Below the pieces are notes generated by a model that saw only the letters and a list, made by a program, of their open reading frames with translations, had not been told where the DNA came from and did no database searches. Shown one piece after another: positions 1 through 64,000 of a DNA stretch of 64,000 nucleotides (within the stretch, counting starts at the first letter, position 1; each line of letters begins with the position of its first letter). Where the stretch lies: positions 160,001-224,000 of the IMG/VR virus record IMGVR_UViG_3300045988_137032; one strand, given 5' to 3'. Source of the stretch: a virus. A program made the position numbers and the translations under genes.

Positions 1-45
1 CGAGAAACTATTACATCAATTCTTAAAAGAAAGGATGATTTTTCT

Positions 46-588
46 ATGGCTGATATTGGTCAGAATCTTAAGAGTGCCATTTTTAAGAAGAAGATTGGTA
101 ATATCGTCTATGAGCTGATGTTCAAGACGGTTACTGATGTCGTCTATACTATGGATGGCACTACTCTTACTGACGAAATCAAGTCTCTGAAGAATGCTGT
201 ATCACAGTGTCCTGATGAGAGTCGACTGACTGATCTTGAGAAGAAGTTTGCTAACCTCGTTCAGGATGCTCCTGAGGCATACGATACTCTGCTTGAGATT
301 AGTCAGTATATTTCTACTCACAAGGATGAGTATGATGCTCTGCTTGCTGTTGCTGGAAATAAGGTCGATAAGGTTGAAGGTAAGGCACTGTCTTCCAATG
401 ACTTTACTGATGCTTTCCTGACAAAGCTTGATGAGCTTTATACTAAGGCTCAGATCGATATGAAGTTCAGTGATATCACTACAACTTACGATGCTGCAAT
501 TGAGGGGATCAATCATAAGATCAACTCTCTTGAGTATTCTAAAGTCACTGTAGTTGATGAGAATACGATTGAACTTGAGCTGCTGTAA
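46..588 (+). CDS. tail-fibre-like structural protein
   Basis: ATG follows an AAAGGATGA RBS. Contains DAPEAYDTLLEISQYI and KVEGKALSSNDFTD, which I associate with phage tail-fibre repeat modules. Hairpin terminator follows at 594-634. Confidence 0.5.
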   Translation: MADIGQNLKSAIFKKKIGNIVYELMFKTVTDVVYTMDGTTLTDEIKSLKNAVSQCPDESRLTDLEKKFANLVQDAPEAYDTLLEISQYISTHKDEYDALLAVAGNKVDKVEGKALSSNDFTDAFLTKLDELYTKAQIDMKFSDITTTYDAAIEGINHKINSLEYSKVTVVDENTIELELL

Positions 589-593
589 CTAAT

Positions 594-634
594 AAAACGG
601 ATAGTCTTATTTCTATATGAGACTATCCGTTTTT
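594..634 (+). terminator. rho-independent terminator
   Basis: AAAACGGATAGTCT / AGACTATCCGTTTT stem followed by a T run. Confidence 0.75.
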
Positions 635-704
635 AGCCATATACATGGATGACAATACACTAATCAAAGCTATTCCATATAAATATAATAAGAAAGGAAC
701 GTGA

Positions 705-1961
705 TTGCCGATGCGGTTCAATGGTGATTCTTTATCAGATATCGAAAATGGATTCGCTAGTTTGAAGACCTCTAATAGTGATCTTCGTGCTGCTGGTCAA
801 ATCAGTGATGGTGTAAAAGCATTGCTTGGTACACCTGTCACGGTTGAAGTGATTCACCCGAAGAATTCCAGTGACGTTTGTGATGTCATGAGTATTTATC
901 CATCACAAGCAACTGTAGATGCTCTCGTTGACGCTATTGTGCAGAATAAGCCGGATAAAGAAATCTGTGATATCTGGCGTAAATCTGCTTCTTGGATTAT
1001 CGAAATTGATGACCGTATTCTGGGTGATAAGTGTGGTTTGACTCCTAGAGAACTGACTGCATTGATTCTCCATGAAGTTGGCCATGCCGTTGAAAATTCC
1101 GATACTCCTATGCGGATGTGTAAAGTCATTAAGCTTCAGCTTGCTACTGCTGATAAGCTTTCTAAGGAGATTACAAAGGATTCTATCTTCAGTAAGATTC
1201 TTGCTCTTCCGATTCTGAATGCTGGTGCATTCAATCGAAATCGTGAGAGTATGAAAAAAGAAATGAATGCAGACCGTTATGCAATTAATAACGGTTATGG
1301 TAGAGACCTGAATAGTGCTATCGACAAGATCCTTGGTCATGTCGGTGACTCTAAAACAACTCCTGATGAAGACATGGCTACCCTGATGAACTTCAGTGTA
1401 GATACTGTCAATAACATGCAGAAGCGTCAGGATGTTATCGTACGTAGGAATTTCTTTGCTATGCTGAAGAGTACTCCGAGTAGAGTTACTCGTAATGCTC
1501 TGAATTCTATCAGTAAGCGATTCGTTGGTGAATCTGCTGAAGATATAACAGAGCAGAGCGAAGCTCATTATAATTTCATCCATAATCGTCTAGATGCTAT
1601 TACGGAGCGTACAGAAGATCTCGATACTTATCTTGAGTTTAATTTCCCCGGTAAAGTTCATCGTATGAAGAAACTTGATCCTATGGAGATTGACTACATT
1701 GGTCTTGAAGTCAATAACATCAAAACCAATGATGACAAGATTATGGTAATTAGCTACATCTATTCAAAGCTAGATGTCATTGATTACTACATTGCACTGA
1801 TTGATAGTAATAACCCGAAGTATGTCATTCCTCACACAAGAGAGTCTCTTGTGAGAATGCGTAATACTCTGAATAACTATCGTCTCGCTGCAATCAATAA
1901 GAAACTTCCTGAAGTGAAGTATGGTATTAACTATCAGTATCCTGCTGGATATGAGGGTTAA
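705..1961 (+). CDS. hypothetical protein with HExxH zinc-metalloprotease motif
   Basis: 418-aa ORF with GAAAGGAA RBS upstream. LILHEVGHAVEN contains HExxH. No other family assignment possible; start (TTG 705 or ATG 711) uncertain. Confidence 0.45.
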   Translation: MPMRFNGDSLSDIENGFASLKTSNSDLRAAGQISDGVKALLGTPVTVEVIHPKNSSDVCDVMSIYPSQATVDALVDAIVQNKPDKEICDIWRKSASWIIEIDDRILGDKCGLTPRELTALILHEVGHAVENSDTPMRMCKVIKLQLATADKLSKEITKDSIFSKILALPILNAGAFNRNRESMKKEMNADRYAINNGYGRDLNSAIDKILGHVGDSKTTPDEDMATLMNFSVDTVNNMQKRQDVIVRRNFFAMLKSTPSRVTRNALNSISKRFVGESAEDITEQSEAHYNFIHNRLDAITERTEDLDTYLEFNFPGKVHRMKKLDPMEIDYIGLEVNNIKTNDDKIMVISYIYSKLDVIDYYIALIDSNNPKYVIPHTRESLVRMRNTLNNYRLAAINKKLPEVKYGINYQYPAGYEG

Positions 1962-2010
1962 TATAAGTAACAAGTAGTTATTATACTTTTTAGATTAAGC
2001 AGATTCTGAG

Positions 2011-2058
2011 AAAAAAAATAAGGCTGTGTGGTTTTTACATCACACAGCCTTATTTTTT
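2011..2058. terminator. bidirectional terminator
   Basis: A run, stem AAGGCTGTGTG / CACACAGCCTT, T run. Confidence 0.8.
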
Positions 2059-2064
2059 ATAAGC

Positions 2065-2886
2065 TTAGCTCCACATCAGGTTGGTATAATCGCCAACTCC
2101 AACGACGTACTTCATAAAGAGGTTGAAGTTACTATCATGATATACTTCAAACCCACGATATGCACGTTCCTGAAGGATACCGAGATCCATTGCACTCAGA
2201 TCATCACCAGGCATATAGCCAACATCTTCCATGCTATTGAGGCTATTGCCGAGATTAATGAAAGCAAGGAACTGATTGGTATACACCTTACCGACAGTCA
2301 GTCTCTGAGCATCACGAGCATTGACAAGGAAGGATTCACCTTCATAAGGGCCGTCGTTAAAATGGCAACGATACATCTTGTTGTACTCAGTCTCTGCTTC
2401 CAGACTATCAACGGTGAAGTTGTAATTCGTGGAACTATAAAGAGACTTCTTTGCCATAGTAGTTCCAAATACATCAACAAGGTCGTTGTTGTAAGCAGTA
2501 ACACCCTTGAGCGCATTCATAGCATAGCTATTATGCTCAGGACTATTGTGCCCGGGATCGCTCGGATAAATTGCACAATACAGATCAACGTATCTCAGAT
2601 AGATCTGCGAAAACTGTGCATTGTCACGATCAGGACGATTTTCTTTCATGGTTGCAATTGCAATCATATCATCTGCAATAGCAGTCTCACAGATGTTCCA
2701 GAAATCGTCAGGCTGGTACTTAGATGCCAGAGCATCCAACTCGGACTTGTCGATGGTATCACGGTATGCAAGAGTACGGACTTCTTCCTCAGTAGGCCAA
2801 GGATCAAGCCAACCAGCACTTGCAGGCATAGCAAACATTGAAATGCACATTACCAGTGCAACCATCATTGATACGAACTTTTTCAT
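2065..2886 (-). CDS. secreted protein of unknown function (signal peptide)
   Basis: ATG at 2886 lies 7 nt after AAAGGAGAG. N-terminus MKKFVSMMVALVMCISMFAMPASA/GW looks like a Sec signal peptide with an AxA cleavage site. The longer track ORF (to 2925) lacks an RBS. Confidence 0.55.
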   Translation of the reverse strand: MKKFVSMMVALVMCISMFAMPASAGWLDPWPTEEEVRTLAYRDTIDKSELDALASKYQPDDFWNICETAIADDMIAIATMKENRPDRDNAQFSQIYLRYVDLYCAIYPSDPGHNSPEHNSYAMNALKGVTAYNNDLVDVFGTTMAKKSLYSSTNYNFTVDSLEAETEYNKMYRCHFNDGPYEGESFLVNARDAQRLTVGKVYTNQFLAFINLGNSLNSMEDVGYMPGDDLSAMDLGILQERAYRGFEVYHDSNFNLFMKYVVGVGDYTNLMWS

Positions 2887-2955
2887 GTTTTTCTCTCCTT
2901 TGTTTTCGCTTTCGTAATCGTACAAATAAAGATATTAATTATCTTTATTCACCAG

Positions 2956-2973
2956 TATAATATATCATTATAT
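2956..2973 (+). promoter_or_regulatory. AT motif copy 1 (TATAATATATCATTATAT)
   Basis: Lies in the divergent spacer between 2065-2886(-) and terL(+). The right half gives TATATT. Confidence 0.6.
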
Positions 2974-3024
2974 TTTAGATTTATTGATGAAGACGTTACT
3001 TTAATCAATGGAGGTGATATAACA

Positions 3025-5217
3025 TTGGGTAATCGCATTAAGCGAATCGGAAATAAATACTATGACACTGGTACTTCGAATAAAAGTTTCCTCCAAGTAG
3101 CAAAAGACTTAAAAAGTCTTGGTATCCATAATTACTACTTTATGCTGGAAATTTATGATTATAGTCTGGTGAATATTGATCCTTATGCAGAGAATCTGAC
3201 AAGAGATCAAATCTCCAGAATTATGACAGAGTGTACCAGAAACCCATGGTATTATCTTCGAGAAATTTGTAGGATTCCTGACCAGGGCGGTGTTGGTATT
3301 CCATTTAAAGCAAATCGTGGTAATATCGCACAGACATGGTTAACCTTGCATGGTATCGATTCATGGCTATGCTTGCCTCGTCAGCAAGGTAAAACTATCT
3401 CATTCCTTTGCTTACTAGCATGGGCATATTCTTTCGGTACCAACAACTCTACCTTTATTTTCGTAAATAAGGATAGTGGAAATGCTAAGGAAAACTTACA
3501 ACGTCTGAAAGATATTATTGACTGCTTACCGGAATTCTTACGCTTTGACCAGATTATGGAAGAAGACGAAAATGGTAAGGTGAAATTGGTTAAGGCTGCA
3601 CGTAATGCTACTAGCATGAAGCATCCTATTACAAAAAACCGTATCATCATCAAACCAAAAGCAACTTCCTATGAGTCTGCATTGTCACTGGCTCGTGGTC
3701 TTACTTCTCCTATTCTACATTTTGACGAACCTGAGTTTACTCCGTATATCAAAACGATTATCGAGAACTCAGTATCAACCTTTGAAACTGCATCGAGGAA
3801 CGCTAAGAAAAATGGTGCTATGTATTGCCGGGCCTTCTCTTGTACCCCAGGTGACTTGGATACCTCCATGGGACAAGAAGCACAAGAAGTTCTATCGCAT
3901 ACTACGAAGTGGTCTGAGCACATGTATGATATGCGATACGATTCACTTAACGATGACAAGAATGAGCTTCTTCAGTACGTCAAAAATAACGGTGGAAACG
4001 GAATCGTATATATCGAATACTCTTATAAGCAACTTGGCCTCACGGACGAGTGGCTTCGGAATATGTACAATAAGATTCAAAACCCCGTCGTTGTAAAACG
4101 TGAGATTTTGCTTCAAAGAATTCGTGGTAGTAGTGATTCTCCGTTCGATCAGGAAGATATTGAATATATGGCATCTATGGTGAAACCTATCGTTGATGAG
4201 TTGTATCTGTGTGACCATTTCAGATTCGATATCTATAAGAAGCTTGAGAGACTTACTCCATACTTAGTAAGTATCGACTGCTCTACTGGTACCAACGGAG
4301 ACTCAAATGCTATTACAATTATCAACCCGTATACGGTAAGACCTGATGCTGAATTCAAGTGTCCGTATATTGGTGAGACACAATTCGAAAAACTCATCAT
4401 TGAGTTAGTCCAGGAGCATCTTCCTAGAGCATGTATCATCATAGAGAGAAACTCTGTTGGTGATGGCATTATCGATCATCTTCTGAATTCTCCTATTAGA
4501 TCAAATCTTTATTTTGATAAGAATAAAGACTTGGTTGAATCGAATCTTGCCGAGCAGTCGAATGTCGTCAGTATGCTGAAGCGTCAAGGAGATCAAAAGA
4601 AGTTCTATGGCGTTTATACCGACAATAAGAGTCGTGAAGATATGATGGCTATTCTGTTTAGACGAGTGGCTGAATTCAAAGACGACTTTGTTACTAAGAA
4701 TATCACCGATGATATTGCCCATCTTGTACGGTTTAAGTCAGGAAAGGTAGCTGCACAAATTGGTTTCCATGATGACTCCATTATGTCTTACCTCATCGGT
4801 ATGTATGTATGGTACCATGGTAACAACTTAAGTATGTGGGGCATCGTGAAGGGAGCTAAGGAGATTGAGAACCAAAATCAAGGTCTCCATAGATCCGTTG
4901 AAGATATTGAGAATATGGATATTCTTCCTGCTGATACAATAGAAGCTATGAAGAGGCAGGAGAAAGTCCGTAAGGAAAATGACTATGAGAAGATTATGAG
5001 AGAAGCTCTCATTAAAGCTCAGAGAGAATCCCTTGAACTCCATAGGAAGGGTCTTGTTGAAAATGAGACTCTTGATAAATCCCAGGATGTACAACTGGAA
5101 GAAATCTATGGTAATAATTCCATTGATATGAGTTTCTTCGATGAGATGAACGGTATGGGTTCTGATAATGGGTCTTCTTCTAATCTTTCAAATTTTGATT
5201 TCTTAAATGGCTTTTAA
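3025..5217 (+). CDS. terL: terminase large subunit
   Basis: TTG start after GGAGGTGA. Walker A-like PRQQGKT and Walker B ILHFDEPE. RNaseH-like nuclease motifs VSIDCSTGTNGDS, IIIERNSVGDG and GFHDDSIMS. Confidence 0.85.
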   Translation: MGNRIKRIGNKYYDTGTSNKSFLQVAKDLKSLGIHNYYFMLEIYDYSLVNIDPYAENLTRDQISRIMTECTRNPWYYLREICRIPDQGGVGIPFKANRGNIAQTWLTLHGIDSWLCLPRQQGKTISFLCLLAWAYSFGTNNSTFIFVNKDSGNAKENLQRLKDIIDCLPEFLRFDQIMEEDENGKVKLVKAARNATSMKHPITKNRIIIKPKATSYESALSLARGLTSPILHFDEPEFTPYIKTIIENSVSTFETASRNAKKNGAMYCRAFSCTPGDLDTSMGQEAQEVLSHTTKWSEHMYDMRYDSLNDDKNELLQYVKNNGGNGIVYIEYSYKQLGLTDEWLRNMYNKIQNPVVVKREILLQRIRGSSDSPFDQEDIEYMASMVKPIVDELYLCDHFRFDIYKKLERLTPYLVSIDCSTGTNGDSNAITIINPYTVRPDAEFKCPYIGETQFEKLIIELVQEHLPRACIIIERNSVGDGIIDHLLNSPIRSNLYFDKNKDLVESNLAEQSNVVSMLKRQGDQKKFYGVYTDNKSREDMMAILFRRVAEFKDDFVTKNITDDIAHLVRFKSGKVAAQIGFHDDSIMSYLIGMYVWYHGNNLSMWGIVKGAKEIENQNQGLHRSVEDIENMDILPADTIEAMKRQEKVRKENDYEKIMREALIKAQRESLELHRKGLVENETLDKSQDVQLEEIYGNNSIDMSFFDEMNGMGSDNGSSSNLSNFDFLNGF

Positions 5218-5220
5218 AGC

Positions 5221-5267
5221 ATAATAAGACTCCAAGTACTTACAGTTAGTACTTGGAGTCTTATTAT
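5221..5267 (+). terminator. terminator after terL
   Basis: 19-bp stem ATAATAAGACTCCAAGTAC / GTACTTGGAGTCTTATTAT. Confidence 0.7.
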
Positions 5268-5663
5268 AAACTGAGCATGGGAACCATAGCTCGATCAATA
5301 ATCGGAGCGCATGTGTGTTTGCATCATGAACAGAAAAACCATGACGAAAGAACGTAGTATGAAACCCTGAGAAAAGACCACAAATGAAAGCAAACCTGAT
5401 CACTGTATGTTCACAAAGGAGGTTGTGACTTCTGAAAACTCGAAAGGAATCTTTTATGGAGGTCGAAAATGGTGTTATTACGCTCAACGATAAAAAGCGA
5501 TGATCGTTGTTAAGCAGCAATATGGTATATCCATCATGCTCAATTTACACATCTGTTATACCTATATTTTAAATTAAACGGTTCTCTAGTAGTTTATTAC
5601 TATACAAAGCACATCCTATTAATATCCCTAAAGCAATAACGTAAAGAAAGGACTGTAGTAATT

Positions 5664-7466
5664 ATGATTAATACCCTACAAAGTAGTCTGTCTCAGGCCA
5701 AGGAGCTTCTTGATGCCATGGATGAGCAGATTAAGATGTATGATGGCGTGATTGATTCCATGATTACAAATCATGGTTTTAACAAGCGTCTGCGTGATGT
5801 TCTCAGTAAGATGTCGAAGGAAGCTGTTGAGCAGATTGATTCTGCTAAAGTGGATCGCATCATTACGTTCACTCAGAGCAAGCTGGATGAGATCAACGCT
5901 GCTAAGGATGAAGATACTGACGAGAAGAAGGCTATGACCTTCAGTGAGTACTGCATCTCTTGCTTTAAGGAAATTTATGATTGCTGTGTGCAGTACGCTG
6001 ATGCAATCAAGGAGAAAGATAATCTGGATAAGGAGATTCGTGATATCACGAATAAGAGCTATGATGCTTCCACTTCCAGCAAGGCTCGTCTTGAGAAGGT
6101 TGAGTCCCTTGAGAAGCAGCTTGATTCTGAAGCCGATCCTGATAAGAAGGCTAAGATTCAGAAGATGTTGAATACTGTCCGTAAGACGGAAGATCTGTCT
6201 TTCCTTACGGAGCGTATTGTGAAGATTGGTGATAACGAAGTTCGTAATATCATCAACACCTTTTTCCATCAGAAGCGTTCTTCTCTGATCATGGATAAGT
6301 TCCGTATCCGTATCAAGCGTCTCGGCTATGATGAGAATACCTACAAGATGTTCTTTAACATCGAGGAGATGTTCCTTCCCGAAGAGTATTATCCCATGAA
6401 CAACATGTTCCTATTCATGGCTATGCGCTTCATCTCTTATGCAGATACCAATAACAAGGATGACGCTCTGTTCTGCTCTTCCCTGCTGATCAAGATGTAT
6501 AATCTGGTCTATCATCGTTTTTCTACTCCTGAAGAGGAAGCGGAATTCATCAATCAGATTAAAGCGGTCGATGATTACTTCGCTCCCTATAAGGAAACCC
6601 TTATTGAGAAGAACGTCACTTCTCCGAATCATCCTGCCCGTCAGGAAGCACATCGTGAGAACGAAGCACGTCTTCGTGAATCCCTGTGCAATGCTATCAT
6701 TGCTCACGGTGAGAAGCTCACAGATGAAGTCGTAAAGATGGGCATCAAGGAACTCAAGGAGTATCTGGAAAAGATCGTAGCTTACGAAAAGGCTAAGAAG
6801 GATGCTGAAGTTGATAGCTTCGTTTCTGAAATTGAACCTGAGAAGGTTGATTCTGACAATGAAGAAGCCGAGGATTATGTGCCGGAAAATCCTGAGGAGG
6901 ATAATACTGTCGCATTCCCCGATATGAGAGCTGCTGCTGATGCTCTTGAGGCTGAAGTCGATCAGAAGATCATGGGTGAGACTATCCCCGATGAAGATGA
7001 GCATGTTGTCGATGAGCAGAAGGTAGATGATACTACCGAGCACGCTGAGCATAAGGTAATTCTCCATCCTATCTACGATAAGGCTGATAGCGGGACAAAT
7101 GAAACTGTTGCAGAGCCTCAGTACGTTGATGAAGATCATTATCAGGAGGCTAAGGAACTCCATGAGTCTCGTGCATATGAGTCTATGGTCATCGAGCGTC
7201 GTGGTGATGTGAATATCCCTGTGGCTTTTGATATGACGAATCAGTATGCATACGTCGACAACTATGGCGATATCTACGTACCTACTATCGACGGTAAGGC
7301 ATACGACTTCTACGATTCTCGTGATGGCCATCGTGTTGAACAGAACGTCGATGAGGTTGCTGTTCTCCAGCTGTGCTCTTCTGGTGCTGTTACCAAGAAG
7401 ATCTTCTCTAAAGGTATTCTGAATCCTACGCGTGATACTCTCAGCGATTTTAATTTCCGGGCTTAA
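5664..7466 (+). CDS. acidic, largely helical protein (scaffold or internal-head protein candidate)
   Basis: 600-aa ORF with AAAGAAAGGA RBS. Long Glu/Asp/Lys-rich helical stretches. Late-type codon usage (CTG, AAG, GAG). Function is inferred only from composition and position. Confidence 0.5.
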   Translation: MINTLQSSLSQAKELLDAMDEQIKMYDGVIDSMITNHGFNKRLRDVLSKMSKEAVEQIDSAKVDRIITFTQSKLDEINAAKDEDTDEKKAMTFSEYCISCFKEIYDCCVQYADAIKEKDNLDKEIRDITNKSYDASTSSKARLEKVESLEKQLDSEADPDKKAKIQKMLNTVRKTEDLSFLTERIVKIGDNEVRNIINTFFHQKRSSLIMDKFRIRIKRLGYDENTYKMFFNIEEMFLPEEYYPMNNMFLFMAMRFISYADTNNKDDALFCSSLLIKMYNLVYHRFSTPEEEAEFINQIKAVDDYFAPYKETLIEKNVTSPNHPARQEAHRENEARLRESLCNAIIAHGEKLTDEVVKMGIKELKEYLEKIVAYEKAKKDAEVDSFVSEIEPEKVDSDNEEAEDYVPENPEEDNTVAFPDMRAAADALEAEVDQKIMGETIPDEDEHVVDEQKVDDTTEHAEHKVILHPIYDKADSGTNETVAEPQYVDEDHYQEAKELHESRAYESMVIERRGDVNIPVAFDMTNQYAYVDNYGDIYVPTIDGKAYDFYDSRDGHRVEQNVDEVAVLQLCSSGAVTKKIFSKGILNPTRDTLSDFNFRA

Positions 7467-7482
7467 TTTAGCCTAAAAACAA

Positions 7483-7529
7483 AGGACTAATAGAAGACAG
7501 GTTCTCTTGTCTTCTATTAGTCCTATTTT
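7483..7529 (+). terminator. terminator
   Basis: 16-bp stem AGGACTAATAGAAGAC / GTCTTCTATTAGTCCT followed by ATTTT. Confidence 0.7.
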
Positions 7530-7553
7530 GCCAAAGAAAGGAGAAAATAGCCA

Positions 7554-8285
7554 ATGGGCGTATTTCGTAGCGATGGTAATAACATCTATCTGAATGCACC
7601 ATACTGTGAATTCTATATTCCGATGTATTATTTCGATTCATCAAAAACGAGTAGCTTCGCTGAAGATAATAACGAAACAATTCGAGTACTAGGTTTATTT
7701 GACGTTGGTGTTTTTGATGGTAGTGGAAAGCTTACTGAGATGAAGCTCTTCAACGTACCTACTATGGTCAACATCAACGTCTATGATAGCGAAGTTCGTG
7801 ATGTGAAACTTGGCAATGATGAAGTTACACAGTGTAAAGTTGTCAAGTATCTGAAAGATGCTAAGATTATGGTTTCCAGTACCGTTCAGGATGATGAAAA
7901 TTCAAAAGCTTATCTTCAGTATATCACTGGTGGTAATCTTCCTACTTTCATTCCATATTCAAAACTCCTTACTTTGTGGAGAAAGAATATGTCGTTGAAT
8001 GGAGTTTACTTTGGCGTTCCTTCTTGCTATCTGGAATTGATCCTAGCAGTTATGAATAGAAATCCTGCCGATCTGTCGCAGAAGTTTGCTACGATTGCAG
8101 GTAAAGAAAATGTAAGTGACTATGGTTATGCTACTGCATCCATTCGTCAGATTTGTCAGTATAACTCCACGTTTACTGCTCTTACTTACGAGGATATGGA
8201 TAGTATGATCACTTCTTCCCTTAATAGATCGAGGGAAAATAAGCAAGAAACCATTTCGCCAGTGGAACAGATTATTAAGTTTTGA
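7554..8285 (+). CDS. hypothetical structural protein
   Basis: 243-aa ORF with AAAGGAGAA RBS, immediately upstream of the sheath gene. Confidence 0.6.
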   Translation: MGVFRSDGNNIYLNAPYCEFYIPMYYFDSSKTSSFAEDNNETIRVLGLFDVGVFDGSGKLTEMKLFNVPTMVNINVYDSEVRDVKLGNDEVTQCKVVKYLKDAKIMVSSTVQDDENSKAYLQYITGGNLPTFIPYSKLLTLWRKNMSLNGVYFGVPSCYLELILAVMNRNPADLSQKFATIAGKENVSDYGYATASIRQICQYNSTFTALTYEDMDSMITSSLNRSRENKQETISPVEQIIKF

Positions 8286-8387
8286 AGCTTACAGCTTTGC
8301 AGCGTGAAAGCAATGAAAAACATGTTGCTTTCCGTTACATTTAACTAATCTGAATGATTTAAAATTCAAGAAAAGGAGTTGAGCGAT

Positions 8388-10331
8388 ATGCCCCAAGCCA
8401 CGCAAATTGTTCCTAAGTATCTGCATTCTCATGTAGAGACTTATATCAACGATTATACGCAGTTTGATGATTCCGCCAGTACGCCCGTAGATAACAACAA
8501 CAAGTTCATCTGCGTGTTCCGCTCTGGCAAAGGCCCTGACAATGTGCTTCTGAAGAAGGACGACCTGACTGACTTCATTGCCACTTATGGTAATTCCAAC
8601 TTCGCTAAGTACGGTCAGCCGCTTATGATGCCTATTGCTATGCTGACTTCTGGTAGCGCTACTGTTTACAGCATGCGCGTTATGCCTGATGATGCATTTG
8701 CTGCCAATAGCATTCTGCTGATGCAGTATCGTTTCGATGAGACTACCAAGAAGATGGTGATTCGCTATCGTACGAAGTATCTCGACAAGGCTGCACTGGC
8801 AACTATGGGTTCCGCTGGCTACAAGACTTCTAGCGCTTTCAAGAAGCAGCTTGAGCTTGCAGCACAGGCTGAAGTCAAGGAGTCCCTGACCGATGAGAAG
8901 GATGGTAAGGACTGGAAGCAGATTCCTATTGCCGTCTTCCGTATGTCTGGTCGTGGCGTCTATGGCAACAACTATCGTTGGCGCATCACCCGTAACTTCG
9001 AGTACGAGAACGACTACGGTATCATGATGTATACTTTCGAGTGCATCAATGCCGCTGGTTCTGGTGCCGAGGCTTCCTACGTTGGCTCTATCGTTTCTTC
9101 CAGCCAGTATCGTAACATCACTCTGATCAACGATATCCTGGATAACGAGGAGAAGGGTGCAGTCATGATGGACGTCGATATCCTCGAGGACTATGTCAAC
9201 GAGGCATACGATGAGTTCAAGGTCTTCCTGGAGACTCTGGATGACGTTCCTGAGACTCTGATCCCCACCAACGACACTTGGGATCCGTTCTTCGGTTTCC
9301 AGTGCAATAGCACCAGCCTTCATCCCAACATGGAAGTTATTGGTGAGTCTACTGATACCGAGGATATCGGTCTGAGCCGTGCTCAGGGTATTGCCCTGAT
9401 GGGTGGCGATGATGGTGCCTTCGGCAGTGATAACCCGACCGATGTCTTCAATGCTACCAACAAGTGCTATGTCGATGCATTCTCTGGTGAGTATGACTCT
9501 GTGATTCTGTCCAGCCGTCGTTCTCCCTGTGATGCTATCCTGGATGCTAACTATAACGCCGATGCTGAGCATGCTCAGTATGACGTTAAGGGCACCCTGT
9601 ATAACATGGCTCTGGCTCGTAACGATGCTCTGGTGTATCTGGATGCCGGCACTGAAACCAATAAGGCTTCTATCGACAACATGATCACCGAGTATGCTCG
9701 TTTCAATAGCCGTAATGCTGTCAAGGAGTTCCAGCACTATACTGTGAAGGATCCTGGTACTATGAAGAAGTGCGAGGTTACCGTCACTTACTTCTATGCT
9801 CAGAAGCTTCCCATCCACTATCAGAACTACGGTTCTTGGGTGCCGTTCGTCAAGGCTCGTTGCGAGCTGAGCGGCCATATCAAGAATACTCTGGAGCCTG
9901 CTGTGGATGATCTGGAGATGGAGCTGAAGGAGAAGCTGTACGTTAACCGTTTCAACTACTTCGAGACCATCGACGAGAACGTCTATCAGCGTGCTGCTCA
10001 GAACACTGCCCAGATGATCAATTCTGATCTGATGGAAGAGAACAACATGAACACCCTGTTTGCGCTGAAGAAGCAGCTTGAGCGTGACTGCTGGAACAGC
10101 CTGTACGACTTCACCTCTGTTGAGGATCGTGCTCGCTTCTCCGAGTCCGAGCAGGCTAAGTTCGCAAGCTGGATTGGCTCTCGTGTTGATACCCTGAGCA
10201 TCGTCTTTGACGCTAACGAGTGGGAGATGGAGCGTTCCATCGTCCATTGCTACGTCTCTGTCCAGTTCCGTAACATGATGAAGCGTGTTATCATCGAGAT
10301 CGATGTTAACAAGCGGAACTTCGAAGGCTAA
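8388..10331 (+). CDS. tail sheath protein
   Basis: ATG 8388 lies 8 nt after AAAGGAG. The N-terminal region (GKGPDNVLL..DFIATYGNS..GSATVYSMRV) follows the pattern of sheath N-termini. The C-terminal region (YVNRFNYFE..AAQNT, then FDANEWE..HCYVSVQF..IIEIDV) follows the pattern of sheath C-termini. A tube-like gene lies directly downstream. Codon usage is very biased. Confidence 0.65.
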   Translation: MPQATQIVPKYLHSHVETYINDYTQFDDSASTPVDNNNKFICVFRSGKGPDNVLLKKDDLTDFIATYGNSNFAKYGQPLMMPIAMLTSGSATVYSMRVMPDDAFAANSILLMQYRFDETTKKMVIRYRTKYLDKAALATMGSAGYKTSSAFKKQLELAAQAEVKESLTDEKDGKDWKQIPIAVFRMSGRGVYGNNYRWRITRNFEYENDYGIMMYTFECINAAGSGAEASYVGSIVSSSQYRNITLINDILDNEEKGAVMMDVDILEDYVNEAYDEFKVFLETLDDVPETLIPTNDTWDPFFGFQCNSTSLHPNMEVIGESTDTEDIGLSRAQGIALMGGDDGAFGSDNPTDVFNATNKCYVDAFSGEYDSVILSSRRSPCDAILDANYNADAEHAQYDVKGTLYNMALARNDALVYLDAGTETNKASIDNMITEYARFNSRNAVKEFQHYTVKDPGTMKKCEVTVTYFYAQKLPIHYQNYGSWVPFVKARCELSGHIKNTLEPAVDDLEMELKEKLYVNRFNYFETIDENVYQRAAQNTAQMINSDLMEENNMNTLFALKKQLERDCWNSLYDFTSVEDRARFSESEQAKFASWIGSRVDTLSIVFDANEWEMERSIVHCYVSVQFRNMMKRVIIEIDVNKRNFEG

Positions 10332-10358
10332 TACTAAGAAAGGAGCGTGAATTGAATT

Positions 10359-11228
10359 ATGGCTAACGCAAATACTTTCCAAACTAACATTCATAACCAT
10401 AATATGGAAAACATCACGGAATATGCTCTGTTTCTTGGTGGTCTGAATGTTACTCGTGATTCCCTCCTGCAGTACGACCCTCTTAAGACTGGCTTCGGTC
10501 GTGTCTTTATGATTCGTACTCCGATCTTTGTGACTAACAAGATCCCCGATAAGATGCGTAAGTTCAAGCATGTTCTTGAGTACGCAAATACCGAAATCGG
10601 CGGTAACGACAATATCGATCTGACCACCAACGATATGACTGGTGGTTATTCCGGTAAGAAGGTTACCATCCCGAATATCGCTACCGATGGTGCTAACGAC
10701 TTCAACATCAAGGTCTATGAGTTCTCTGGCTCTCTGATGCGTGAGGTTATCCAGTATTGGATCAACGGTATCTCCGATATTCAGTCTGGTCTGAGCCATT
10801 ACTACTGTGATGGTACTCCCAACGATGTAAACTACGGTCTGCCCATTTGCCAGGCAAACCAGAGCGCCGAGTTCATCTACGTTGCTACTGACCAGTCTGG
10901 TAAGGAAGTTGAGTATGCAGCTCTGTTTGCAAACTGCGTTCCTACCAGCATTCAGCTTGAGCAGTTCAACTACACCGCTGGTGAGCACAACCTGGTGGAG
11001 ATGAACATCAACTTTACTGCGTCTCGTTACATGAGCCCGCAGATCAATGAGAAGGCAAAGCAGCTGCTTGTGAAGCATAATGCTCTGATGAACTCTCTGA
11101 ACTTCAACTCTGGTTACACCAACGATGATCTGTATCCCGCTGGTGATAATGGTACTTACTACGATCTGAACGATGGTAAGCTGAAGAAGAAGAGTGCTCA
11201 GCAGAAGAATACCTTCATTGTGACCTAA
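10359..11228 (+). CDS. tail tube protein
   Basis: Directly after the sheath gene with AAAGGAGCG RBS. NDFNIKVYEFSG..VIQYW and ALFANCVPTSIQLEQFNY..NLVEMNINFTASRY resemble T4 gp19-type tube motifs by eye. Confidence 0.55.
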   Translation: MANANTFQTNIHNHNMENITEYALFLGGLNVTRDSLLQYDPLKTGFGRVFMIRTPIFVTNKIPDKMRKFKHVLEYANTEIGGNDNIDLTTNDMTGGYSGKKVTIPNIATDGANDFNIKVYEFSGSLMREVIQYWINGISDIQSGLSHYYCDGTPNDVNYGLPICQANQSAEFIYVATDQSGKEVEYAALFANCVPTSIQLEQFNYTAGEHNLVEMNINFTASRYMSPQINEKAKQLLVKHNALMNSLNFNSGYTNDDLYPAGDNGTYYDLNDGKLKKKSAQQKNTFIVT

Positions 11229-11299
11229 TAGTTACCATTAGGCTTGGATTAAAATCACGATGTTTTACCATCGAATGATTTTCTCCTTTTATCATATAT

Positions 11300-11352
11300 A
11301 AAACCTAGCAGGTATGAGATATATTTCAATCTCATACCTGCTAGGTGTTTTT
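11300..11352. terminator. bidirectional terminator (tube / portal convergent)
   Basis: 18-bp stem ACCTAGCAGGTATGAGAT / ATCTCATACCTGCTAGGT with flanking A and T runs. Confidence 0.8.
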
Positions 11353-11358
11353 ACAGTC

Positions 11359-13764
11359 TTACTGACCGCCACCCATATCATCCATACCGGACATATCGAG
11401 GTTTTCATCATCAGACTGATCGTTCTTCATGGGATCCATGGAATCTCCCTTGCCTTTGATATTTGCAGCTTTAAAGATCTCTTCGATATGATCGAAGTTA
11501 AGCATTGCAAGTCTATCCTTAGCAAGTTCTTTCTTAAACACGGAAACCTGTGCTGTCTTACCAGCATCATCCTGATAGTTCTGTCCATAGTAAAGACCAG
11601 TCAGGAACTCAGAAAGTGTATTGAAGTTATTCAAAAGATCATTGGTAATATTGCTATTTGCAGTCTTAGGCTGAACGAAATTAAAATGAAGTGTATTGAT
11701 GACTTCATCCGGCATATTCGTAGCATATTTACAAATCTGCCGATAAAGCTGAGTAATTTGCTCATTGTAATCAAGCTGGAACGAAATGACACGACCCTGG
11801 AATCTATTATTTGCAAGCTCCAGTGTCTTAGCAAAGTCAGCTTCATTATAGTAGTTGAGCAAGACATCAGGAACACCAGTACCAGAGACATATGCTTTCT
11901 TCAGCATATCCATCAGATCACTATTGATCTGGACATCCTGACCAGCAAGAATCTCAGTTTCAATACCACGTTCATTTCCCTTACCAGTAGGAATATACAT
12001 CTCGTTGCCCTGACCAATCTTATTGATCAAGGTCGTGTACGAGAACATATCCGCCATGGTAATCTTACGCTCTTGCTTCTTACGAGCAATATCCTGAATC
12101 TTATTGGCGACGTTCTTATCAATACCAGACTGTCTGACGTAGTTGACCTTAGTATCATTACTATTGGTAACGATAGAAAGAATCTTAAAGAGCAACAGCA
12201 TCAGATAAAGTTTAGCATAGAAAAGCGAATCTTCAATGATGGAAACACCATTGCCATGCTCATCTGTATTGATCTTAAACGGCACAATATATTCTTTCGG
12301 AATAAACTGGAAACGAATCCGTTTATTATTCAGCTTATAGTAATTCAATGCTTCCACAATAAGCTTCTTAAACTTCATATTCTCGTTTAAGAACTTCTTA
12401 TTGAATGCTTCTACGATAGAGGATGCAATCATGGAAACGATATTCGTTTCACTGGTATTCATGTCATACTTATCGTAATACATGGTAGAAGTAAGAATAC
12501 CTGCCATAGGAGTGATATCATCTTCCTGTACGTAATAGTACCCGATGATTTCATCCATAATCTTAATAGGGAGAAGATTCAGAGGTGAGATCAATCTTAC
12601 ATAGCAATCCTGAATACTATTGAAAGATTCTGCTTTACCAGTCTTCTTCTTATCAAGAGCTCCCGTACCATTAAATGCATGAACACCAGAATCGATATTC
12701 CGCATAATGGAATTGAAATTATAAGAAGGAGTTTTCTTAGCTTCCGTAACAGACTTCTCTACAAACTCGTTATAGTACTGGCGGTAAGTATCAACACCTT
12801 CTTCCAATACAGGAAGAGGAATAGCATCATTGCAGATAGTGATATTCTCCATGCATGCTTTCAATTCAGAATTCAACTGCTTGGAAGCTTCATTTTTACT
12901 ACTAGATCCATTCCTACGAATGATATCATCGTATTCAGGACAAGATTCTGCTGCTTCCATAATATCTTTCGCAAACTTTGTTTTGCTAAAATCTTTCGTG
13001 TCAGCTTTCTCTGTAATGATTCTATCCAGTGTACGTCCAGCAGCTTCACTATATGCTCTATACTTGCCATCTGCTTTCTCCTTAGAGAAATCAGAGAAAA
13101 TCTTAGAGTAAGGAACTGCATAGACGTAATATTCACCATATTCCAGAGAACGAGGAATAATGAATTCCTTAATCTTCTTCTGAAGATCAAACTTCTTTTC
13201 CACATTCTCAATGATAGGCAGATAATCTTCAGAGCCATTCTCCATATTATCATTATCAATGGTAATCGTACGAGACATGGTACCATCCACAATATCTGCC
13301 GAAATAATAGCATCACGAGTAACAACGATAGCTTGCTTTAATTCAACAAGCTGTGATGCAACTTCATGAAGGTCAGCTTGCTTTATCAGGCGGTTCTTAT
13401 ACTGCTCTGTAAATAAAGCTTGAATCTGACCTTCATCTGTGCCAAAGATATCCTCAAGATCTTTTGATGCACCAGCGATTCGCTTATTATTCTCCGAAAT
13501 AACTTTCGTGATAAAGTCAACGCTGTCTCCACCAGATCCCTTTCGGATATCTGTAATTTCAGATTTAAGTAATGAATTAAAATTATTGACGAGTGAATCA
13601 ACTTTCGTATCTCTCTTAGTACCATATGTCATCGTATTCAGCGAGTCCATCATCTGATTGATATTAGCACTGATATTTCGATTCATACGGTTGATACGGC
13701 CTGCTTGCTGTTTTGTCAGCTGAGGCGCAGAAGCCTCATTAATGTGATCAGGCATGAAATACAT
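11359..13764 (-). CDS. portal protein
   Basis: 801-aa ORF with GGAGAGGAG RBS. Size and a C-terminal region (ADFAKTLELANNRFQGRVISFQ) are reminiscent of the T4 gp20-type portal. Lies in the structural neighbourhood. Confidence 0.6.
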   Translation of the reverse strand: MYFMPDHINEASAPQLTKQQAGRINRMNRNISANINQMMDSLNTMTYGTKRDTKVDSLVNNFNSLLKSEITDIRKGSGGDSVDFITKVISENNKRIAGASKDLEDIFGTDEGQIQALFTEQYKNRLIKQADLHEVASQLVELKQAIVVTRDAIISADIVDGTMSRTITIDNDNMENGSEDYLPIIENVEKKFDLQKKIKEFIIPRSLEYGEYYVYAVPYSKIFSDFSKEKADGKYRAYSEAAGRTLDRIITEKADTKDFSKTKFAKDIMEAAESCPEYDDIIRRNGSSSKNEASKQLNSELKACMENITICNDAIPLPVLEEGVDTYRQYYNEFVEKSVTEAKKTPSYNFNSIMRNIDSGVHAFNGTGALDKKKTGKAESFNSIQDCYVRLISPLNLLPIKIMDEIIGYYYVQEDDITPMAGILTSTMYYDKYDMNTSETNIVSMIASSIVEAFNKKFLNENMKFKKLIVEALNYYKLNNKRIRFQFIPKEYIVPFKINTDEHGNGVSIIEDSLFYAKLYLMLLLFKILSIVTNSNDTKVNYVRQSGIDKNVANKIQDIARKKQERKITMADMFSYTTLINKIGQGNEMYIPTGKGNERGIETEILAGQDVQINSDLMDMLKKAYVSGTGVPDVLLNYYNEADFAKTLELANNRFQGRVISFQLDYNEQITQLYRQICKYATNMPDEVINTLHFNFVQPKTANSNITNDLLNNFNTLSEFLTGLYYGQNYQDDAGKTAQVSVFKKELAKDRLAMLNFDHIEEIFKAANIKGKGDSMDPMKNDQSDDENLDMSGMDDMGGGQ

Positions 13765-13889
13765 ACACTCCTCTCCATTGTAGTATATTTTGATATGAAA
13801 CGCTCATAGTTATTGTATTTCCGTAGATTACCTAAGTGTTTTTAGGATCATTTCCTGTGAAATACAATGATTAATCATTTCAAATCATA

Positions 13890-13907
13890 ATATAATGATA
13901 TATTATA
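13890..13907 (-). promoter_or_regulatory. AT motif copy 2 (reverse orientation)
   Basis: The plus strand reads ATATAATGATATATTATA. Lies in the divergent spacer between portal(-) and 13986-14591(+). Confidence 0.6.
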
Positions 13908-13985
13908 TCAGTGAATATGAAGTAAGCAATCGGTTTACTTATATTCATTTTGGCCTAGTGTATGCTAGGAGAAAGCGAAAATCAT

Positions 13986-14591
13986 ATGAAGTACGAAATC
14001 AGCAAGAGCTATCTGTGCCGCAGTGACCGGTATGATGATTTTTATATCATCAAGGCAACCAGCGACAACGGAGTCTCCAAGTATTACGAAGGATACTCTC
14101 AGTTGTATAAGGAGTTGCTTTCCAGAACGTCTGATATGAAGTGCTCTTCCTTGAACGGTGATACCATCGAAAAGAGTCCTATCTACCAGACGGTCAGTGC
14201 TGACGATTACAAGCGCCAAATTCTCACTCAGTTCATCCATGGCGTCAAGATGGAGAAAACTTTCTCTGTCGCCATCACCAATGATCTCATTGGATATACA
14301 AGATTTTCTCCGGAATCGTTCGATGAGTTCATGAAGATTCTTTCCACCGGAAAGAGCTATCTGGACGTCAAGAGCGCAGACTTGTTCAGCAAATCCGCTG
14401 ACGGAGATGAGCTCATCGGTATCAAGTACTATGATGCGTGCAAGGATGTCCCGAATGACGAGCAGTATAAGAACACCTTCAACCGTATCCATCGCTTCAT
14501 GAGTGAGGACGGCATCTGCTATTACCTTCTCATGAAGGTTAACAGCATCTACGTGCCGTTCCTTCTGCGTGAGTTCGATCCTATGGCATAA
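13986..14591 (+). CDS. hypothetical protein
   Basis: ORF downstream of the minus-oriented AT motif. Start is ATG 13986 (or 13962). Terminator at 14643-14690. Confidence 0.5.
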   Translation: MKYEISKSYLCRSDRYDDFYIIKATSDNGVSKYYEGYSQLYKELLSRTSDMKCSSLNGDTIEKSPIYQTVSADDYKRQILTQFIHGVKMEKTFSVAITNDLIGYTRFSPESFDEFMKILSTGKSYLDVKSADLFSKSADGDELIGIKYYDACKDVPNDEQYKNTFNRIHRFMSEDGICYYLLMKVNSIYVPFLLREFDPMA

Positions 14592-14642
14592 GTCATAGGA
14601 TCTAGGGGCCTGGTAACCAGCTAGGTATCACTTTTGCATAAT

Positions 14643-14690
14643 AAGAACCAAGGTTATTCTAATATTAGAATAACCTTGGTTCTTTTTTTT
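14643..14690. terminator. bidirectional terminator
   Basis: 19-bp stem AAGAACCAAGGTTATTCTA / TAGAATAACCTTGGTTCTT followed by a T9 run. Confidence 0.8.
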
Positions 14691-14699
14691 TGTTAAGTT

Positions 14700-15365
14700 T
14701 CAGCTATCCTTCTTCACCATTGGAATATAGAAGTTGAACGACTGAGATGTAAATAAACCTATATCGCATCTGAATGATATTAGGTTGAGTTCATTAGAAT
14801 ATTGTCGGGCGCTATACTCGACAATATCTGTATTTTTTTCTGTGACAAGAGGGAAAGCTTCCTTAGTCAGAATCACAGGAACATCATCAACATCTTCAGG
14901 TACAAACTGGAAGTAGTTATTTTCTACGAAGATGTCATTGATTTGTGCTTCTGTCAAATTAAGCTTATGCCAATCATGAAGAATACCATTCAAATCGTAA
15001 TAATACTGAGTACGAGCAATTACATTACTCCTCTCAGAATTAAGACGGACTTGAACTGCTTTTTTTCGATATTCTTCCAAGTCAATATTCTTTTCAAGAT
15101 CTGCTTTGGAAGGACATACGTATTTCTTAAACTCACGAGCATTCGGAATATGGATCATTGATCCAAAATCATCGAATAGATAAAATAACGCTTTCGTTGT
15201 TTTATCATCGAGCTTTATCATGTACGGATAATTTATATCAAGACTGATGACATCACCAGTTTTCATGATGTAAATATCATTCATTACTCTTACGAGTTTT
15301 GTAAATACTTTCCCGATGAGAGTTCTCTCATCATTATCCGGGAGAATTACTTTAGTCGTTGCCAT
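14700..15365 (-). CDS. hypothetical protein
   Basis: 221-aa ORF whose ATG overlaps the PolB stop by 1 nt (TAATG). Contains no polymerase motifs. Confidence 0.6.
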   Translation of the reverse strand: MATTKVILPDNDERTLIGKVFTKLVRVMNDIYIMKTGDVISLDINYPYMIKLDDKTTKALFYLFDDFGSMIHIPNAREFKKYVCPSKADLEKNIDLEEYRKKAVQVRLNSERSNVIARTQYYYDLNGILHDWHKLNLTEAQINDIFVENNYFQFVPEDVDDVPVILTKEAFPLVTEKNTDIVEYSARQYSNELNLISFRCDIGLFTSQSFNFYIPMVKKDS

Positions 15366-17194
15366 TATTTACCGAGCTCCTCCTTCATACGAGCATATAC
15401 GTCAGCTACGGATGGCATATTCATCCATTTCGTTCCAAACGAAGTATAGTTACCTGTCTGGAAGTTATCTATGAATTCCTTACTGCCGTCGCGCTCGCCT
15501 TCTTCAACGAACTTCTTCCATGTAACTCCTTCAAGGGGAATAGGTCCATCGTAAATATCGTACTGGCCAAGATCCATCTGCATCTTAAAAATAAGAGTAG
15601 AAGGATCGATATTCATAGCACGAATACTGGATGGATAGAAAGAAGACATATCGAAGTCAATTGCATTCAGGAAGATATTATTGGAAGTTTGCCCATAGAT
15701 TTTGATACCTACTTTGTCATTATAAGTAGGATCAGCAACCAGTGCACCTTCGAAGCTATCATCTTCCTCAATGATGTTACCGTCTTCATCGTACTTCGGT
15801 TCAGACCGACTTGTATCAAAGAGTACGTTGATATTATTGCCGGGAACAAGTCCACGACTCAAATAGTTCACATACTGCACGTTACGAAGAACGACTGTCT
15901 GTTTGAAGACCTTAGAATACGGAGTTGCGTTCTTATAAGAAGAAACGTAAAGTGTATCAAGGTCAGAAGTTCTGCGTTCAATACCATACTGAAGCAAAAC
16001 GTCTTTGATGTTGTAAGTAACAAACATCTCAAAGTTTGTATAGGGAAGAGTTTTAATGTTACCATCTTCACTATAATCAAGCTTTGTATCTTTCAATTCT
16101 TTCTGAGCAATGTAATTCAGTTTGTAGTTACGTAACTCAGCACCGCCTTTACGATTGGCTGCATACAACTCCATCTGGTCGATAAAGTTTGTATACGATG
16201 AAAGAATCATGATATCATTCTTATTCTTGATCTCAAAGTTTCTAGTATCAGGTTTAAACTGACACACTTTCGATGGGAAATCAGGATGACACATAACATC
16301 AGTAGGATTAAGTCCAAGTCGGATCAATCTTTCAATGATATACGGCATATCGAAGCTGATATTCCAAATCGTAATGAAATCAAGTTCCAAAGAATTGATT
16401 AACTGGAATAACTGTACCAGCATCTTCTTTTCATCAGTAAAGAAATACTGCTTGTATTCCAAATCAGAACCATAAAACTCATCATAAGTTTCATGCATCT
16501 TCTGATTAAATTCTTCTTGGTGGTGCATCATGTAACGCTGCTGATCATGCATACTATCATACATCTTAGCACGCTCAGGATCGTCGCCTTCATACTGACG
16601 ATTCACCAGGAGGAAAGTATAAACGACTTTATCCCATCCATCAATTAAAGTAACTGCATTGATGGGACAGTCTTGTGCAGATGGCATACCGGGGGTTTCA
16701 ATACCATCAACCTCGATATCCATGAATCCTTTATGAAGTTTCTTCACACGGTCATTATCATAGTTCTGAAGCCATCTTGCACGATAAACGGAAATAGGAT
16801 CGTAATCAGATCCAAAAGTATACGGATAAGCAAAAAGCTTTTTATTCTCTCCGTAATTACCAGTCTGGAGATTGCTCTTATAAATCTGAAGCCATTGATC
16901 TCCAGCTTCCAAAGCAATTGCTCTCTGTACATCTTTATACGGAACCACCTTGCAATAGAGGTGGTCAATCGGAGAGTAGTTCTTACAGTAATCATGATCC
17001 CGGTATTCCTCTTTCTCAAAGTAAATAGGAATAACGGGATTCTTCTGTGTAATCAGGTATTTTTTACCTGTATCAAGATTCCTCCAAATCACATAGAGGT
17101 AATCATCATTCTGACCTTTCTTACGGTCAGGTTTTACATATTGAATATCGACGAGCATTGCATTTTCTTTACTAGGTTTAGGTCCATTCAGCAT
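15365..17194 (-). CDS. family-B DNA polymerase, N-terminal part only (3'-5' exonuclease domain plus motif A)
   Basis: AAAGGAGA RBS. ExoI FMDIEVD, ExoII IWNISFDMPY, ExoIII YNIKDVLL, Pol motif A DFDMSSFYPSS (about nt 15623-15658). Only 85 residues follow, and motifs B and C are absent. Confidence 0.85.
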   Translation of the reverse strand: MLNGPKPSKENAMLVDIQYVKPDRKKGQNDDYLYVIWRNLDTGKKYLITQKNPVIPIYFEKEEYRDHDYCKNYSPIDHLYCKVVPYKDVQRAIALEAGDQWLQIYKSNLQTGNYGENKKLFAYPYTFGSDYDPISVYRARWLQNYDNDRVKKLHKGFMDIEVDGIETPGMPSAQDCPINAVTLIDGWDKVVYTFLLVNRQYEGDDPERAKMYDSMHDQQRYMMHHQEEFNQKMHETYDEFYGSDLEYKQYFFTDEKKMLVQLFQLINSLELDFITIWNISFDMPYIIERLIRLGLNPTDVMCHPDFPSKVCQFKPDTRNFEIKNKNDIMILSSYTNFIDQMELYAANRKGGAELRNYKLNYIAQKELKDTKLDYSEDGNIKTLPYTNFEMFVTYNIKDVLLQYGIERRTSDLDTLYVSSYKNATPYSKVFKQTVVLRNVQYVNYLSRGLVPGNNINVLFDTSRSEPKYDEDGNIIEEDDSFEGALVADPTYNDKVGIKIYGQTSNNIFLNAIDFDMSSFYPSSIRAMNIDPSTLIFKMQMDLGQYDIYDGPIPLEGVTWKKFVEEGERDGSKEFIDNFQTGNYTSFGTKWMNMPSVADVYARMKEELGK

Positions 17195-17317
17195 ACTACT
17201 CAGTCTCCTTTATGATTATACTTTTGATTAGACTACTGTCATCCTGACCATTAAAAGTGATAGTGAAAACAGAGACTTAAGTTTCTAGGCTTTACATATA
17301 TTACTCTAAGGAGAAAG

Positions 17318-18424
17318 GTGGTTAAACAAATCATGAGTTATCACTATGATGATTTGCCGAAGGACGACATTGAATTTGATGTTGGTTTGAAGCCAAGTAG
17401 AGCAAAAAGCCTTCTTAACGCTACGGCGGATCTCGATGATGATTTTGATACAGGCACTTGCGTTCTGGCTTCTGATCTCTTGGCAAATGCTGAGAAAAAG
17501 AAGGCAGAACGCAAGCGTTCTGCTAAGTTGGCTGAAGAAGCTGAAAAGGAAGAGTACATGGCAGAAATGCGTTCTCTTTCTGGTGAAGATGCAGATTTGA
17601 ATTTCGCATTTGAATCTGCTAAAAAGAAAAAGAAGAAGAAAAAGAAAAATAAGAAGAAGTTCAACGATATCTTCGGATTCAATGATGACGATGAAGATAG
17701 TGAAGGTAAGAAAAAGAAGAAAGACGGTCAGCCGATCAATCACAAGAAAGAGTTTGATGCTGAGCTGACACTTCTTCGTTCTATGCAAGTTGAACAGAGT
17801 AAATTCGTAGATTCTCTGCAGAAGAAATATGACCAGCTTGAGAATAGTAAGAGTAGTGCACGTGGTATTGGTAAGTTTACTACTGATCTTATCAATAGTA
17901 TCACCACTGCACGTTCTACAAATCTCCAGATTGTCAATGCCATGATTTCTACAAAGAAGAGTATTGCTGATATGAATTTCAAGGAACGCAAGGAATTTGG
18001 CTCTTCCAATTCTTCCGAGAATGCAAGCATTGTCAACTATGCATCCACTTATCTTAAGACGATGATGGATGCTGGACGTAGTAACATTGCAAATCCTTCT
18101 GATAATAATTCTCAAGGATATGATTCTGTGGATGATGACGATGACTTATTAGATGGAATCAATGATAGTCTGGGCGATGAGAACCGGAGTGATGAAACTC
18201 TATCTTATCTGAAGTACGAGAATCGTGGCGTAAAGATTAATGTCATTTGGCATGATGATCTTAGCGATGACGATCCAAATAAGTATGAATTCCAGGCTGT
18301 CGATAAAGATGGCGTTGTTCTTGATGATTATCCCCTTCCTGACCACACTCGTATGAGTATCAACCGTTCTACTTCGATTGCTACAGATCTCTATGGCAAC
18401 AAGTACCGGCTGATAGTGGTTTAA
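17318..18424 (+). CDS. hypothetical protein with poly-lysine tract
   Basis: 368-aa ORF after AAGGAGAAAG. Contains KKKKKKKKNKKK and KKKKKD. Start is GTG 17318 or ATG 17333. Confidence 0.6.
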   Translation: MVKQIMSYHYDDLPKDDIEFDVGLKPSRAKSLLNATADLDDDFDTGTCVLASDLLANAEKKKAERKRSAKLAEEAEKEEYMAEMRSLSGEDADLNFAFESAKKKKKKKKKNKKKFNDIFGFNDDDEDSEGKKKKKDGQPINHKKEFDAELTLLRSMQVEQSKFVDSLQKKYDQLENSKSSARGIGKFTTDLINSITTARSTNLQIVNAMISTKKSIADMNFKERKEFGSSNSSENASIVNYASTYLKTMMDAGRSNIANPSDNNSQGYDSVDDDDDLLDGINDSLGDENRSDETLSYLKYENRGVKINVIWHDDLSDDDPNKYEFQAVDKDGVVLDDYPLPDHTRMSINRSTSIATDLYGNKYRLIVV

Positions 18425-18495
18425 AAACATACAGATAATACCTGTGTATTCCCTGTATTTAAACAAAAATATCTTAAGAAAGGGTGATAATCTAC

Positions 18496-19197
18496 ATGCC
18501 GAAGATTGTTAAATCGGGCATTGTATACTCGTCTGGCTCCACAATGCCTGCGGCTAACATCCCGTATACTCCGCCTTCTGGTAGTGGTTCCACTGCTACT
18601 ACGGCTAAAGCTGCTATCGATGAAGCACTCACAGGCGTTAAGGATTTGAAGTCCAGTCTTTCTACTACTAACGGTAATGTCACTTCTGTTACGAATAAGG
18701 CTGATACCAATGCGTCGAATATCACTAAACTGACAACTCGTATGGGTACTGCTGAAACCAATATCAATAATGTGACGAGTACTGCTAATAGTCTGAATGC
18801 AACTTCAAGTCTTGCTGTGACTGCTGTAGCTGATAGCTATACAAGTGCTAAGAGTATTTCTGCTTGGAAGAACGGTCATATGATCGTTGTGCGTGGTACC
18901 CTTACTATTAGTAAGCAAATCCCGAAGGGTAGTTCGTTCAATATCTGCACACTTCCCACTGCTACTGCAACAGCAGCATTCAGTGGTAACACTGCAGATG
19001 CATTTGCTCGGACTACGACTTCTCTGCTGACGTCCATCGAGAGTACTGACTCTGTCAATATTACTCCGACGACAGTTACCTGCATGCTTCCTTGTGCTAT
19101 TACTCTCAGTACAGCAACACTTGCATTCTCGAATGCAAGTGACGCTATTCCGGCAGGTAGCACCATTACTTTCAGTATGGTGTATATTGCCAAGTAA
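18496..19197 (+). CDS. fibre-like or virion surface protein (Ser/Thr/Asn/Ala-rich)
   Basis: ATG 18496 after AAGAAAGGGTGA. Composition is low-complexity S/T/N/A-rich. Late-type codon usage. Confidence 0.5.
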   Translation: MPKIVKSGIVYSSGSTMPAANIPYTPPSGSGSTATTAKAAIDEALTGVKDLKSSLSTTNGNVTSVTNKADTNASNITKLTTRMGTAETNINNVTSTANSLNATSSLAVTAVADSYTSAKSISAWKNGHMIVVRGTLTISKQIPKGSSFNICTLPTATATAAFSGNTADAFARTTTSLLTSIESTDSVNITPTTVTCMLPCAITLSTATLAFSNASDAIPAGSTITFSMVYIAK

Positions 19198-19215
19198 TGA
19201 GGAGGTGAGAGAAAG

Positions 19216-20523
19216 ATGATTAAGCGTAATAATGAAATCGTTGCAACTGCTGATCAGAATATTACGATTACGCAGGCTGAATACAATAAACTCACTAACA
19301 CAGAGAAGAATAATCCTCTGAAGACTTACTTCATCTCCGATGGAGCTGTTGCTGCAGACGCGGCTTCTTCTACTTATTCTATGATGGCGGGTCGTCGGGC
19401 TATGGCTACGTACGCGAGTCTTTCGTCTGCTGAGAGCGATGATGTAGATCCAATCGATGATGCTGCTGGCGTTACTGGTGCTGAGAGTATTGAGTATACT
19501 GATACTGAGATTCTCGCACTGCGTCTGCAGGAACTGCTTGGTTATGCTCCAACTCTGGATGAGTATAGCGATACTGGCGATGGCACCATCATGGGCGCTA
19601 TTGTTGATCTGTATACACGTCTTGGTGTTAAGCCTACCAATCCGGATGTTGATCCTGCTGAGTACGAGGGCGTTACCATCTTCGATTATGTCAATCTGGT
19701 TGGCGATCCTACTATCCTTGCGAAATATGATATGCCGAACGTGACTGCTGCTCTGGCTGACATGTATACTCGTATGCAGGCCGCTGAGGAAGCAGCTAAG
19801 AAGAAGGAAGAGGAAGCCGCTGCTGCTGCGCAGAAGGCTAAGGAAGCTGAGGAAGCCGCAAAGGCTGCTGAAGCTGCTGCTAAGGAGAGAGAAGCTGAGG
19901 CTGAAGCTGCAAAGCAGAAAGCTATCGATGCTGAGAATAATGCTGCTGAGGCAACGAAGGCCGCTGCAGAAGCATCCATTAAGCAGATTGAGTATGTCAA
20001 TGCTGCTAAGGAAGCTGCTAAGAAGGCCCAGGCTGCCGCACAGAAGGCTGCTGATGATGCAACTGTTGCTGCTCAGAAGGCCGCCGAAGATGCCGCTGCT
20101 GAGCAGGAGGCTAAGCACATTGCTGCAGCTAAGGAAGCTGCAAGCCGTGCAGAATATGCTGCAACTAGCGCTGCTGCATCTGCTGAGTCTGCATCCAAGA
20201 TCGTTGATAAGCTGAAGGCTGACAACAACGTGACTGATGAGACTCCGAAGAAGGATGAGAATACCGATACAAAGACTCCTTCCGATACTGAGTCTACTGG
20301 TAATGAGCCCAGCAAAACCGAATCTGGTGAGAAGGGCAATACTACCGAGACAACTACTGAGGAAACAACCACTCCCAGCGAGTCTACCGAAACTGTGACT
20401 CCTTCTGAGTCAACTGGTAAGGAACCCTCTGGTGAAGTGACTGATACAACTTCCTCTGAGATCACTGGTGAGACTACTCCCGCTAAGGAAGATACCACCA
20501 GCCAGGATTCTTCTGCGGAATAA
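19216..20523 (+). CDS. low-complexity protein (Ala/Glu/Lys helix plus Thr/Glu/Ser tail)
   Basis: GAGGAGGTGA RBS. Has a central A/E/K-rich stretch of roughly 150 aa and a C-terminal T/E/S/P-rich tail. Confidence 0.6.
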   Translation: MIKRNNEIVATADQNITITQAEYNKLTNTEKNNPLKTYFISDGAVAADAASSTYSMMAGRRAMATYASLSSAESDDVDPIDDAAGVTGAESIEYTDTEILALRLQELLGYAPTLDEYSDTGDGTIMGAIVDLYTRLGVKPTNPDVDPAEYEGVTIFDYVNLVGDPTILAKYDMPNVTAALADMYTRMQAAEEAAKKKEEEAAAAAQKAKEAEEAAKAAEAAAKEREAEAEAAKQKAIDAENNAAEATKAAAEASIKQIEYVNAAKEAAKKAQAAAQKAADDATVAAQKAAEDAAAEQEAKHIAAAKEAASRAEYAATSAAASAESASKIVDKLKADNNVTDETPKKDENTDTKTPSDTESTGNEPSKTESGEKGNTTETTTEETTTPSESTETVTPSESTGKEPSGEVTDTTSSEITGETTPAKEDTTSQDSSAE

Positions 20524-20563
20524 TCCTATAAATACAGCTGTATTTATACGATAAAAGTATAAT

Positions 20564-20607
20564 AAATCCCTATGGATTCTTTTTATAAGATATCCATAGG
20601 GATTTTT
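20564..20607 (+). terminator. terminator
   Basis: Stem AAATCCCTATGGAT / ATCCATAGGGATTT followed by TT. Confidence 0.65.
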
Positions 20608-20839
20608 GAGTCTAAGAAAGAATAATCCAGACTACTGTAGTTTAATTGCGGTGTAAACTACAATAGCCTGGATTATTATACTTACTGGACTGTGACGTTG
20701 AAACGAAAAAAGCAGATATTGTTTGATGAAAAAGGAATCAAAGAACGGCAGGTAATAATGTGCGGTCATTATCACCCTACAAATTTGTTCACTTATATAT
20801 TCTAAATATATAATAAAAATACTTTGGAGGTATAGTATC

Positions 20840-21358
20840 ATGCAACAGATCATTCAAACCATTAAGAACGGAATCACAAAGATGAAACTTAACTACTCGA
20901 AAAAGAGCGATGGACTTTATCTTTTCTTTGAAAAAGACAATTCCGTTGAAATCAACGAAGTATGGATTACTAGCGCAATTATGCAATGCCCTGTATTGAA
21001 GAAAAAGAATGCTAAGGGAGAATACATCCCTGTGAAAATGCAGTACGTGGAAGAGCACGAAACTATTAAATTTAAATTTAAGCCGGATGCAGATTACGTC
21101 ATCTACATCCCGAAAGCAAATCGTATTACGAAGATCACTCTGGATTATACCACAGTAACGAATCCTCTGAGTGATTTTGCTCGTATTACGTCATTGACGT
21201 ATTTGTCTATCGTTGGTACGAAGATCCATGGAAATGTGAATGATCTTAAAAAGCTTCCTTTCCTTGGACAGCTCTATCTCAGCGACACTTACATTAAGGG
21301 AATTACAAATACCATTTTTAATAACTGGAATCGTCTTATCGTTCATAATGTATATTAA
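20840..21358 (+). CDS. hypothetical protein, leucine-rich-repeat-like C-terminus
   Basis: GGAGGT RBS. ITSLTYLSIVGTKIHGNVNDLKKLPFLGQLYLSDTYIKG has LRR-like periodicity. Confidence 0.5.
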   Translation: MQQIIQTIKNGITKMKLNYSKKSDGLYLFFEKDNSVEINEVWITSAIMQCPVLKKKNAKGEYIPVKMQYVEEHETIKFKFKPDADYVIYIPKANRITKITLDYTTVTNPLSDFARITSLTYLSIVGTKIHGNVNDLKKLPFLGQLYLSDTYIKGITNTIFNNWNRLIVHNVY

Positions 21359-21377
21359 TGAGAGGGGATAGATTTCA

Positions 21378-22160
21378 GTGAACCCAAAGTTGATTAAGAG
21401 TGAAAGAGATTTCGTCAAATACGCTATTGAGCATCGTACTATTGTGAATGAAGAGAATATGTATCCTTACATTGTATTCCAATATAAAGCACCTGGCAGA
21501 TACACATATCCCGCTCACGATCTCGAAATCTTTATGAGGCATAGTATTCTTAGAGATAGAAGACTTCATTGCCCATCTCTTCGGATTGTACATAGCCCAA
21601 ACTGTGATCTTATGACAGACAACGGGCATCGTGATTGTGGATTGAGAAGATGCACAAGAAAGTTACTTCATCCGAATCGTGTTACTGAATTCAAGATTCA
21701 TATGAAAACTGATGGAGTTGCTTATCTTGGATTCTTTGGTGAAGGAGTTAATTATATTGACTATATCTCAATGGTAAGTCATATGACAATTAAATCCGAG
21801 CATATTGGAAAATGTAAGGAATTGGAAAATCTCGTAGTAAGTCCTTCATCATCCATTGCAAAATTTGATATGCAAGATATTCCAAAAAATATTAAATTTC
21901 TTAAGATTGATGGAGATATGTATTCAGCAGTAAATGGAAACATTGAAACGCTGATTACTCGGAAGCATCTGTACTCTTTGTATCTCGTTGGATATGGATA
22001 CACCGGGGATGTAAAGAAGCTAATTTCCATGAGTAATATTAAGAACGCAAGCATCATGGCTCCGAACGCAACCGGATTTAATGAGATTAAGAAAAGTGAT
22101 TTTCCGACAGCACTCCAATTCGATTCTGGAGATTGTTGGGTAAATATCATGAAACGGTAA
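21378..22160 (+). CDS. hypothetical protein, LRR-like (possible paralogue of 20840-21358)
   Basis: GTG start after GAGAGGGGA. IKFLKIDGDMY..NGNIETL..LYSLYLVGYGYTGDVKKL. Bidirectional terminator follows. Confidence 0.5.
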   Translation: MNPKLIKSERDFVKYAIEHRTIVNEENMYPYIVFQYKAPGRYTYPAHDLEIFMRHSILRDRRLHCPSLRIVHSPNCDLMTDNGHRDCGLRRCTRKLLHPNRVTEFKIHMKTDGVAYLGFFGEGVNYIDYISMVSHMTIKSEHIGKCKELENLVVSPSSSIAKFDMQDIPKNIKFLKIDGDMYSAVNGNIETLITRKHLYSLYLVGYGYTGDVKKLISMSNIKNASIMAPNATGFNEIKKSDFPTALQFDSGDCWVNIMKR

Positions 22161-22207
22161 ATAAAGACAGTGGAAGTCAATTACGATTTCCACTGTCTTT
22201 ATTTTTT
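22161..22207. terminator. bidirectional terminator
   Basis: Stem AAAGACAGTGGAA / TTCCACTGTCTTT followed by ATTTTTT. Confidence 0.8.
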
Positions 22208-22850
22208 ACTTAATCTTTGCGATAGCCTTCCATGTAATGGGGCCACAGATGCCATCAGCAGTCAAGCCGTTTGCCTGCTGTACTTTCTTCACAGCAGCAA
22301 TAGTGCCGGGGCCATACTTACCATCTTCAGCAATGCCAAGGCAAGACTGAAGCATCATGATTGCAGTCTTATTGGTTTCACCCTGAGAGGTCGGGCCAAC
22401 GGTAGGCATGAAACTGTTGATGTAGTTGTAAGTAGCACCCCTACGGCAAAGCCACTTACACGGAGAAGGACGTGTATCGACATGCACAACCTGCTCAGAA
22501 GGCTTACGATGATACATACCAATACCACGGAAACCAACTTCCTTAGCAAGCATACCGAGCTGAACGCAAGTAATACCCTGTACCCAGATATCAGCAGCCT
22601 TACCACGTGTATGCATACCGTGACCAGAACCACCTACAGCCTTATCATGTGCAGGAGAACGGTAGCCAGAATTGATGTTAATAGCCCTACCACCAAGACG
22701 AGCACGTAGAGTTTCAAGTCTCTGTACAAGCTCATCATCAACGAGAACGGTCTTACTAACACCATTGTCCTTACATGCAAATTCATGAAGCATGAAGTTT
22801 GCAGAAAGATTTACATCAGGCGTACGAGGATACGTCTTAACATTACCCAT
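22206..22850 (-). CDS. endolysin: M15-family peptidase with C-terminal peptidoglycan-binding domain
   Basis: GAAAGGAG RBS. SGYRSPAHDKAVGGSGHGMHTRGKAADI and HVDTR are zinc-peptidase M15-type motifs. The C-terminus LGIAEDGKYGPGTIAAVKKVQQANGLTADGICGPITW is PG_binding_1-like. Confidence 0.85.
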   Translation of the reverse strand: MGNVKTYPRTPDVNLSANFMLHEFACKDNGVSKTVLVDDELVQRLETLRARLGGRAININSGYRSPAHDKAVGGSGHGMHTRGKAADIWVQGITCVQLGMLAKEVGFRGIGMYHRKPSEQVVHVDTRPSPCKWLCRRGATYNYINSFMPTVGPTSQGETNKTAIMMLQSCLGIAEDGKYGPGTIAAVKKVQQANGLTADGICGPITWKAIAKIK

Positions 22851-22997
22851 ATTGTATTACTCCTTTCATACATTGGATTTATGTATCTGTTACGGGGTCA
22901 TATGGTCTCCCAACACATCTATAATACTCTGCACTTTATAGCTGCCCAACTATAAAGTGTAGTCTATTGAATCTTTTGTAAGCGAGGTATCGGAACA

Positions 22998-23447
22998 ATG
23001 GGCTTATTCGACATGGATTCCAATGAATTAGCCAGAGCGATAGGTCAAGCATTGATCTACTTAATTGCTAGTGGCACTCTCATTGAAATCTCACCTATTA
23101 AGTTCAACCCAATTACAATGGTTCTCAAATGGATGGGCGATAAAATGAATTCTGGGATCAAAGCTGAGCTTGATGCTTTGAAGAAAGCTCAGGAAGAGCA
23201 ACGTAAAGATTTTCGAGACTATAAAGTCGCCCAATATCGATACGAAATCTTCCAGTTTGAGAACGAGATTCGAGACAACAATGATCACCATACTGAAGAG
23301 CAGTATAATCATATTCTCGAACAATGCAAAAGCTACGAAGACTATTGCAAAGAATACAATATACCGAATGGTAAAGCAGAGATGGCCATCAAGCACATAC
23401 GTGATGTGTGTTATGACCATCTCAGAGACGATTCTTTTCAAAAATGA
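22998..23447 (+). CDS. membrane-anchored hypothetical protein (weak holin candidate)
   Basis: One hydrophobic segment (AIGQALIYLIASGTLIEI) followed by a charged helical region. Divergent from the endolysin. No family recognised. Confidence 0.45.
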   Translation: MGLFDMDSNELARAIGQALIYLIASGTLIEISPIKFNPITMVLKWMGDKMNSGIKAELDALKKAQEEQRKDFRDYKVAQYRYEIFQFENEIRDNNDHHTEEQYNHILEQCKSYEDYCKEYNIPNGKAEMAIKHIRDVCYDHLRDDSFQK

Positions 23448-23524
23448 TTATGTAGCTATGACCAAGAGTGAAATATATCCTTATATGAAGAATAAATGTG
23501 GGCCTTGTCTTGCAAAGATTTGGC

Positions 23525-23574
23525 GAAGAACACCACTTAGTAATCGGGTTGATACTAAGTGGTGTTCTTCTATT
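23525..23574 (+). terminator. terminator
   Basis: 17-bp stem GAAGAACACCACTTAGT / ACTAAGTGGTGTTCTTC. Confidence 0.65.
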
Positions 23575-23620
23575 GTTACCGAAACAAACGATTAGTAATC
23601 CTATAAGGAGGTCTATCTAA

Positions 23621-25114
23621 ATGAGTAATTTCAATAATCAAAAATCAATTCGTGTGTATCATACACACATTGAAGTTTCTCCTTATAAGAAAGGAGAAAT
23701 CTTTAGTATCGAAAAGAATTTCAGTGTCTGGAATAAAGTCGCTCATCGATATGATTCCGGAGTTTATCTGATCATGGACGATACTTTGTATTTACCCAGA
23801 GGAATGAATATCATGACTCTGGAGACTATCTTCAACACAAAGGCTACCATGGTTTATGACCACGATCCTTTTACGAGATTTAATCCTGTAGAAATGACCG
23901 TAGAACCAAGAGATGATTTGCAGAAAGATTGCATTGACTTTCTTGCTGCAAGAAATAAATATACATCAGTTGGTGGATATAGTCAGCAAGCACTTATCTT
24001 ACAGACAGGGTTTGGTAAAACCTACTGCATGGTAAATGCAATTGTGTCAATGAGAGTAAGAGCTCTTATTGTCACAACTCAGGATAAGATTAAGAATCAA
24101 TGGATTAAAACCTTTAAGGAAAAAACAACCATTCCTGAAGAAAATCTCATTGATATCAAAGGTTCCTCTATGATGGATGATATCATAGAAGGAAAACATG
24201 ATAATGGATATGTGTACTTCATCAATCATCAAACTCTTTTGTCCTTTATGAAGAATTACGGCCCTGAAGAATTCCATGAATTCTTCAATGCTCTTCGTAT
24301 CGGCATTAAAGTATACGATGAAGCGCATCTGTGTTTCCGCAATGCATTACTTACTGATTATTTCAGTGACACTGTGCGCACTTATTATCTTACTGCAAAC
24401 TTCACACGTAGTAATGATAAAGAAGCTTATCTCTATAATAAGTGCTTTGCATCTGTCTATAAGTATCATGTGAAAAGTGAACTTGCTGAGACATCCAGTG
24501 CTGCTAGTAGAAAGCATATCCTTTATTATCCTACTACATATCGTTCTAATCCTCCTGCTGTATGGCAGAAGAAATGTGATACGTATAAAGGGTTCAGCTC
24601 TACAATCTTTGCTGCATGGGCATTTGAATATGACCCAAATAAGACTTTGCTTCATGCTATCATGAATCGCTTTGAAGAAGCCAAGAAGCATAAAGGAAAG
24701 ATTCTTATTACAGTACCGAAGATCGATGATATCGAATTGATTCGTAAGGAATTGAAATCTGATCCTAAGATTCTGGATGGCAGAACTGTTGCTACGATTC
24801 ATTCCAGAAACAAAAAAGATGAGAATGAGCGTGCTAAAAAGGAAGCAGATGTCATCATTTCTACGATCCGAAGCTGTGGTACTGGTGTGGACATCAATGG
24901 TTTAAGAACCATTATCAATGCTGAGCCATTTTCATCACAGATTACTGCAAACCAGTTATCTGGTAGATTGCGTGAATTTAGTCCTACTGACGATACGTAT
25001 TTCTACGATTTGATTGATATTGGCTTTGATCCATGCAAAACACAATTAACTCGTAAGCTTACGATTCTTCGTGCTAAATGCAAAGCAGTTTATCCTGAGA
25101 ATTTCGTACTTTAA
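23621..25114 (+). CDS. superfamily-2 (DEAH-type) helicase
   Basis: AAGGAGGT RBS. Motif I QTGFGKTY, motif II VYDEAHL, motif III-like TANFTRS, C-terminal RecA-like lobe STIRSCGTGVDINGL. Confidence 0.8.
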   Translation: MSNFNNQKSIRVYHTHIEVSPYKKGEIFSIEKNFSVWNKVAHRYDSGVYLIMDDTLYLPRGMNIMTLETIFNTKATMVYDHDPFTRFNPVEMTVEPRDDLQKDCIDFLAARNKYTSVGGYSQQALILQTGFGKTYCMVNAIVSMRVRALIVTTQDKIKNQWIKTFKEKTTIPEENLIDIKGSSMMDDIIEGKHDNGYVYFINHQTLLSFMKNYGPEEFHEFFNALRIGIKVYDEAHLCFRNALLTDYFSDTVRTYYLTANFTRSNDKEAYLYNKCFASVYKYHVKSELAETSSAASRKHILYYPTTYRSNPPAVWQKKCDTYKGFSSTIFAAWAFEYDPNKTLLHAIMNRFEEAKKHKGKILITVPKIDDIELIRKELKSDPKILDGRTVATIHSRNKKDENERAKKEADVIISTIRSCGTGVDINGLRTIINAEPFSSQITANQLSGRLREFSPTDDTYFYDLIDIGFDPCKTQLTRKLTILRAKCKAVYPENFVL

Positions 25115-25115
25115 C

Positions 25116-25163
25116 AAAAAAAAGAAGGAAGCTACATGATTATACGTAGCTTCCTTCTTTTTA
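25116..25163. terminator. bidirectional terminator
   Basis: A8 run, stem AAGAAGGAAGCTAC / GTAGCTTCCTTCTT, T run. Confidence 0.8.
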
Positions 25164-25164
25164 T

Positions 25165-25500
25165 TTATCTGATTCTCTCAGCAGCAATTGCAACTGCGAC
25201 ATCGTCCCAGTCATCGATGACTGCGTTGTAAACACAGCCAGCCTTGATTGCATCGACCATCCTCTCAGTGGTCTCAGGTTCGTTCTGAACCATCATCTCA
25301 AAGTTCTCAGCTGCATTGTAGGAATAATATCCATCGTCGTAACTCTGAACGAACTTGAAGGTGTTGACCTCAGAAGGAACGGTTGTATTGGGCTCATAAG
25401 TAGACATGGTCACTTCCATAGAGCAACCGACGTCATCGGTAGATGCGTTTGTGCTGAAGACTTCTGTAACGCCATCATGGCGAAAAGAGGCGATTTCCAT
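25165..25500 (-). CDS. hypothetical protein
   Basis: AAAGGAGAA RBS. Late-type, G/C-ending codon usage. Confidence 0.6.
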   Translation of the reverse strand: MEIASFRHDGVTEVFSTNASTDDVGCSMEVTMSTYEPNTTVPSEVNTFKFVQSYDDGYYSYNAAENFEMMVQNEPETTERMVDAIKAGCVYNAVIDDWDDVAVAIAAERIR

Positions 25501-25512
25501 AATATTTCTCCT

Positions 25513-25902
25513 TTACTTTTTGATCATCGTGATATAGGCAATCACGTTGTGGTCGGTAGGCTCTGCGAACAGAGACTCCTTATAATCGGGGATCACGAAC
25601 GAATAATCCCGCTTGAAGCAGAGGTTCGTAATGAAGCCAGCAGCATTGATCTCTCGTGCTGCAAGGAAAGTGAAGAGGGGCTTATCATCCAATGCAGAGA
25701 GTTCAACCTTCTCACCATTCGGGAACCGGACAGTGCAACGGAAGCGTCGCTCCTGCATATCGCCCAGGCCGTCCTTGTAGATCATCCTGTAGTCTGTGCT
25801 GATTAAACCTCGATAGTCGTGTTCCGCCATGTTAAGGATGAAATAGTCCTTGTTGTCAATCGTAAAGATTCGGCCAATTCCCTGACTGTAATTGAATTCC
25901 AT
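25513..25902 (-). CDS. hypothetical protein
   Basis: AAGGAGAT RBS. Late-type codon usage. Confidence 0.6.
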   Translation of the reverse strand: MEFNYSQGIGRIFTIDNKDYFILNMAEHDYRGLISTDYRMIYKDGLGDMQERRFRCTVRFPNGEKVELSALDDKPLFTFLAAREINAAGFITNLCFKRDYSFVIPDYKESLFAEPTDHNVIAYITMIKK

Positions 25903-26004
25903 TTTGATTATCTCCTTGTGTCAAATTTATATTCTCACGTTTTCATCTTCTAAGTTGCTTATTTATAGTCCCAACTTACGGACTTGATGTTTTTGATACA
26001 AGCA

Positions 26005-26382
26005 TCAAATCACATCTTTCTTACTGAATACCACAGTAGTCATAGCATCTTCGTCATGCATACGAATTGTGCAACGCTTACCAAGCGTACTATCTTCGTC
26101 GATTGCATAAAGAACGCCAACACCATCGAAAGTCTGCATGACCTTGTAGACAATGTCATCAAGATCATACTCACCAACACTAGGTCCAAATGCATAGACA
26201 GCAAGGTTGGTTTCTTTCTCAGATTCACCATGGACTTTCACGTTTGCTTCACCGTGATAGCAGATAGGATTCAGTGCTTCATCCTCAGTCAGCTTCACAG
26301 TAAGTTCATAAACGCTGGAACCATTCTGGGCAATAATTGTATTGCCTTTTTTGACTACCTTAATACCGTTATCAAACAGCAT
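26005..26382 (-). CDS. hypothetical protein
   Basis: ATG 26382 lies 8 nt after AAAGGAG. The longer track start at 26412 has no RBS. Confidence 0.6.
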   Translation of the reverse strand: MLFDNGIKVVKKGNTIIAQNGSSVYELTVKLTEDEALNPICYHGEANVKVHGESEKETNLAVYAFGPSVGEYDLDDIVYKVMQTFDGVGVLYAIDEDSTLGKRCTIRMHDEDAMTTVVFSKKDVI

Positions 26383-26447
26383 TATTTTTAACTCCTTTCT
26401 TTTTATATTCATGAATCATAAAGATATTCTCTATCATTCATCATAAG

Positions 26448-26465
26448 TATAATATATCATTATAT
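26448..26465 (+). promoter_or_regulatory. AT motif copy 3
   Basis: Divergent spacer between 26005-26382(-) and 26539-27816(+). Confidence 0.6.
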
Positions 26466-26538
26466 TTTTAAGCTGAATTATCGTGAAAGACATTAGCTTA
26501 AATCAAGTGTATCTTTATGAAATGGAGGTAATAAAATC

Positions 26539-27816
26539 GTGTTTATTTACGAATCAAACTCAAGTAATGAGTTTTATGACGATATGATTGATCCTATGTA
26601 TTTCGCAGAAAAATCGAATATCATCACATATAATATTCGTGATGCAATGTATCCGAAAGTTGAAGCTGTATTAAAAACAGATTCAGGAAAAAGGAAGTTC
26701 ACGAATATCATTGGTAGTTATGTAAGTAGGAATAATGATAAACTGATGACAGCAGGTCCTCAATATCTTATTCCATTCACATATGCTGATAAGGAAGAAT
26801 ACTTCAAGTTATTCAATATCACGGAAGAAGAAGCAACTACCATTATCATTAAGACCACGAATGATGTCAATGATAAAGGTACATGGAAGCTTTTTAAAAA
26901 GAATCCTATCTTCTTCATCTTTTATTGTGCTATTCGGTATGCTACGATTAAGAAAGATGCAAAGCTTTTGAATAGTGCACTGATCGTAATGGCTCTTTCT
27001 ATCTATCCTTCGATGTTCTCGAAGTACTTCAGAAAGAAAGATCCCTATACGGGAAAATCTATCGTATATGAGCCGAATGCTGGCGTCATGCAGTATACGA
27101 TCGATAACCTAAGCAATCGCTTTATCGTTAAGAAGTCAAACCATATCTTTGGTACTCTGACTTATTCCATTCAGTCTTCTTGGAAATTCCATGAGAAGGA
27201 TTTTGCCAATGGTAGTGACCAAGATGCAATCCGCTTTATTCAGCGTATTCGTAATGACCAGAATAGTCTTCTGAAGAAAATTACGAATGCATATCTTACC
27301 AATCAGAGAAAAGGCCTTACTGTCGTTACTCAGGTCGATGCATATGATGATAACATCAATGTGGAAAACATCAATAATACGAATAAGGTTGAAACGCTTA
27401 GCAATAAAATCGTTCTTGCCATGTTGACAAATGGTGTCGATATTCGTATTTGTGATGCTGCGTCTCAGGTAACTCAGATTTCAAAGCTGGATCTTAGAAA
27501 TTACATCACTCTCATTGTGAATGAAAAAGAAAGTGATGCAATGAAATCTGTCATTGAAAGTATTCTCTTCATGTATCTCTATACTGAGAACCATGAACCT
27601 GATCAGATTCGTTCTAAGGAGTTTATTGGATACGCACTCGCAGTATTCAAGAAGACAAACTCTAAAGATCCTAATGTCACAAACATCAAGAAAAATCTTG
27701 ATCGATGGGCAACTAACACCGGTATTTACAGGAAGTTTAGTAGAGCTGCAACTCGTGTTGATTACACAAAGGCAATCTTCTTATACTTCATCATTTCCAT
27801 CCAGCAATATTGCTAA
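26539..27816 (+). CDS. hypothetical protein (helical, 425 aa)
   Basis: GTG start after GGAGGTAA. Terminator at 27820-27861. No motif recognised. Confidence 0.65.
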   Translation: MFIYESNSSNEFYDDMIDPMYFAEKSNIITYNIRDAMYPKVEAVLKTDSGKRKFTNIIGSYVSRNNDKLMTAGPQYLIPFTYADKEEYFKLFNITEEEATTIIIKTTNDVNDKGTWKLFKKNPIFFIFYCAIRYATIKKDAKLLNSALIVMALSIYPSMFSKYFRKKDPYTGKSIVYEPNAGVMQYTIDNLSNRFIVKKSNHIFGTLTYSIQSSWKFHEKDFANGSDQDAIRFIQRIRNDQNSLLKKITNAYLTNQRKGLTVVTQVDAYDDNINVENINNTNKVETLSNKIVLAMLTNGVDIRICDAASQVTQISKLDLRNYITLIVNEKESDAMKSVIESILFMYLYTENHEPDQIRSKEFIGYALAVFKKTNSKDPNVTNIKKNLDRWATNTGIYRKFSRAATRVDYTKAIFLYFIISIQQYC

Positions 27817-27819
27817 TAC

Positions 27820-27861
27820 AAAAAAGAAGGAATCCGCAAATGAAACGGATTCCTTCTTTTA
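27820..27861. terminator. bidirectional terminator
   Basis: A run, stem AAGAAGGAATCCG / CGGATTCCTTCTT, T run. Confidence 0.8.
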
Positions 27862-27862
27862 T

Positions 27863-28414
27863 TCAAACACACTTCAGACGATTGAAGTCAATGGAATATT
27901 GGATAAACATGGAACTATTATGGCACCCATAAGGAACAAGAAGATTTTCACCCATAGCAAAATCAAAGAAGTAAAGAAATTCGTACTTATCCTTCATATC
28001 AGATGCGAGAATAGCAGTCCTAAAATCCTTGTATGTACCCTGACACACTTCCCTAGCATGAGGAAAGGTATTAACATCATCAGTATCAAAGAAGATACCG
28101 AAAATGAGTTTGATATCATTTCGAATCTCGAGATTCGTGTCTGTAACTTTCAAGCAAACATCAACGCTGCTACTTTTATAATTTTCACATGGACAAACAC
28201 ATGATTCTCCTGTATAGGCTTCCATAGTCTCAGTTGGCTCGCCATTCTTATTTACCATATACTGAATGATAGCCTCAAGATCACCATCGGAATCATCATA
28301 ATTCATTTCGCTGAAGAAACCACTATCTTTGCCATACTTATGCTGAATCTTAGCCACATATTCAGCATACTTCTCTTCTTCCTGCTTGAGATATTCTGGG
28401 GTTTCATTAAACAT
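27863..28414 (-). CDS. hypothetical protein
   Basis: ATG 28414 follows GAAAGGA. Shares the bidirectional terminator at 27820-27861. Confidence 0.6.
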   Translation of the reverse strand: MFNETPEYLKQEEEKYAEYVAKIQHKYGKDSGFFSEMNYDDSDGDLEAIIQYMVNKNGEPTETMEAYTGESCVCPCENYKSSSVDVCLKVTDTNLEIRNDIKLIFGIFFDTDDVNTFPHAREVCQGTYKDFRTAILASDMKDKYEFLYFFDFAMGENLLVPYGCHNSSMFIQYSIDFNRLKCV

Positions 28415-28435
28415 ATCGCCACATCCTTTCAAAGA

Positions 28436-28485
28436 AAATGAGATTACGAGTTACCTATAAAATAAAGTAACTCGTAATCTCATTT
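28436..28485 (-). terminator. terminator after the repeat protein gene
   Basis: 19-bp stem AAATGAGATTACGAGTTAC / GTAACTCGTAATCTCATTT. Confidence 0.7.
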
Positions 28486-28490
28486 ATTAA

Positions 28491-30392
28491 TTAAGACTCA
28501 ACGTCTTCAGTTACAATTGGAGCTTCCTCCTCAGTAACTTCAGGTTCAGTTGTTTCAGCCGAAGTATCTTCAACTGTCTCAGATGCTACCGTATCAACGG
28601 GAGTATCCTGAGCGGTAACAGTAGCAGCTACCTCGGGCAGAGAAACTGTGACTGCCCATCCAATGTAGCTCTTACCATTAACTTCCTTAACGGAAGCACC
28701 AACAGCCATAGTTGCATCAGGACTGATACTATGAACGGTTTCACCCTGCTCAGAAATGAACTCCTTAGTCTTCTTATAAGCAAGAGAATTCAGAGTATCC
28801 TGAGTTACCTTATATGCAGGACCAATATTAGTATCCGTATCCAGATCAGTTGTGACCGTATAAATCGTCATGGTACATGCGTCAGCATGCTGACCATTTT
28901 CTACAGCTTCAGACCATGCATCGAACTTAGCCTGCTCATCTACTTCAAGAGGAGTAGCATTATTCAAGTTGATGTTACCAGAATAATCTACTGTACCAAG
29001 TACGGTATCAACCATAGAAGACAGGTTGGTATCAATATCCTTATCGGACTCAGCAAATGCCTTTGCAATCAGAGGCTCTGCCTGCTTAGACAGAGGAGGC
29101 TCAACTGTAGGAAGATCAATGATAACTGCCCAACCAATATATACCTTGCCCTTTGTCTCAACAACGCTACCAGCGAATGTAAAGTCAGCATCATCACATG
29201 TATCCAGGATAGTTTCAGTCTGCTCACTGATGAATTCCTTCGTCTTAGTGAACGGCAGAGACTTCACGGTATCTTCAGTAACATTGTATGCCATGCCGAC
29301 ATTCGTATCAAGATCAATATCCTGAGTCAGAGTATAGATAGTGATAGAGCAACCATCAGCATGCTCTTCATTGGAAACGGCTTCGCTCCACTTATTGAAC
29401 TTAGCCATCTCCATGTCCTCAAGTGGCTCAACGATATTCATGTTGAGCTTACCATCAGAAGTAACCTTCTTCAGGTACTGAGTAATCTTGGAAGCCAGCT
29501 CTTCATTATTGGACTTACCAGCTTCTTCAAATGCCTCAGTAAGATTTGCCTTAGCACGATCGATGAGCGGATCCTTCTTCGTCTTAGGCATATGAGGCAG
29601 ACTAATTTTAGCTACCCAGCCAACATACACAGTGCCATTGACTTCAACAACCTGTCCGCCGACTTCAACTGTAGCGTTCGGATGATATTTCTTAGCTTCA
29701 GATGTAATCTTATTGATATAGGCAACGGTCTTATCGTTACAGACGAAGTCAACGATACGATCATGTACCACATACGCCACACCAGCATCCGAAACCAGAT
29801 TGATCGACTGAGTAATGTTATAGTCGTAATAAGTGATAGCCTGAGCTTCTTCACCTTCTGCAACAGCAGAACGCCACTTATTAATCTTATTAATATCCTC
29901 ACGATAGTTAGGAATGGCCAGAGCATAGCTCAGAGTACCGGTGCTATATACATGAGGGATAGCATCTGATACGATCTTACCAAGTTCTGCACTATTGGCA
30001 GTCTTAGCTGCCGTAAAGCCAGCAGCCAATGCTTCCTTAGCACGCTCAAACAAAGACTTTGTAGGAGTCACAGGCTTAGAAGTATCGGGCTTCTTATCAG
30101 GCTTCTGTGACAGCCACTTCTCTTCATTGTCATAAGCTTCACGAGATTTAATGCACATAAAGATACGCACATTATTATCCATATCGTAATAGTTCTTTAC
30201 GATATCATATACCTCGTTTTTATAAATAACGAAAGACTGCATAGCGGAAGTGCCAGTCTTATCAGAAATACCGATTTCCCAATCGTCCGGGAAATCAACC
30301 ATCTCACCACGCATCTTATTGATGGCAACGAGACCATTACCCCACTCGTTATTCAAAGGATCGAGCAGGAGCAATTTCATAGGAACTGCCAT
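28491..30392 (-). CDS. protein with three tandem repeats of about 150 aa and an acidic Thr/Glu tail
   Basis: AAAGGAGAT RBS. Repeats lie at about residues 113-266, 275-428 and 439-586. They share KF(N/D)xWSEAV..HAD(G/A)C..TIYT(L/V)T.D.D.DTN.G.AY.VT.DT..SL..KTKEFISEQ.ET...G(K/T).Y(I/V)GW(A/V)...LP. Confidence 0.7.
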   Translation of the reverse strand: MAVPMKLLLLDPLNNEWGNGLVAINKMRGEMVDFPDDWEIGISDKTGTSAMQSFVIYKNEVYDIVKNYYDMDNNVRIFMCIKSREAYDNEEKWLSQKPDKKPDTSKPVTPTKSLFERAKEALAAGFTAAKTANSAELGKIVSDAIPHVYSTGTLSYALAIPNYREDINKINKWRSAVAEGEEAQAITYYDYNITQSINLVSDAGVAYVVHDRIVDFVCNDKTVAYINKITSEAKKYHPNATVEVGGQVVEVNGTVYVGWVAKISLPHMPKTKKDPLIDRAKANLTEAFEEAGKSNNEELASKITQYLKKVTSDGKLNMNIVEPLEDMEMAKFNKWSEAVSNEEHADGCSITIYTLTQDIDLDTNVGMAYNVTEDTVKSLPFTKTKEFISEQTETILDTCDDADFTFAGSVVETKGKVYIGWAVIIDLPTVEPPLSKQAEPLIAKAFAESDKDIDTNLSSMVDTVLGTVDYSGNINLNNATPLEVDEQAKFDAWSEAVENGQHADACTMTIYTVTTDLDTDTNIGPAYKVTQDTLNSLAYKKTKEFISEQGETVHSISPDATMAVGASVKEVNGKSYIGWAVTVSLPEVAATVTAQDTPVDTVASETVEDTSAETTEPEVTEEEAPIVTEDVES

Positions 30393-30470
30393 TTTAATTA
30401 TCTCCTTTCGTATACTTAAGGAACTTAATCAATTGTGCTTTGTAATGATATTTACAAAGCACAATTTTGA

Positions 30471-30683
30471 TTAACGTAAAAGATGGAGAAGATAATCTCC
30501 AAATAATTTAATGATGTCGATGATAAGGCTAATGTTATTTCGCATTGCACTTCTACGATTTTTTCTAGTCTCATTTGCATCAGTATTTGTCATCATAAGA
30601 AGCCACATGATATATTCAAAATAGCATATGTAAGCTCCAATCGTAATTTGCGCAAGTGTCAAGAAACCATTCTGGCCTTCCAT
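30471..30683 (-). CDS. small membrane protein
   Basis: AAGGTGGTGA RBS. 70 aa with two hydrophobic segments. Hairpin at 30431-30466 lies downstream. Confidence 0.5.
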   Translation of the reverse strand: MEGQNGFLTLAQITIGAYICYFEYIMWLLMMTNTDANETRKNRRSAMRNNISLIIDIIKLFGDYLLHLLR

Positions 30684-30735
30684 TTAATCACCACCTTAAG
30701 TTTGTAATTTAAATTATTCCAATGTGCTTATTGAT

Positions 30736-30779
30736 AGAAAAAATAAGAGCCATCCCGAATGGAAGGATGGCTCTTATTC
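30736..30779 (-). terminator. terminator
   Basis: Stem AATAAGAGCCATCC / GGATGGCTCTTATT with a T run on the minus strand. Confidence 0.75.
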
Positions 30780-30782
30780 GTA

Positions 30783-30914
30783 TTACTTATTCTTCTTGTG
30801 CTTCTTTTTCTTCTTAGGGAAATCAACCTCAGCACGAGTGCCCTTCTTGAGGTTAGACACTTCCCTCGGAAGAACGACGGAAGCTTTTGCGATAAGGATC
30901 TCAAATCCATTCAT
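30783..30914 (-). CDS. 43-aa basic protein, AbrB/SpoVT-like hairpin motif (below the ORF-track cut-off)
   Basis: ATG 30914 lies 7 nt after GAAAGGAGAG. Sequence MNGFEILIAKASVVLPREVSNLKKGTRAEVDFPKKKKKHKKNK. Strong terminator immediately downstream at 30736-30779. Confidence 0.4.
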   Translation of the reverse strand: MNGFEILIAKASVVLPREVSNLKKGTRAEVDFPKKKKKHKKNK

Positions 30915-30932
30915 AATAAACTCTCCTTTCTA

Positions 30933-31244
30933 TTACAGGCTCCGAATCTCACGGAGCATATTCTGGTACCGGGGATCACGGGTAGCCAGAGCCATCTCAC
31001 CGAGGATAGCTTCAAAGTCTACCTTCTTGCCATGGGCATAACCATTAAGATCACCCCGAGGAGACTGGACATAAAGTTCAATCTCATCTTTATGCATGGG
31101 GTTAGTTCTGTAGCAGAATCTGCCACCTTCGATAACCCTGGCAAGGCATGTAACATTCCGAGGCATCTTGGTCGGAACCTCGGACATATCATGGACACTA
31201 TCGATGATAGTGTCCGCATTAAATAGTCTTATTGATGTGGTCAT
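30933..31244 (-). CDS. hypothetical protein
   Basis: 103-aa ORF in the same operon. RBS is weak. Confidence 0.55.
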   Translation of the reverse strand: MTTSIRLFNADTIIDSVHDMSEVPTKMPRNVTCLARVIEGGRFCYRTNPMHKDEIELYVQSPRGDLNGYAHGKKVDFEAILGEMALATRDPRYQNMLREIRSL

Positions 31245-31263
31245 TTCTCTTAATCTCGCTTTC

Positions 31264-32058
31264 TTATTTCACAGGCTTATCCTTGCACCGAATATAAGGT
31301 TCGATGTAGATTACTCTGCCACTTTTGTAATGACGGAAGTGGCCCTTCACCGCATACTGGTGATCGATAGGGCCACGCCGACGATTGATGTTCGTATAGA
31401 TCGGAGACCGCTTCGTCTCATCAATCATGACGTTATCATATTTCTCCGACAGTTCCCGATGATGAATGACCGGCTTCCTAGGCCCATTAGAAGCCGAGTC
31501 ATTCTGATACGCATGGATAGTTCTCCGCCTCATCACACTGAGCAGCATAATGGCAATGAAGTCCATGATCTCTCCGGTTACGATGTCAATAATCTCATTG
31601 CGTGCCATGCCGAGCTTCTCATTCGGTTTCATAGTAGCACGCCTAAAGTATGGGTTATTCAAAAGACCATGCCGAAGACCCTTAATGGTCGTATTCTTTC
31701 CAAGTTCAAATCGGATGATTGTATTATAACAACCTTGAGAAACTTTAAGGACGTCGTCAAACATATAAAGATCAATCAACACCGTATGCTTGTACTGATC
31801 TACAACATAACGAATGATGGTCTCTTTGTTGTTGTAACGGAAGAGACCGTGCTTAACCTTAGACTTCTCAGCGATGTCGTAGATCATACTACCAAGGTCG
31901 ACATTGTAGGAAGGCTTTCCAAGTGTATCACAGAGTACATCAAGCATGCTATCAAACCACATACGAATATACTCGACAGTAGTTTCATTCTCAATAACGA
32001 TGCTCTGGGCAAGTAATAACTCCTGTGCGCTAAGGGTATTCAGATAATAACCGGACAT
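31264..32058 (-). CDS. hypothetical protein, paralogue B (C-terminal GHFRHYKSGRVIYI motif)
   Basis: Leader AAAGGAGAGTGTAGAAACAATG is nearly identical to that of the upstream paralogue. C-terminal motif is shared. Confidence 0.65.
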   Translation of the reverse strand: MSGYYLNTLSAQELLLAQSIVIENETTVEYIRMWFDSMLDVLCDTLGKPSYNVDLGSMIYDIAEKSKVKHGLFRYNNKETIIRYVVDQYKHTVLIDLYMFDDVLKVSQGCYNTIIRFELGKNTTIKGLRHGLLNNPYFRRATMKPNEKLGMARNEIIDIVTGEIMDFIAIMLLSVMRRRTIHAYQNDSASNGPRKPVIHHRELSEKYDNVMIDETKRSPIYTNINRRRGPIDHQYAVKGHFRHYKSGRVIYIEPYIRCKDKPVK

Positions 32059-32088
32059 TGTTTCTACACTCTCCTTTTATAATTTTGA

Positions 32089-33009
32089 TTAATCGATGTT
32101 TGCCACGTAGTCTTTCGGCTTACGAGGTTTACCAACGCAATTGAGGTGCTCGTTGATCCAAATGACTTTGCCACTTTTATAGTGACGCCAATGGCCACGA
32201 GTGGTAAATTCAAACTGACGAGGACCAACTTTTCTCTGAAGTTTAATTTTCGGGATCTCATCGTCTTTCCTAAGATTGACGGTATAGATATTCCGGATCA
32301 GAGGAACTCTACTACGAGCGTTCTTTGATTTCTTCTTTCCACCCTTCTTCTCCTGATTAAGGCTAACTACATTTTTGCTTGAGATAATGTAGTTTTCCTT
32401 ATTGATTAATGCCAGATATTCGATTCCTAAAAGACCATATGCAATGCGCATAACCACATTGGAATAGCTTTCCTCAAGAGAATCTATGATTTCATCAGCT
32501 GAGACATGTCTCTTTTTAGCTTCGGCCTTTAAAGCGTTATTGAAGAATTCTTCATTGAATGGATTCAGAGTGGAATAGATTGCGTTGTTGCTGCCAATTT
32601 TCTTGGTATCTTCTTCGTTGTCGAACTCGATACAGAGTACGGTTCTGCAAGCTACATCACGGCACACTTTCCCATAACGAGTTCCTCTTGTCAAGTAATC
32701 AATCGTGAGATGTGCACCAGCATGTTCATCTCCGAAAACCTCGGCCGGATTCGTAAAGAATGCGAAGAGATATTCCGTATCAATACCGTCATCTTCAGAA
32801 AACGGATCTTTCTTCGCAAACTTAAGAACACCAGATGTGATTGGAATATGGTCCAGGGATTTGAAGATGTTGATCAGTGTTGACGGATTGTCTGGATCGT
32901 TACAGACAACAGAGAACAGCTTGTTGAAGTCTTCCTCGTCTTTCACGATCACACGATCTACCTTATCAGCAAGATCAAAATAGGACTTGATATCAATATT
33001 TTCAGCCAT
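32089..33009 (-). CDS. hypothetical protein, paralogue A (C-terminal GHWRHYKSGKVIWI motif)
   Basis: Leader AAAGGAGAGTGAAGAAACAATG. Basic linker KKGGKKKSKNARSR followed by the shared motif. Confidence 0.65.
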   Translation of the reverse strand: MAENIDIKSYFDLADKVDRVIVKDEEDFNKLFSVVCNDPDNPSTLINIFKSLDHIPITSGVLKFAKKDPFSEDDGIDTEYLFAFFTNPAEVFGDEHAGAHLTIDYLTRGTRYGKVCRDVACRTVLCIEFDNEEDTKKIGSNNAIYSTLNPFNEEFFNNALKAEAKKRHVSADEIIDSLEESYSNVVMRIAYGLLGIEYLALINKENYIISSKNVVSLNQEKKGGKKKSKNARSRVPLIRNIYTVNLRKDDEIPKIKLQRKVGPRQFEFTTRGHWRHYKSGKVIWINEHLNCVGKPRKPKDYVANID

Positions 33010-33062
33010 TGTTTCTTCACTCTCCTTTATTTTTTTTACTATTTCTACGGCTTACTTACATT

Positions 33063-33072
33063 TATAATATAT
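33063..33072 (+). promoter_or_regulatory. core-only copy (TATAATATAT)
   Basis: 54 nt upstream of 32089-33009(-). Confidence 0.45.
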
Positions 33073-33094
33073 AATCAAAAATTAAGTTGATACG

Positions 33095-33140
33095 TACAAA
33101 AAAGAAAGAGTAGCTAGAAGCCAATCACTACTCTTTCTTT
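33095..33140 (-). terminator. terminator
   Basis: Stem AAAGAAAGAGTAG / CTACTCTTTCTTT with a T run on the minus strand. The loop carries the 15-nt sequence repeated (inverted) at 33425-33439. Confidence 0.7.
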
Positions 33141-33150
33141 CAATCTGAAC

Positions 33151-33327
33151 TTAGCTCATGATCGGATACAGATAGCTATATCCGTTATCATTTACAAAGT
33201 TAATCAGATTTTTATCCAATCCTTTTCTGATAAGGATGTGCACCTCATCAGAAGTAATAGGATAATACCTACCAAGTACAACAGACCTGGTATCATCGTT
33301 GATGGCGATTTCGGAAAGTTTATGCAT
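33151..33327 (-). CDS. 58-aa hypothetical protein (below the ORF-track cut-off)
   Basis: ATG 33327 lies 8 nt after GAAAGGAT. Sequence MHKLSEIAINDDTRSVVLGRYYPITSDEVHILIRKGLDKNLINFVNDNGYSYLYPIMS. Terminator at 33095-33140. Confidence 0.4.
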   Translation of the reverse strand: MHKLSEIAINDDTRSVVLGRYYPITSDEVHILIRKGLDKNLINFVNDNGYSYLYPIMS

Positions 33328-33399
33328 AAATATCTATCCTTTCTAATTAAATTTAGAGAATCAATACTTTCATAAACTTTCTCCTTGTGGCTTCATGAA

Positions 33400-33417
33400 T
33401 ATAATATATCATTATAT
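33400..33417 (+). promoter_or_regulatory. AT motif copy 4
   Basis: Divergent spacer between the small ORF 33151-33327(-) and the RNAP-fragment operon(+). Confidence 0.6.
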
Positions 33418-33448
33418 TCTTAATTGATTGGCTTCTAGCAATACTTTA

Positions 33449-33506
33449 AATAGACTAGGCTGCTTAATTCATCCTGAAAACAGAATGGTAAGCAGCCTAG
33501 TCTATT
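33449..33506 (+). promoter_or_regulatory. 18-bp perfect stem-loop in the 5' leader of the RNAP-fragment operon
   Basis: AATAGACTAGGCTGCTTA (33449-33466) pairs with TAAGCAGCCTAGTCTATT (33489-33506) around a 22-nt loop. Lies between the AT motif and the RBS. Confidence 0.6.
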
Positions 33507-33540
33507 ATTTATCAATATAAAGAAAGGAGACACATTACGT

Positions 33541-34269
33541 ATGGCTATGACTCCTCAAAAACGTAAAAAGATGGAAGATATCATCTATAAGACGTTTAAT
33601 GCTCTGGATAAAACCGGATCAAATACAAAGCACTACAAGTCAGTCTTTAGTGCTATGAGTGATAATCAGTTTGATAAGTTCTTCAAAAACTTCTTCGCTG
33701 ATCCAAGTAAGTATCTGATTCTCACTGTGTGTGATTATCAGATTGACCTAAAGATGGATGACATTGAAGATGCAGCAAAAGTTCTTGGAGTTCCGCTCTT
33801 TGAACGAGTTGCATTTCCTCACTATACGATGGATAAGAAAAATATCATCGTATCAAAAGAAGCAGTTCCTGTTGGATACTGCCATATAAAACGTACCCAG
33901 CAGACAGTTGCTAAGAAGAATGGCCTTTCTACAACAGCAGATGCTCGTTCTTCTCTGACAGGTCAGGTTACTGGTGCTGATAAGAATGGCCGTGAATCCG
34001 ATATCGAGAACTACATGATGATCAGTCTGAATATGAAGGATACCTTGAAAGAACTCAATGGTCCTCGTGCAGATGATATGCATATGAAGCAGCAGATGTA
34101 CACAGCCATCAATACAAAGGGCTATATTACCATGGATGACATGGAATCTGCTCCTGAGAATAAAACAACTCTGAGTACAGTTGATGTATATCTGCTTGGT
34201 ATGGGATTGAATTCTGACCTGATCACTCGTGGTCTGATGACCAATAAGACTCTGAAGGAGGATGCATAA
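33541..34269 (+). CDS. multisubunit RNA polymerase beta-subunit C-terminal fragment (beta-like)
   Basis: AAAGGAGAC RBS. VGYCHIKRTQQTVAKKNG..ARSSLTGQVTGADKNGRESDIENYMMIS..TLKELNGPRADD..QQMY aligns by eye with bacterial beta (iGymYmlKL.HlVdDK.HARS.G.ys.vTqQPlgGKaqfGGQRfGEMEvwAL..LqE.lT.KSDD..gR..Y). Confidence 0.5.
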   Translation: MAMTPQKRKKMEDIIYKTFNALDKTGSNTKHYKSVFSAMSDNQFDKFFKNFFADPSKYLILTVCDYQIDLKMDDIEDAAKVLGVPLFERVAFPHYTMDKKNIIVSKEAVPVGYCHIKRTQQTVAKKNGLSTTADARSSLTGQVTGADKNGRESDIENYMMISLNMKDTLKELNGPRADDMHMKQQMYTAINTKGYITMDDMESAPENKTTLSTVDVYLLGMGLNSDLITRGLMTNKTLKEDA

Positions 34270-34270
34270 T

Positions 34271-35491
34271 ATGCCGTATCCTGCTAGAAAGATTACTGAA
34301 GATGAGAAGAAATATCTTCTCTCTTTGAAGCCTGAAGATCTCACATTCTCATGCCTTGTAGGTTTATTCGGTGATACAACCGATTCCGATAATGCATTCA
34401 AAGGTGTGAAGAAATCTCGGTTTAATACTTGGGATGAGATGACTCTCATGCCAAATGAATACTTCGTGAAAGAAAAGACTGTCACTACAGTTGGTAGATT
34501 CATCTTCAATAAATACCTCATTGAACGATTTGGTTTCCAGGATGTACTCGGTTATGAAAATAAACCTGTTACTCAGGATGAGTATGATTCTCTGGAAGGT
34601 AGAATGACAAAGGCTATTATTGAAGATAAGATTAGTCTGGATGCTTTCTACAGCTATATCGATTACCGTGATACATTGGGTATGCAGCTCAACTCAGTTA
34701 TCACAACTTCCTTTAGTCCGAAGACAGTCTCTCTTCCTCCGGATATTCGAAAGAAGAGAGACGAACTCTTTGCAAAGAATAAGGAAGCTCTTGATAAGGG
34801 TGATATCATCGTTTCTCAGAAGATTGAGAAAGAACTTGTTTCAGATGCAAAGAAAGCACTGGGTGATGATCCCGGTATGGATCTATATAACTCTGGTGCT
34901 CGTGGTAACTTCGGTAACTACAAGAATATGATGCTCTATAAGGGAGCAACCATGAATAATATCACCGGTGAGTATGAAATCATTCGGTCTTCGTTCATGG
35001 ATGGTATCTCAAAGCAAGACATTCCTGCCTTCGGTACTTCGGTTGTTTCCGGTGCTTATCCTAAAGCAGTTGGTACTGGTGTTTCTGGCTATCTCACAAA
35101 GCAGCTTCTGGCAGCTATGCAGGCCGAGGTTCTCGATGAGCATGGAAGTGACTGCGGAACAAAGAAAACGATTGCATATATCATGACACCGAAGGATGTA
35201 CGTGATTTTGAGTATCGGTATATCGTAGTAAATGGGAAATATGTATGTCTTACTCCTGACGTAATTGGTAATTACGTTGGTAAAGTAATTCAGCTTAGAA
35301 CTCCCATGTATTGCACTGGTAAGCACGTTTGCAATATCTGTGCAGGCGAACTGAATTATCGACTCAATAATAAATACATCGGACTTGGTTGTCCTATCAT
35401 TTCTGGTAAACTGCTTAATATGGGTATGAAGAAATTCCATACTTCCAATATTAAGACAAGTCAAATCAATCCTGACGATATCCTGATTTAA
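34271..35491 (+). CDS. multisubunit RNA polymerase beta-prime fragment (bridge-helix region to start of trigger loop)
   Basis: ATG 34271 lies 10 nt after AAGGAGG. TTVGRFIFNKY, NSGARGNFGNYKNMMLYKGATM, VSGAYPKAVGTGVSGYLTKQLLAAMQ..DCGT, LRTPMYC..VCNICAG and MGMKKFHTSN follow, in order, bacterial beta-prime TTvGR, SGARGS..QlaGMRGLM, THGARKGLADTALKTAnSGYLTRRLVDVaQ..DCGT, vRS...C..CYG and TFHxGG. Confidence 0.65.
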   Translation: MPYPARKITEDEKKYLLSLKPEDLTFSCLVGLFGDTTDSDNAFKGVKKSRFNTWDEMTLMPNEYFVKEKTVTTVGRFIFNKYLIERFGFQDVLGYENKPVTQDEYDSLEGRMTKAIIEDKISLDAFYSYIDYRDTLGMQLNSVITTSFSPKTVSLPPDIRKKRDELFAKNKEALDKGDIIVSQKIEKELVSDAKKALGDDPGMDLYNSGARGNFGNYKNMMLYKGATMNNITGEYEIIRSSFMDGISKQDIPAFGTSVVSGAYPKAVGTGVSGYLTKQLLAAMQAEVLDEHGSDCGTKKTIAYIMTPKDVRDFEYRYIVVNGKYVCLTPDVIGNYVGKVIQLRTPMYCTGKHVCNICAGELNYRLNNKYIGLGCPIISGKLLNMGMKKFHTSNIKTSQINPDDILI

Positions 35492-35523
35492 ATAATCCTT
35501 ACTGGAAAGAGAGGTGATATAGT

Positions 35524-36810
35524 TTGGATTCAAAGAGACTTCATGAATATGATCTAACCAATGATGAACGTCATGATCTTATCTATGGTCATCCTCAGCA
35601 TTACATTCAAGCGCAGACTTCTGCTGCTCATACCTTTGGTAATGTAACTGCATTCGTTCAGAATTGGCTAATCAATCTATTCCCTCAGGACTTTTTTAAG
35701 ACAATTCATGTCAATAGTAAGATTGCTCATGCTCAGATGCGTAGCACTCCGAAAGAATTCTTAAAGAAACAGCCACCCATGTTTGTTATTCGTCCTAGAA
35801 TTGACTGGGATGATGACAACCGTTTCTTACGTGGAACTCCATTGATTGAACGTCAAGGAGATCTCTATATGATGAATGGTATGACAAACTTACAGGATTT
35901 CATCTTTGATAGAAATTCAAGAGCTTGTATTAAGTACCAGATGAATCGTAGTGTCATTAACTTCGATGTCATTCTGATCTTCAATACCATGATTCAACAG
36001 ATCAACTGGGCAAACTACTTCAAGAATATGGTACGGTATGAGATTCCGTTCAATCTTCAGACATGTCTTGAAAGTTTTATCCCAAGAGATCTTCTTGCAG
36101 AATATTCCAAACTCATCAAAATTCCTATGGAAGATGAGAATGGTAGTAATGCAAAATTCCTTCATTATCTGAATTCTACTTCATCTCTACCCATCACATA
36201 TAAGCTGAAAGGTTCAACTGGTCATGATGAATACTATCGATATTATCCCGTTAATATTGATACGATCATTACGAACTTCTCAGTAGACGATGGTGAGAAA
36301 GCTGGACAGATTGGGGATCTCTATAAGATTACCTTCAGTATGAGATGTGAATTCTATAGTACGGGATTCTATTACATCTTCTGTGATGATATTAAGAAGA
36401 ATAGTATCATTACATGCGATGATAGTGGTAGTACGATTATTCCAATTTTCACTGATGTACTTACGGAAGATGATACGAATCTTCCTCTTGGCTGGAGTCT
36501 ATATGCTTCTCCGTCTTGTAGATTGGAGAAACCAGATGATGAAGTTGATCTATCCAGTCTATTCAATGATAGCTTGAAGAAGACTTTGAATTGGCATTTT
36601 GAACGTGGAATGACAACACAAGACTTCTTTAAGATGAGAGTAAGAAAGCAAGGAAGACTTATGGTTCCTGATAAGGATTACTCCTTTGACTTCAATACTC
36701 TCACTATGAAATTTCATAACCAAAATCCGTATTATACTTATAAGATCATTATTCTCGTCAATGTGGATTACATCAATAATCTTATCAAAGAGATTTATAA
36801 TCTTAAGTAA
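35524..36810 (+). CDS. hypothetical protein (last gene of the RNAP-fragment operon)
   Basis: TTG start after AGAGAGGTGA. 428 aa with no RNAP motif recognised. Terminator at 36822-36864. Confidence 0.6.
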   Translation: MDSKRLHEYDLTNDERHDLIYGHPQHYIQAQTSAAHTFGNVTAFVQNWLINLFPQDFFKTIHVNSKIAHAQMRSTPKEFLKKQPPMFVIRPRIDWDDDNRFLRGTPLIERQGDLYMMNGMTNLQDFIFDRNSRACIKYQMNRSVINFDVILIFNTMIQQINWANYFKNMVRYEIPFNLQTCLESFIPRDLLAEYSKLIKIPMEDENGSNAKFLHYLNSTSSLPITYKLKGSTGHDEYYRYYPVNIDTIITNFSVDDGEKAGQIGDLYKITFSMRCEFYSTGFYYIFCDDIKKNSIITCDDSGSTIIPIFTDVLTEDDTNLPLGWSLYASPSCRLEKPDDEVDLSSLFNDSLKKTLNWHFERGMTTQDFFKMRVRKQGRLMVPDKDYSFDFNTLTMKFHNQNPYYTYKIIILVNVDYINNLIKEIYNLK

Positions 36811-36821
36811 AATTACGGCAG

Positions 36822-36864
36822 AAGACGTACTACGTAAATATTTCATTACGTAGTACGTCTTTTA
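36822..36864 (+). terminator. terminator
   Basis: 16-bp stem AAGACGTACTACGTAA / TTACGTAGTACGTCTT followed by TTAT. Confidence 0.75.
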
Positions 36865-37266
36865 TATATAAACCGCCCAACTATAAAATCACCATGTTAT
36901 ATAGTTGGCAGCGGAGTACAGATAGAATTTGAAAGCTTTGAGACTATAAAGTCTCTGCACGAAGATGCTCTTTTACGCTGTGTGCGGTCTATACATATGA
37001 TGTATATGACACATAACCAAGAGCGCCGCAAAAATGATGTCCACTATTTATCAAAGGAGGCATAAAACATGAAAGTGTCCCGTTTCATATCAAGAGGCTA
37101 TTCAACATGTATAACCAAAACTACTCTCTTATCAAAACATGTATAAGCTCAACAAATTCAATCTGACCTAAGAACATTCTTCATTAGACTCAAGCCGAGT
37201 TACTAACATGTTATCCCCCAAGAAACTATTCTATAGCATTTTACCCCAGAGAGGAATGATAGAATT

Positions 37267-39885
37267 ATGAAAATTACTTATTTGAAACTCACGAACTTCA
37301 TCAATATCGTGACCGCATTTAAGACGGAAACGATTGAGATTGATTTTAGCGAAGCAAAGAATGACGTAATTCTTCTCACAGGTCCAAATGGATCTGGTAA
37401 AACCAGTATTTTAAGTTGCTTACATCCATTTGCTACAAATGGCAATTTGGATGTTCGAGATAGTAATCCTCTGATCGTTGCCAAGAAAGATGGATATAAA
37501 GAAATCCATATTGAGAATGGCAACGATCTTTATATCATTCAGCACTTTTATACTCCAAAATCTCCTGAAGGATTTATCATCAAGAGCTATATTCAGAAGA
37601 ATGGGTTAGAGCTGAATGGAAATGGTAACGTCACATCGTTTAAAGAGATAATCCAAAAAGAACTTGGTATCGAAATGGATTATATGAAATTAACTCGACT
37701 CGGAAGTAATGTGACAAACTTCATTGATATGAAGAAAACAGATAGAAAGAATTTCACTGGTAAGATTATCAGTGAAGCAGATATCTATCTGACATATTAT
37801 AAGAAAATAATGGGCGATCGTCGTAAAGTACAAGTAGCCATGGCTCATACAACAGACATGATTACGAGATTGCATATTGACGATATTGATGCATTGAAAG
37901 AAGCTCAGAATTCTATTAAGAATCAGATACGAGATTACGACGATGCTATTACGAAAGCCCAGAAAGAATTAAGCGTGTATCAGTATCAACTCGATGAATG
38001 TGGAAACTTATTTGATCTCCGTTCTCAATTGACTGATAAAGAAAAAGAGCTGAAGCATATCAAGAAAGTACTTGCTAAAGTAAGTGATGAATCTATGGAT
38101 CTGGATAAGCTAAAAGCAAGTCTGGAAAAATGTAAGATTGAACTTATTAAAGCAAAATCAAATCTTGATAATATGAAGCTTTCTCGTACCAATTTAATCA
38201 ATCAATTGGATAGTGTCATCAGTGAGATTGATGATGTTGCAAGAGAGATTGATCGAATTGATAATGACCAAAATCTCAAAGACATGGAGCATATCATTGA
38301 ATCCTTGAGAGAGAAAATTCAAAAGCGTGCTCATGAATCTGGATTGGCTGGATATATTTCTCCATGTTCAAAAGCTCAATTGGAAGAATTCATTAATGCT
38401 ATGGATAGCGCAATGGATATTCTAATGACAACGTATGAACTTGGTAAAGGACCTATTGAGAAAGCTATTTCCTTTATTCATACGAATACGGATGCTGATG
38501 AATACGCAAGAAAGAATTCTGAGAAAGTTAAGAAGAATCGAATGCAAGCTCTTTGTGAGCAAGTATACGCAGAGATCTCGAAAGGTCTTGGTGTAATCAC
38601 TCCCGATTGCAAAGACTATACTGGATGTCCTGTATATAACTTCTATCAGATTCTTTATGACTATGCTTCTCAGAGTCCTGATAAAGTAGTTGAAGATGAA
38701 ACCTTTGTAGCTTATACAAAGATGGCTTCTGCTAATATTCGTAAGGTATTACGAATCATCAAGAACTACAGCGAGCTTTATGATGAAGGAAGCATCATGC
38801 CAGATGCCATCAAGAAGCATTTCACACAAGAAGCAATCTTATCTCGTATTGCAAACATGCAATGGATTTATGATAAGAATCTTTTGTATGGAGAACTCAG
38901 TATCATTACGGAATATGAACTCCAGCAAGCTGATTTGGAAGAACTCCGTAAGCAAAAAGAAATGTATCGGAAGTATAAAGAAGCAAATAGCAATAGTGAA
39001 TACTTCCATACAAAGATGTCTGAATTACAGGATAAGAAAACAGACATCTCGTATCAGCTTGGTACAGTAAGAGCTGATATTTCCTCTACAGAAGAAAAGA
39101 TTGATAATCTCACTGAGTATATCAGTGAGACGGAAGATATCATTTCTTCTATGGAAGAAAAAGATACTATTGAATCTGATTGGGAAGAATTATCCAATAA
39201 GGTAGTATTAGCATCCGATCTTTCTAGTAAAGTAAAGACTATGAATGATAGAATTGCTACCATTCAGTATTCTCGTACTAAGCTTGATAAAGATTATCAA
39301 AATAACGAATATAGGATTAAGTCCTATAAGGAATTGACTAAGGAGCTTAAGAAGCAAAATGAGTCCTTTATGGATCTCGATTACCTTAGTAAAGCATTAT
39401 CCAGCAAAGAAGGAATTCCACTTATTTTCATCCAAGCCTATTTGAAAGATATTAAAGATATCGCTAATAATCTTTTAGATGTTGTGTATAATGGAGATCT
39501 CAGGCTTGCTGAATTTGAAATCAGTGCAGATGAATTTGGTATTCCGTATATTACAAAAGGAGCTAAAGTAAAAGATGTTGTATATGCTAGTCAAGGTGAA
39601 CGTAGTTTCATTTCTCTTGCATTATCTTTTGCTTTGACATGTAGAAGTCTTTCCAGTTACAATATCATGCTATTGGATGAGATTGATTCTACACTGGATA
39701 CATCGAATCGTGAGAAGTTCTTACGTGTACTTGAAATGCAGATTGAAATGATTCATGCAGAGCAGGTATTCGTAATCTCTCACAACGACATGTTTAATGC
39801 ATATCCTGTGGATATCGTAGATACCAAAGGTCAAAAGAATAAGAATGCCGAACTTGCTTCTTATATCAAGATTATAAAATCGTGA
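37267..39885 (+). CDS. SbcC/Rad50-like SMC-family ATPase
   Basis: Walker A LLTGPNGSGKTSIL. Charged coiled-coil-like middle of roughly 600 aa. ABC signature SQGERSFISLALSFAL, Walker B MLLDEIDSTLD, H-loop FVISHN. Confidence 0.8.
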   Translation: MKITYLKLTNFINIVTAFKTETIEIDFSEAKNDVILLTGPNGSGKTSILSCLHPFATNGNLDVRDSNPLIVAKKDGYKEIHIENGNDLYIIQHFYTPKSPEGFIIKSYIQKNGLELNGNGNVTSFKEIIQKELGIEMDYMKLTRLGSNVTNFIDMKKTDRKNFTGKIISEADIYLTYYKKIMGDRRKVQVAMAHTTDMITRLHIDDIDALKEAQNSIKNQIRDYDDAITKAQKELSVYQYQLDECGNLFDLRSQLTDKEKELKHIKKVLAKVSDESMDLDKLKASLEKCKIELIKAKSNLDNMKLSRTNLINQLDSVISEIDDVAREIDRIDNDQNLKDMEHIIESLREKIQKRAHESGLAGYISPCSKAQLEEFINAMDSAMDILMTTYELGKGPIEKAISFIHTNTDADEYARKNSEKVKKNRMQALCEQVYAEISKGLGVITPDCKDYTGCPVYNFYQILYDYASQSPDKVVEDETFVAYTKMASANIRKVLRIIKNYSELYDEGSIMPDAIKKHFTQEAILSRIANMQWIYDKNLLYGELSIITEYELQQADLEELRKQKEMYRKYKEANSNSEYFHTKMSELQDKKTDISYQLGTVRADISSTEEKIDNLTEYISETEDIISSMEEKDTIESDWEELSNKVVLASDLSSKVKTMNDRIATIQYSRTKLDKDYQNNEYRIKSYKELTKELKKQNESFMDLDYLSKALSSKEGIPLIFIQAYLKDIKDIANNLLDVVYNGDLRLAEFEISADEFGIPYITKGAKVKDVVYASQGERSFISLALSFALTCRSLSSYNIMLLDEIDSTLDTSNREKFLRVLEMQIEMIHAEQVFVISHNDMFNAYPVDIVDTKGQKNKNAELASYIKIIKS

Positions 39886-39889
39886 TAAT

Positions 39890-39929
39890 AACCACTCTAG
39901 TATATTTTGAATATACTAGAGTGGTTTTA
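39890..39929 (+). terminator. terminator after the SbcC-like gene
   Basis: 16-bp stem AACCACTCTAGTATAT / ATATACTAGAGTGGTT followed by TTAT. Confidence 0.75.
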
Positions 39930-40074
39930 TAGATTCATGGTACTCACATCTATTTTCCTTCCTTTTCAAAGAAAAGAATTTTAATGAAGTAATAAGCATA
40001 TGCAATAACGTATACAACGTCTTCAATGAATTTTATTAAAAAATCCAATTGTATCATCTCCTTTCATAATTAAT

Positions 40075-40126
40075 GGTTAACGAAGACTAGCAGGAAACGG
40101 ACATATCCCACCAGTCTTCGTTAACC
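40075..40126. repeat. 14-bp perfect inverted repeat with 24-nt spacer
   Basis: GGTTAACGAAGACT (40075-40088) and AGTCTTCGTTAACC (40113-40126). Confidence 0.7.
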
Positions 40127-40303
40127 GTAGTCGATATTGAGAATATCTATACATGAAAAAATCGAGTGTGTATAAACTGTCATAAAATACTCTAGGAGGA
40201 AAATTTGATGACTTCTTATGGGAACAGAAAGAATGCAGGTTGATTTTTGAAAAACAAAGAATACTTCTATCACACTCGATTACCATAACGTAGGTATGAA
40301 TAT

Positions 40304-40348
40304 AAAAAAAGAAGGAAGGCTGATATATTTAAATCAGCCTTCCTTCTT
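40304..40348. terminator. bidirectional terminator
   Basis: A7 run, stem AAGAAGGAAGGCTGAT / ATCAGCCTTCCTTCTT. Confidence 0.75.
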
Positions 40349-40407
40349 ATAGTTAATTAGTAGACATTGGGCTCAACTGCTTCCTGCATATCGTTGACTT
40401 TATCCGA

Positions 40408-40866
40408 TTACTTAGACTTTTCATAAGCTTTCTCGGAACGATTAATCTCTTCATAATGTCTTCCATAGAGAGCCTGAGAAGTAGAATCAAATGAAGACTT
40501 GTCATCATCTTCACAAGATTCAATTTCATCCTCAGACGGAAGTTCGTCGTAAAAGAACCGAGTACCTACAAGATCCTGAATCTTCTTGATACAACCAGCA
40601 TGGATCATATCAATCTCCATATCAGTATAGAAGATCTCAAGAACTCTCCTAACACCTTCAAGCTCACCATTGGCCATGAAGAACTGGTTGATGTACCGAC
40701 GAAGGAGAACATCGTCACTTGCCTTCAAAGAACCATGAGCGGCATCGTCATAAGAGAGGTTATTCTCATCACAGTAATCCTTCAATGTAGAACTTGCATG
40801 TTGCATATCATCACAGGCATCACTATAGATGCGAAGCAGATTATCACGAATATTGCTTTCTTTCAT
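40408..40866 (-). CDS. acidic hypothetical protein (paralogue pair, member 1)
   Basis: AAGGAGGG RBS. RRYINQFFMANGELEGVRRVLEIFYTDMEI parallels RNHYIKLSGQKEGLKELLRKYYTKYEI in the neighbouring gene. C-terminal part is acidic. Confidence 0.6.
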   Translation of the reverse strand: MKESNIRDNLLRIYSDACDDMQHASSTLKDYCDENNLSYDDAAHGSLKASDDVLLRRYINQFFMANGELEGVRRVLEIFYTDMEIDMIHAGCIKKIQDLVGTRFFYDELPSEDEIESCEDDDKSSFDSTSQALYGRHYEEINRSEKAYEKSK

Positions 40867-40893
40867 AATATCCCTCCTTAATTAGATGACGCC

Positions 40894-41322
40894 TCACTTA
40901 ACTGCATCATTCATGTCATCAACCTGCTCACTACGTACAGACTCATCTGTACTATCTTCTTCGGACGCTTCATCGCACTGATCATTACCATCGCAGTCTT
41001 CATCAAGATCATCGTAAGTCTGTGCCTCATAGAATTCTCTCATCTCACAATTCAACTTATGACGATATGCTGCTGCATCTGTAAACAAGCCGATCTCATA
41101 CTTAGTATAGTATTTCCGGAGGAGCTCTTTCAATCCTTCTTTCTGTCCACTAAGTTTAATGTAGTGGTTTCTCATAGTCTCAAGCTCAATGCTTTGCCTA
41201 ATGTCCTGATCATTGAGACCCTGTTCATACTCGCGATATTCTTCATAAGCAACATCGTAGGCAATAACTGCAGCGATATACTTCTCAATGATGTCGGTCT
41301 TCAACTTATTTTTCTTTTTCAT
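40894..41322 (-). CDS. acidic hypothetical protein (paralogue pair, member 2)
   Basis: TAGGAGGT RBS. C-terminus DDLDEDCDGNDQCDEASEEDSTDES is Asp/Glu-rich. Confidence 0.6.
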   Translation of the reverse strand: MKKKNKLKTDIIEKYIAAVIAYDVAYEEYREYEQGLNDQDIRQSIELETMRNHYIKLSGQKEGLKELLRKYYTKYEIGLFTDAAAYRHKLNCEMREFYEAQTYDDLDEDCDGNDQCDEASEEDSTDESVRSEQVDDMNDAVK

Positions 41323-41378
41323 AATTATACCTCCTAAAATTAAAAAGGGGAAGACTTAGTATTAAGTCTTCCCCAATC

Positions 41379-41945
41379 TTACAAACCATAACGGTCTTTC
41401 AGACGCTGATGCTGTCTTGCTACTTTGATAGCAAGCACCTTCTCAACATCCTTTGATTTTACACCATATCCCTGCATCAGCATATGAGATGCATTATTCA
41501 TATTATTGATACAAGGAATAATCTTGTGCTTGATGTAATCTTCCATGTCTTCGATCTCATCCTTCTTACGAAGATACTTCGTGATGATCTGATGAGATTC
41601 ACAAAGAAGTTTCATAGCTTTCATAGAAGCTCTCTTCTTCTTGCAATTGGTATCAAGCTTACCAATATCCTTATTCTTCACATGGAAGATTTCCTGAACG
41701 ATCAGGACGCAGAGTTTCACATCAGCGATTTCTTCTGCGGTATGCACATAGCTGCCATCTCCATCAATATTATCGGCAATAACCTCGATGAGTTCACACA
41801 TCTCCTCCAGACAAACGACAAGATAGGTTTCTTCGCCGATCATATCAAGGGTTTTACGAATAGCATCCAATGCATATTTCTTTGTAAAAGCGGGAACGCG
41901 TTTGTCTTTCATTCCCGCTTTAATAGCTGCTTCATTCATTGGCAT
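41379..41945 (-). CDS. mazG: MazG-like nucleotide pyrophosphohydrolase
   Basis: ATG 41945 follows GAGAGGTGT. CLEEMCELIEVI and TAEEIADVKLCVLIV match the paired EExxE / EExxD helices of all-alpha MazG proteins. The longer track ORF overlaps the upstream gene and is rejected. Confidence 0.55.
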   Translation of the reverse strand: MPMNEAAIKAGMKDKRVPAFTKKYALDAIRKTLDMIGEETYLVVCLEEMCELIEVIADNIDGDGSYVHTAEEIADVKLCVLIVQEIFHVKNKDIGKLDTNCKKKRASMKAMKLLCESHQIITKYLRKKDEIEDMEDYIKHKIIPCINNMNNASHMLMQGYGVKSKDVEKVLAIKVARQHQRLKDRYGL

Positions 41946-41952
41946 ACACCTC

Positions 41953-42717
41953 TCATTCAAAGTTAGGGATTGACTTCTGTACTTGAGCCGGAGTACTATG
42001 GGCTTCCGGTTCTTTTGGCTTTTCTTCTTCATAAAGTGCTTTCTTCGTTGGGAAAGTTGGACTAACGAGTATAGTCGGTGGATCTTCTGTATCCGTATCA
42101 TCCTTTGTGGATTTTTCATAAAGCAATAGTAATTCCATTGCCATACTATCCATATTGATACCAACTAGCATATCATAGAATCCAATGAGTTCATCCAAAG
42201 TCAATGTGCAATAGTTGTCAGGAGTATTAATCATGAAGAATGCACCTTCGCATGCAGTATTCGGATTCTCAGGATCTTTATAAACAACAGTTGGTGCCAA
42301 TCGGATTGTGGATCCATTCGATAGCCGTATCTCTTGGAGATATTTTAAGGCTTCTTGTTTTTCGGTCTTAAGTTTATCACTGGAATCATAATAGAAGAGA
42401 CTTTCCGATTCTGTATAGCATGCGATTAATTTCTTAATCTTACCCGTAAGGATATGCTTATACATCCGATTCACATTCACACGTAAATTCGGATTTCTGG
42501 AATCCTCATTCTTATCTTTTGTACCAGAGATATCGATCGTAATAAATGGATGTGGAGCTACCCGAAAGTACTCCACGCCCATAAATTTACTACGATCAAC
42601 GACTTTGATCTTATTCCCTTTCTTAAGGGCAAAATCTTTTTCGTCCTCAACCATGACCGAAAGCCTTATCTTCATGGTAGGTGTAACCTTACCATATTCA
42701 TAGCTTAAGGTAAGCAC
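41953..42717 (-). CDS. hypothetical protein
   Basis: GTG start 6 nt after GAAGGAG. 254 aa with no motif recognised. Confidence 0.6.
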   Translation of the reverse strand: MLTLSYEYGKVTPTMKIRLSVMVEDEKDFALKKGNKIKVVDRSKFMGVEYFRVAPHPFITIDISGTKDKNEDSRNPNLRVNVNRMYKHILTGKIKKLIACYTESESLFYYDSSDKLKTEKQEALKYLQEIRLSNGSTIRLAPTVVYKDPENPNTACEGAFFMINTPDNYCTLTLDELIGFYDMLVGINMDSMAMELLLLYEKSTKDDTDTEDPPTILVSPTFPTKKALYEEEKPKEPEAHSTPAQVQKSIPNFE

Positions 42718-42720
42718 GTA

Positions 42721-42948
42721 TTACTCCTTCGGTGCAATCATGACATTCATATCGATATCAGTATCCGTGGAATATCTGCTATGGATCGTATCACGAGCGA
42801 GCTCGTCGATCTCATTGCGTACCACGTTATCGTAATCCTTCATGACGATATTGTACCGGGTTTCCAGCTTCTTGGGAATGGAATCTCCAAGAGCCTCACG
42901 AAGACTTACCAAGAGATCATAGATCTCAGATTTCTTTGCGTTGATCAT
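42721..42948 (-). CDS. hypothetical small protein (75 aa)
   Basis: ATG 42948 follows AAGGAGGATAGT. The longer track start overlaps the beta-N gene. Confidence 0.5.
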   Translation of the reverse strand: MINAKKSEIYDLLVSLREALGDSIPKKLETRYNIVMKDYDNVVRNEIDELARDTIHSRYSTDTDIDMNVMIAPKE

Positions 42949-42958
42949 ACTATCCTCC

Positions 42959-44725
42959 TTAGGAATTTGAGTCAGTAGATTCGGAATCTTTTGCTTCCTT
43001 ATTCTCATTGTCATTTCCCTGAGTCATATCCTCAGTATTCTCGACAACGATCTCATACTTCTCACGAGAAGTACCATTGACTGTGAACGAACCACGGTTA
43101 AACTCAGAGAGCTTATTCAGCAACGCATAGTATTCTTCCTTCGTATCGCAATTGATCTTGATGTATTCATAATGCTCTTCAGCCATGACATGCTCAAGAT
43201 CTTTTGCATATTCGAATCGGAATGCATCGGTCTCATTGGATTCATCAAAATAGAATCCTTTGATCTTACCGAACGGAGTCAGGACACCAGAAGTACCAGG
43301 GTCAGAGTTACCGCAAACAAGTAAGTCGATATTACCGAGGAAGCTCGGATGAGAACCACGATAACGAATCGAGATGTTGTTGGAATTCTTTCCACCCATA
43401 GAGTGGGGTCCCTTGATTGTATACTTGAACTTGCTGAAGAAGTCCATGTCGTTCATGTTATCGTTAAACCGGAGAATACCAGAAGAATGCATCTTCTGAA
43501 TCAGAATCTCACCAGTGAAACGGAACATGTTCGTGAAGTTATCCATGGTTGCTTTATTGCCAAGGGTAATCACAGAGTTAAGTCTGGAGGAGAAGTCCAA
43601 AGTCAGAAGAGATGCGATGTATTCATTACAACGCAGTCTCTTATTATCCAGACTCATATTATCCTTCAAACGAAGAGTACCAAAGTTCTGCATCATCCAA
43701 CGAAGGACTGCATAGATATCATTCTTCTCGTAATCATCCAGTTTCAGAATCTTACGAGTGGTAACATCTATCAGTCGATTGAAGAAGACCAGAATGTCTT
43801 CCCCCTTCTCAACCGTGTTGTTATTGGAAAGGGACTTGATCCAAACCGTCTTGTCATGGAAATCCTTAATCGTGGTACGAGAATTACTGACGGTAAGAAG
43901 ACCGCCAATAATAGACTGGATATAAGGATACTTCATGAACAACTCACGGTTGACTTCAACGAAGCAATGACTGGAAATTTGGAAATAGATATTCCGAGTT
44001 TCATCAGCATCAGAAAGATCCTTCTTCAGAGAAACGATATTATCTACTTCCAGATAGCTCATTGCCCATTCCCAACCATTTGCCAGATAGAACAGCATGA
44101 TGGGAATTTCTTTACGGAACACAAAGACATTATAGACGGGGATATTGTACTCAACACCAGCAATATCCTTGCCACCAGTCTCACTGCGTACCATCTCATC
44201 AGCCTTGATACCATTTCGCTTCACGCAGATAGGCATCAAAGACTTCAGAGTAACTGCATTATTCGAAGTATAGGTAGACTTATCAACCAGCTGATAGATC
44301 ATGTAATACTTCTTGCCACGGATATAGAAGAAGCCATCATCATCCTGAATCGGAATCAGCATCTGCTTGATGATTCGCTTCCTATGGATTTTCGGTTCAT
44401 CCGGATTCTTTGTATCCGTTTCTTTCACAGTAACCTCAATGGTAACTGTGAGACAACCACAACGGTCGTCATTGATGAACTTATAATCGAATCGATCCTT
44501 CTTACGCTTCTTCTTTTCACGCTTGAAGATGTGGTTATTGATATCGATCGTGGCTTCGTTATCATTCCACTTAAATCCGATGATTTGAATATTCTTAACG
44601 ATTTCGAGGCTACGCCAGACATCCTTGATGTACTCAACGAGAGGAAGATCAGCTTCCTTATTCATCAGAGGCACATTCAATTCTTTCTCAAATTCTGACG
44701 TATACTCACCGATATACTTGAGCAT
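42959..44725 (-). CDS. multisubunit RNA polymerase beta-subunit N-terminal fragment
   Basis: ATG 44725 follows AAGGAGGACGAAAGT. DDDGFFYIRGKKYYMIYQLV corresponds to bacterial beta FIINGtERViVsQL. IRYRGSHPSFLGNIDLLVCGNSDPGTSGVLTPF corresponds to RDvHpSHYGRiCPiETPEGpNiGLi. Confidence 0.7.
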   Translation of the reverse strand: MLKYIGEYTSEFEKELNVPLMNKEADLPLVEYIKDVWRSLEIVKNIQIIGFKWNDNEATIDINNHIFKREKKKRKKDRFDYKFINDDRCGCLTVTIEVTVKETDTKNPDEPKIHRKRIIKQMLIPIQDDDGFFYIRGKKYYMIYQLVDKSTYTSNNAVTLKSLMPICVKRNGIKADEMVRSETGGKDIAGVEYNIPVYNVFVFRKEIPIMLFYLANGWEWAMSYLEVDNIVSLKKDLSDADETRNIYFQISSHCFVEVNRELFMKYPYIQSIIGGLLTVSNSRTTIKDFHDKTVWIKSLSNNNTVEKGEDILVFFNRLIDVTTRKILKLDDYEKNDIYAVLRWMMQNFGTLRLKDNMSLDNKRLRCNEYIASLLTLDFSSRLNSVITLGNKATMDNFTNMFRFTGEILIQKMHSSGILRFNDNMNDMDFFSKFKYTIKGPHSMGGKNSNNISIRYRGSHPSFLGNIDLLVCGNSDPGTSGVLTPFGKIKGFYFDESNETDAFRFEYAKDLEHVMAEEHYEYIKINCDTKEEYYALLNKLSEFNRGSFTVNGTSREKYEIVVENTEDMTQGNDNENKEAKDSESTDSNS

Positions 44726-44824
44726 ACTTTCGTCCTCCTTGAAAAAATAATGGGCCCACATGATTCTTTATAGATTCTTCATGTGAGCCCATCGTATTAC
44801 CGTTATGGGATACTCAGGTTAAAA

Positions 44825-45538
44825 TTAACCCTCGTTGGAACCAGTTGCCAGCTTATCGTTCTTGAACTTCAGCTTCAGACTGATGCTGGGGAGATAATAA
44901 ATCTCCTCATCACCATCCTCAGTGAGCTCAGCACCAACCGTATAAAGGCCAGCGACATTCAGAGAATAGTCGCTGCTGTTGCCATCACGACGCTTCAGAC
45001 GAACATGCTCCAGAATTGCATTGTGGACAATGCAGAACAGCGGAATGATGAACTCATGAGACTCCAGCTTGATATTGATCATTTCACCAAGCTTCGCCTT
45101 CGCCTTGCCAGAGATCTCTTTGATCACTTCATGGCTCTCAGTAATATTCTTGGAGTTCCACTGAGTTGCCAGATTGATGGTGGACTGATCACTGTCGTCA
45201 TCATCGATGGAGCTATCGCTCTGAGTGGACTTGCAATGCTTCATGTACACCATGAAGTTACCGACCTTCTCATCATCCTCGCTGTTGGTGGTATTGTAAC
45301 CGATAATCAGACGATTTGCGAGATTCAGTTCATAAGAATCCCACTTATCCTCACGCTCTGCAACCACATCCGTGATTGCATCAAAGATTGTACCATAGAT
45401 GGCCATCACAACCTTCGGGTTGTTGATGCCCAGACGGAGAGACCGCTTAATCTGATCGATTGCTTCGGAACCGATATCCTCGATCTCCTTAACATCATCG
45501 ACCACATTGTTTACAAACCATTCTTCACACTTAGTCAT
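44825..45538 (-). CDS. hypothetical protein (abundant-type codon usage)
   Basis: AAAGGAGAC RBS. 237 aa. G/C-ending codons. Confidence 0.65.
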   Translation of the reverse strand: MTKCEEWFVNNVVDDVKEIEDIGSEAIDQIKRSLRLGINNPKVVMAIYGTIFDAITDVVAEREDKWDSYELNLANRLIIGYNTTNSEDDEKVGNFMVYMKHCKSTQSDSSIDDDDSDQSTINLATQWNSKNITESHEVIKEISGKAKAKLGEMINIKLESHEFIIPLFCIVHNAILEHVRLKRRDGNSSDYSLNVAGLYTVGAELTEDGDEEIYYLPSISLKLKFKNDKLATGSNEG

Positions 45539-45592
45539 TTTCGTTGTCTCCTTTGTGTTTTCTATAGGGTTTATAGTCGTCCTTTATGACAA

Positions 45593-45656
45593 GAACGAGC
45601 TTACTACAAAGTGTACTCTGAAATAAATTTCAAATTCACTTGTAGTAAGCTCGTTC
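45593..45656 (-). promoter_or_regulatory. long (about 20 bp, one bulge) hairpin between 45705-46118 and 44825-45538
   Basis: GAACGAGCTTACTACAAAGTG pairs with CACTTGTAGTAAGCTCGTTC. Confidence 0.55.
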
Positions 45657-45669
45657 ATTATCACCTATA

Positions 45670-45679
45670 TATAATATAT
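45670..45679 (+). promoter_or_regulatory. core-only copy (TATAATATAT)
   Basis: Upstream of 44825-45538(-), separated from it by the long hairpin 45593-45656. Confidence 0.4.
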
Positions 45680-45704
45680 AAGCGAACTGTCTTTTTGATT
45701 GAAA

Positions 45705-46118
45705 TTACTTAGATGCATCAGGAATCTTCATATCCAGCATGAAAGCAGAACGCTTTGCAAAATACTGGGTAATGTACTTCTCGCTCTTCTCCAGAGCATT
45801 GCCAGCCATGCTGGAGAAGATGATGGACTTGCTGTGGTTGTTCAAGAAGACCACGGTCTTATAGGTACGCTCCGGATCCTGACCGGGACGAGGATTCTTG
45901 ATACGTGTGGTGCTCTCAACGACGCAAATCGTTGCGGAGATAACCTTATCTTCCTGGCCCTTCGGATTCATCTCGATGGTGATAGATGCATGCGAGCTCG
46001 TATCAGTGACATTGGATGCCTTCACGTGGATGTCCATCTTCTCATTTAGCCAAGCCAGATCGCCAGTCCATGCTTCTGTCTTGTAGTGGTTTGCGAGACT
46101 CTTGATGTCAGTTTTCAT
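45705..46118 (-). CDS. hypothetical protein
   Basis: AGAAAGAGGT RBS. 137 aa. G/C-ending codons. Confidence 0.65.
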   Translation of the reverse strand: MKTDIKSLANHYKTEAWTGDLAWLNEKMDIHVKASNVTDTSSHASITIEMNPKGQEDKVISATICVVESTTRIKNPRPGQDPERTYKTVVFLNNHSKSIIFSSMAGNALEKSEKYITQYFAKRSAFMLDMKIPDASK

Positions 46119-46239
46119 GTTTAGATACCTCTTTCTAATTATATTTAGGAATCGCTTTCAGGTGACGGGAATCCTGAAAGCATTAATATCTAATTGTAAT
46201 TAGTATGTTATTTTCCAATATAATTAGTTAGAGGAAATC

Positions 46240-46419
46240 TCATTTAAAAAGACGATCAAACATCATCTCTTTTTCAATCACAGTGGCTTCATCCACCTTA
46301 GTACCACATTTAGTACAGATATAGATTTCACGGTGACCATCAACCATCTCAAACTTCCATTCGTGATTGCAGAAATGACGAAGGAATTTCTTTTTGAATT
46401 CTTCTTTTGTAAGTTTCAT
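46240..46419 (-). CDS. 59-aa zinc-ribbon-like protein (below the ORF-track cut-off)
   Basis: ATG 46419 follows GGAGAGCTA. Sequence MKLTKEEFKKKFLRHFCNHEWKF..IYICTKCGTKV carries CxH..CxxC. Confidence 0.45.
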   Translation of the reverse strand: MKLTKEEFKKKFLRHFCNHEWKFEMVDGHREIYICTKCGTKVDEATVIEKEMMFDRLFK

Positions 46420-46529
46420 TAGCTCTCCATAGATGTCTTGAAAACAGTCTTATTAAAGTCGCCCACGGGTTCTTCATAAGGAAAGGATGGTGCTAGATAT
46501 CAGAAATGATACTAGCACCATCCTCTTAT

Positions 46530-48659
46530 TTATACCAGAGAAAGCTCGGCTTCCATAACCATCTTTGCTTTCTCAATCGGAACGATTCTTACACCATACT
46601 TTCTGGCTTTCTCAACCTTACTAGATTGAGTATCCGGAGAAGGTACAACCAAAAACGTAGTCCCACGAGTAACTATGTCAACAACCTTGCCACCATGATC
46701 CGTAACCCATTTATCAAGGTCAGGATCACGAATCATCGTAAAGCATACAGTAAACTTCGGATCTTCGAGTTTTCCCTTAGTAGGAATAATCGTGAGTTCC
46801 TTTTCCAGCTTCCTAAGAAGCTTCTCATTATTCCGAACGCCTTCGATAATCTTCATGGCAGTTTTCTCACGAATTGTAGGGATTCCAACCAGAGTATGAT
46901 ACAGCTTATTTTCTGCTGTATAATACAACTGCTCCAAATCCATATACGGCATGATTCTCTCAAATGTCTTATGAGAGACTCCTTCAATACCAATTGCTCC
47001 AAGCAGAATATAATCCGGAACTTCTTTCTTTGCATCAATTGCATCAATCCAAGATTCCAGCATCTTCTTACCGAAGCCATCGATATTGATGATTTCCTTC
47101 TTGTGCTTTTCCAGCTTATAGAGATCATGGATATCCTTTACAATCCCTTCATGATAAAGCTTTGTGATAACTCCATAAGAGATACCATCAATCTTCATCT
47201 TAGAAAGATAATTGAGAATCTTACCAATCTTCCTACAAGGACAATCCGGATTCACACAAGATGCAATATCGCCAGATTCACTGAAGACAAGATCACTTCC
47301 ACATTCAGGACAAGTTGTAGGAACTTCAAACTCTTTTCCGTCATAATTATGCTCACAATCACTATCGAAAGCCATATACGGAATGATGTCATAAAGAACC
47401 TTAACCTTATCTCCCTTGTGAAGATGAAGTGCCTTAAATCTACCAATGGAACCGAGAGAAATATTCTCAATGGTATTTCCCTTCAGCTTCACAGGTTTCA
47501 CCTGCGCAACTGGAGCCAATCTACCAAAGAGACCCATATTGAAAGTGACATCCTTCAAGACAGACATCTCTGATTCTTCCGTAAACTTATATGCAACTTC
47601 GAAGTTATTCTTATCATTCTCTCTACCGAGAATCTTTTGCAATTCCGGATTGATGATATAAATAACTGCTCCATCACAACGAAGTTCACCATGAACGTAC
47701 CGATGCCCTAAAGCAAACTTACGAATCGCTTCTCTATCTTTCAGTTTACACCGAAGGAACGGGAAGTTCTTGAATGCTTCTTTGGCAAGTTGCTGATCAC
47801 CAGCTTCATTGCCAACTCTCAAAGGAATTGCATGGAGATATCTGGACTTCTCAGGATCAAACTCATCACTATTCAGAATACCAGAAACGATTGACCGAGT
47901 ATTCTTATAATCAGTATGATACCTCTCATTGAATGCAACGAGATCACTCTCATACATCATAACCTCGGTCTTAAGTCCATAAGCCCCATTGAACTCATGA
48001 TACTCACGAATCGGGAATCCTTGAAAATGACGAGTGATATCTTGAGCTTCATTCCGTTCTGTAAATCCACGAGTAAGAACTCGATCGATTGTACCATCGG
48101 CATTCATCTCAAAGATACCTGAGACGCCATCAAACTTCGGGAAGACATAAATGTCTTCATCATTCAGACTTACTTTCTTACCAGAAGTTTGATAGATCTT
48201 ATTCTCCATGGTCTGAATCCATTCATCGAGATATCGTCTGGATGGATTCGTTCTCTCCTCTTCCAATGACAGATAATGTGTCTTCGTCAAAGTACCTCTC
48301 AAAGAAGGATACTTATGATGAGCGATATTCACGGCATCTGGAGCAATTGGAACGGAAATGATATCAGATCCTCCATTATCCAGCATGATTGCATACAGCG
48401 TATCATACTCAGAATCCGTAAGACCTGTATCCAACCCAGAATCATTATAGATGAACTGGGTCACATTGATAAGCCCCTGAATATTCTGAAGATCATCTGC
48501 GAAATACGGAATCAAAGAATTTACTTGCTTCTTATGAATATAAGCATTCACAAGTTTCCGTACCTCAGAACTCTTCATAATTTCAGAAGCTTCCTGACAT
48601 GACATATCTCCATCTACCAAAGATTGATATATGTCGTTGAAATTTACAGTGGTTGCCAT
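46530..48659 (-). CDS. ligA: NAD-dependent DNA ligase (LigA type)
   Basis: GAAAGGAG RBS. Adenylation motif FPKFDGVSG (KxDG). Cys4 zinc finger CPECGS..CVNPDCPC. C-terminal BRCT-like FTVCFTMIRDPDLDKWVTDHGGKVV..TTFLVVP. Length 709 aa. Confidence 0.9.
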   Translation of the reverse strand: MATTVNFNDIYQSLVDGDMSCQEASEIMKSSEVRKLVNAYIHKKQVNSLIPYFADDLQNIQGLINVTQFIYNDSGLDTGLTDSEYDTLYAIMLDNGGSDIISVPIAPDAVNIAHHKYPSLRGTLTKTHYLSLEEERTNPSRRYLDEWIQTMENKIYQTSGKKVSLNDEDIYVFPKFDGVSGIFEMNADGTIDRVLTRGFTERNEAQDITRHFQGFPIREYHEFNGAYGLKTEVMMYESDLVAFNERYHTDYKNTRSIVSGILNSDEFDPEKSRYLHAIPLRVGNEAGDQQLAKEAFKNFPFLRCKLKDREAIRKFALGHRYVHGELRCDGAVIYIINPELQKILGRENDKNNFEVAYKFTEESEMSVLKDVTFNMGLFGRLAPVAQVKPVKLKGNTIENISLGSIGRFKALHLHKGDKVKVLYDIIPYMAFDSDCEHNYDGKEFEVPTTCPECGSDLVFSESGDIASCVNPDCPCRKIGKILNYLSKMKIDGISYGVITKLYHEGIVKDIHDLYKLEKHKKEIINIDGFGKKMLESWIDAIDAKKEVPDYILLGAIGIEGVSHKTFERIMPYMDLEQLYYTAENKLYHTLVGIPTIREKTAMKIIEGVRNNEKLLRKLEKELTIIPTKGKLEDPKFTVCFTMIRDPDLDKWVTDHGGKVVDIVTRGTTFLVVPSPDTQSSKVEKARKYGVRIVPIEKAKMVMEAELSLV

Positions 48660-48689
48660 TTGTGCTCACTCCTTTCATTATACTATTTA

Positions 48690-48699
48690 TATAATATAT
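48690..48699 (+). promoter_or_regulatory. core-only copy (TATAATATAT)
   Basis: 31 nt upstream of the ligase start (48659, minus strand), just after terminator 48706-48746. Confidence 0.45.
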
Positions 48700-48705
48700 A
48701 AATTA

Positions 48706-48746
48706 AAGTACCAGCCTATTATTTATTATATAATAGGCTGGTACTT
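48706..48746 (-). terminator. terminator
   Basis: 16-bp stem AAGTACCAGCCTATTA / TAATAGGCTGGTACTT. Confidence 0.7.
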
Positions 48747-48749
48747 ATG

Positions 48750-49154
48750 TCAATGCAATACACCTTCCTGAATCAGGATTTCGTTGATTTTTTCTTTCAC
48801 GGTTTCCGGATTAAATACAAGGAACGGTTTCTCACATGTAAGATCCATTGTGGAATACATCTTATTGAGTTCGAGTAATGCTGCCCAAAGCTCCACTGTA
48901 CCGTAGAGGTCATAGCTGAGCTTCTTTGGCTTAAACTTATACATACGAACTTCATCGGCAGGAAGAGATACAGTGATCGCATCCTCTGCCATAAGATCCA
49001 TATACTCACGAATCATTGACTTATACGGAACTTGAATGACTTCATTATTCTGTCGAATGCAGAATGTAGTATGTAAGTTCCGATAGCTAATTTCTTTTGT
49101 CTCGATCTGATCAATAAGTTCTTGAATGGTCGAGTAATACATCTTTTCTGGCAT
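48750..49154 (-). CDS. hypothetical protein
   Basis: 134-aa ORF with GAGAGG RBS inside the upstream gene's end. Terminator at 48706-48746. Confidence 0.6.
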   Translation of the reverse strand: MPEKMYYSTIQELIDQIETKEISYRNLHTTFCIRQNNEVIQVPYKSMIREYMDLMAEDAITVSLPADEVRMYKFKPKKLSYDLYGTVELWAALLELNKMYSTMDLTCEKPFLVFNPETVKEKINEILIQEGVLH

Positions 49155-49160
49155 ATATTA

Positions 49161-49559
49161 TCACCAGCCTCTCTTGTTGGAAAGCTGCTCGACATTCGTG
49201 ACAAGGTATTCTGCATCGCCAGTATCATTCAGTCCATCTCGAGCACCTTTAATAGATGTCAAGTCTGAAATAACTTTCGGAAGATCACCACCGGAATCAA
49301 TATCAAATCCAGTAAGTGCCATAATAATGCCCTTGGCTTTAAGAAGAACCTGAGCAAGCTTCAACTGATTATCTTCGAGGTCATACATACGCTGCATGGG
49401 AGAGTTGCCAACAGGAGAGCCTTCTGGCTTTTTGAAACGAATTAGTTTCACATTACTACCATCGTAATAGTGTGCAACGAGCCATGCAACTCCATTGTCA
49501 TCGGGAGGAATGAGATAGCACTCTCCAGTGGGCTTCTCACCCTGAGTCATCATATACAT
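49161..49559 (-). CDS. hypothetical protein
   Basis: 132-aa ORF with AGAGAGGA RBS. Confidence 0.6.
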   Translation of the reverse strand: MYMMTQGEKPTGECYLIPPDDNGVAWLVAHYYDGSNVKLIRFKKPEGSPVGNSPMQRMYDLEDNQLKLAQVLLKAKGIIMALTGFDIDSGGDLPKVISDLTSIKGARDGLNDTGDAEYLVTNVEQLSNKRGW

Positions 49560-49574
49560 AAAAATCGTCCTCTC

Positions 49575-49940
49575 TTACTTCGTAGTAGCGTAAGGATACT
49601 GAATATTCCCATTGATGAAATCGACTGTAAACTTACGTCCTTTTTCAACTTCACCATCGGAATTGATCTTATCCATCCATGTATTGCTATCCTGCATTTC
49701 AACAGTGAATGCTTTACCAAGCTTCACACTCTTTTGGTAATTTACTTTACATGCGCTATCATTTGCAAATAACTTATTCGCTGTAATATTACCAGTACCA
49801 GTTGCTGTAAGAGAACTCATAATACGAGGAACCACAAGAGTAATTCGCTCCTGTCGTCTCATAGGTTTGAAATTCTCTGGAACGAAACCGTATTCCTGAT
49901 TATCAATCGAATAAATCATGTCAAACCCAGTGGTAGACAT
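49575..49940 (-). CDS. hypothetical protein
   Basis: 121-aa ORF with AAGGAGGG RBS. Confidence 0.6.
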   Translation of the reverse strand: MSTTGFDMIYSIDNQEYGFVPENFKPMRRQERITLVVPRIMSSLTATGTGNITANKLFANDSACKVNYQKSVKLGKAFTVEMQDSNTWMDKINSDGEVEKGRKFTVDFINGNIQYPYATTK

Positions 49941-50047
49941 AACGAATTTCCCTCCTTAATTAAAGTGCTTAAATTTCTGTTTTCATACTCAATATTCACG
50001 AAAACAGATCTCATAAGCAAAACCTTAAATCCAAGGAGGTTATCGAT

Positions 50048-51253
50048 ATGGGAATCGAATTGAATAAAGACCAAGCAACAGCATTGATGTTAATTGAGAA
50101 CTGGTGGTATAGTAGAAATAAACAAGTTTTTGAATTATCCGGTGTTAGTGGTGCTGGTAAGACGTTCCTAGTAAATTACTTCATTGACCGTATCGGTCTT
50201 AGTTTGCAAGATTGTGCATTCGTCGCATTCATGGGTAAGGCTGCCATGGTTATGGCAAAGAATGGCTTACCTGCGCAAACGATTCACAGTCTTATTTATG
50301 ACTACATCAAAGTACCTGTATATGAAGAAACTGAGGATGGAAGAAAAGTTCCTGTCATCGAAGATAGTGGTAAAATACGATGCAAATGGATATTTCGTAA
50401 GAAAGAAGAACTCTACAATCCAAAGCTTAAGCTGATTGTGATTGATGAGGCATCCATGGTATCCGAAGAAATCGCAAAAGACATTTTGAGTTATGGAATT
50501 CCAGTTATTGCTATGGGTGACTTAAATCAGTTGCCTCCAGTAATTGGAAATCCATACTTCTTAAAGAGTGCCGATTATCATCTGACTCAGATTATGAGAC
50601 AAGCTGAAGGTAATCCAATCATCTACTTATCTCAGTGCGTTCTGAATAATATTCCACTTGAATCTGGTCAATACGGCGATAGCATCGTATTCAACCATGG
50701 CACAAAGATTACGAAAGAATTGCTGAAGCAAAATGATATCGTTCTCACTTATAGTAACACTATGCGTGGGCAAGTGAATGATTTCTACAGACTGGAATTC
50801 TTTGGAAGAGAGCGTACTGATCTCCCTAAAGTAGGTGAGAGAATTATCTGCAGAAAGAATAATTGGAAACGAACGATTGATCGTATTCTGTATCTTACGA
50901 ATGGTACTGCTGGTGATATTGAGTTTATTGATGATGAGCATAGAAAAGAAAATCAGATGCGAATTGACTTCCATCCTGATTTCGTTCCTAGAGGAAAACG
51001 CTTTAAGAACATCGACATTGATACGGAGTTCTTAATGGCAAATCCTGGTGATCCAGATCCAAAGCAATTCAACTTCTTAAATAAGTTTGAGTATGCTTAT
51101 GCCATTACAACTCATCTTTCTCAGGGCAGCCAGTATAATCGTGTACTGGTTAAGAATGAAGATCGTTTTGAGTATTTTCCACACAATCTATATAAAAAGC
51201 TTCAATACACAGCTATCACACGTGCAGTAGATAAAGTAACGATCATTTTGTAA
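50048..51253 (+). CDS. SF1 Dda/RecD/Pif1-like DNA helicase
   Basis: AAGGAGGT RBS. Walker A GVSGAGKTFL, Walker B LIVIDEASMV, GDLNQLPPV, AITTHLSQGSQYNRVLV. Confidence 0.8.
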   Translation: MGIELNKDQATALMLIENWWYSRNKQVFELSGVSGAGKTFLVNYFIDRIGLSLQDCAFVAFMGKAAMVMAKNGLPAQTIHSLIYDYIKVPVYEETEDGRKVPVIEDSGKIRCKWIFRKKEELYNPKLKLIVIDEASMVSEEIAKDILSYGIPVIAMGDLNQLPPVIGNPYFLKSADYHLTQIMRQAEGNPIIYLSQCVLNNIPLESGQYGDSIVFNHGTKITKELLKQNDIVLTYSNTMRGQVNDFYRLEFFGRERTDLPKVGERIICRKNNWKRTIDRILYLTNGTAGDIEFIDDEHRKENQMRIDFHPDFVPRGKRFKNIDIDTEFLMANPGDPDPKQFNFLNKFEYAYAITTHLSQGSQYNRVLVKNEDRFEYFPHNLYKKLQYTAITRAVDKVTIIL

Positions 51254-51362
51254 ACACATCAGGAGACATTATCTATGACATATAGTCTGGATAATGCCTC
51301 CTGTTTATCAATATACCATCTAACAGCTTTCTAACCGAAAGTATAAAAAGGAGTGTCGACCT

Positions 51363-52592
51363 ATGAGTAAAAATCTTTTATTGCAAGCATTGCGCAATAA
51401 CGCAAAGACTGGTGACATGTTCACCACTAACGCTACCTTCACAGCATATAAGACAGGATTTCCTGCTCTTGACTATGCTATGGGTTTCAATGTAAACGTA
51501 TACGACGAAAATGGTAAGGTTAAGAATACTTATCCTTCTATTGGTATTACTTGCGGTTCTATCGTGACGATTGTCGGTAAGACTCACGTTGGTAAAACTA
51601 CACTGGCTACCCAGTTGGCATCCAGCATCGTAAGACCGTTTGATAACGGTTTCGTTCTTCATTTCGACCTTGAGGGTGGCACAAACATGACTCGTATTTC
51701 TACTCTGAGTCGTTTCACTCCTCAGGAACTGAAAGATGGAAAGTACATCGTGCGTCAGCTCGGTGTATCCATCGAAGAAATCAAAAAGACGATTGCTGAA
51801 CTATATCGTACAAAGACCGGTTCTCCTGATGAGTATAAGTATGACACTGGTGAAGTGGATGAATTCGGTGAGAAAGTATATGCTTACGTTCCCACTGTAA
51901 TCATCATTGACTCCGTGGCATCCATGACTTCGTACATCAATGAGAATACGAAAGATGGTCAGGCCGAGATGGATACAATTTCTTCTCAGACCGATAGCTC
52001 TCGTTTTGCTGGTCTTATGACACGTTTCCTGAAGGAAATCATGCAGATGCTGAAAGCTGCTAATATCATTCTTATTCTGATTAACCACATCAAGGATAAG
52101 ATTAGTATGGGTGTACCTCAGCCTGCTGAGATGCGTGGCTTAAAGCAGAATGAAACTCTGCCTGCTGGTAAAGCTCTCCAGTATTATACCAACACGATGA
52201 TTCGTCTTACTTCCATTGGCAGTGAGCACTATGATGTCGAGAATAATGGTTTCGATGGATTTGGTGTTGCTGCTACCTTTATCAAGAACCGCAGTAATTC
52301 GGATGGTGTATCTGTACCCCTTGTGTTTGATAAAGTCCATGGATATGATTCCATTCGTTCTTCTGTAAACTACGCTAAACAGATTGGACTGCTTGGTGGT
52401 AATATCAACGGTTACTATTTTGGTGACCGTAAGGATATGAAGTTCCCTGGTCGTACAATGCATGAAGCATTTAACCAGAATAAGGAACTCTACAAGGTGA
52501 TGTATGATACCATCATCCCTGTTCTTCACAGCAAGCTTTCTACAGTAAGTCCTGAAGAAATTCTTGTTGATGCTGAAGAACTGAACTACTAA
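51363..52592 (+). CDS. RecA/UvsX-like recombinase
   Basis: AAAGGAGTG RBS. Walker A GKTHVGKTT, Walker B VIIIDSVAS. 409 aa. Terminator at 52597-52637. Confidence 0.75.
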   Translation: MSKNLLLQALRNNAKTGDMFTTNATFTAYKTGFPALDYAMGFNVNVYDENGKVKNTYPSIGITCGSIVTIVGKTHVGKTTLATQLASSIVRPFDNGFVLHFDLEGGTNMTRISTLSRFTPQELKDGKYIVRQLGVSIEEIKKTIAELYRTKTGSPDEYKYDTGEVDEFGEKVYAYVPTVIIIDSVASMTSYINENTKDGQAEMDTISSQTDSSRFAGLMTRFLKEIMQMLKAANIILILINHIKDKISMGVPQPAEMRGLKQNETLPAGKALQYYTNTMIRLTSIGSEHYDVENNGFDGFGVAATFIKNRSNSDGVSVPLVFDKVHGYDSIRSSVNYAKQIGLLGGNINGYYFGDRKDMKFPGRTMHEAFNQNKELYKVMYDTIIPVLHSKLSTVSPEEILVDAEELNY

Positions 52593-52596
52593 TAAT

Positions 52597-52637
52597 AGCC
52601 ACCATGAGTAAATAAAAACTCATGGTGGCTTTTTATT
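52597..52637 (+). terminator. terminator after the recombinase gene
   Basis: Stem AGCCACCATGAG / CTCATGGTGGCT followed by TTTTATTT. Confidence 0.8.
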
Positions 52638-52646
52638 TCCATATAT

Positions 52647-52693
52647 ACAAAAAAGAAAGAATGCAGGAAGACTCTGCTTCCCACATTCTTTCT
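52647..52693 (-). terminator. terminator
   Basis: Stem AGAAAGAATG..GGAAG / CTTCC..CATTCTTTCT with a T run on the minus strand. Confidence 0.65.
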
Positions 52694-52705
52694 CTTGTAG
52701 TGTAC

Positions 52706-53050
52706 TTACATGACGTATTTGGTGAAGTTGTCACCGAATTCATTAGCAAGCACACGATGTTGTGTTGAACATGCGGATATTTTTCGCATATCCGGATAAC
52801 CGGCGCTAACAAAGTATTCTGCAAGTTCATCATCATTCATTTCGTTTGGATTGACGGAGCCAACCCGTAGGCCGGCTGTCTTAGCAAACGGAACGAACAT
52901 GGAAGGAAAATACCGAGGGCTGGTTAAGGGCGACTCGGTATTTTCTTCCACTATGTTGACCTGATTCTCATTCAGGTTCAAAAAGGATACCTGCTTTGTC
53001 AAGTTATTGACATTGCAGGTATCCATTTGCTGAATAGAAGCAGTTTGCAT
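52706..53050 (-). CDS. hypothetical protein
   Basis: GGAAGGAGGA RBS. The AT motif lies 32 nt upstream. Confidence 0.55.
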   Translation of the reverse strand: MQTASIQQMDTCNVNNLTKQVSFLNLNENQVNIVEENTESPLTSPRYFPSMFVPFAKTAGLRVGSVNPNEMNDDELAEYFVSAGYPDMRKISACSTQHRVLANEFGDNFTKYVM

Positions 53051-53081
53051 ATGTAATCCTCCTTCCCTATTATGATACTAA

Positions 53082-53098
53082 TATAATATATCATTATA
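53082..53098 (+). promoter_or_regulatory. AT motif copy 5 (TATAATATATCATTATA then GG)
   Basis: The only copy between two same-strand (minus) genes. Lies 32 nt upstream of 52706-53050(-). The right half is degenerate (TATAGG). Confidence 0.55.
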
Positions 53099-53112
53099 GG
53101 AAAGAATGATTA

Positions 53113-54012
53113 TTACAGGATAAGAGTCATACTCCCATCCATTGGGTCATATATGAAACTCTTAATTTTATTATTACGAGTAATGAAACTAAAGATGTGA
53201 TTGCTCATACAACCATCTACTCTCAGTGTATTACTGACGATATACATATCCGCCATATAATAATGAGAATAATTCTTAAGGCAAGAATTTAACGATGGCC
53301 ATCTGAAGTTCGTAATCCATCTCAATTCGGAATCCGATTTCAAATCATGCTCATCAAGAACTACTTTCCGCTCATCCGTAAATTGAATCAAACGAGAAAA
53401 TTGTCCATTGACATACTCGATCATGGGGGCTTCATATTCCTTATTTCCTACACCAAGAATTTTGTAGGTATACATGGAAACATCTTCGATATTCTTTCTC
53501 TTACAAATAGTAGGCGTGATTACAAAGTTATTTGTAAGTCCTTCAAAGATTGCATATCTTCCACCATGAATTACGAAATCATAAATAGATCTCGACAACG
53601 CAACCTGATAGAAATTGCTTCCGATAGATAGAAAGGATTCATCCACTTTAAAATTCTTCGTAAGAGAACTAAATGGATTGTATCCTTTACAGATGGTGAC
53701 GTTTTGAATTGTATTAAACTTATCTACATAAGCAAGATATGAGCAATCAGAATCCATGATCAAATACACAGGAACTTTTGGTGATCCATCATAACCGAGT
53801 TTTATACAACGAATTGGATTTCCCTTAATGACAGAAATTCTATTGGAACCTTTCGGAATTGTGTGATACAACAGATCCGTTCCAACATCATATTTCTCTT
53901 TCGACTTATGAAGATGATCTAATCCACGCAATGGATTCAAAAGAGTTACTTTCGTAGCATCTATATAAGATGCTGTATTCCCTCCATATGCGATACAAAA
54001 AGATTTTTTCAT
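53113..54012 (-). CDS. hypothetical protein
   Basis: AAGGAGGAT RBS. 299 aa. Confidence 0.6.
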   Translation of the reverse strand: MKKSFCIAYGGNTASYIDATKVTLLNPLRGLDHLHKSKEKYDVGTDLLYHTIPKGSNRISVIKGNPIRCIKLGYDGSPKVPVYLIMDSDCSYLAYVDKFNTIQNVTICKGYNPFSSLTKNFKVDESFLSIGSNFYQVALSRSIYDFVIHGGRYAIFEGLTNNFVITPTICKRKNIEDVSMYTYKILGVGNKEYEAPMIEYVNGQFSRLIQFTDERKVVLDEHDLKSDSELRWITNFRWPSLNSCLKNYSHYYMADMYIVSNTLRVDGCMSNHIFSFITRNNKIKSFIYDPMDGSMTLIL

Positions 54013-54070
54013 TTTCTATGATCCTCCTTGTATTTATATTAATTATAGGTAAAGTAACAAGAAGAATACA

Positions 54071-54113
54071 AAAAAAGAAGGGATACCTAACTGGATGTTA
54101 GGTCCCTTCTTTT
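54071..54113. terminator. bidirectional terminator
   Basis: A run, stem AAGAAGGGA(T)ACCTAAC / GTTAGGTCCCTTCTT, T run. Confidence 0.7.
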
Positions 54114-54115
54114 AT

Positions 54116-54424
54116 TTATGCTTCGTAAGAATTATCGGTGTCATCAGCAGGCTCATCGATCGGCTCGTAACGATCACGATCGAACTTGGCCTTGATCACG
54201 GCCTTGTGGATGAGGCGCTTGAACTGATCAATCTTCATGCTGACCCACTGGATAGCAGAGAAAGCCAACAGGGCAAGGCTGACAATGATCATGATATCAG
54301 AGATGATATCCATGATCATGCAGAAAGTCGGGTGCTTATCACGCATAAGCTTCCGAGCAGCCTTGCGCTTAGCTTCTGCTTCATTGCACATTACAACGTA
54401 CTCATTCCAATTCATAGCCTTCAT
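54116..54424 (-). CDS. small single-pass membrane protein
   Basis: ATG 54424 (MKAMNWNEY) follows AGAAAGGAAAT in the duplicated leader. TM segment IMIIVSLALLAFSAIQWV. Confidence 0.55.
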   Translation of the reverse strand: MKAMNWNEYVVMCNEAEAKRKAARKLMRDKHPTFCMIMDIISDIMIIVSLALLAFSAIQWVSMKIDQFKRLIHKAVIKAKFDRDRYEPIDEPADDTDNSYEA

Positions 54425-54483
54425 AATAATTTCCTTTCTGCGTATCTTTAATGTGCTCGCCAGCACTCATGTTTTTTATTTCG
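54425..54483 (-). repeat. duplicated 5' leader, copy 1
   Basis: 42 nt (54431-54472) are identical to 54791-54832. On the minus strand it reads ACATGAGTGCTGGCGAGCACATTAAAGATACGCAGAAAGGAA. Contains the hairpin GTGCT-GGCG-AGCAC. Confidence 0.85.
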
Positions 54484-54502
54484 AACTACGGATGCGGAAC
54501 AA

Positions 54503-54784
54503 TTACCGCACTTCGTGCATGGTTGCCACTTCATTGAAGTGGCAATTGTACTTAACCCAATCACGGCTCACGAAGTACAAGTTTCCGGATCCGCTTGCGG
54601 CTTCGTCCGTATGATACAACTTAGTATTTTCGGGGCGACGGTGATCAAAATCACTCTTGATCACCTGTAGCATATTGAACGCATCCTTCTCCGAAATACC
54701 TTCAGCGATCATGGTACTATTGATAGTGATAGTACCATGATCGGTATCCATGTAGTTATTGATGATGACATTAAATTTTTTCAT
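54503..54784 (-). CDS. small hypothetical protein
   Basis: ATG 54784 (MKKFNVII) follows AGAAAGGAATC in the duplicated leader. Confidence 0.55.
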   Translation of the reverse strand: MKKFNVIINNYMDTDHGTITINSTMIAEGISEKDAFNMLQVIKSDFDHRRPENTKLYHTDEAASGSGNLYFVSRDWVKYNCHFNEVATMHEVR

Positions 54785-54846
54785 AATTGATTCCTTTCTG
54801 CGTATCTTTAATGTGCTCGCCAGCACTCATGTGTGTTTTTATTTCG
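54785..54846 (-). repeat. duplicated 5' leader, copy 2
   Basis: Same 42-nt block plus a shared AAATAAAAA flank, with a CAC indel relative to copy 1. Confidence 0.85.
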
Positions 54847-54855
54847 TATTGGAGA

Positions 54856-55185
54856 TTACTTAAAGATCAGGGTTGCGTTAGGATCGTTCATCATCTTATC
54901 GAATGCATCGCGATCCATTCCGATGTCGGATGCCACGTACTTGTGGTCATCAGACTTCTTGTTGTTGAAGATGCGATTGTATGCATCCTCACCGGCCTTT
55001 GCATCTGCGAAAGCCTTCTTCTGTGCAGGGGTCTGAGCATACTTTGCAGCATGCTCGAGGTTGCCAGTAAGAGCGTACTGAACGTACGGGTCAGTGCTGT
55101 TGATGGGATTGTACTTTGCGTTCAATTCGCTGGAGCTCATGGTCTTGACAGTAGTGGTAGCGGACTTTTTGAAGAAGTTAAACAT
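54856..55185 (-). CDS. hypothetical protein (abundant-type codon usage)
   Basis: AGAAAGGAT RBS. 109 aa. Confidence 0.6.
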   Translation of the reverse strand: MFNFFKKSATTTVKTMSSSELNAKYNPINSTDPYVQYALTGNLEHAAKYAQTPAQKKAFADAKAGEDAYNRIFNNKKSDDHKYVASDIGMDRDAFDKMMNDPNATLIFK

Positions 55186-55276
55186 AGTGGAATCCTTTCT
55201 TGATCTCTACGGATCATACAAAATTGATTTTATTTTTTGAAGGTTATATTTCTATTCCCTTCTTATTATTCGCATT

Positions 55277-55293
55277 TATAATATATCATTATA
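55277..55293 (+). promoter_or_regulatory. AT motif copy 6
   Basis: Divergent spacer between 54856-55185(-) and the protease gene(+). The right half gives TATAAT. Confidence 0.6.
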
Positions 55294-55397
55294 ATTCGAG
55301 ACTTTACGGTAAAATCACTATTCCATAAAGAGCCACCTGAAAACACTAATTTAAGCTTTTAGCCTTTAATACTAATAAAGAAAGGATTGATATATCT

Positions 55398-56276
55398 ATG
55401 ACTCTTGACAAAGACGTTGGTGTGATGTATCTTGCTGAAGAGACTTCTCCTGAGCAGAATACAGTCAAAGATCTCAAGGTTCATAATGATGGTGACGTCT
55501 TCTACGTTGAGTTTGAGTCTTGCATCCATTCATTTGGTGTCATGAACCGTAACTCCCGTATGTATGAAGCTGCTAATATCGAAGAGTGTCTGAAGACCGA
55601 GCGTATTCAGCACTATCTTTCCCATGGTGGTTGGTTTGGTGAGATGAACCATCCGACTCCGAAATATAAAGATCAGCCTCTGGCTCCTGAGCGTATTCGT
55701 GACATTGATATGGAGAATACTTCCCATAAGATGCTGAATCCTCATCTGGAGCGTAATCTTCTGGTTTCCCGTATTCAGAGCGATGCTGGTACTGCTGCTG
55801 GTATGAATCTGGCTAAGAAGATGGTGCAGGGTTTCGTCCCTGGTTTTAGCTGCCGTGCTATTGCAACTATGACCATTAAGAACTCAAAGCCTGTCGTCAA
55901 TGTGCGTCAGATCATTACCTACGACTGGGTTCTGTTCCAGTCTCATCGTGAAGCTGAGCAGATTCGTTCTGTGGATAATAAGTTTATCACGAAGAGTCCT
56001 GATGGTAATAAGGTTATTACCAATAACCATTTCATCAATGAATCTTCTGATATTGCTATTCCCATGAAGGATCTGATTGGTCGTATCTCCAACAGTGATC
56101 CAAACGCTCAGGTTATGCTGGAAGGCTTTGATCTGGATATTGATTCTGTGATGGGCTTCACTCCAAACCGTAAGAATATGATTATCCGTGATCAGGACTC
56201 CAATACTATTTACTGTGGCATCAACCAGAAGTCCAAGCGGATGGTAGATGATTTCTTCCGTTCTTTCGGTAAGTAA
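55398..56276 (+). CDS. prohead maturation protease (T4 gp21-like)
   Basis: AAAGAAAGGA RBS. MNRNSRMYE, WFGEMNHP, GFSCRAI and ITYDWVLFQSHREA follow the order of the T4 gp21 / U9-type motifs N(K/R)NGRxY, GELxHP, FSxRG and D.V..PS...A as I remember them. Confidence 0.55.
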   Translation: MTLDKDVGVMYLAEETSPEQNTVKDLKVHNDGDVFYVEFESCIHSFGVMNRNSRMYEAANIEECLKTERIQHYLSHGGWFGEMNHPTPKYKDQPLAPERIRDIDMENTSHKMLNPHLERNLLVSRIQSDAGTAAGMNLAKKMVQGFVPGFSCRAIATMTIKNSKPVVNVRQIITYDWVLFQSHREAEQIRSVDNKFITKSPDGNKVITNNHFINESSDIAIPMKDLIGRISNSDPNAQVMLEGFDLDIDSVMGFTPNRKNMIIRDQDSNTIYCGINQKSKRMVDDFFRSFGK

Positions 56277-56306
56277 TACTCATACTCATAATGGAGGTGA
56301 GTACAC

Positions 56307-57032
56307 ATGAATTTATCTACACTCGTAACTCGTATCAAGATCGAGCTTGGATTATACTCCATTGCTCTTCCAGTTGAGAATGTCGATCAGTATATCACGG
56401 ATATCATTCAGAATATCACACTAAGAACTTTCAGTACGTATTGTCCTTATAAAGAAACTTACAGATTCGATTTGACTGATCTGAAAAGACTTGAAAAGCA
56501 TGCGAACTGGGAGACTTATCTTCTTCCCGATATCTTCGTAGAAAGAGAAATCATGCAAGTCATTGACGTGCGTTATGATGAAGCTGATATCTCTGGCATT
56601 GGATATTGGGGCGGTGGTATTCCGATTCTCCACGGTAATATGCTGAATCAGGCCATCCTGTCAAATGCAGGTCTCGGTCTAACCAGACAGACAGTTCCGA
56701 AGCTCTTATTCCATTACTATCCTCCTCGGAAAGTTCAGCTGTTCAACGTATTATGTAGTTCACAGCTTGTCTTCGAGATTGGACTAATGCATGATAAGAA
56801 TCTGAACTCTATCACTACCACTATGGAAGAATCCTTCCATAACTTGGCTGTCCTTGATGTGAAGGATGCGCTTTATCAGATGATGAAGCACTACAATGAA
56901 ATCCAGACAGCATATGGTAACATCAACATGAAGATTGATGATTGGCAGTCTGCTGCTGATCAGAGAAAGCAGCTTCTCGATGATTGGGATAACTTGTACC
57001 AGATGGACATCATTCCATTTACATATGGATAA
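56307..57032 (+). CDS. hypothetical (probably head-associated) protein
   Basis: GGAGGTGA RBS, directly downstream of the protease. Terminator at 57082-57127. Confidence 0.6.
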   Translation: MNLSTLVTRIKIELGLYSIALPVENVDQYITDIIQNITLRTFSTYCPYKETYRFDLTDLKRLEKHANWETYLLPDIFVEREIMQVIDVRYDEADISGIGYWGGGIPILHGNMLNQAILSNAGLGLTRQTVPKLLFHYYPPRKVQLFNVLCSSQLVFEIGLMHDKNLNSITTTMEESFHNLAVLDVKDALYQMMKHYNEIQTAYGNINMKIDDWQSAADQRKQLLDDWDNLYQMDIIPFTYG

Positions 57033-57081
57033 AAGACGTTTTCTCTTTCATATTTTTCCTCCTTGATTCATATAACAGCCA

Positions 57082-57127
57082 GAAGATGACCCGTACTTAG
57101 TTTTGATTCTAAGTACGGGTCATCTTC
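57082..57127. terminator. bidirectional terminator
   Basis: 19-bp stem GAAGATGACCCGTACTTAG / CTAAGTACGGGTCATCTTC. Confidence 0.75.
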
Positions 57128-57129
57128 AC

Positions 57130-57315
57130 TTACAGATTACCGTATTTCTCGTTCATCTGCTTTGTAGTCATCTTTGAGTTCTTACGGGTAGTCAGGTAGT
57201 CATCGACCTTCTCATAGAGAAGTGCTGCCAGACCAATGCCGAAGAGAACAGCATAGACGGGAAATGCATCTTCACACATTTTCTGATAGTCGCTGTAAGA
57301 CATATGTACGTCCAT
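57130..57315 (-). CDS. small membrane protein
   Basis: ATG 57315 follows GGAGGTATATTATC. TM segment FPVYAVLFGIGLAALLY. Confidence 0.45.
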   Translation of the reverse strand: MDVHMSYSDYQKMCEDAFPVYAVLFGIGLAALLYEKVDDYLTTRKNSKMTTKQMNEKYGNL

Positions 57316-57335
57316 GATAATATACCTCCAAAAAT

Positions 57336-57500
57336 TTATCTCGTTCCACCTAAGATAATCATAACTATGAAAACCACAAGCAGAATACAACCGAATGAGA
57401 TTGCCGCTTTAACAACAAATGCAATCGTTGAAAAAATCAATGCGACAACACCGATTACAAATATAATGAAAGCCAATAGTAATAAAAGACATCCACACAT
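57336..57500 (-). CDS. small, very hydrophobic membrane protein
   Basis: ATG 57500 lies 7 nt after GGAGGA (alternative ATG at 57506). Two TM segments. Confidence 0.4.
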   Translation of the reverse strand: MCGCLLLLLAFIIFVIGVVALIFSTIAFVVKAAISFGCILLVVFIVMIILGGTR

Positions 57501-57579
57501 ATTCATTCCTCCAAAAAAAGTAAAGAAGTAATAGATTGGACATCTTTCATCCATCTATTACTTCTTCGTTGTATTTGGT

Positions 57580-57888
57580 TTACTTTTTTAACCGATTATT
57601 ACAACAAGTGGAACAGCACTCATGCTGGCAATAATGCTCTTTTGCTTCCGGAGTTTTCTTATATACTGAAACGATATACTGAAGTTCTCTCAGCATATTC
57701 TTAGAATACTCACATCCAGGACATGCACAATTCTTACGAGCATTAATCTCATCTTTCAGCCATTCCTCAATCATAGGAATGCAAGTGCAGTTTGCTGTAC
57801 GACCATTCTTACCAGTCCAAGGTAAATCAAGAGGAGTTCCAGCGCTTCTCTTACCACCACTACCATGCTGGTAGTATTTCATGTCCAC
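57580..57888 (-). CDS. Cys-rich small protein
   Basis: GTG start 6 nt after GAAGGTGA. Cysteine clusters include CTC, CACPGC and CQHECCSTCC. Confidence 0.5.
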   Translation of the reverse strand: MDMKYYQHGSGGKRSAGTPLDLPWTGKNGRTANCTCIPMIEEWLKDEINARKNCACPGCEYSKNMLRELQYIVSVYKKTPEAKEHYCQHECCSTCCNNRLKK

Positions 57889-57890
57889 AA

Positions 57891-58133
57891 TTAATCACCT
57901 TCTTTATTTTCATCATAATGTGTGTATCTATATAGAAAATAGAATCCTCCGAGAAATGCTGCTACACCAACAAAAATATCTCCGGGATTCTGGATCATAA
58001 TCAGATACTTCGGCACATCCAAATTACTCATAGTAAGTCTTACTGTAATGACGATTCCAGCAAGGAACATAATAAACGCTGTATGCTTATACAGCATTTT
58101 CATTACATGATTATGATGATCGCTCTTTTTCAT
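57891..58133 (-). CDS. small membrane protein
   Basis: ATG 58133 follows GGAGGCTTCACGA. Two TM segments. Confidence 0.45.
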   Translation of the reverse strand: MKKSDHHNHVMKMLYKHTAFIMFLAGIVITVRLTMSNLDVPKYLIMIQNPGDIFVGVAAFLGGFYFLYRYTHYDENKEGD

Positions 58134-58192
58134 TCGTGAAGCCTCCATTCTCATGTTTTCTGTTAATTGATTGTCCGTAGGAGTATTTATAC

Positions 58193-58234
58193 AAAAAAAT
58201 CCACAGTGAGTTTATCCCCACTGTGGATTTTATT
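58193..58234. terminator. bidirectional terminator
   Basis: A7 run, stem AATCCACAGTG / CACTGTGGATT, T run. Confidence 0.75.
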
Positions 58235-58237
58235 TAC

Positions 58238-60601
58238 TTAGTCTACAGGATCATCAATTGTCACAGCCAGAATCTTATTCCGACTATTACCACACTTGAA
58301 GACCTTCTTCGGAGATGCTGCTCTAGTAAGCAAAGGAACATCACCAGAAGAAATCGATTCATTGCCAGTCTTGGTATATGCATTGATCGTGCTACCGGGT
58401 TTAATCCCGCAGACTCTGACAAGACGCTCATTAGAATCCATCGTAAGGAGAGAAACCATTTCCTTCTTCTTAGTCAGAGGGAAATACTTCATCTCAGTCA
58501 CCTTTGCTCTGCCGAGATCAGTGACATAGAGAATGAATTTGTCCTTGGAAGAGATTCCGTTAAAGCCAACGCAATACTCGTTCTTGGAAAGGTTAATCAT
58601 AGCCTTTCCCTGAGCAGCAGGCTTCAATACAGGAATATCGGAAAGCTCTTTCCGGAGTCCATTACCTTCATCGGTATAGATCACAATGTTGTTGATAGAC
58701 TTATCAATAGAGAAAGCAACGTTAACGAGCTCATCTCCATCTGTCACATTGATTACAGACATGGTCTTGAAGTTGGAAGAAAGCTCATTGATATTGATAG
58801 CCTTCATGATACCATTTCTGGTAAGGAAGATACCAAAGATAGAATGCTTCTCAAGCTGAGCCTTTGTAGGTTGACGAAGAACTGCAACCACCTTGTCAAT
58901 CCCCTTGCAATATCTTGCCAGAGGAATGCCATCATCATCAGGAGTTGCATCAGGGAGAGTATGAACCGGAATACGATACGCAATGCCATTGCTGTCAAAT
59001 ACGATCAAAGACCGTTCGTTATTGACAGGAATCACCATCGTACGAGTGCTCATCTTTTCCCCGATCTTACCAACATTACTCTCTTCGAGGAGTACCTTCT
59101 TAATGAATCCATCCTCAGAGACAGCAACGCAATGATCAGTGGCTTCAATTTCATCATCATTGCCTTCTTTCACAACGGCGCTCTTACGAGGAGTACCAAA
59201 CATCTTAATGCCATCTTTCAGCTGCTGGATGATAACTTCATCAATCTTGGAATCATTATCCAGAGTAGCTTCCAGATCTTTAATCTGCTTGATAAGCTCA
59301 GGGCCCTTTGCCTTATATGCGCTATAAGCTTCCTTCGTGAATGCCTGAATACGCATATTAGAAATGGTGGTTGCTTGCTGTGAATTGATACCGTACTTGG
59401 CCATCAATGCTTTTGCAAATGTGTCCTTGTTAGCAGACTCACGTGCAAGCTTGATGGTAGCTTCTGCATTCTTTCCCTCAAGGATAAGAAGCAGAGCATC
59501 GTTGATATTCTTCTCTTCCATCGTAGCAATCAGCTTCGAGTTAAAAGAAGAACGTACGGTATCTCTACGATAGGAAATCCAATCCAGAAGGAAAGACTTT
59601 ACACCGTAGTCATAATCACGATAGTCATCGACCATCTTAAGACCAACCGGATAAGTCTTCTTCAGACCAGTTCCCTTCGTATAGAGTTTCTCGATCGTTT
59701 GATAAGGATTTGCGTTCTGGTCGAGATAGATAAGCGTTTTCACCGTACGCTCACCAGAGTAATCCTTGATGTCTTTGATCTCATCAAAGACCTTCTTCTC
59801 ACGAAGTTCAACGATCTTACGGATAATGTCGTCGATAGTAGTCTGAAGAGGAATAGAGGTAATCGTAATGATATTCCTCTGAGAATCCACTTCGCATCTA
59901 CCACGAAGTGTGAATGTGCCAATACCATCGGTATTGATCTTCTGGAATTGGCCATCATCCACAATGTCTGCTCCCGTAGGAGAATCCGGAATCAAGAGAA
60001 TCTTTGCATCCGAGTTCTTCAGGAGCGTAATGGTTGCATCCAAAACTTCCTTGAAGTTGAACGGAGGAATATTAGATGCAAATGCATAACCAATACCAGA
60101 CAGCTGAGGATTGATCAATGCATTGGGATATTTTGCAGGAAGATATTCAGGCTCCACATCGTCTCCAGTATACGTAGGCTTCATGTCTACATTGGAGATA
60201 TCGAAATCCTTGAAGAAGCATTCCAGTGCATACTTAGAGAGTTTGCACTCGATGTATCGAGAAGCTGCTGCTTCATCGGACTTATAGGAACCGAAGTTAC
60301 CCTGACCTTCAACTGTAGTCAGATTATTTGCAATCGGAGAAGCCATCTTTGCACCAACGTCTTCAACCGATGCAGAGCCATGAGGATGATATGCTGCTGT
60401 TGTATCGGCAGCAGCTTTTGCCATCTTAATGAATTGAGTACGACCCTTTCCCTTATAGAGAGAATACAGGAATCGTCTCTGGACAGGTTTCAATCCGTCA
60501 ATCATAGACGGGATAATACGATAGAGGTTCTTATTTGCACCAAAGAGCTTGATGTAATTTTCACACTCTTCTGCAAGATTCTTACGAATTATTTGCTCCA
60601 T
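58238..60601 (-). CDS. type IIA topoisomerase, A (GyrA/ParC-like) subunit
   Basis: ATG 60601 follows AAAGGTGA. AAYHPHGSASVEDVGAKMA..VEGQGNFGS. Active-site Tyr context AAASRYIECKLS. Long C-terminal domain present, with no GyrA-box (QRRGGKG) seen. Confidence 0.85.
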   Translation of the reverse strand: MEQIIRKNLAEECENYIKLFGANKNLYRIIPSMIDGLKPVQRRFLYSLYKGKGRTQFIKMAKAAADTTAAYHPHGSASVEDVGAKMASPIANNLTTVEGQGNFGSYKSDEAAASRYIECKLSKYALECFFKDFDISNVDMKPTYTGDDVEPEYLPAKYPNALINPQLSGIGYAFASNIPPFNFKEVLDATITLLKNSDAKILLIPDSPTGADIVDDGQFQKINTDGIGTFTLRGRCEVDSQRNIITITSIPLQTTIDDIIRKIVELREKKVFDEIKDIKDYSGERTVKTLIYLDQNANPYQTIEKLYTKGTGLKKTYPVGLKMVDDYRDYDYGVKSFLLDWISYRRDTVRSSFNSKLIATMEEKNINDALLLILEGKNAEATIKLARESANKDTFAKALMAKYGINSQQATTISNMRIQAFTKEAYSAYKAKGPELIKQIKDLEATLDNDSKIDEVIIQQLKDGIKMFGTPRKSAVVKEGNDDEIEATDHCVAVSEDGFIKKVLLEESNVGKIGEKMSTRTMVIPVNNERSLIVFDSNGIAYRIPVHTLPDATPDDDGIPLARYCKGIDKVVAVLRQPTKAQLEKHSIFGIFLTRNGIMKAININELSSNFKTMSVINVTDGDELVNVAFSIDKSINNIVIYTDEGNGLRKELSDIPVLKPAAQGKAMINLSKNEYCVGFNGISSKDKFILYVTDLGRAKVTEMKYFPLTKKKEMVSLLTMDSNERLVRVCGIKPGSTINAYTKTGNESISSGDVPLLTRAASPKKVFKCGNSRNKILAVTIDDPVD

Positions 60602-60694
60602 AAAAATCACCTTTCATATTTCTTTTGGTAGTTTGTATTTACATAATACACCATCCTATATATACGTTACTTAGACTATTGATTTACAGAAAGA

Positions 60695-60741
60695 ATGATA
60701 TGGACAGTGTAACTACACGAGGTAATACACTGTCCATATCA
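60695..60741 (-). terminator. terminator between the topoisomerase subunit genes
   Basis: 17-bp stem ATGATATGGACAGTGTA / TACACTGTCCATATCAT. Confidence 0.65.
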
Positions 60742-60777
60742 TAACATGATGAAGAGAGTTTTCAATGAATGAATTAA

Positions 60778-63201
60778 TTAGTTGTCCAGATCATCGCGTT
60801 TAATTTTGTAAGCACTCATCATCTCTTTACGTGCACGGAGATCATCCTCCGTAGTACCATGAAGCTTTGCAAAGATCTTCAGATCATGCTCCACATCATC
60901 CATGGTGAGCTGAATGAGAATGCGATTATTGGGATCAAGAGTAGTATCCCAAAGTTCCTTACCATTTGCTTCACCAAGTCCCTTAAAGCGAGACAGAATA
61001 CGTGCTTTGTACTTATTGGCAGAATCAAGGAATTCGCCAATGCTCATCTTCTGCTCAGGGCCATCCTTCTCACGAACCTTCATACCATATCCATATTCTT
61101 CATAGATCGGAATGAGGTCTTCGACCTTCTTGATGAAACGGTCAGTAATCTTGATGGACTGGAACTTACCATCGATAATACCAGTAATGGATCCCTTGTC
61201 AGTTACTTTCAACTCAGGGAATTTCTTCTGGAGCATCTCGGTAAACTTCAGCAGGAACTTCTGGTTCGCAAAGAGAGATGCAATATCACTCTTAGCATAT
61301 CCATTCATAACGAGATAGGCTGCAATTCGTTCCACAAGGAACTTATTGACGCCGAAGTGATTTGCTACACGGGTCAGCTCATCAGGATAGAATTCAGTAT
61401 CATAGATGAACTGCTTAAAGACAGAATTCTTCAGATAGTCTTTACCAGCGCTTTTAAGGATAACCTTGTAGTTCTTCAGTACCTTATCCTGATATGCTTC
61501 GATGTACTCGTTCTTTGAACGGACAAACGGAGTCTTCTTATCATCAATATGATACAGAGGAGCAATTGCCTTATAGAGCTTACCAGCCTTTACCAGCTCC
61601 GGCATATACAGTGCATGGAAAGCACCAATACCAGAGGAGATATTATAGCCATCGACATCAGAGTCTGTCTCAATGATAATCTTGTCATAGTAGCAATTGG
61701 CAAGATTAAACTTGGGGCCAAAGTTCGTCTTCAGAAGTTTGACGTAGGTATACCATTCCTTATTATTCAGAATGGTAGCAGCATCTCTCTTGAAGCCATT
61801 GGCCGTAACACCACGGAAGCTAAAGAATGCCTGTGTATCAGGATCACGTCCGTTCACCAGAGAACCTGCTGCGGAACGTCCCTCACAGATATGCAGTTCC
61901 TTATATGCTTTACCGTCGTTGTTACAGGGAGTAAAGTTTGGAATCTTATGCTTGTCGAACTTATTGACAGTTTCCTTGATTGTCTGCTCACGAATCTTGG
62001 ATGCATCAACACGAGCTTTGCAGTTCGTCTTAATGACCTTCACGATAGATGCAAGTTCATCCTTATGCTCAGAATCAGTATAGTACTTCTCCAGAGCATC
62101 CGTAGCAATTTGCTTAATAGGATTAAACAGCATATCGTTGGAGATCTCATTCTTCGTCTGACCAACGAACTGCATCTGAGCATCCGTGAAGATATTCACA
62201 ACCAGATTCATACCGGATTCGATATCAACCTTCAGAATGGAATACTTATTCTTCTCACGGTCAGACAGAGCCTCATTGGTCTTCTTCATAAAGAATCTCC
62301 AGATAGCTTCACGTACTGCATTCAGATGAACACCACCAGAGGTAGTATTGACATAGTTACAGAACGAATCCACCCAAGGCTCCAGAGTCGTAGAATAGCA
62401 GAAGGAAAACTGCAAGGAAAGACTTCTCTTGATCGTCTTCTCTCCACGATAGTCTTCTGTCAGTTTGGTATCTCCGGAGAAATTCTTCGGCTTAATGAGC
62501 ATCGTATCCGTCACATGAGACTTCAAGAGATCACTCAGATTACCGGACTTATACTTCGTGGTAGAGATCACTTTCTCCATACCCTTCACAACCGTATAGA
62601 CGATCTTACAATCGGAAGGGATAAAATACGAAATACCATCCAGCCATTCTTTCAGATCATCCTTATTGATGATTGCAGATTTTCCGAGGTACTTCGTAGA
62701 GGGAATAAACTTGAGAATACAACCGTGCTTCTTAGAAGTTTTTCTCGTAGAATCTTTCACAAGATTGCCGGATTCAAACTCAATGGTATGACATGTACCA
62801 TCACGGTGAGATTCCCAACGGAATAACGAAGACAGAGCATTGGTTGCAGTCAGACCAACACCGTTTTCGCCAGAGGAAGCACCACCCTGTTCACGGGTGA
62901 ACTTACTACCGGAATTTAACTTAGTGCAAAGAATCGTCATCGGGATTTCAGCAGTCTCAGGAATACCACGACCATCATCCTCTACCTTCAGAGAACCATC
63001 GTTCACATCCAGAGTTACCTCGATATTCTTTGCAGGACTTTTAGGGTTGGCACATTCATCAATAGCATTCTGAATAACTTCCTTTGCCAGATGCAATGCA
63101 CCCTTACGGCCGACATACGAAATATACATGCCGGTCTTCATTTGAATCTTTTGAATATCCGACTCGATGTATTCCATCTTGTCATCTTTGTATTGTGCCA
63201 T
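60778..63201 (-). CDS. type IIA topoisomerase, B (GyrB/ParE-like) ATPase-TOPRIM subunit
   Basis: AGAAAGGGCG RBS. GHKL motifs EVIQNAIDE, DDGRGIP and GENGVGLTATNALS. TOPRIM ELHICEGRSAAGS and IIIETDSDVDGYNI. RFKGLGEANGKELWDTTLDP. Confidence 0.9.
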   Translation of the reverse strand: MAQYKDDKMEYIESDIQKIQMKTGMYISYVGRKGALHLAKEVIQNAIDECANPKSPAKNIEVTLDVNDGSLKVEDDGRGIPETAEIPMTILCTKLNSGSKFTREQGGASSGENGVGLTATNALSSLFRWESHRDGTCHTIEFESGNLVKDSTRKTSKKHGCILKFIPSTKYLGKSAIINKDDLKEWLDGISYFIPSDCKIVYTVVKGMEKVISTTKYKSGNLSDLLKSHVTDTMLIKPKNFSGDTKLTEDYRGEKTIKRSLSLQFSFCYSTTLEPWVDSFCNYVNTTSGGVHLNAVREAIWRFFMKKTNEALSDREKNKYSILKVDIESGMNLVVNIFTDAQMQFVGQTKNEISNDMLFNPIKQIATDALEKYYTDSEHKDELASIVKVIKTNCKARVDASKIREQTIKETVNKFDKHKIPNFTPCNNDGKAYKELHICEGRSAAGSLVNGRDPDTQAFFSFRGVTANGFKRDAATILNNKEWYTYVKLLKTNFGPKFNLANCYYDKIIIETDSDVDGYNISSGIGAFHALYMPELVKAGKLYKAIAPLYHIDDKKTPFVRSKNEYIEAYQDKVLKNYKVILKSAGKDYLKNSVFKQFIYDTEFYPDELTRVANHFGVNKFLVERIAAYLVMNGYAKSDIASLFANQKFLLKFTEMLQKKFPELKVTDKGSITGIIDGKFQSIKITDRFIKKVEDLIPIYEEYGYGMKVREKDGPEQKMSIGEFLDSANKYKARILSRFKGLGEANGKELWDTTLDPNNRILIQLTMDDVEHDLKIFAKLHGTTEDDLRARKEMMSAYKIKRDDLDN

Positions 63202-63304
63202 AAAATCGCCCTTTCTATTTTCATGCGTAGTCCTATACGGATTAAATGAAAGTTTCCCATATTCTTGGATTAAATCCTTCGGAACATAGTAACTTGTCTA
63301 GCAT

Positions 63305-63358
63305 GAAAAAAAGAATCCCACATGAATCGACTATCGAAATCATGTGGGATTCTTTTAT
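63305..63358. terminator. bidirectional terminator
   Basis: A run, stem AAGAATCCCACATGA / TCATGTGGGATTCTT, T run. Confidence 0.75.
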
Positions 63359-63430
63359 TTAACTGCAGTTAAATACAGCAATTTTGACGCGATTGCTATA
63401 CTTAGAATTTCGACTTACCTAAGTCTGGAA

Positions 63431-63961
63431 TTAGTACCAACCACCGGTAGCACCATTGTTGTGGTTACCACCATTCTTATGATTCTTCTTGTTGCCGCTG
63501 ATCTCATCATCCTTGATGACGATGCTCAGGAACTTACGGTCGACCTTGTTGGCCAGCTTCTCACGGTTCATGGTGCAGAAGTGGGAACGCTCAACGGGAA
63601 CACCAGGACGCATCATGCCCTTTGCGAAACCGATCTGGTCACGAACCTCACGCATTGCGTTGACCTGCTTATCGAAATCGTCCAGACCAACTGCAACGGA
63701 AGGAATGTCACGGCCGCAGATACGGCAGGTGATCATACCATCTGCACTCTTATAGGTGGCTGCCTTGCGCTTGCCCTTCTTGTTGTTGAAGCAGTGCATG
63801 CAGCCTGTCTTCAGCATCTTCTTATCGCCCTTATTCAAGCCCTTCAGCTTGAAGCGCTTGGACAGATGATCGGAAATGCTGGAGATGGGATCAGACATGG
63901 CCTTGCTGGCGAGCATCTGATTCATCGAACGCTCGTCGATCTTCTTGCCGATCTTGGCCAT
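63431..63961 (-). CDS. basic zinc-ribbon protein with Asn/Gly-rich tail; start uncertain
   Basis: CMHC...CRIC motif. G/C-ending codon usage. The reading frame stays open from 63961 to the window edge at 64000, so the true start may lie outside the window. Confidence 0.55.
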   Translation of the reverse strand: MAKIGKKIDERSMNQMLASKAMSDPISSISDHLSKRFKLKGLNKGDKKMLKTGCMHCFNNKKGKRKAATYKSADGMITCRICGRDIPSVAVGLDDFDKQVNAMREVRDQIGFAKGMMRPGVPVERSHFCTMNREKLANKVDRKFLSIVIKDDEISGNKKNHKNGGNHNNGATGGWY

Positions 63962-64000
63962 CTTCTTCTCGGAAAGACCACCCTTATACTTATTCTTGCT

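Follow-up and report, generated by a model that had tools for sequence, protein, structure and literature searches.

In the Bacillus phage AR9, 41 mapped early start sites in 251 kb share AAATATATATTAT-(6N)-G(+1), the sequence used by the virion RNA polymerase (PMC5312081; Lavysh et al. 2017). Early transcription of AR9 is not affected by chloramphenicol, and the polymerase of these promoters reportedly does not tolerate single changes in them (PMC5312081). No virion polymerase of the AR9 phage group had been purified by the time of the 2017 paper (PMC5312081), and direct recognition is therefore unproven even in AR9. Transcription in the AR9/PBS1 group is reportedly independent of the host polymerase. 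Among the AR9 genes relevant here, g105 is early and g095 (ligase) is continuously expressed (PMC5312081). In the Staphylococcus phage MarsHill, TATATTAT was predicted by motif discovery upstream of 29 genes (bioRxiv 10.1101/2020.12.14.422802); on inspecting the MarsHill sequence we observed TTAAATATATATTATA-N4-T-G, i.e. TATATTAT followed by -N6-G. The early promoter of phiKZ is TATATTAC (PMC7058600), and those of 201phi2-1 and OBP are variants ending in GTG.

We analysed a 64,000-nucleotide stretch of an uncultivated virus (IMG/VR record IMGVR_UViG_3300045988_137032, positions 160,001 to 224,000), referred to as the window. It belongs to a distant, syntenic relative of AR9 (24–37% amino-acid identity), whose proteins match AR9 genes in the AR9 order (terminase g121, virion proteins g125 and g127, sheath g126, portal g128). 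Polymerase subunit genes g078, g264 and g105, which lie elsewhere in AR9, are matched as well. The window thus encodes subunits of both polymerases, with orthologs of the virion subunits g078, g264 and g125 and of the non-virion subunit g105 (30% identity, E 5e-56 by tblastn for the latter). By analogy with AR9, an AT-only 17-mer repeated in this window very probably serves an AR9/PBS1-like jumbo phage as a one-directional early promoter, recognised by a phage RNA polymerase carried in the virion. We consider it highly likely that the nine sites described below are one-directional early promoters of this uncultivated jumbo phage, a distant relative of AR9/PBS1. The promoter type is already known; the AR9 early promoters are of the same kind.

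The exact 17-mer TATAATATATCATTATA occurs six times in the window (2956, 26448, 33400, 53082 and 55277 on the plus strand, 13891–13907 on the minus strand), and its 10-nt core TATAATATAT nine times, the further copies being at 33063, 45670 and 48690. Our recount bears out the six full and three core-only copies of an earlier note on this DNA as well as their positions, apart from the minus-strand copy, which had been placed at 13890. Dinucleotide shuffles gave an expectation of 0.06 copies of the 17-mer (six copies were reached in 0 of 100 shuffles) and of 0.47 copies of the core; the excess of the core reported earlier is real, the chance figure being 0.47 and not about one. All nine copies are intergenic by our own gene calls, as had been noted by eye, although only 11.4% of the window is intergenic (P ~3e-9). 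Public gene calls on identical contigs concur for the 33063 and 33400 spacers. Each copy aims at a gene start on its own working strand, 25–126 nt from the predicted transcription start. The orientation and the gene starts of the earlier note agree with our calls, and its view of a phage-specific promoter aimed at minus-strand genes (a plus-strand gene at 13891) is supported.

The strand on which the element would work is the reverse complement of the one previously written. On this strand the sites share ATATATTATA-N4-T-(G/A), in fuller form (tTATAATG or T-rich)-ATATATTATA-N4-T-R(+1)-A, and all nine contain ATATATTAT. The base 7 nt past the core, which is the start predicted at the sequence level, is G in six and A in three of the nine (Table 1). 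The earlier description of a TTCAnn element beside the full copies is only roughly correct: it is present at 2956, 13891 and 33400, lies 3 nt out of place at 26448, and at 55277 the sequence is TTCGCA. Rather than an upstream element, it is the region of the predicted start downstream of the core, T(-1) G(+1) A A, read on the wrong strand.

Table 1. Putative promoters, late-type motifs and polymerase genes of the window (window coordinates; strand is the working strand)
Feature	Position	Strand	Core	Predicted start	Genes predicted to be driven	Context	AR9-matrix score
Putative early promoter, full 17-mer (2956-2972)	2950..2972	-	2957-2965 (ATATATTAT)	G 2950	2065-2886(-)	divergent from large terminase gene (3025+)	14.0 (rank 4)
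Putative early promoter, full 17-mer	13891..13913	+	13898-13906	G 13913	13962-14591(+)	divergent from portal gene 11359-13764(-)	16.7 (rank 2)
Putative early promoter, full 17-mer	26442..26464	-	26449-26457	G 26442	26005-26382, 25513-25902, 25165-25500 (-)	26448 site	16.6
Putative early promoter, full 17-mer	33394..33416	-	33401-33409	G 33394	58-aa gene 33151-33327(-)	33400 site; divergent from virion-polymerase operon (33541+)	18.7 (top)
Putative early promoter, full 17-mer	53076..53098	-	53083-53091	A 53076	52706-53050(-)	53082 site; co-directional spacer	10.7
Putative early promoter, full 17-mer	55271..55293	-	55278-55286	G 55271	54856-55185, probably next three minus-strand genes to 53113	55277 site; divergent from prohead protease/scaffold gene (55398+); kept in four relatives	13.9
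Putative early promoter, core-only (T-rich upstream)	33057..33072	-	33064-33072	A 33057	32089-33009(-)	33063 site	9.4 (rank 8)
Putative early promoter, core-only	45664..45679	-	45671-45679	G 45664	44825-45538(-) and operon with non-virion polymerase beta-N gene (42959-44725)	45670 site	4.8 (weakest)
Putative early promoter, core-only	48684..48699	-	48691-48699	A 48684	NAD-dependent DNA ligase gene 46530-48659(-)	48690 site; immediately after terminator hairpin	9.6
Probable degenerate tenth site, ATATATTCT	20795..20810	+	20795-20803 (one mismatch)	A at start distance		30 nt upstream of 20840-21358(+)	
AACA-N6-TA	13829..13840	-				AR9-late-type motif 65 nt upstream of portal gene; candidate separate promoter for the divergent late gene	
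AR9-late-type AACAGAATGGTA	33479..33490	+				51 nt upstream of virion-polymerase operon	
AR9-late-type AACACTAATTTA	55342..55353	+				45 nt upstream of protease/scaffold gene; block kept in relatives	
Late-type variant GACA-N6-TA	26489..26500	+				upstream of 26539-27816(+); block kept in all five relatives	
Two virion-polymerase subunit genes, 33541-34269 and 34271-35491	33541..35491	+				PHROG 'RNA polymerase beta subunit' families	
Non-virion polymerase beta-N subunit gene	42959..44725	-				phrog_2943; within motif-driven operon	

We scored the window with a matrix derived solely from AR9, from 31 of its annotated early promoters. Eight of the nine sites are the top eight of ~128,000 window positions, each in the predicted orientation. 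The scores of the window sites (4.8–18.7) are lower than those of AR9's own promoters (20.3–29.6), and only three sites outscore every random sequence from a first-order Markov chain. The core, itself invariant in 31 of 34 annotated AR9 promoters, is identical in the window, and the start purine lies at the same 6-nt spacing with T before and A after it. The density is also alike (~1 per 7 kb against 41 in 251 kb), and in both phages the motifs head operons of small unknown genes, are divergent from the terminase and virion-polymerase genes, and have the same partner late motif, AACA-N6-TA. The annotated AR9 early promoters at g120/terminase and g263/g264 correspond to the 2956 and 33400 sites, and the layout at 2956 is that of AR9 g120, early promoter and terminase g121. 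The link to phiKZ/AR9-type virion-polymerase promoters suggested in the earlier note was correct.

There are also differences from AR9. Upstream of the core AR9 has AAAT, whereas the full copies of the window have AATG (within TATAATG), which keeps both near-invariant A positions of AR9; the core-only copies read GATT, GCTT and ATTT, without the near-invariant AA. The window has an extra conserved A directly after the core. The G+C content is ~40% as against ~28% in AR9, and the proteins are just 24–37% identical. AR9 DNA contains uracil. Upstream of the DNA polymerase and both gyrase subunit genes of the window we found no motif, though their AR9 orthologs have early promoters. A would be accepted at +1 in a third of the window sites, unlike in AR9. 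The lower matrix scores, the changed upstream part, the lack of a motif at the DNA polymerase and gyrase genes and the predicted start at A instead of G in three sites all count against the AR9 reading.

MarsHill has the same core as the window and retains the AR9-like AAAT upstream; in both phages the sites are predictions. The phiKZ-like Pseudomonas phages are more loosely comparable. They too have a short, highly conserved AT-rich element near -10 with the start a few nt downstream, and a packaged multisubunit polymerase is credited with its use. However, the last base and the flanks of their element differ, the phages are much more distant (~25% identity in the polymerase subunit), and their late promoter is TATG.

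Orthologous spacers of IMG/VR relatives are 70–89% identical, and the motif stands out in them as an invariant island, 18 nt long at the 26448 site in five diverged relatives. The relatives were retrieved with the 17-mer itself. Window and relatives together give 48 unique sites; all 48 have a purine at +1 and 41 have T at -1, two positions that the search pattern did not include. The full 17-mer is also present in 11 co-directional spacers of the relatives, in some of them with a perfect TATAAT far half. The orthologs of the 53082 site have the core-only form in two relatives, so that full and core-only forms interchange within the same co-directional spacer.

On the AR9 model, start sites, timing and the reading polymerase would be as follows. 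The virion polymerase, a split beta/beta' enzyme, would be part of the particle and enter the cell together with the DNA, and neither the host polymerase nor new protein synthesis would therefore be needed. It would read the invariant ATATATTAT at about -15 to -7 and begin transcription at the purine 7 nt after it. The two genes at 33541–35491 are orthologous to g078 and g264, which in AR9 encode subunits of the virion polymerase, and we infer that their products are parts of the enzyme that reads the motif. The early promoters would drive small genes of unknown function, the beta-N subunit of the non-virion polymerase and DNA ligase. Consistent with this, the orthologs of AR9 g105 and g095 lie in motif-driven units, and the other downstream genes mostly lack a family match, as early genes typically do. 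The non-virion polymerase would then transcribe the structural genes from separate AACA-N6-TA promoters within the shared divergent spacers. An AR9-late-type motif, (A/G)ACA-N6-TA, is separately present at four of the five divergent genes, and the divergent genes are orthologs of AR9 late genes. In its AAAACA form the motif has a 27-fold higher density in intergenic than in genic sequence. A conserved 18-bp hairpin (33449–33506) carries the copy at 33479–33490 in its loop, and AACA-N6-TA is present at the equivalent place in the AR9 g263/g264 spacer.

These data provide a working transcription map, with probable early and late operons and expected starts, for an uncultivated jumbo phage that turns up in many public sequencing runs. 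The AR9 grammars ATATATTAT-N6-R and AACA-N6-TA persist at ~40% G+C and 24–37% protein identity, so that the specificity of both polymerases for their promoters seems to change far less readily than the proteins do. The motif could be used for annotating early genes across the phage group.

As an addition to the promoter model, the TATAATG half might turn the 17-mer into a palindromic operator bound by a dimeric protein of the phage or its virion, such as one that ends or times early transcription. Six bases at either end of the element make up a perfect inverted repeat around a 5-nt spacer. The upstream half has exactly the same sequence in six sites of the window, is frequent among relatives and is unlike the AAAT of AR9 at those positions. 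We nevertheless regard this as unlikely. Alternating AT-only sequence is near-palindromic by nature, and conservation of the upstream half is inflated because the 17-mer served to retrieve the relatives. The AA of TATAATG aligns with the near-invariant AA of AR9 and could be ordinary promoter sequence. Moreover, core-only sites are conserved and interchangeable with full sites, and no candidate regulator was identified.

The earlier note had described the element as partly bidirectional, i.e. one quasi-palindrome, TATAAT-N5-ATTATA, firing both ways and also driving the terminase, portal, 26539, virion-polymerase operon and protease genes. Apart from the inverted repeat, the distribution of the copies is in its favour: divergent spacers hold five of the six full and none of the three core-only copies in the window (Fisher P = 0.048), and in window and relatives together nine of ten core-only copies are co-directional while full copies are divergent in 18 cases and co-directional in 11 (P = 0.008, from biased and non-independent sampling). 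In addition, the 'continuously expressed' genes of AR9 bear both an early and a late promoter (PMC5312081). However, the reverse reading, ATATATCAT, breaks the invariant core, has no conserved start purine (T, A, T, C, A and T at the start distance) and scores at most 6.9 with the AR9 matrix. The late-type motifs of the divergent genes, and their orthology to AR9 late genes, also argue against firing in both directions, as do the co-directional full copies with a perfect far half and the switch of form at 53082. Primer extension at the equivalent AR9 spacers revealed one early and one late promoter, with activity at 5 min on one side and not until 20 min on the other (PMC5312081). Bidirectional firing is therefore very improbable. 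It is also quite doubtful that the clade-specific TATAATG half binds a dimeric regulator of early transcription, or lets the virion polymerase engage either way at divergent spacers; the sole hint of either is the above association of full copies with divergent spacers.

The 'two opposed -10 hexamers' of the earlier note amount to a host sigma-70 reading, in which the bacterial RNA polymerase would read the early genes from sigma-A promoters (extended -10, TGnTATATT or TATAAT). The element does contain TATAAT-like hexamers and, two bases before TATATT, a TG (TG-A-TATATT); a -35 partner of passable quality is present at one site (TTCACG-17-TATAAT, 26487..26459), and the ribosome-binding sites are Gram-positive-like. 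Yet this reading is highly unlikely: the sites share no -35 element, a TTGACA-like -35 hexamer 16–18 nt upstream of the -10 hexamer is paired at just one of seven scanned motif sites, sigma-70-like sites in the scanned regions are as frequent as in shuffled sequence or rarer (23 vs 25.3 and 24 vs 34.2), the 17–18 contiguous conserved bases with a fixed start go far beyond the needs of a -10 hexamer, the matching promoter is that of a phage group whose transcription reportedly does not depend on the host polymerase, and the phage itself encodes both polymerases.

Two further matches to the core of the putative early promoter are missing from the earlier list. An exact 9-mer ATATATTAT lies at 49153–49161 (+), without promoter-like context. 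The 20795 site, with one mismatch, is probably a degenerate tenth site; in relative L073 the orthologous sequence is ATATATTAT without a mismatch. The full, core-only and single A-to-C variants at orthologous positions form a natural mutational series for promoter recognition by the virion polymerase.

Protein searches placed the phage of the window closest to the cultured Bacillus phages AR9 and PBS1 (37% identity for a polymerase subunit), followed by Staphylococcus jumbo phages, Listeria phage LPJP1 and Yersinia phage phiR1-37; a megablast with two segments of the window gave no nucleotide-level match among GenBank phages. Local tblastn of all the called window proteins against AR9 yielded 22 orthologs with 21-47% identity. 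The AR9 gene order is kept for several of them (terminase g121, virion proteins g125 and g127, sheath g126, portal g128 and DNA polymerase g132), and the matches include the virion-polymerase subunits g078 and g264 as well as the non-virion polymerase beta-N subunit g105. PHROG/Pfam searches further identified an SbcC-like ATPase, gyrase A and B and an endolysin, in addition to the genes listed in the table. From the AR9 orthologs and the polymerase subunits, we concluded that the window belongs to an uncultivated AR9-type jumbo phage with two multisubunit RNA polymerases. The public assembly collection contains, in 38 blocks, sequence-identical copies of the polymerase subunit protein encoded at 34271-35491 and its flanking genes (identical contigs L118-L121 are from runs ERR13988913, ERR636414, SRR5786443 and ERR13613034), and therefore this phage is widespread in sequenced samples, though uncultivated.

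Positions of the promoter-like motifs and of the identified genes in the window
Feature	Position	Strand	Basis
17-mer TATAATATATCATTATA, exact copies	2956, 26448, 33400, 53082, 55277	plus	
17-mer TATAATATATCATTATA, exact copy	13891-13907	minus	
10-nt core of TATAATATATCATTATA, extra copies	33063, 45670, 48690		
Late-type motif, g125 ortholog	7478-7489	plus	
Late-type motif, portal	13829-13840	minus	
Late-type motif, endolysin	22880-22891	minus	
Late-type motif, virion-polymerase operon	33479-33490	plus	
Late-type motif, protease/scaffold gene	55342-55353	plus	
Late-type (A)AACA-N6-TA(A), further intergenic sites	17268-17279, 18426-18437, 22912-22923, 23583-23594, 51322-51333	plus	
Late-type (A)AACA-N6-TA(A), further intergenic sites	49970-49981, 54088-54099	minus	
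Large terminase	3025-5217		PHROG/Pfam
Tail sheath	8388-10331		PHROG/Pfam
Family-B DNA polymerase	15365-17194	minus	PHROG/Pfam
RNA polymerase beta subunit proteins, two	33541-34269 and 34271-35491		PHROG/Pfam
Non-virion polymerase beta-N subunit (g105 ortholog)	42959-44725	minus	tblastn
NAD-dependent ligase	46530-48659	minus	PHROG/Pfam

The whole window has six exact copies of the 17-mer and nine of its 10-nt core, against 0.06 and 0.47, respectively, expected by shuffling; none of the 100 dinucleotide-preserving shuffles reached the observed counts. With a simple gene caller, intergenic sequence made up 11.4% of the window and contained all nine copies (P about 3e-9), and the spacers of 33063 and 33400 are also intergenic by the public gene calls on the identical contigs. 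The copy counts of the earlier note, its observation that no copy lies inside a gene, and the gene starts that it listed were thus reproduced. Rfam (gathering thresholds) and tRNA scans of the whole window gave zero matches; the motif thus does not belong to a known RNA.

When the nine sites were aligned in the direction of the gene that each faces, they took the form (TATAATG or T-rich)-ATATATTATA-N4-T-(G/A)-A, where the base 7 nt past ATATATTAT is G in six and A in three. On the opposite strand, the TTCAnn that the earlier note had described as an upstream element reads T(-1) G(+1) A A; it is the predicted initiation region and lies downstream of the motif. The early promoters of AR9 were defined on 41 start sites by differential RNA-seq and primer extension, with the consensus AAATATATATTAT-(6N)-G(+1) (PMC5312081). 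AR9 and the window have in common the core ATATATTAT and its spacing to the start base, whereas the four bases 5' of the core differ (AATG or T-rich in the window, AAAT in AR9). We built a 22-position scoring matrix from the 31 canonical-core sites among the 34 that the GenBank record of AR9 annotates as 'early promoter' and ran it over both strands of the window (about 128,000 positions). Eight of the nine sites were the eight top-scoring positions (9.4-18.7), all in the predicted orientation, and the ninth (45671) scored 4.8. The reverse orientations of the sites scored at most 6.9. First-order Markov-chain random sequences modelled on the window had a mean maximum of 11.4 (highest 16.4), and AR9's own promoters scored 20.3-29.6. 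Judged by their sequence, the putative promoters of the window are clearly of the AR9 type, but represent a variant. By analogy, we infer their start sites, timing and responsible polymerase from AR9, where early transcription is unaffected by chloramphenicol and has been attributed to the injected virion polymerase (PMC5312081).

The placement of the sites also corresponds to that in AR9. In AR9, one annotated early promoter is in the spacer that g120 shares with the divergently transcribed terminase gene (g121), and another is in the spacer of g263 and the virion-polymerase gene g264, likewise divergent; the motif is found at both the equivalent places of the window (2956 and 33400, respectively), reading AATGATATATTATATTCATGA at 33400 where the g263 promoter reads AAATATATATTATATTAATGA. 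The putative motif-driven units contain the orthologs of g105 and of the ligase gene g095, which in AR9 are early and continuously expressed, respectively (PMC5312081), together with an NTP pyrophosphohydrolase-like gene and many small genes without a family match; 76% of the AR9 early gene products have no predicted function (PMC5312081). The AR9 orthologs of DNA polymerase and both gyrase subunits have early promoters, whereas no motif lies upstream of these genes in the window, and a search for variants upstream of them and of the SbcC gene found none convincing. As the AR9 polymerase is reported to be intolerant of single promoter changes (PMC5312081), the three core-only sites and an A-to-C variant are candidate promoters only. 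This variant, ATATATTCT at 20795-20803, is probably a degenerate tenth promoter, and one relative has a perfect ATATATTAT at the orthologous place. A tenth exact ATATATTAT at 49153-49161 (plus), at the end of gene 49161-49559 (minus), has C at the start distance and its next downstream same-strand gene more than 880 nt away; it is most likely a chance occurrence. The sequence ATATATTAC at 17296-17304 (plus) has a phiKZ-type ending, with G 7 nt beyond it. This base is part of the ribosome-binding site of a gene that starts at 17318 and is also preceded by the late-type AACA at 17268; the site is probably not a working promoter.

Besides the protein search, relatives were obtained by an IMG/VR scan with the 17-mer, which returned scattered single matches in unrelated AT-rich contigs and several multi-copy contigs of 145-262 kb, 70-89% identical to the window. 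At orthologous spacers of these relatives the motif is an invariant island inside diverged sequence. At 26448, an 18-nt stretch is the same in five genomes, whose flanks and even downstream genes vary there. The 53082 site has the full form in the window and the core-only form in two relatives, which indicates that the two forms interchange. Among the 48 unique sites of the window and relatives, +1 is a purine in all and -1 is T in 41; both positions are outside the search pattern and so carry no retrieval bias, to which the conservation of the upstream half is subject.

The AR9 late-promoter motif, AACA-(6N)-TA/G, is also present in the window. Of its 46 matches 18 are intergenic, at a 5-fold higher density than in genes; for the AAAACA-prefixed form it is 8 of 10, at a 27-fold higher density. 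These motifs precede structural, lysis and virion-polymerase genes at a distance of 27-76 nt, and a GACA variant, conserved in relatives, is found before gene 26539. The AACA motif of the virion-polymerase operon is in the 22-nt loop of a perfect 18-bp inverted repeat at 33449-33506 (AATAGACTAGGCTGCTTA ... TAAGCAGCCTAGTCTATT), which is near-identical in relatives whose overall identity is only about 75%. This hairpin is curious because the AR9 non-virion polymerase can use single-stranded templates (PMC7598289). Location in a hairpin loop is not general for the late-type motifs (4 of 15 sites at the 1-in-100 shuffle level).

The earlier note proposed that the 17-mer fires both ways and so also drives the divergent genes, and the evidence is against this. 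In the opposite reading, the invariant core is mismatched (ATATATCAT) and the position of the start base is occupied by T, A, T, C, A and T. In AR9, the orthologs of the divergent genes (terminase, portal, virion-polymerase subunits and prohead protease) are late genes, and the divergent genes of the window have their own late-type motif, the terminase alone being without a clean match. The equivalent AR9 spacers likewise have a two-promoter layout, and in primer extension their early side was active at 5 min, the opposite side not until 20 min (PMC5312081). In relatives, 11 of the spacers with the full 17-mer are co-directional, and some of these copies have a perfect TATAAT 'far half', which removes the single-case correlation of a far half degenerate only in the non-divergent copy. 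On the other side, 9 of 10 core-only sites are co-directional while full sites are 18 divergent and 11 co-directional (Fisher P = 0.008, on non-independent sites from biased sampling). This residual association can be read more simply: where the spacer is co-directional, the upstream half adjoins or runs into the T-tract of the terminator before it, 48690 being an example. A link of the palindrome to divergent spacers was rejected, as it is marginal in the window and is weakened by the co-directional full copies and the form swapping at 53082.

A host sigma-70-type promoter was also rejected: sigma-70-like sites did not exceed the shuffled expectation in the two regions scanned, 19 kb in all (23 versus 25.3 and 24 versus 34.2), just one of the seven motif sites there has a -35-like partner, the conserved stretch is 17-18 bases plus a fixed start position, and transcription in this phage group is reported not to depend on the host polymerase (PMC5312081, PMC7598289). 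Separately, a perfect sigma-70 consensus, TTGACA-17-TATAAT (12/12), lies at 48725-48753 (minus), about 25 nt upstream of the ligase-gene early promoter. The last codons of gene 48750-48992 contain its -35, and the loop of the terminator hairpin 48706-48746 contains its -10; it could be a chance occurrence or a host-polymerase promoter.

A short, highly conserved AT-rich element near -10 before early operons has been described in all the jumbo phages encoding their own polymerases (PMC7598289). It is TATATTAC in phiKZ (PMC7058600), and related elements with a GTG ending are found in OBP, N1M2 and 201phi2-1. MarsHill-group Staphylococcus phages have TATATTAT before 29 genes (bioRxiv 10.1101/2020.12.14.422802). 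The form TTAAATATATATTATA-N4-T-G is present in the sequence of phage MarsHill, and one of the sites in LPJP1 is AATGATATATTATA, the same as in the window. The comparison with MarsHill and LPJP1 was limited to TATATTAT sites with wider context; bare TATATTAT counts are uninformative because the 8-mer is frequent by chance at 26% G+C. The kind of promoter is therefore already known, and the upstream half is clade-specific. That both AR9 promoter grammars are kept despite deep protein divergence and a large base-composition shift is modestly interesting.

Four stretches of 230-520 nt without a called gene (5218-5663, 36811-37266, 39886-40407 and 63202-63430) are unusually long for such a dense genome; several have hairpins, and the Rfam and tRNA scans gave no match there. 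Introns and homing endonucleases are abundant in AR9-group phages, and these stretches are possibly their remnants. A 41-nt leader with a small GTGCT/AGCAC hairpin, CATGAGTGCTGGCGAGCACATTAAAGATACGCAGAAAGGAA, without a match in Rfam, is identical at 54431-54471 and 54791-54831 (minus), preceding two consecutive small genes (54116-54424 and 54503-54784). Leader-like blocks of 43-63 nt with 84-95% identity are present at the IMG/VR loci L027, L058, L071 and L090.

What the first reader, a model, noticed from the sequence alone, without database searches (positions are those of the whole stretch)
33541..36810. Operon encoding very short beta C-terminal and beta-prime bridge-helix fragments of a multisubunit RNAP, followed by an unassigned 428-aa protein
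ORF 33541-34269 (242 aa) matches by eye only the last roughly 130 residues of bacterial beta (ARS..TGQ..G..K.G...diE......LkEl.gprADD). ORF 34271-35491 (406 aa) covers beta-prime from the TTVGR element through SGARG, the bridge helix (GAxxxxxxTxxxxSGYLTxxL) and DCGT, then stops right at the TFHxGG-like start of the trigger loop (KKFHTSN). The beta catalytic elements (NMQRQ, GYNxED, RHGNKG) were not seen in any listed ORF of this window. The beta-prime NADFDGD motif and the post-trigger-loop part were not seen either. Split beta and beta-prime genes are established for phiKZ- and AR9-like jumbo phages. However, these break points differ from what I remember for those phages: a beta tail of only 242 aa, and a beta-prime piece cut at the trigger loop. 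The co-transcribed 428-aa ORF 35524-36810 is a candidate extra subunit or unrelated cargo.
Basis: partly seen in the sequence, partly recalled or inferred. Interest (0 to 1): 0.7.

Follow-up and report, generated by a model that had tools for sequence, protein, structure and literature searches.

The report
Jumbo-phage virion RNA polymerase pieces
Two adjacent genes of an uncultured human-gut jumbo phage encode the standard small beta-C-terminal and middle-beta-prime pieces of the five-piece virion RNA polymerase already known from phiKZ/AR9/SPN3US-type phages, and the third gene is a tail-terminator (neck) protein, so the finding is real but ordinary.

Summary
The 242-aa protein is homologous to the last ~100 residues of bacterial beta (E. 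coli beta 1222-1314). The 406/409-aa protein covers beta-prime from TTVGR through SGARG, bridge helix and DCGT, and ends just after the first trigger-loop helix (..KKFH.. = E. coli MRTFH936). The break points are not unusual. They are the canonical ones of the jumbo-phage virion RNAP (vRNAP), published as five polypeptides. SPN3US has betaC gp218 (222 aa) and beta'M gp42 (431 aa). AR9 gp078 C-domain/gp264 and phiR1-37 g203/g231 are the orthologues. Both window proteins match the corresponding PHROG families end to end. The 428-aa protein is not an RNAP subunit. Its AlphaFold model matches the phiKZ neck terminator (9XPS chain w, E 1e-13) and T4 gp15, so it is a tail terminator. The genes are under strong purifying selection (dN/dS 0.01-0.04). 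The window also holds the vRNAP beta'C piece (7554-8285) and a non-virion RNAP betaN piece (42959-44761, minus strand). The catalytic N-beta and N-beta' pieces lie outside the window. The source is a ~261-kb AR9/phiR1-37-related phage from human-gut metagenomes. Verdict: new member of a known kind, low interest.

The parts
33449..33506 (.). Perfect 18-bp inverted repeat (22-nt loop), 35 nt upstream of the betaC start codon. It lies in the divergent intergenic region. Its function is unknown (insulating terminator or 5'-leader structure).
   Evidence: I1; MFE fold; conserved in the close relatives L004/L005; L014 has a different hairpin plus T-run at the same place
33541..34269 (+). vRNAP betaC subunit (242 aa). 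It is homologous to bacterial beta conserved region I (E. coli beta 1222-1314). It is the orthologue of SPN3US gp218, phiR1-37 g203 and the C-terminal RNAP domain of AR9 gp078, and it lacks the HD domain of the Bacillus/Staphylococcus versions.
   Evidence: (phrog_3233 E 1e-40, 2-223/225); dN/dS 0.031
34271..35491 (+). vRNAP Mid-beta' subunit (406 aa; the longest ORF starts at 34262). It carries TTVGR, SGARG, bridge helix, DCGT and the first trigger-loop helix (..MKKFH..). It is the orthologue of AR9 gp264, phiR1-37 g231 and SPN3US gp42. It is translationally coupled to betaC (1-nt gap, AAGGAGG RBS).
   Evidence: (phrog_2962 E 4.9e-71, 31-430/433); dN/dS 0.043
35524..36810 (+). Tail terminator / neck protein (428 aa, TTG start with GAGGTGA RBS). 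It is the orthologue of AR9 g251 and of phiR1-37 g272, which is a structural protein. It has the fold of phiKZ gp98 and T4 gp15.
   Evidence: (phrog_21946); dN/dS 0.013
36822..36861 (+). Perfect 16-bp hairpin (8-nt loop) followed by TTTTATATAT, 12 nt after the stop of the 428-aa gene. It is the probable intrinsic terminator of the three-gene unit.
   Evidence: I2; a hairpin plus T-run at the same position in L004, L014, L015 and L016, with unrelated sequences
7554..8285 (+). vRNAP beta'C candidate (243 aa). It belongs to the same PHROG family as SPN3US gp244, the published beta'C, and AR9 virion protein g125. It lies downstream of the terminase gene, as in AR9.
   Evidence: (phrog_2926 E 7e-24, 22-240/241). 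Direct tests against beta-prime were inconclusive.
42959..44761 (-). Non-virion RNAP beta N-terminal subunit (600 aa). It belongs to the second polymerase of the phage and is not part of the virion enzyme.
   Evidence: phrog_2943; AR9 nvRNAP chain 7s00_c, E 1.4e-53; phiKZ gp123 in the same PHROG

Best explanation
The locus is a late, virion-protein transcription unit of an uncultured ~261-kb human-gut jumbo phage related to AR9, PBS1, phiR1-37 and Staphylococcus S6. Its first two genes encode two of the five canonical polypeptides of the virion-packaged multisubunit RNA polymerase. BetaC (242 aa) supplies the C-terminal conserved region of beta. Mid-beta' (406 aa) supplies the secondary-channel rim, the bridge helix and the first trigger-loop helix. 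They assemble with N-beta, N-beta' (encoded outside the window) and beta'C (7554-8285) into an enzyme that is packaged in the head. That enzyme is ejected with the DNA and transcribes the early genes. The third gene encodes the tail terminator, a hexameric neck protein that caps the tube and sheath. It shares the unit only because it is another late structural gene. Shown here: the homologies, family memberships, fragment boundaries, purifying selection, gene junctions and terminator hairpin. Inferred from relatives: packaging, early-gene transcription, hexamer formation and late timing.
For: End-to-end PHROG matches to the vRNAP betaC and beta'M families. These families also contain AR9 gp264, phiR1-37 g231/g203 and Erwinia gp201. 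The AR9 GenBank notes label gp264 and the RNAP domain of gp078 as virion RNAP subunits. phiR1-37 g203, g231 and g272 are annotated as structural proteins. The five-piece vRNAP is published, with betaC at 222 aa and beta'M at 431 aa. Direct homology was found to beta 1222-1314 and to beta-prime 715-822 plus 871-936. Cyanobacterial RpoC2 134-227 aligns to query 210-304, which places the N-terminal boundary at the cyanobacterial-type split. The 428-aa model (pLDDT 73, pTM 0.61) matches phiKZ neck 9xps_w at E 1e-13. It also matches T4 gp15 (9mkb_AB at E 3e-5; 4huh at prob 0.99), E217/Pa193 neck proteins, T5 p142 and lambda gpU. It matches gp15-type 'tail sheath stabilizer' models in BFVD. Chain w (539 residues) fits phiKZ terminator gp98 (542 aa). 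dN/dS is 0.031, 0.043 and 0.013 against a 96%-identical contig. RBS, coupling and terminator signals support one unit. A second (nvRNAP) subunit and beta'C in the same window show the two-polymerase system.
Against: Pfam gives no hit above threshold for any of the three proteins. The betaC-to-PDB profile E-value is only 0.0019, and the trigger-loop part of the beta-prime alignment scores only 1.7 bits. No sequence-level similarity links the 428-aa family to phiKZ gp98 or to any PDB chain, so the terminator call rests on a medium-confidence model. The AR9 orthologue g251 is annotated 'putative membrane protein' and not 'virion protein'. N-beta and N-beta' were not seen because only 64 kb of the genome is available. 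No expression or proteomic data exist for this phage.
Confidence: 0.88

Rival explanations
1. The fragments represent a new split architecture of a phage multisubunit RNAP, with break points not seen in phiKZ/AR9-type phages.
For: Compared with the better-known four-piece non-virion enzyme, a 242-aa beta tail and a beta-prime piece cut inside the trigger loop do look odd. Pfam does not recognise them.
Against: SPN3US betaC is 222 aa and beta'M is 431 aa. phiR1-37 g203 is 248 aa, Erwinia gp201 is 223 aa and AR9 gp264 is 401 aa. Family-profile matches are end to end. The review describes the same five pieces.
Confidence: 0.03
2. The 428-aa protein is an additional vRNAP subunit or promoter-specificity factor, analogous to AR9 gp226 or phiKZ gp68 of the non-virion enzyme, co-expressed with its partners.
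For: It has a 32-nt gap with no terminator after Mid-beta' and a shared terminator after the 428-aa gene. Its phiR1-37 homologue g272 is a virion protein lying two genes after an RNAP gene, g274. No vRNAP has been purified, so extra subunits remain possible.
Against: The top structural matches are tail-terminator and neck proteins from six or more unrelated phages. None of the 50 best hits is an RNAP or sigma chain. The AR9 orthologue is g251, not g226. In L014 two opposite-strand genes separate it from Mid-beta'. In L015 and L016 it has no RNAP neighbour, while SbcC linkage persists in L014 and L016.
Confidence: 0.05
3. The two RNAP ORFs are decaying remnants made redundant by full-length beta and beta-prime genes elsewhere in the genome.
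For: Only 64 kb of a ~261-kb genome was seen, so full-length genes elsewhere cannot be formally excluded.
Against: dN/dS is 0.03-0.04. Hundreds of full-length homologues at 60-99% identity occur on 210-295-kb contigs. The catalytically relevant residues are conserved (SGARG, bridge helix, M-K-x-F-H). No known phage of this group has unsplit genes.
Confidence: 0.01
4. The two fragments belong to the non-virion (late) RNAP rather than the virion enzyme.
For: Both enzymes are split beta/beta-prime homologues, and the window does contain an nvRNAP piece.
Against: The nvRNAP beta'C family (phrog_3015, 653 positions) is matched only over 250-350, at E 7e-11, against E 5e-71 end to end for the vRNAP family. 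In each cultured genome the only tblastn match is the virion subunit. nvRNAP has four pieces, with no separate Mid-beta'.
Confidence: 0.03

Closest known systems
Salmonella phage SPN3US virion RNAP (gp218 betaC 222 aa, gp42 beta'M 431 aa, gp244 beta'C 240 aa, gp240 beta'N, gp241 betaN; Thomas et al. 2016, PMC5105663)
   Same: It has the same five-piece architecture, the same piece sizes and the same boundaries (beta cut ~120 residues from its C-terminus; beta-prime cut after the DPBB and inside the trigger loop). The window's 243-aa ORF shares phrog_2926 with gp244.
   Different: Sequence identity is very low (about 25% for betaC with SPN3US-like phages). In SPN3US the subunit genes are scattered, whereas here betaC and beta'M are adjacent and translationally coupled.
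Bacillus phage AR9/PBS1 virion RNAP subunits gp078 (C-terminal RNAP domain) and gp264
   Same: These are the closest cultured relatives (37-40% identity) and are full-length orthologues. The terminase-to-beta'C gene order is also shared.
   Different: AR9 gp078 carries an N-terminal HD phosphohydrolase domain, is proteolysed and is interrupted by introns. The window's betaC is a free-standing 242-aa protein without introns, like phiR1-37 g203. The AR9 genes lie about 158 kb apart.
Yersinia phage phiR1-37 g203, g231 and g272
   Same: It has a free-standing betaC (248 aa), a Mid-beta' (424 aa) and a homologue of the 428-aa protein. All three are annotated as structural proteins in the phiR1-37 record.
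   Different: Identity is 20-33%, and the three genes are dispersed in phiR1-37.
Tail terminator proteins: phiKZ gp98 (PDB 9XPS), T4 gp15, T5 p142, lambda gpU
   Same: The predicted fold of the 428-aa protein matches them (E 1e-13 for phiKZ; prob 0.99-1.0 for T4 gp15). Like phiKZ gp98, it is much larger than the gp15/gpU core.
   Different: No sequence-level similarity was detected. TM-scores are modest (0.36-0.44 to 9xps_w), so extra domains differ. The oligomeric state and position in the virion are untested.
Cyanobacterial split beta-prime (RpoC1/RpoC2) and the lineage-specific insertion site in the trigger loop (E. coli SI3)
   Same: Mid-beta' begins where RpoC2 begins. It ends at the trigger-loop tip, the place where E. 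coli and cyanobacteria tolerate large insertions (the SI3 position is from general knowledge).
   Different: Here the trigger-loop tip is a chain break and not an insertion. There are no alpha or omega homologues in these phages.

Membership tests
Jumbo-phage vRNAP betaC (phrog_3233; SPN3US gp218 type) | Full-length match to the family profile, with a size of about 220-250 aa | tested here: met
   E 1e-40, residues 5-228 on profile 2-223/225. phiR1-37 g203 and Erwinia gp201 fall in the same family. Sizes are 222-248 aa.
Jumbo-phage vRNAP betaC (phrog_3233; SPN3US gp218 type) | Homology to the C-terminal conserved region of cellular beta | tested here: met
   The profile hits only beta chains, E. 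coli beta 1220-1314, E 0.0019 against PDB. The domain i-E-value is 4.9e-8 against E. coli RpoB/RpoC alone.
Jumbo-phage vRNAP betaC (phrog_3233; SPN3US gp218 type) | Protein present in the virion head | not testable with these tools
   Only by analogy: AR9 gp078 RNAP domain and phiR1-37 g203 are virion proteins according to their records; SPN3US gp218 was detected by mass spectrometry.
Jumbo-phage vRNAP Mid-beta' (phrog_2962; SPN3US gp42 / AR9 gp264 type) | Full-length match to the family profile, about 400-430 aa | tested here: met
   E 4.9e-71, 13-406 on 31-430/433. AR9 gp264 and phiR1-37 g231 fall in the same family.
Jumbo-phage vRNAP Mid-beta' (phrog_2962; SPN3US gp42 / AR9 gp264 type) | Contains SGARG, bridge helix and DCGT, starts at the cyanobacterial-type split and ends inside the trigger loop | tested here: met
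   Alignments to B. subtilis and E. coli beta-prime. RpoC2 134-227 aligns to query 210-304. The trigger-loop segment alignment is weak (1.7 bits) but colinear.
Complete five-piece vRNAP | N-beta (~1,400 aa), N-beta' (~520 aa, DFDGD) and beta'C (~240 aa) encoded in the same genome | tested here: inconclusive
   A beta'C candidate is present in the window. No DFDGD motif or large beta ORF occurs in the 64 kb. The rest of the ~261-kb genome was not available.
Tail terminator (T4 gp15 / phiKZ gp98 / lambda gpU) | Terminator fold | tested here: met
   Foldseek: 9xps_w E 1e-13 prob 1.0; 9mkb_AB (272 aa, the length of T4 gp15 as I recall it) E 3e-5; 4huh prob 0.99; T5 p142 and lambda gpU lower in the list. 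The model has pLDDT 73.
Tail terminator (T4 gp15 / phiKZ gp98 / lambda gpU) | Sequence-level family membership | tested here: not met
   The profile against PDB sequences gives nothing. hhalign against phiKZ gp98 gives prob 0.1. PHROG phrog_21946 has no assigned function.
Tail terminator (T4 gp15 / phiKZ gp98 / lambda gpU) | Hexamer capping the tail tube/sheath in the virion | not testable with these tools
   phiR1-37 g272 is a structural protein. AR9 g251 is not flagged as a virion protein.
RNAP accessory/specificity subunit (AR9 gp226 / phiKZ gp68 type) | Orthology or structural similarity of the 428-aa protein to gp226/gp68 or sigma-like folds | tested here: not met
   The AR9 orthologue is g251. 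No RNAP or sigma chain is among the 50 best structural matches, although the AR9 nvRNAP holoenzyme is in PDB.
Jumbo-phage non-virion RNAP beta'C (phrog_3015) | Single ~650-aa piece carrying bridge helix, complete trigger loop and C-terminus | tested here: not met
   Only a partial match, 275-371 on profile 250-350/653, E 6.7e-11.

The most novel reading that the evidence does not exclude
In this gut-phage subclade the betaC and Mid-beta' genes have been brought together and are translationally coupled, and they share a transcription unit with the tail-terminator gene. This arrangement might be functional and not just a product of genome shuffling. For example, it might allow co-translational pairing of the two fragments that line the active-site cleft. 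It might also allow stoichiometric co-delivery with a neck protein that helps position or release the polymerase at ejection.
Probability: 0.05. Interest if true: 0.45.

Novelty: new member of a known kind. Interest (0 to 1): 0.2.

Why it matters
It matters little for RNAP biology. The fragments reproduce the established five-piece virion RNAP of phiKZ/AR9/SPN3US-type jumbo phages. The useful outcomes are practical. First, three unannotated proteins of a widespread, uncultured human-gut jumbo-phage clade (hundreds of relatives on 210-295-kb contigs) receive functions. Second, PHROG phrog_21946 ('unknown function', including AR9 g251 and phiR1-37 g272) can now be read as the tail terminator of the AR9-like group. 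Third, the window documents that the two-polymerase, host-RNAP-independent transcription strategy exists in human-gut phages.

Tried and rejected
- Pfam scan of the three proteins: nothing above threshold; only RNA_pol_Rpb1_4 at E 0.063.
- Megablast of the locus against 50,697 phage genomes: no match.
- Single-sequence phmmer of the 242-aa and 428-aa proteins against PDB: nothing.
- Profile of the 428-aa family against PDB sequences, and hhalign against phiKZ gp98 and gp99: no signal.
- For the beta'C candidate, four direct tests gave nothing usable:
  - Profile against PDB: nothing.
  - hhalign against SPN3US gp244: only E 0.08.
  - HMMER against E. coli RpoC: nothing.
  - Foldseek of its model (pLDDT 67): no significant hit, although about 13 of the 50 weak hits are beta-prime chains. 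The assignment therefore rests on shared PHROG membership.
- Sigma-70 promoter and simple terminator scans of 32900-37400: no enrichment over shuffles.
- Rfam and tRNA scans of the window: empty, so no group I introns of the AR9 kind.
- I suspected a split or intron-bearing terminase (ORF 3025-5217). It aligns over residues 14-618 to the SPN3US terminase, so it is intact.
- I first recalled phiKZ gp123 as a beta C-terminal piece. The alignment to AR9 nvRNAP and the AR9 paper point to betaN.
Full report
**1. Observation**

The three plus-strand ORFs exist: 33541-34269 (242 aa), 34262-35491 (409 aa as the longest ORF) and 35524-36810 (428 aa, TTG start). The junction sequence shows the stop of the first gene (TAA, 34267-34269), an AAGGAGG box and an ATG at 34271. 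Gene calls on two near-identical metagenome contigs also give 406 aa. The third gene follows after 32 nt, with a GAGGTGA box before its TTG. Twelve nucleotides after its stop lies a perfect 16-bp hairpin followed by TTTTATATAT. A hairpin plus T-run sits at the same position after the homologous gene in four relatives, with unrelated sequences. This supports a real terminator and a three-gene unit in this phage.

**2. Are they RNAP fragments?**

Pfam finds nothing above threshold, but PHROG profiles match both proteins end to end:
- The 242-aa protein matches phrog_3233, E 1e-40, profile positions 2-223 of 225.
- The 409-aa protein matches phrog_2962, E 4.9e-71, positions 31-430 of 433.

Direct tests against cellular enzymes agree:
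- The second protein hits bacterial beta-prime chains in PDB (E 2.8e-6). The alignment shows TTVGR, SGARG, the bridge helix and DCGT.
- A small family profile aligns to E. coli beta-prime 715-822. It also aligns weakly but colinearly to 871-936, ending at MRTFH, the first trigger-loop helix.
- Cyanobacterial RpoC2 residues 134-227 align to query 210-304, so the conserved part begins where RpoC2 begins.
- For the 242-aa protein a single-sequence search fails. A 13-sequence profile hits only beta chains, 27 of 27, all at E. coli beta 1220-1314 (E 0.0019 against PDB; same segment).

**3. Are the break points unusual?**

No. [quoted passage not shown] It also states that the beta-prime split after the DPBB coincides with the cyanobacterial split (PMC7598289). 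Thomas et al. list the SPN3US pieces as betaC gp218 222 aa, beta'M gp42 431 aa, beta'N gp240 519 aa, betaN gp241 1,401 aa and beta'C gp244 240 aa. They place the 'missing' beta'C at about T. thermophilus beta-prime 1260-1524, just after the trigger-loop tip (PMC5105663).

The closest cultured relatives of the window proteins are these subunits:
- AR9 gp264 (401 aa), annotated 'virion RNAP subunit'.
- The C-terminal RNAP domain of AR9 gp078, an HD-hydrolase fusion that is proteolysed and intron-interrupted.
- phiR1-37 g231 and g203 (248 aa), both annotated as structural proteins.
- Erwinia phage EarlPhillipIV gp201 (223 aa).

These fall in the same two PHROG families. The non-virion beta'C family (phrog_3015) is matched only partially and far more weakly. 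The two ORFs are therefore ordinary vRNAP betaC and Mid-beta'.

**4. The 428-aa protein**

It matches phrog_21946 ('unknown function') end to end. That family contains AR9 g251 and phiR1-37 g272, and g272 is annotated as a structural protein. The family is large, with 512 representatives at 50% clustering.

An AlphaFold2 model built from 21 homologues has pLDDT 73 and pTM 0.61 and is beta-rich. Foldseek against PDB gives these matches:
- 9xps_w, 'neck structure of phage PhiKZ': E 1e-13, probability 1.0.
- A 272-residue chain of the T4 portal-neck-tail complex: E 3e-5.
- T4 gp15 tail terminator crystal structures: probability 0.99.
- E217 and Pa193 neck proteins, T5 p142 and lambda gpU.

BFVD adds PBS1 and phiKZ-group proteins and several 'tail sheath stabilizer and completion protein' entries. 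The phiKZ atlas paper describes the neck as stopper gp99, hexameric terminator gp98 ('larger' than in other myophages), whisker gp34 and gp144 (PMC13250141). PHIKZ098 encodes 542 aa, which fits the 539-residue chain w. Sequence-level comparisons give nothing, so this is a fold-level assignment.

I conclude that the protein is the tail terminator of the AR9-like group: a structural protein and not an RNAP subunit. Synteny agrees:
- L014 (67-73% identity) keeps betaC and Mid-beta', but two small opposite-strand genes separate them from the 428-aa homologue.
- In L015 and L016 the homologue has no RNAP neighbour.
- In L006 betaC stands alone.

**5. Are the genes functional?**

Against a 96%-identical contig, dN/dS is 0.031, 0.043 and 0.013 for the three genes. 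Hundreds of full-length homologues exist. They are not pseudogene remnants.

**6. Inventory of the window**

A six-frame scan finds no D[FY]DGD, NMQRQ-like or RHGNKG-like motif. No ORF exceeds 929 aa. The catalytic N-beta and N-beta' pieces therefore lie outside the 64 kb. Two further RNAP pieces are inside it:
- ORF 7554-8285 (243 aa) matches phrog_2926 end to end. SPN3US gp244 (E 1e-94) and AR9 virion protein g125 match the same family. Several Staphylococcus jumbo-phage records annotate the homologue as 'viral RNA polymerase beta-prime subunit'. It lies downstream of the terminase gene, as in AR9. My direct tests against beta-prime were inconclusive.
- ORF 42959-44761 (minus strand, 600 aa) matches chain c of the AR9 non-virion RNAP structure at E 1.4e-53. 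It shares phrog_2943 with phiKZ gp123. The aligned part includes the HPS..G....DPG.SG segment. By my own knowledge this resembles the fork-loop region of beta, so I read it as nvRNAP betaN (AR9 naming from PMC9209446).

The phage therefore has both polymerases.

**7. Source**

The window is 96% identical in DNA to a 261,029-bp contig from a Hadza/Nepal human-gut metagenome study. The nearest cultured phages share only about 32-40% protein identity. The rest of the window carries genes typical of this group: terminase, split family-B DNA polymerase, SbcC-like ATPase, NAD ligase, topoisomerase II, helicases, UvsX-like recombinase and prohead protease.

**8. Verdict**

This is a new, diverged member of a known kind. 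The only lineage-specific feature is the adjacency and coupling of betaC and Mid-beta', which are scattered in AR9, phiR1-37 and SPN3US.

Noticed in passing
window 7554-8285 (+): A 243-aa ORF falls in the same PHROG family (phrog_2926) as SPN3US gp244, the published vRNAP beta'C, and AR9 virion protein g125. Direct sequence and fold tests against beta-prime were inconclusive.
   Followed up: yes
window 42959-44761 (-): A 600-aa ORF is a subunit of the second, non-virion RNAP (AR9 nvRNAP chain 7s00_c, E 1.4e-53; same PHROG as phiKZ gp123). In the printed alignment AR9 gp105 R363 and K375, the residues lining the -10 deoxyuridine pocket, align to Ser396 and Asn408. Promoter recognition may therefore differ from AR9, but the alignment there is uncertain by a few residues.
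   Followed up: partly
window 2955, 13898, 26447, 33062, 33399, 45669, 48689, 53081, 55276 (11-mers): The motif ATATAATATAT (up to 1 mismatch) occurs 16 times against 4.6 expected (0 of 100 shuffles reach 16), at nine intergenic sites. Its reverse complement, ATATATTATAT, matches the core of the annotated AR9 early promoters (..ATATATTATA..). In that orientation the two copies at 33062 and 33399 would drive the minus-strand genes that diverge from the RNAP unit, and not the RNAP genes. That is consistent with the RNAP genes being late.
   Followed up: partly
window 33449-33506: A perfect 18-bp inverted repeat with a 22-nt loop lies between divergent genes, 35 nt before the betaC start. It is conserved in the near-identical contigs, and a different hairpin plus T-run occupies the same place in L014. 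Its purpose is unknown.
   Followed up: partly
window 31264-32058 (-) and 32089-33009 (-): These tandem genes of 264 and 306 aa share only a 41-residue C-terminal segment (44% identity, E 5e-11; ..RHYKSG.VI.I..). Both hit the C-terminal part of phrog_10678 (unknown function). They may be a diversifying paralogue pair.
   Followed up: partly
locus L006 10642-11793 (238-kb gut contig, betaC 63% identical): A relative of this phage encodes a tubulin-family protein (PF00091). This suggests PhuZ-like spindle or phage-nucleus biology somewhere in this gut clade.
   Followed up: no
window 5664-7466 (+), 8289-11078 (-), 19216-20523 (+), 28491-30392 (-): Four large ORFs (600, 929, 435 and 633 aa) have no PHROG match at E below 0.001. 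The 633-aa protein contains three internal repeats of about 150 aa that are visible in its translation (..KWS.AV...E.A..C.. / ..GKVYIGWA..).
   Followed up: no
whole window /: Each of the three proteins searched (242, 428 and 243 aa) has 177-485 homologues (E <= 0.001) in metagenome assemblies, on contigs up to 295 kb. The lineage is a large and apparently uncultured clade of jumbo phages. The two contigs traced for the closest relatives are a human-gut sample and one of unstated origin.
   Followed up: partly
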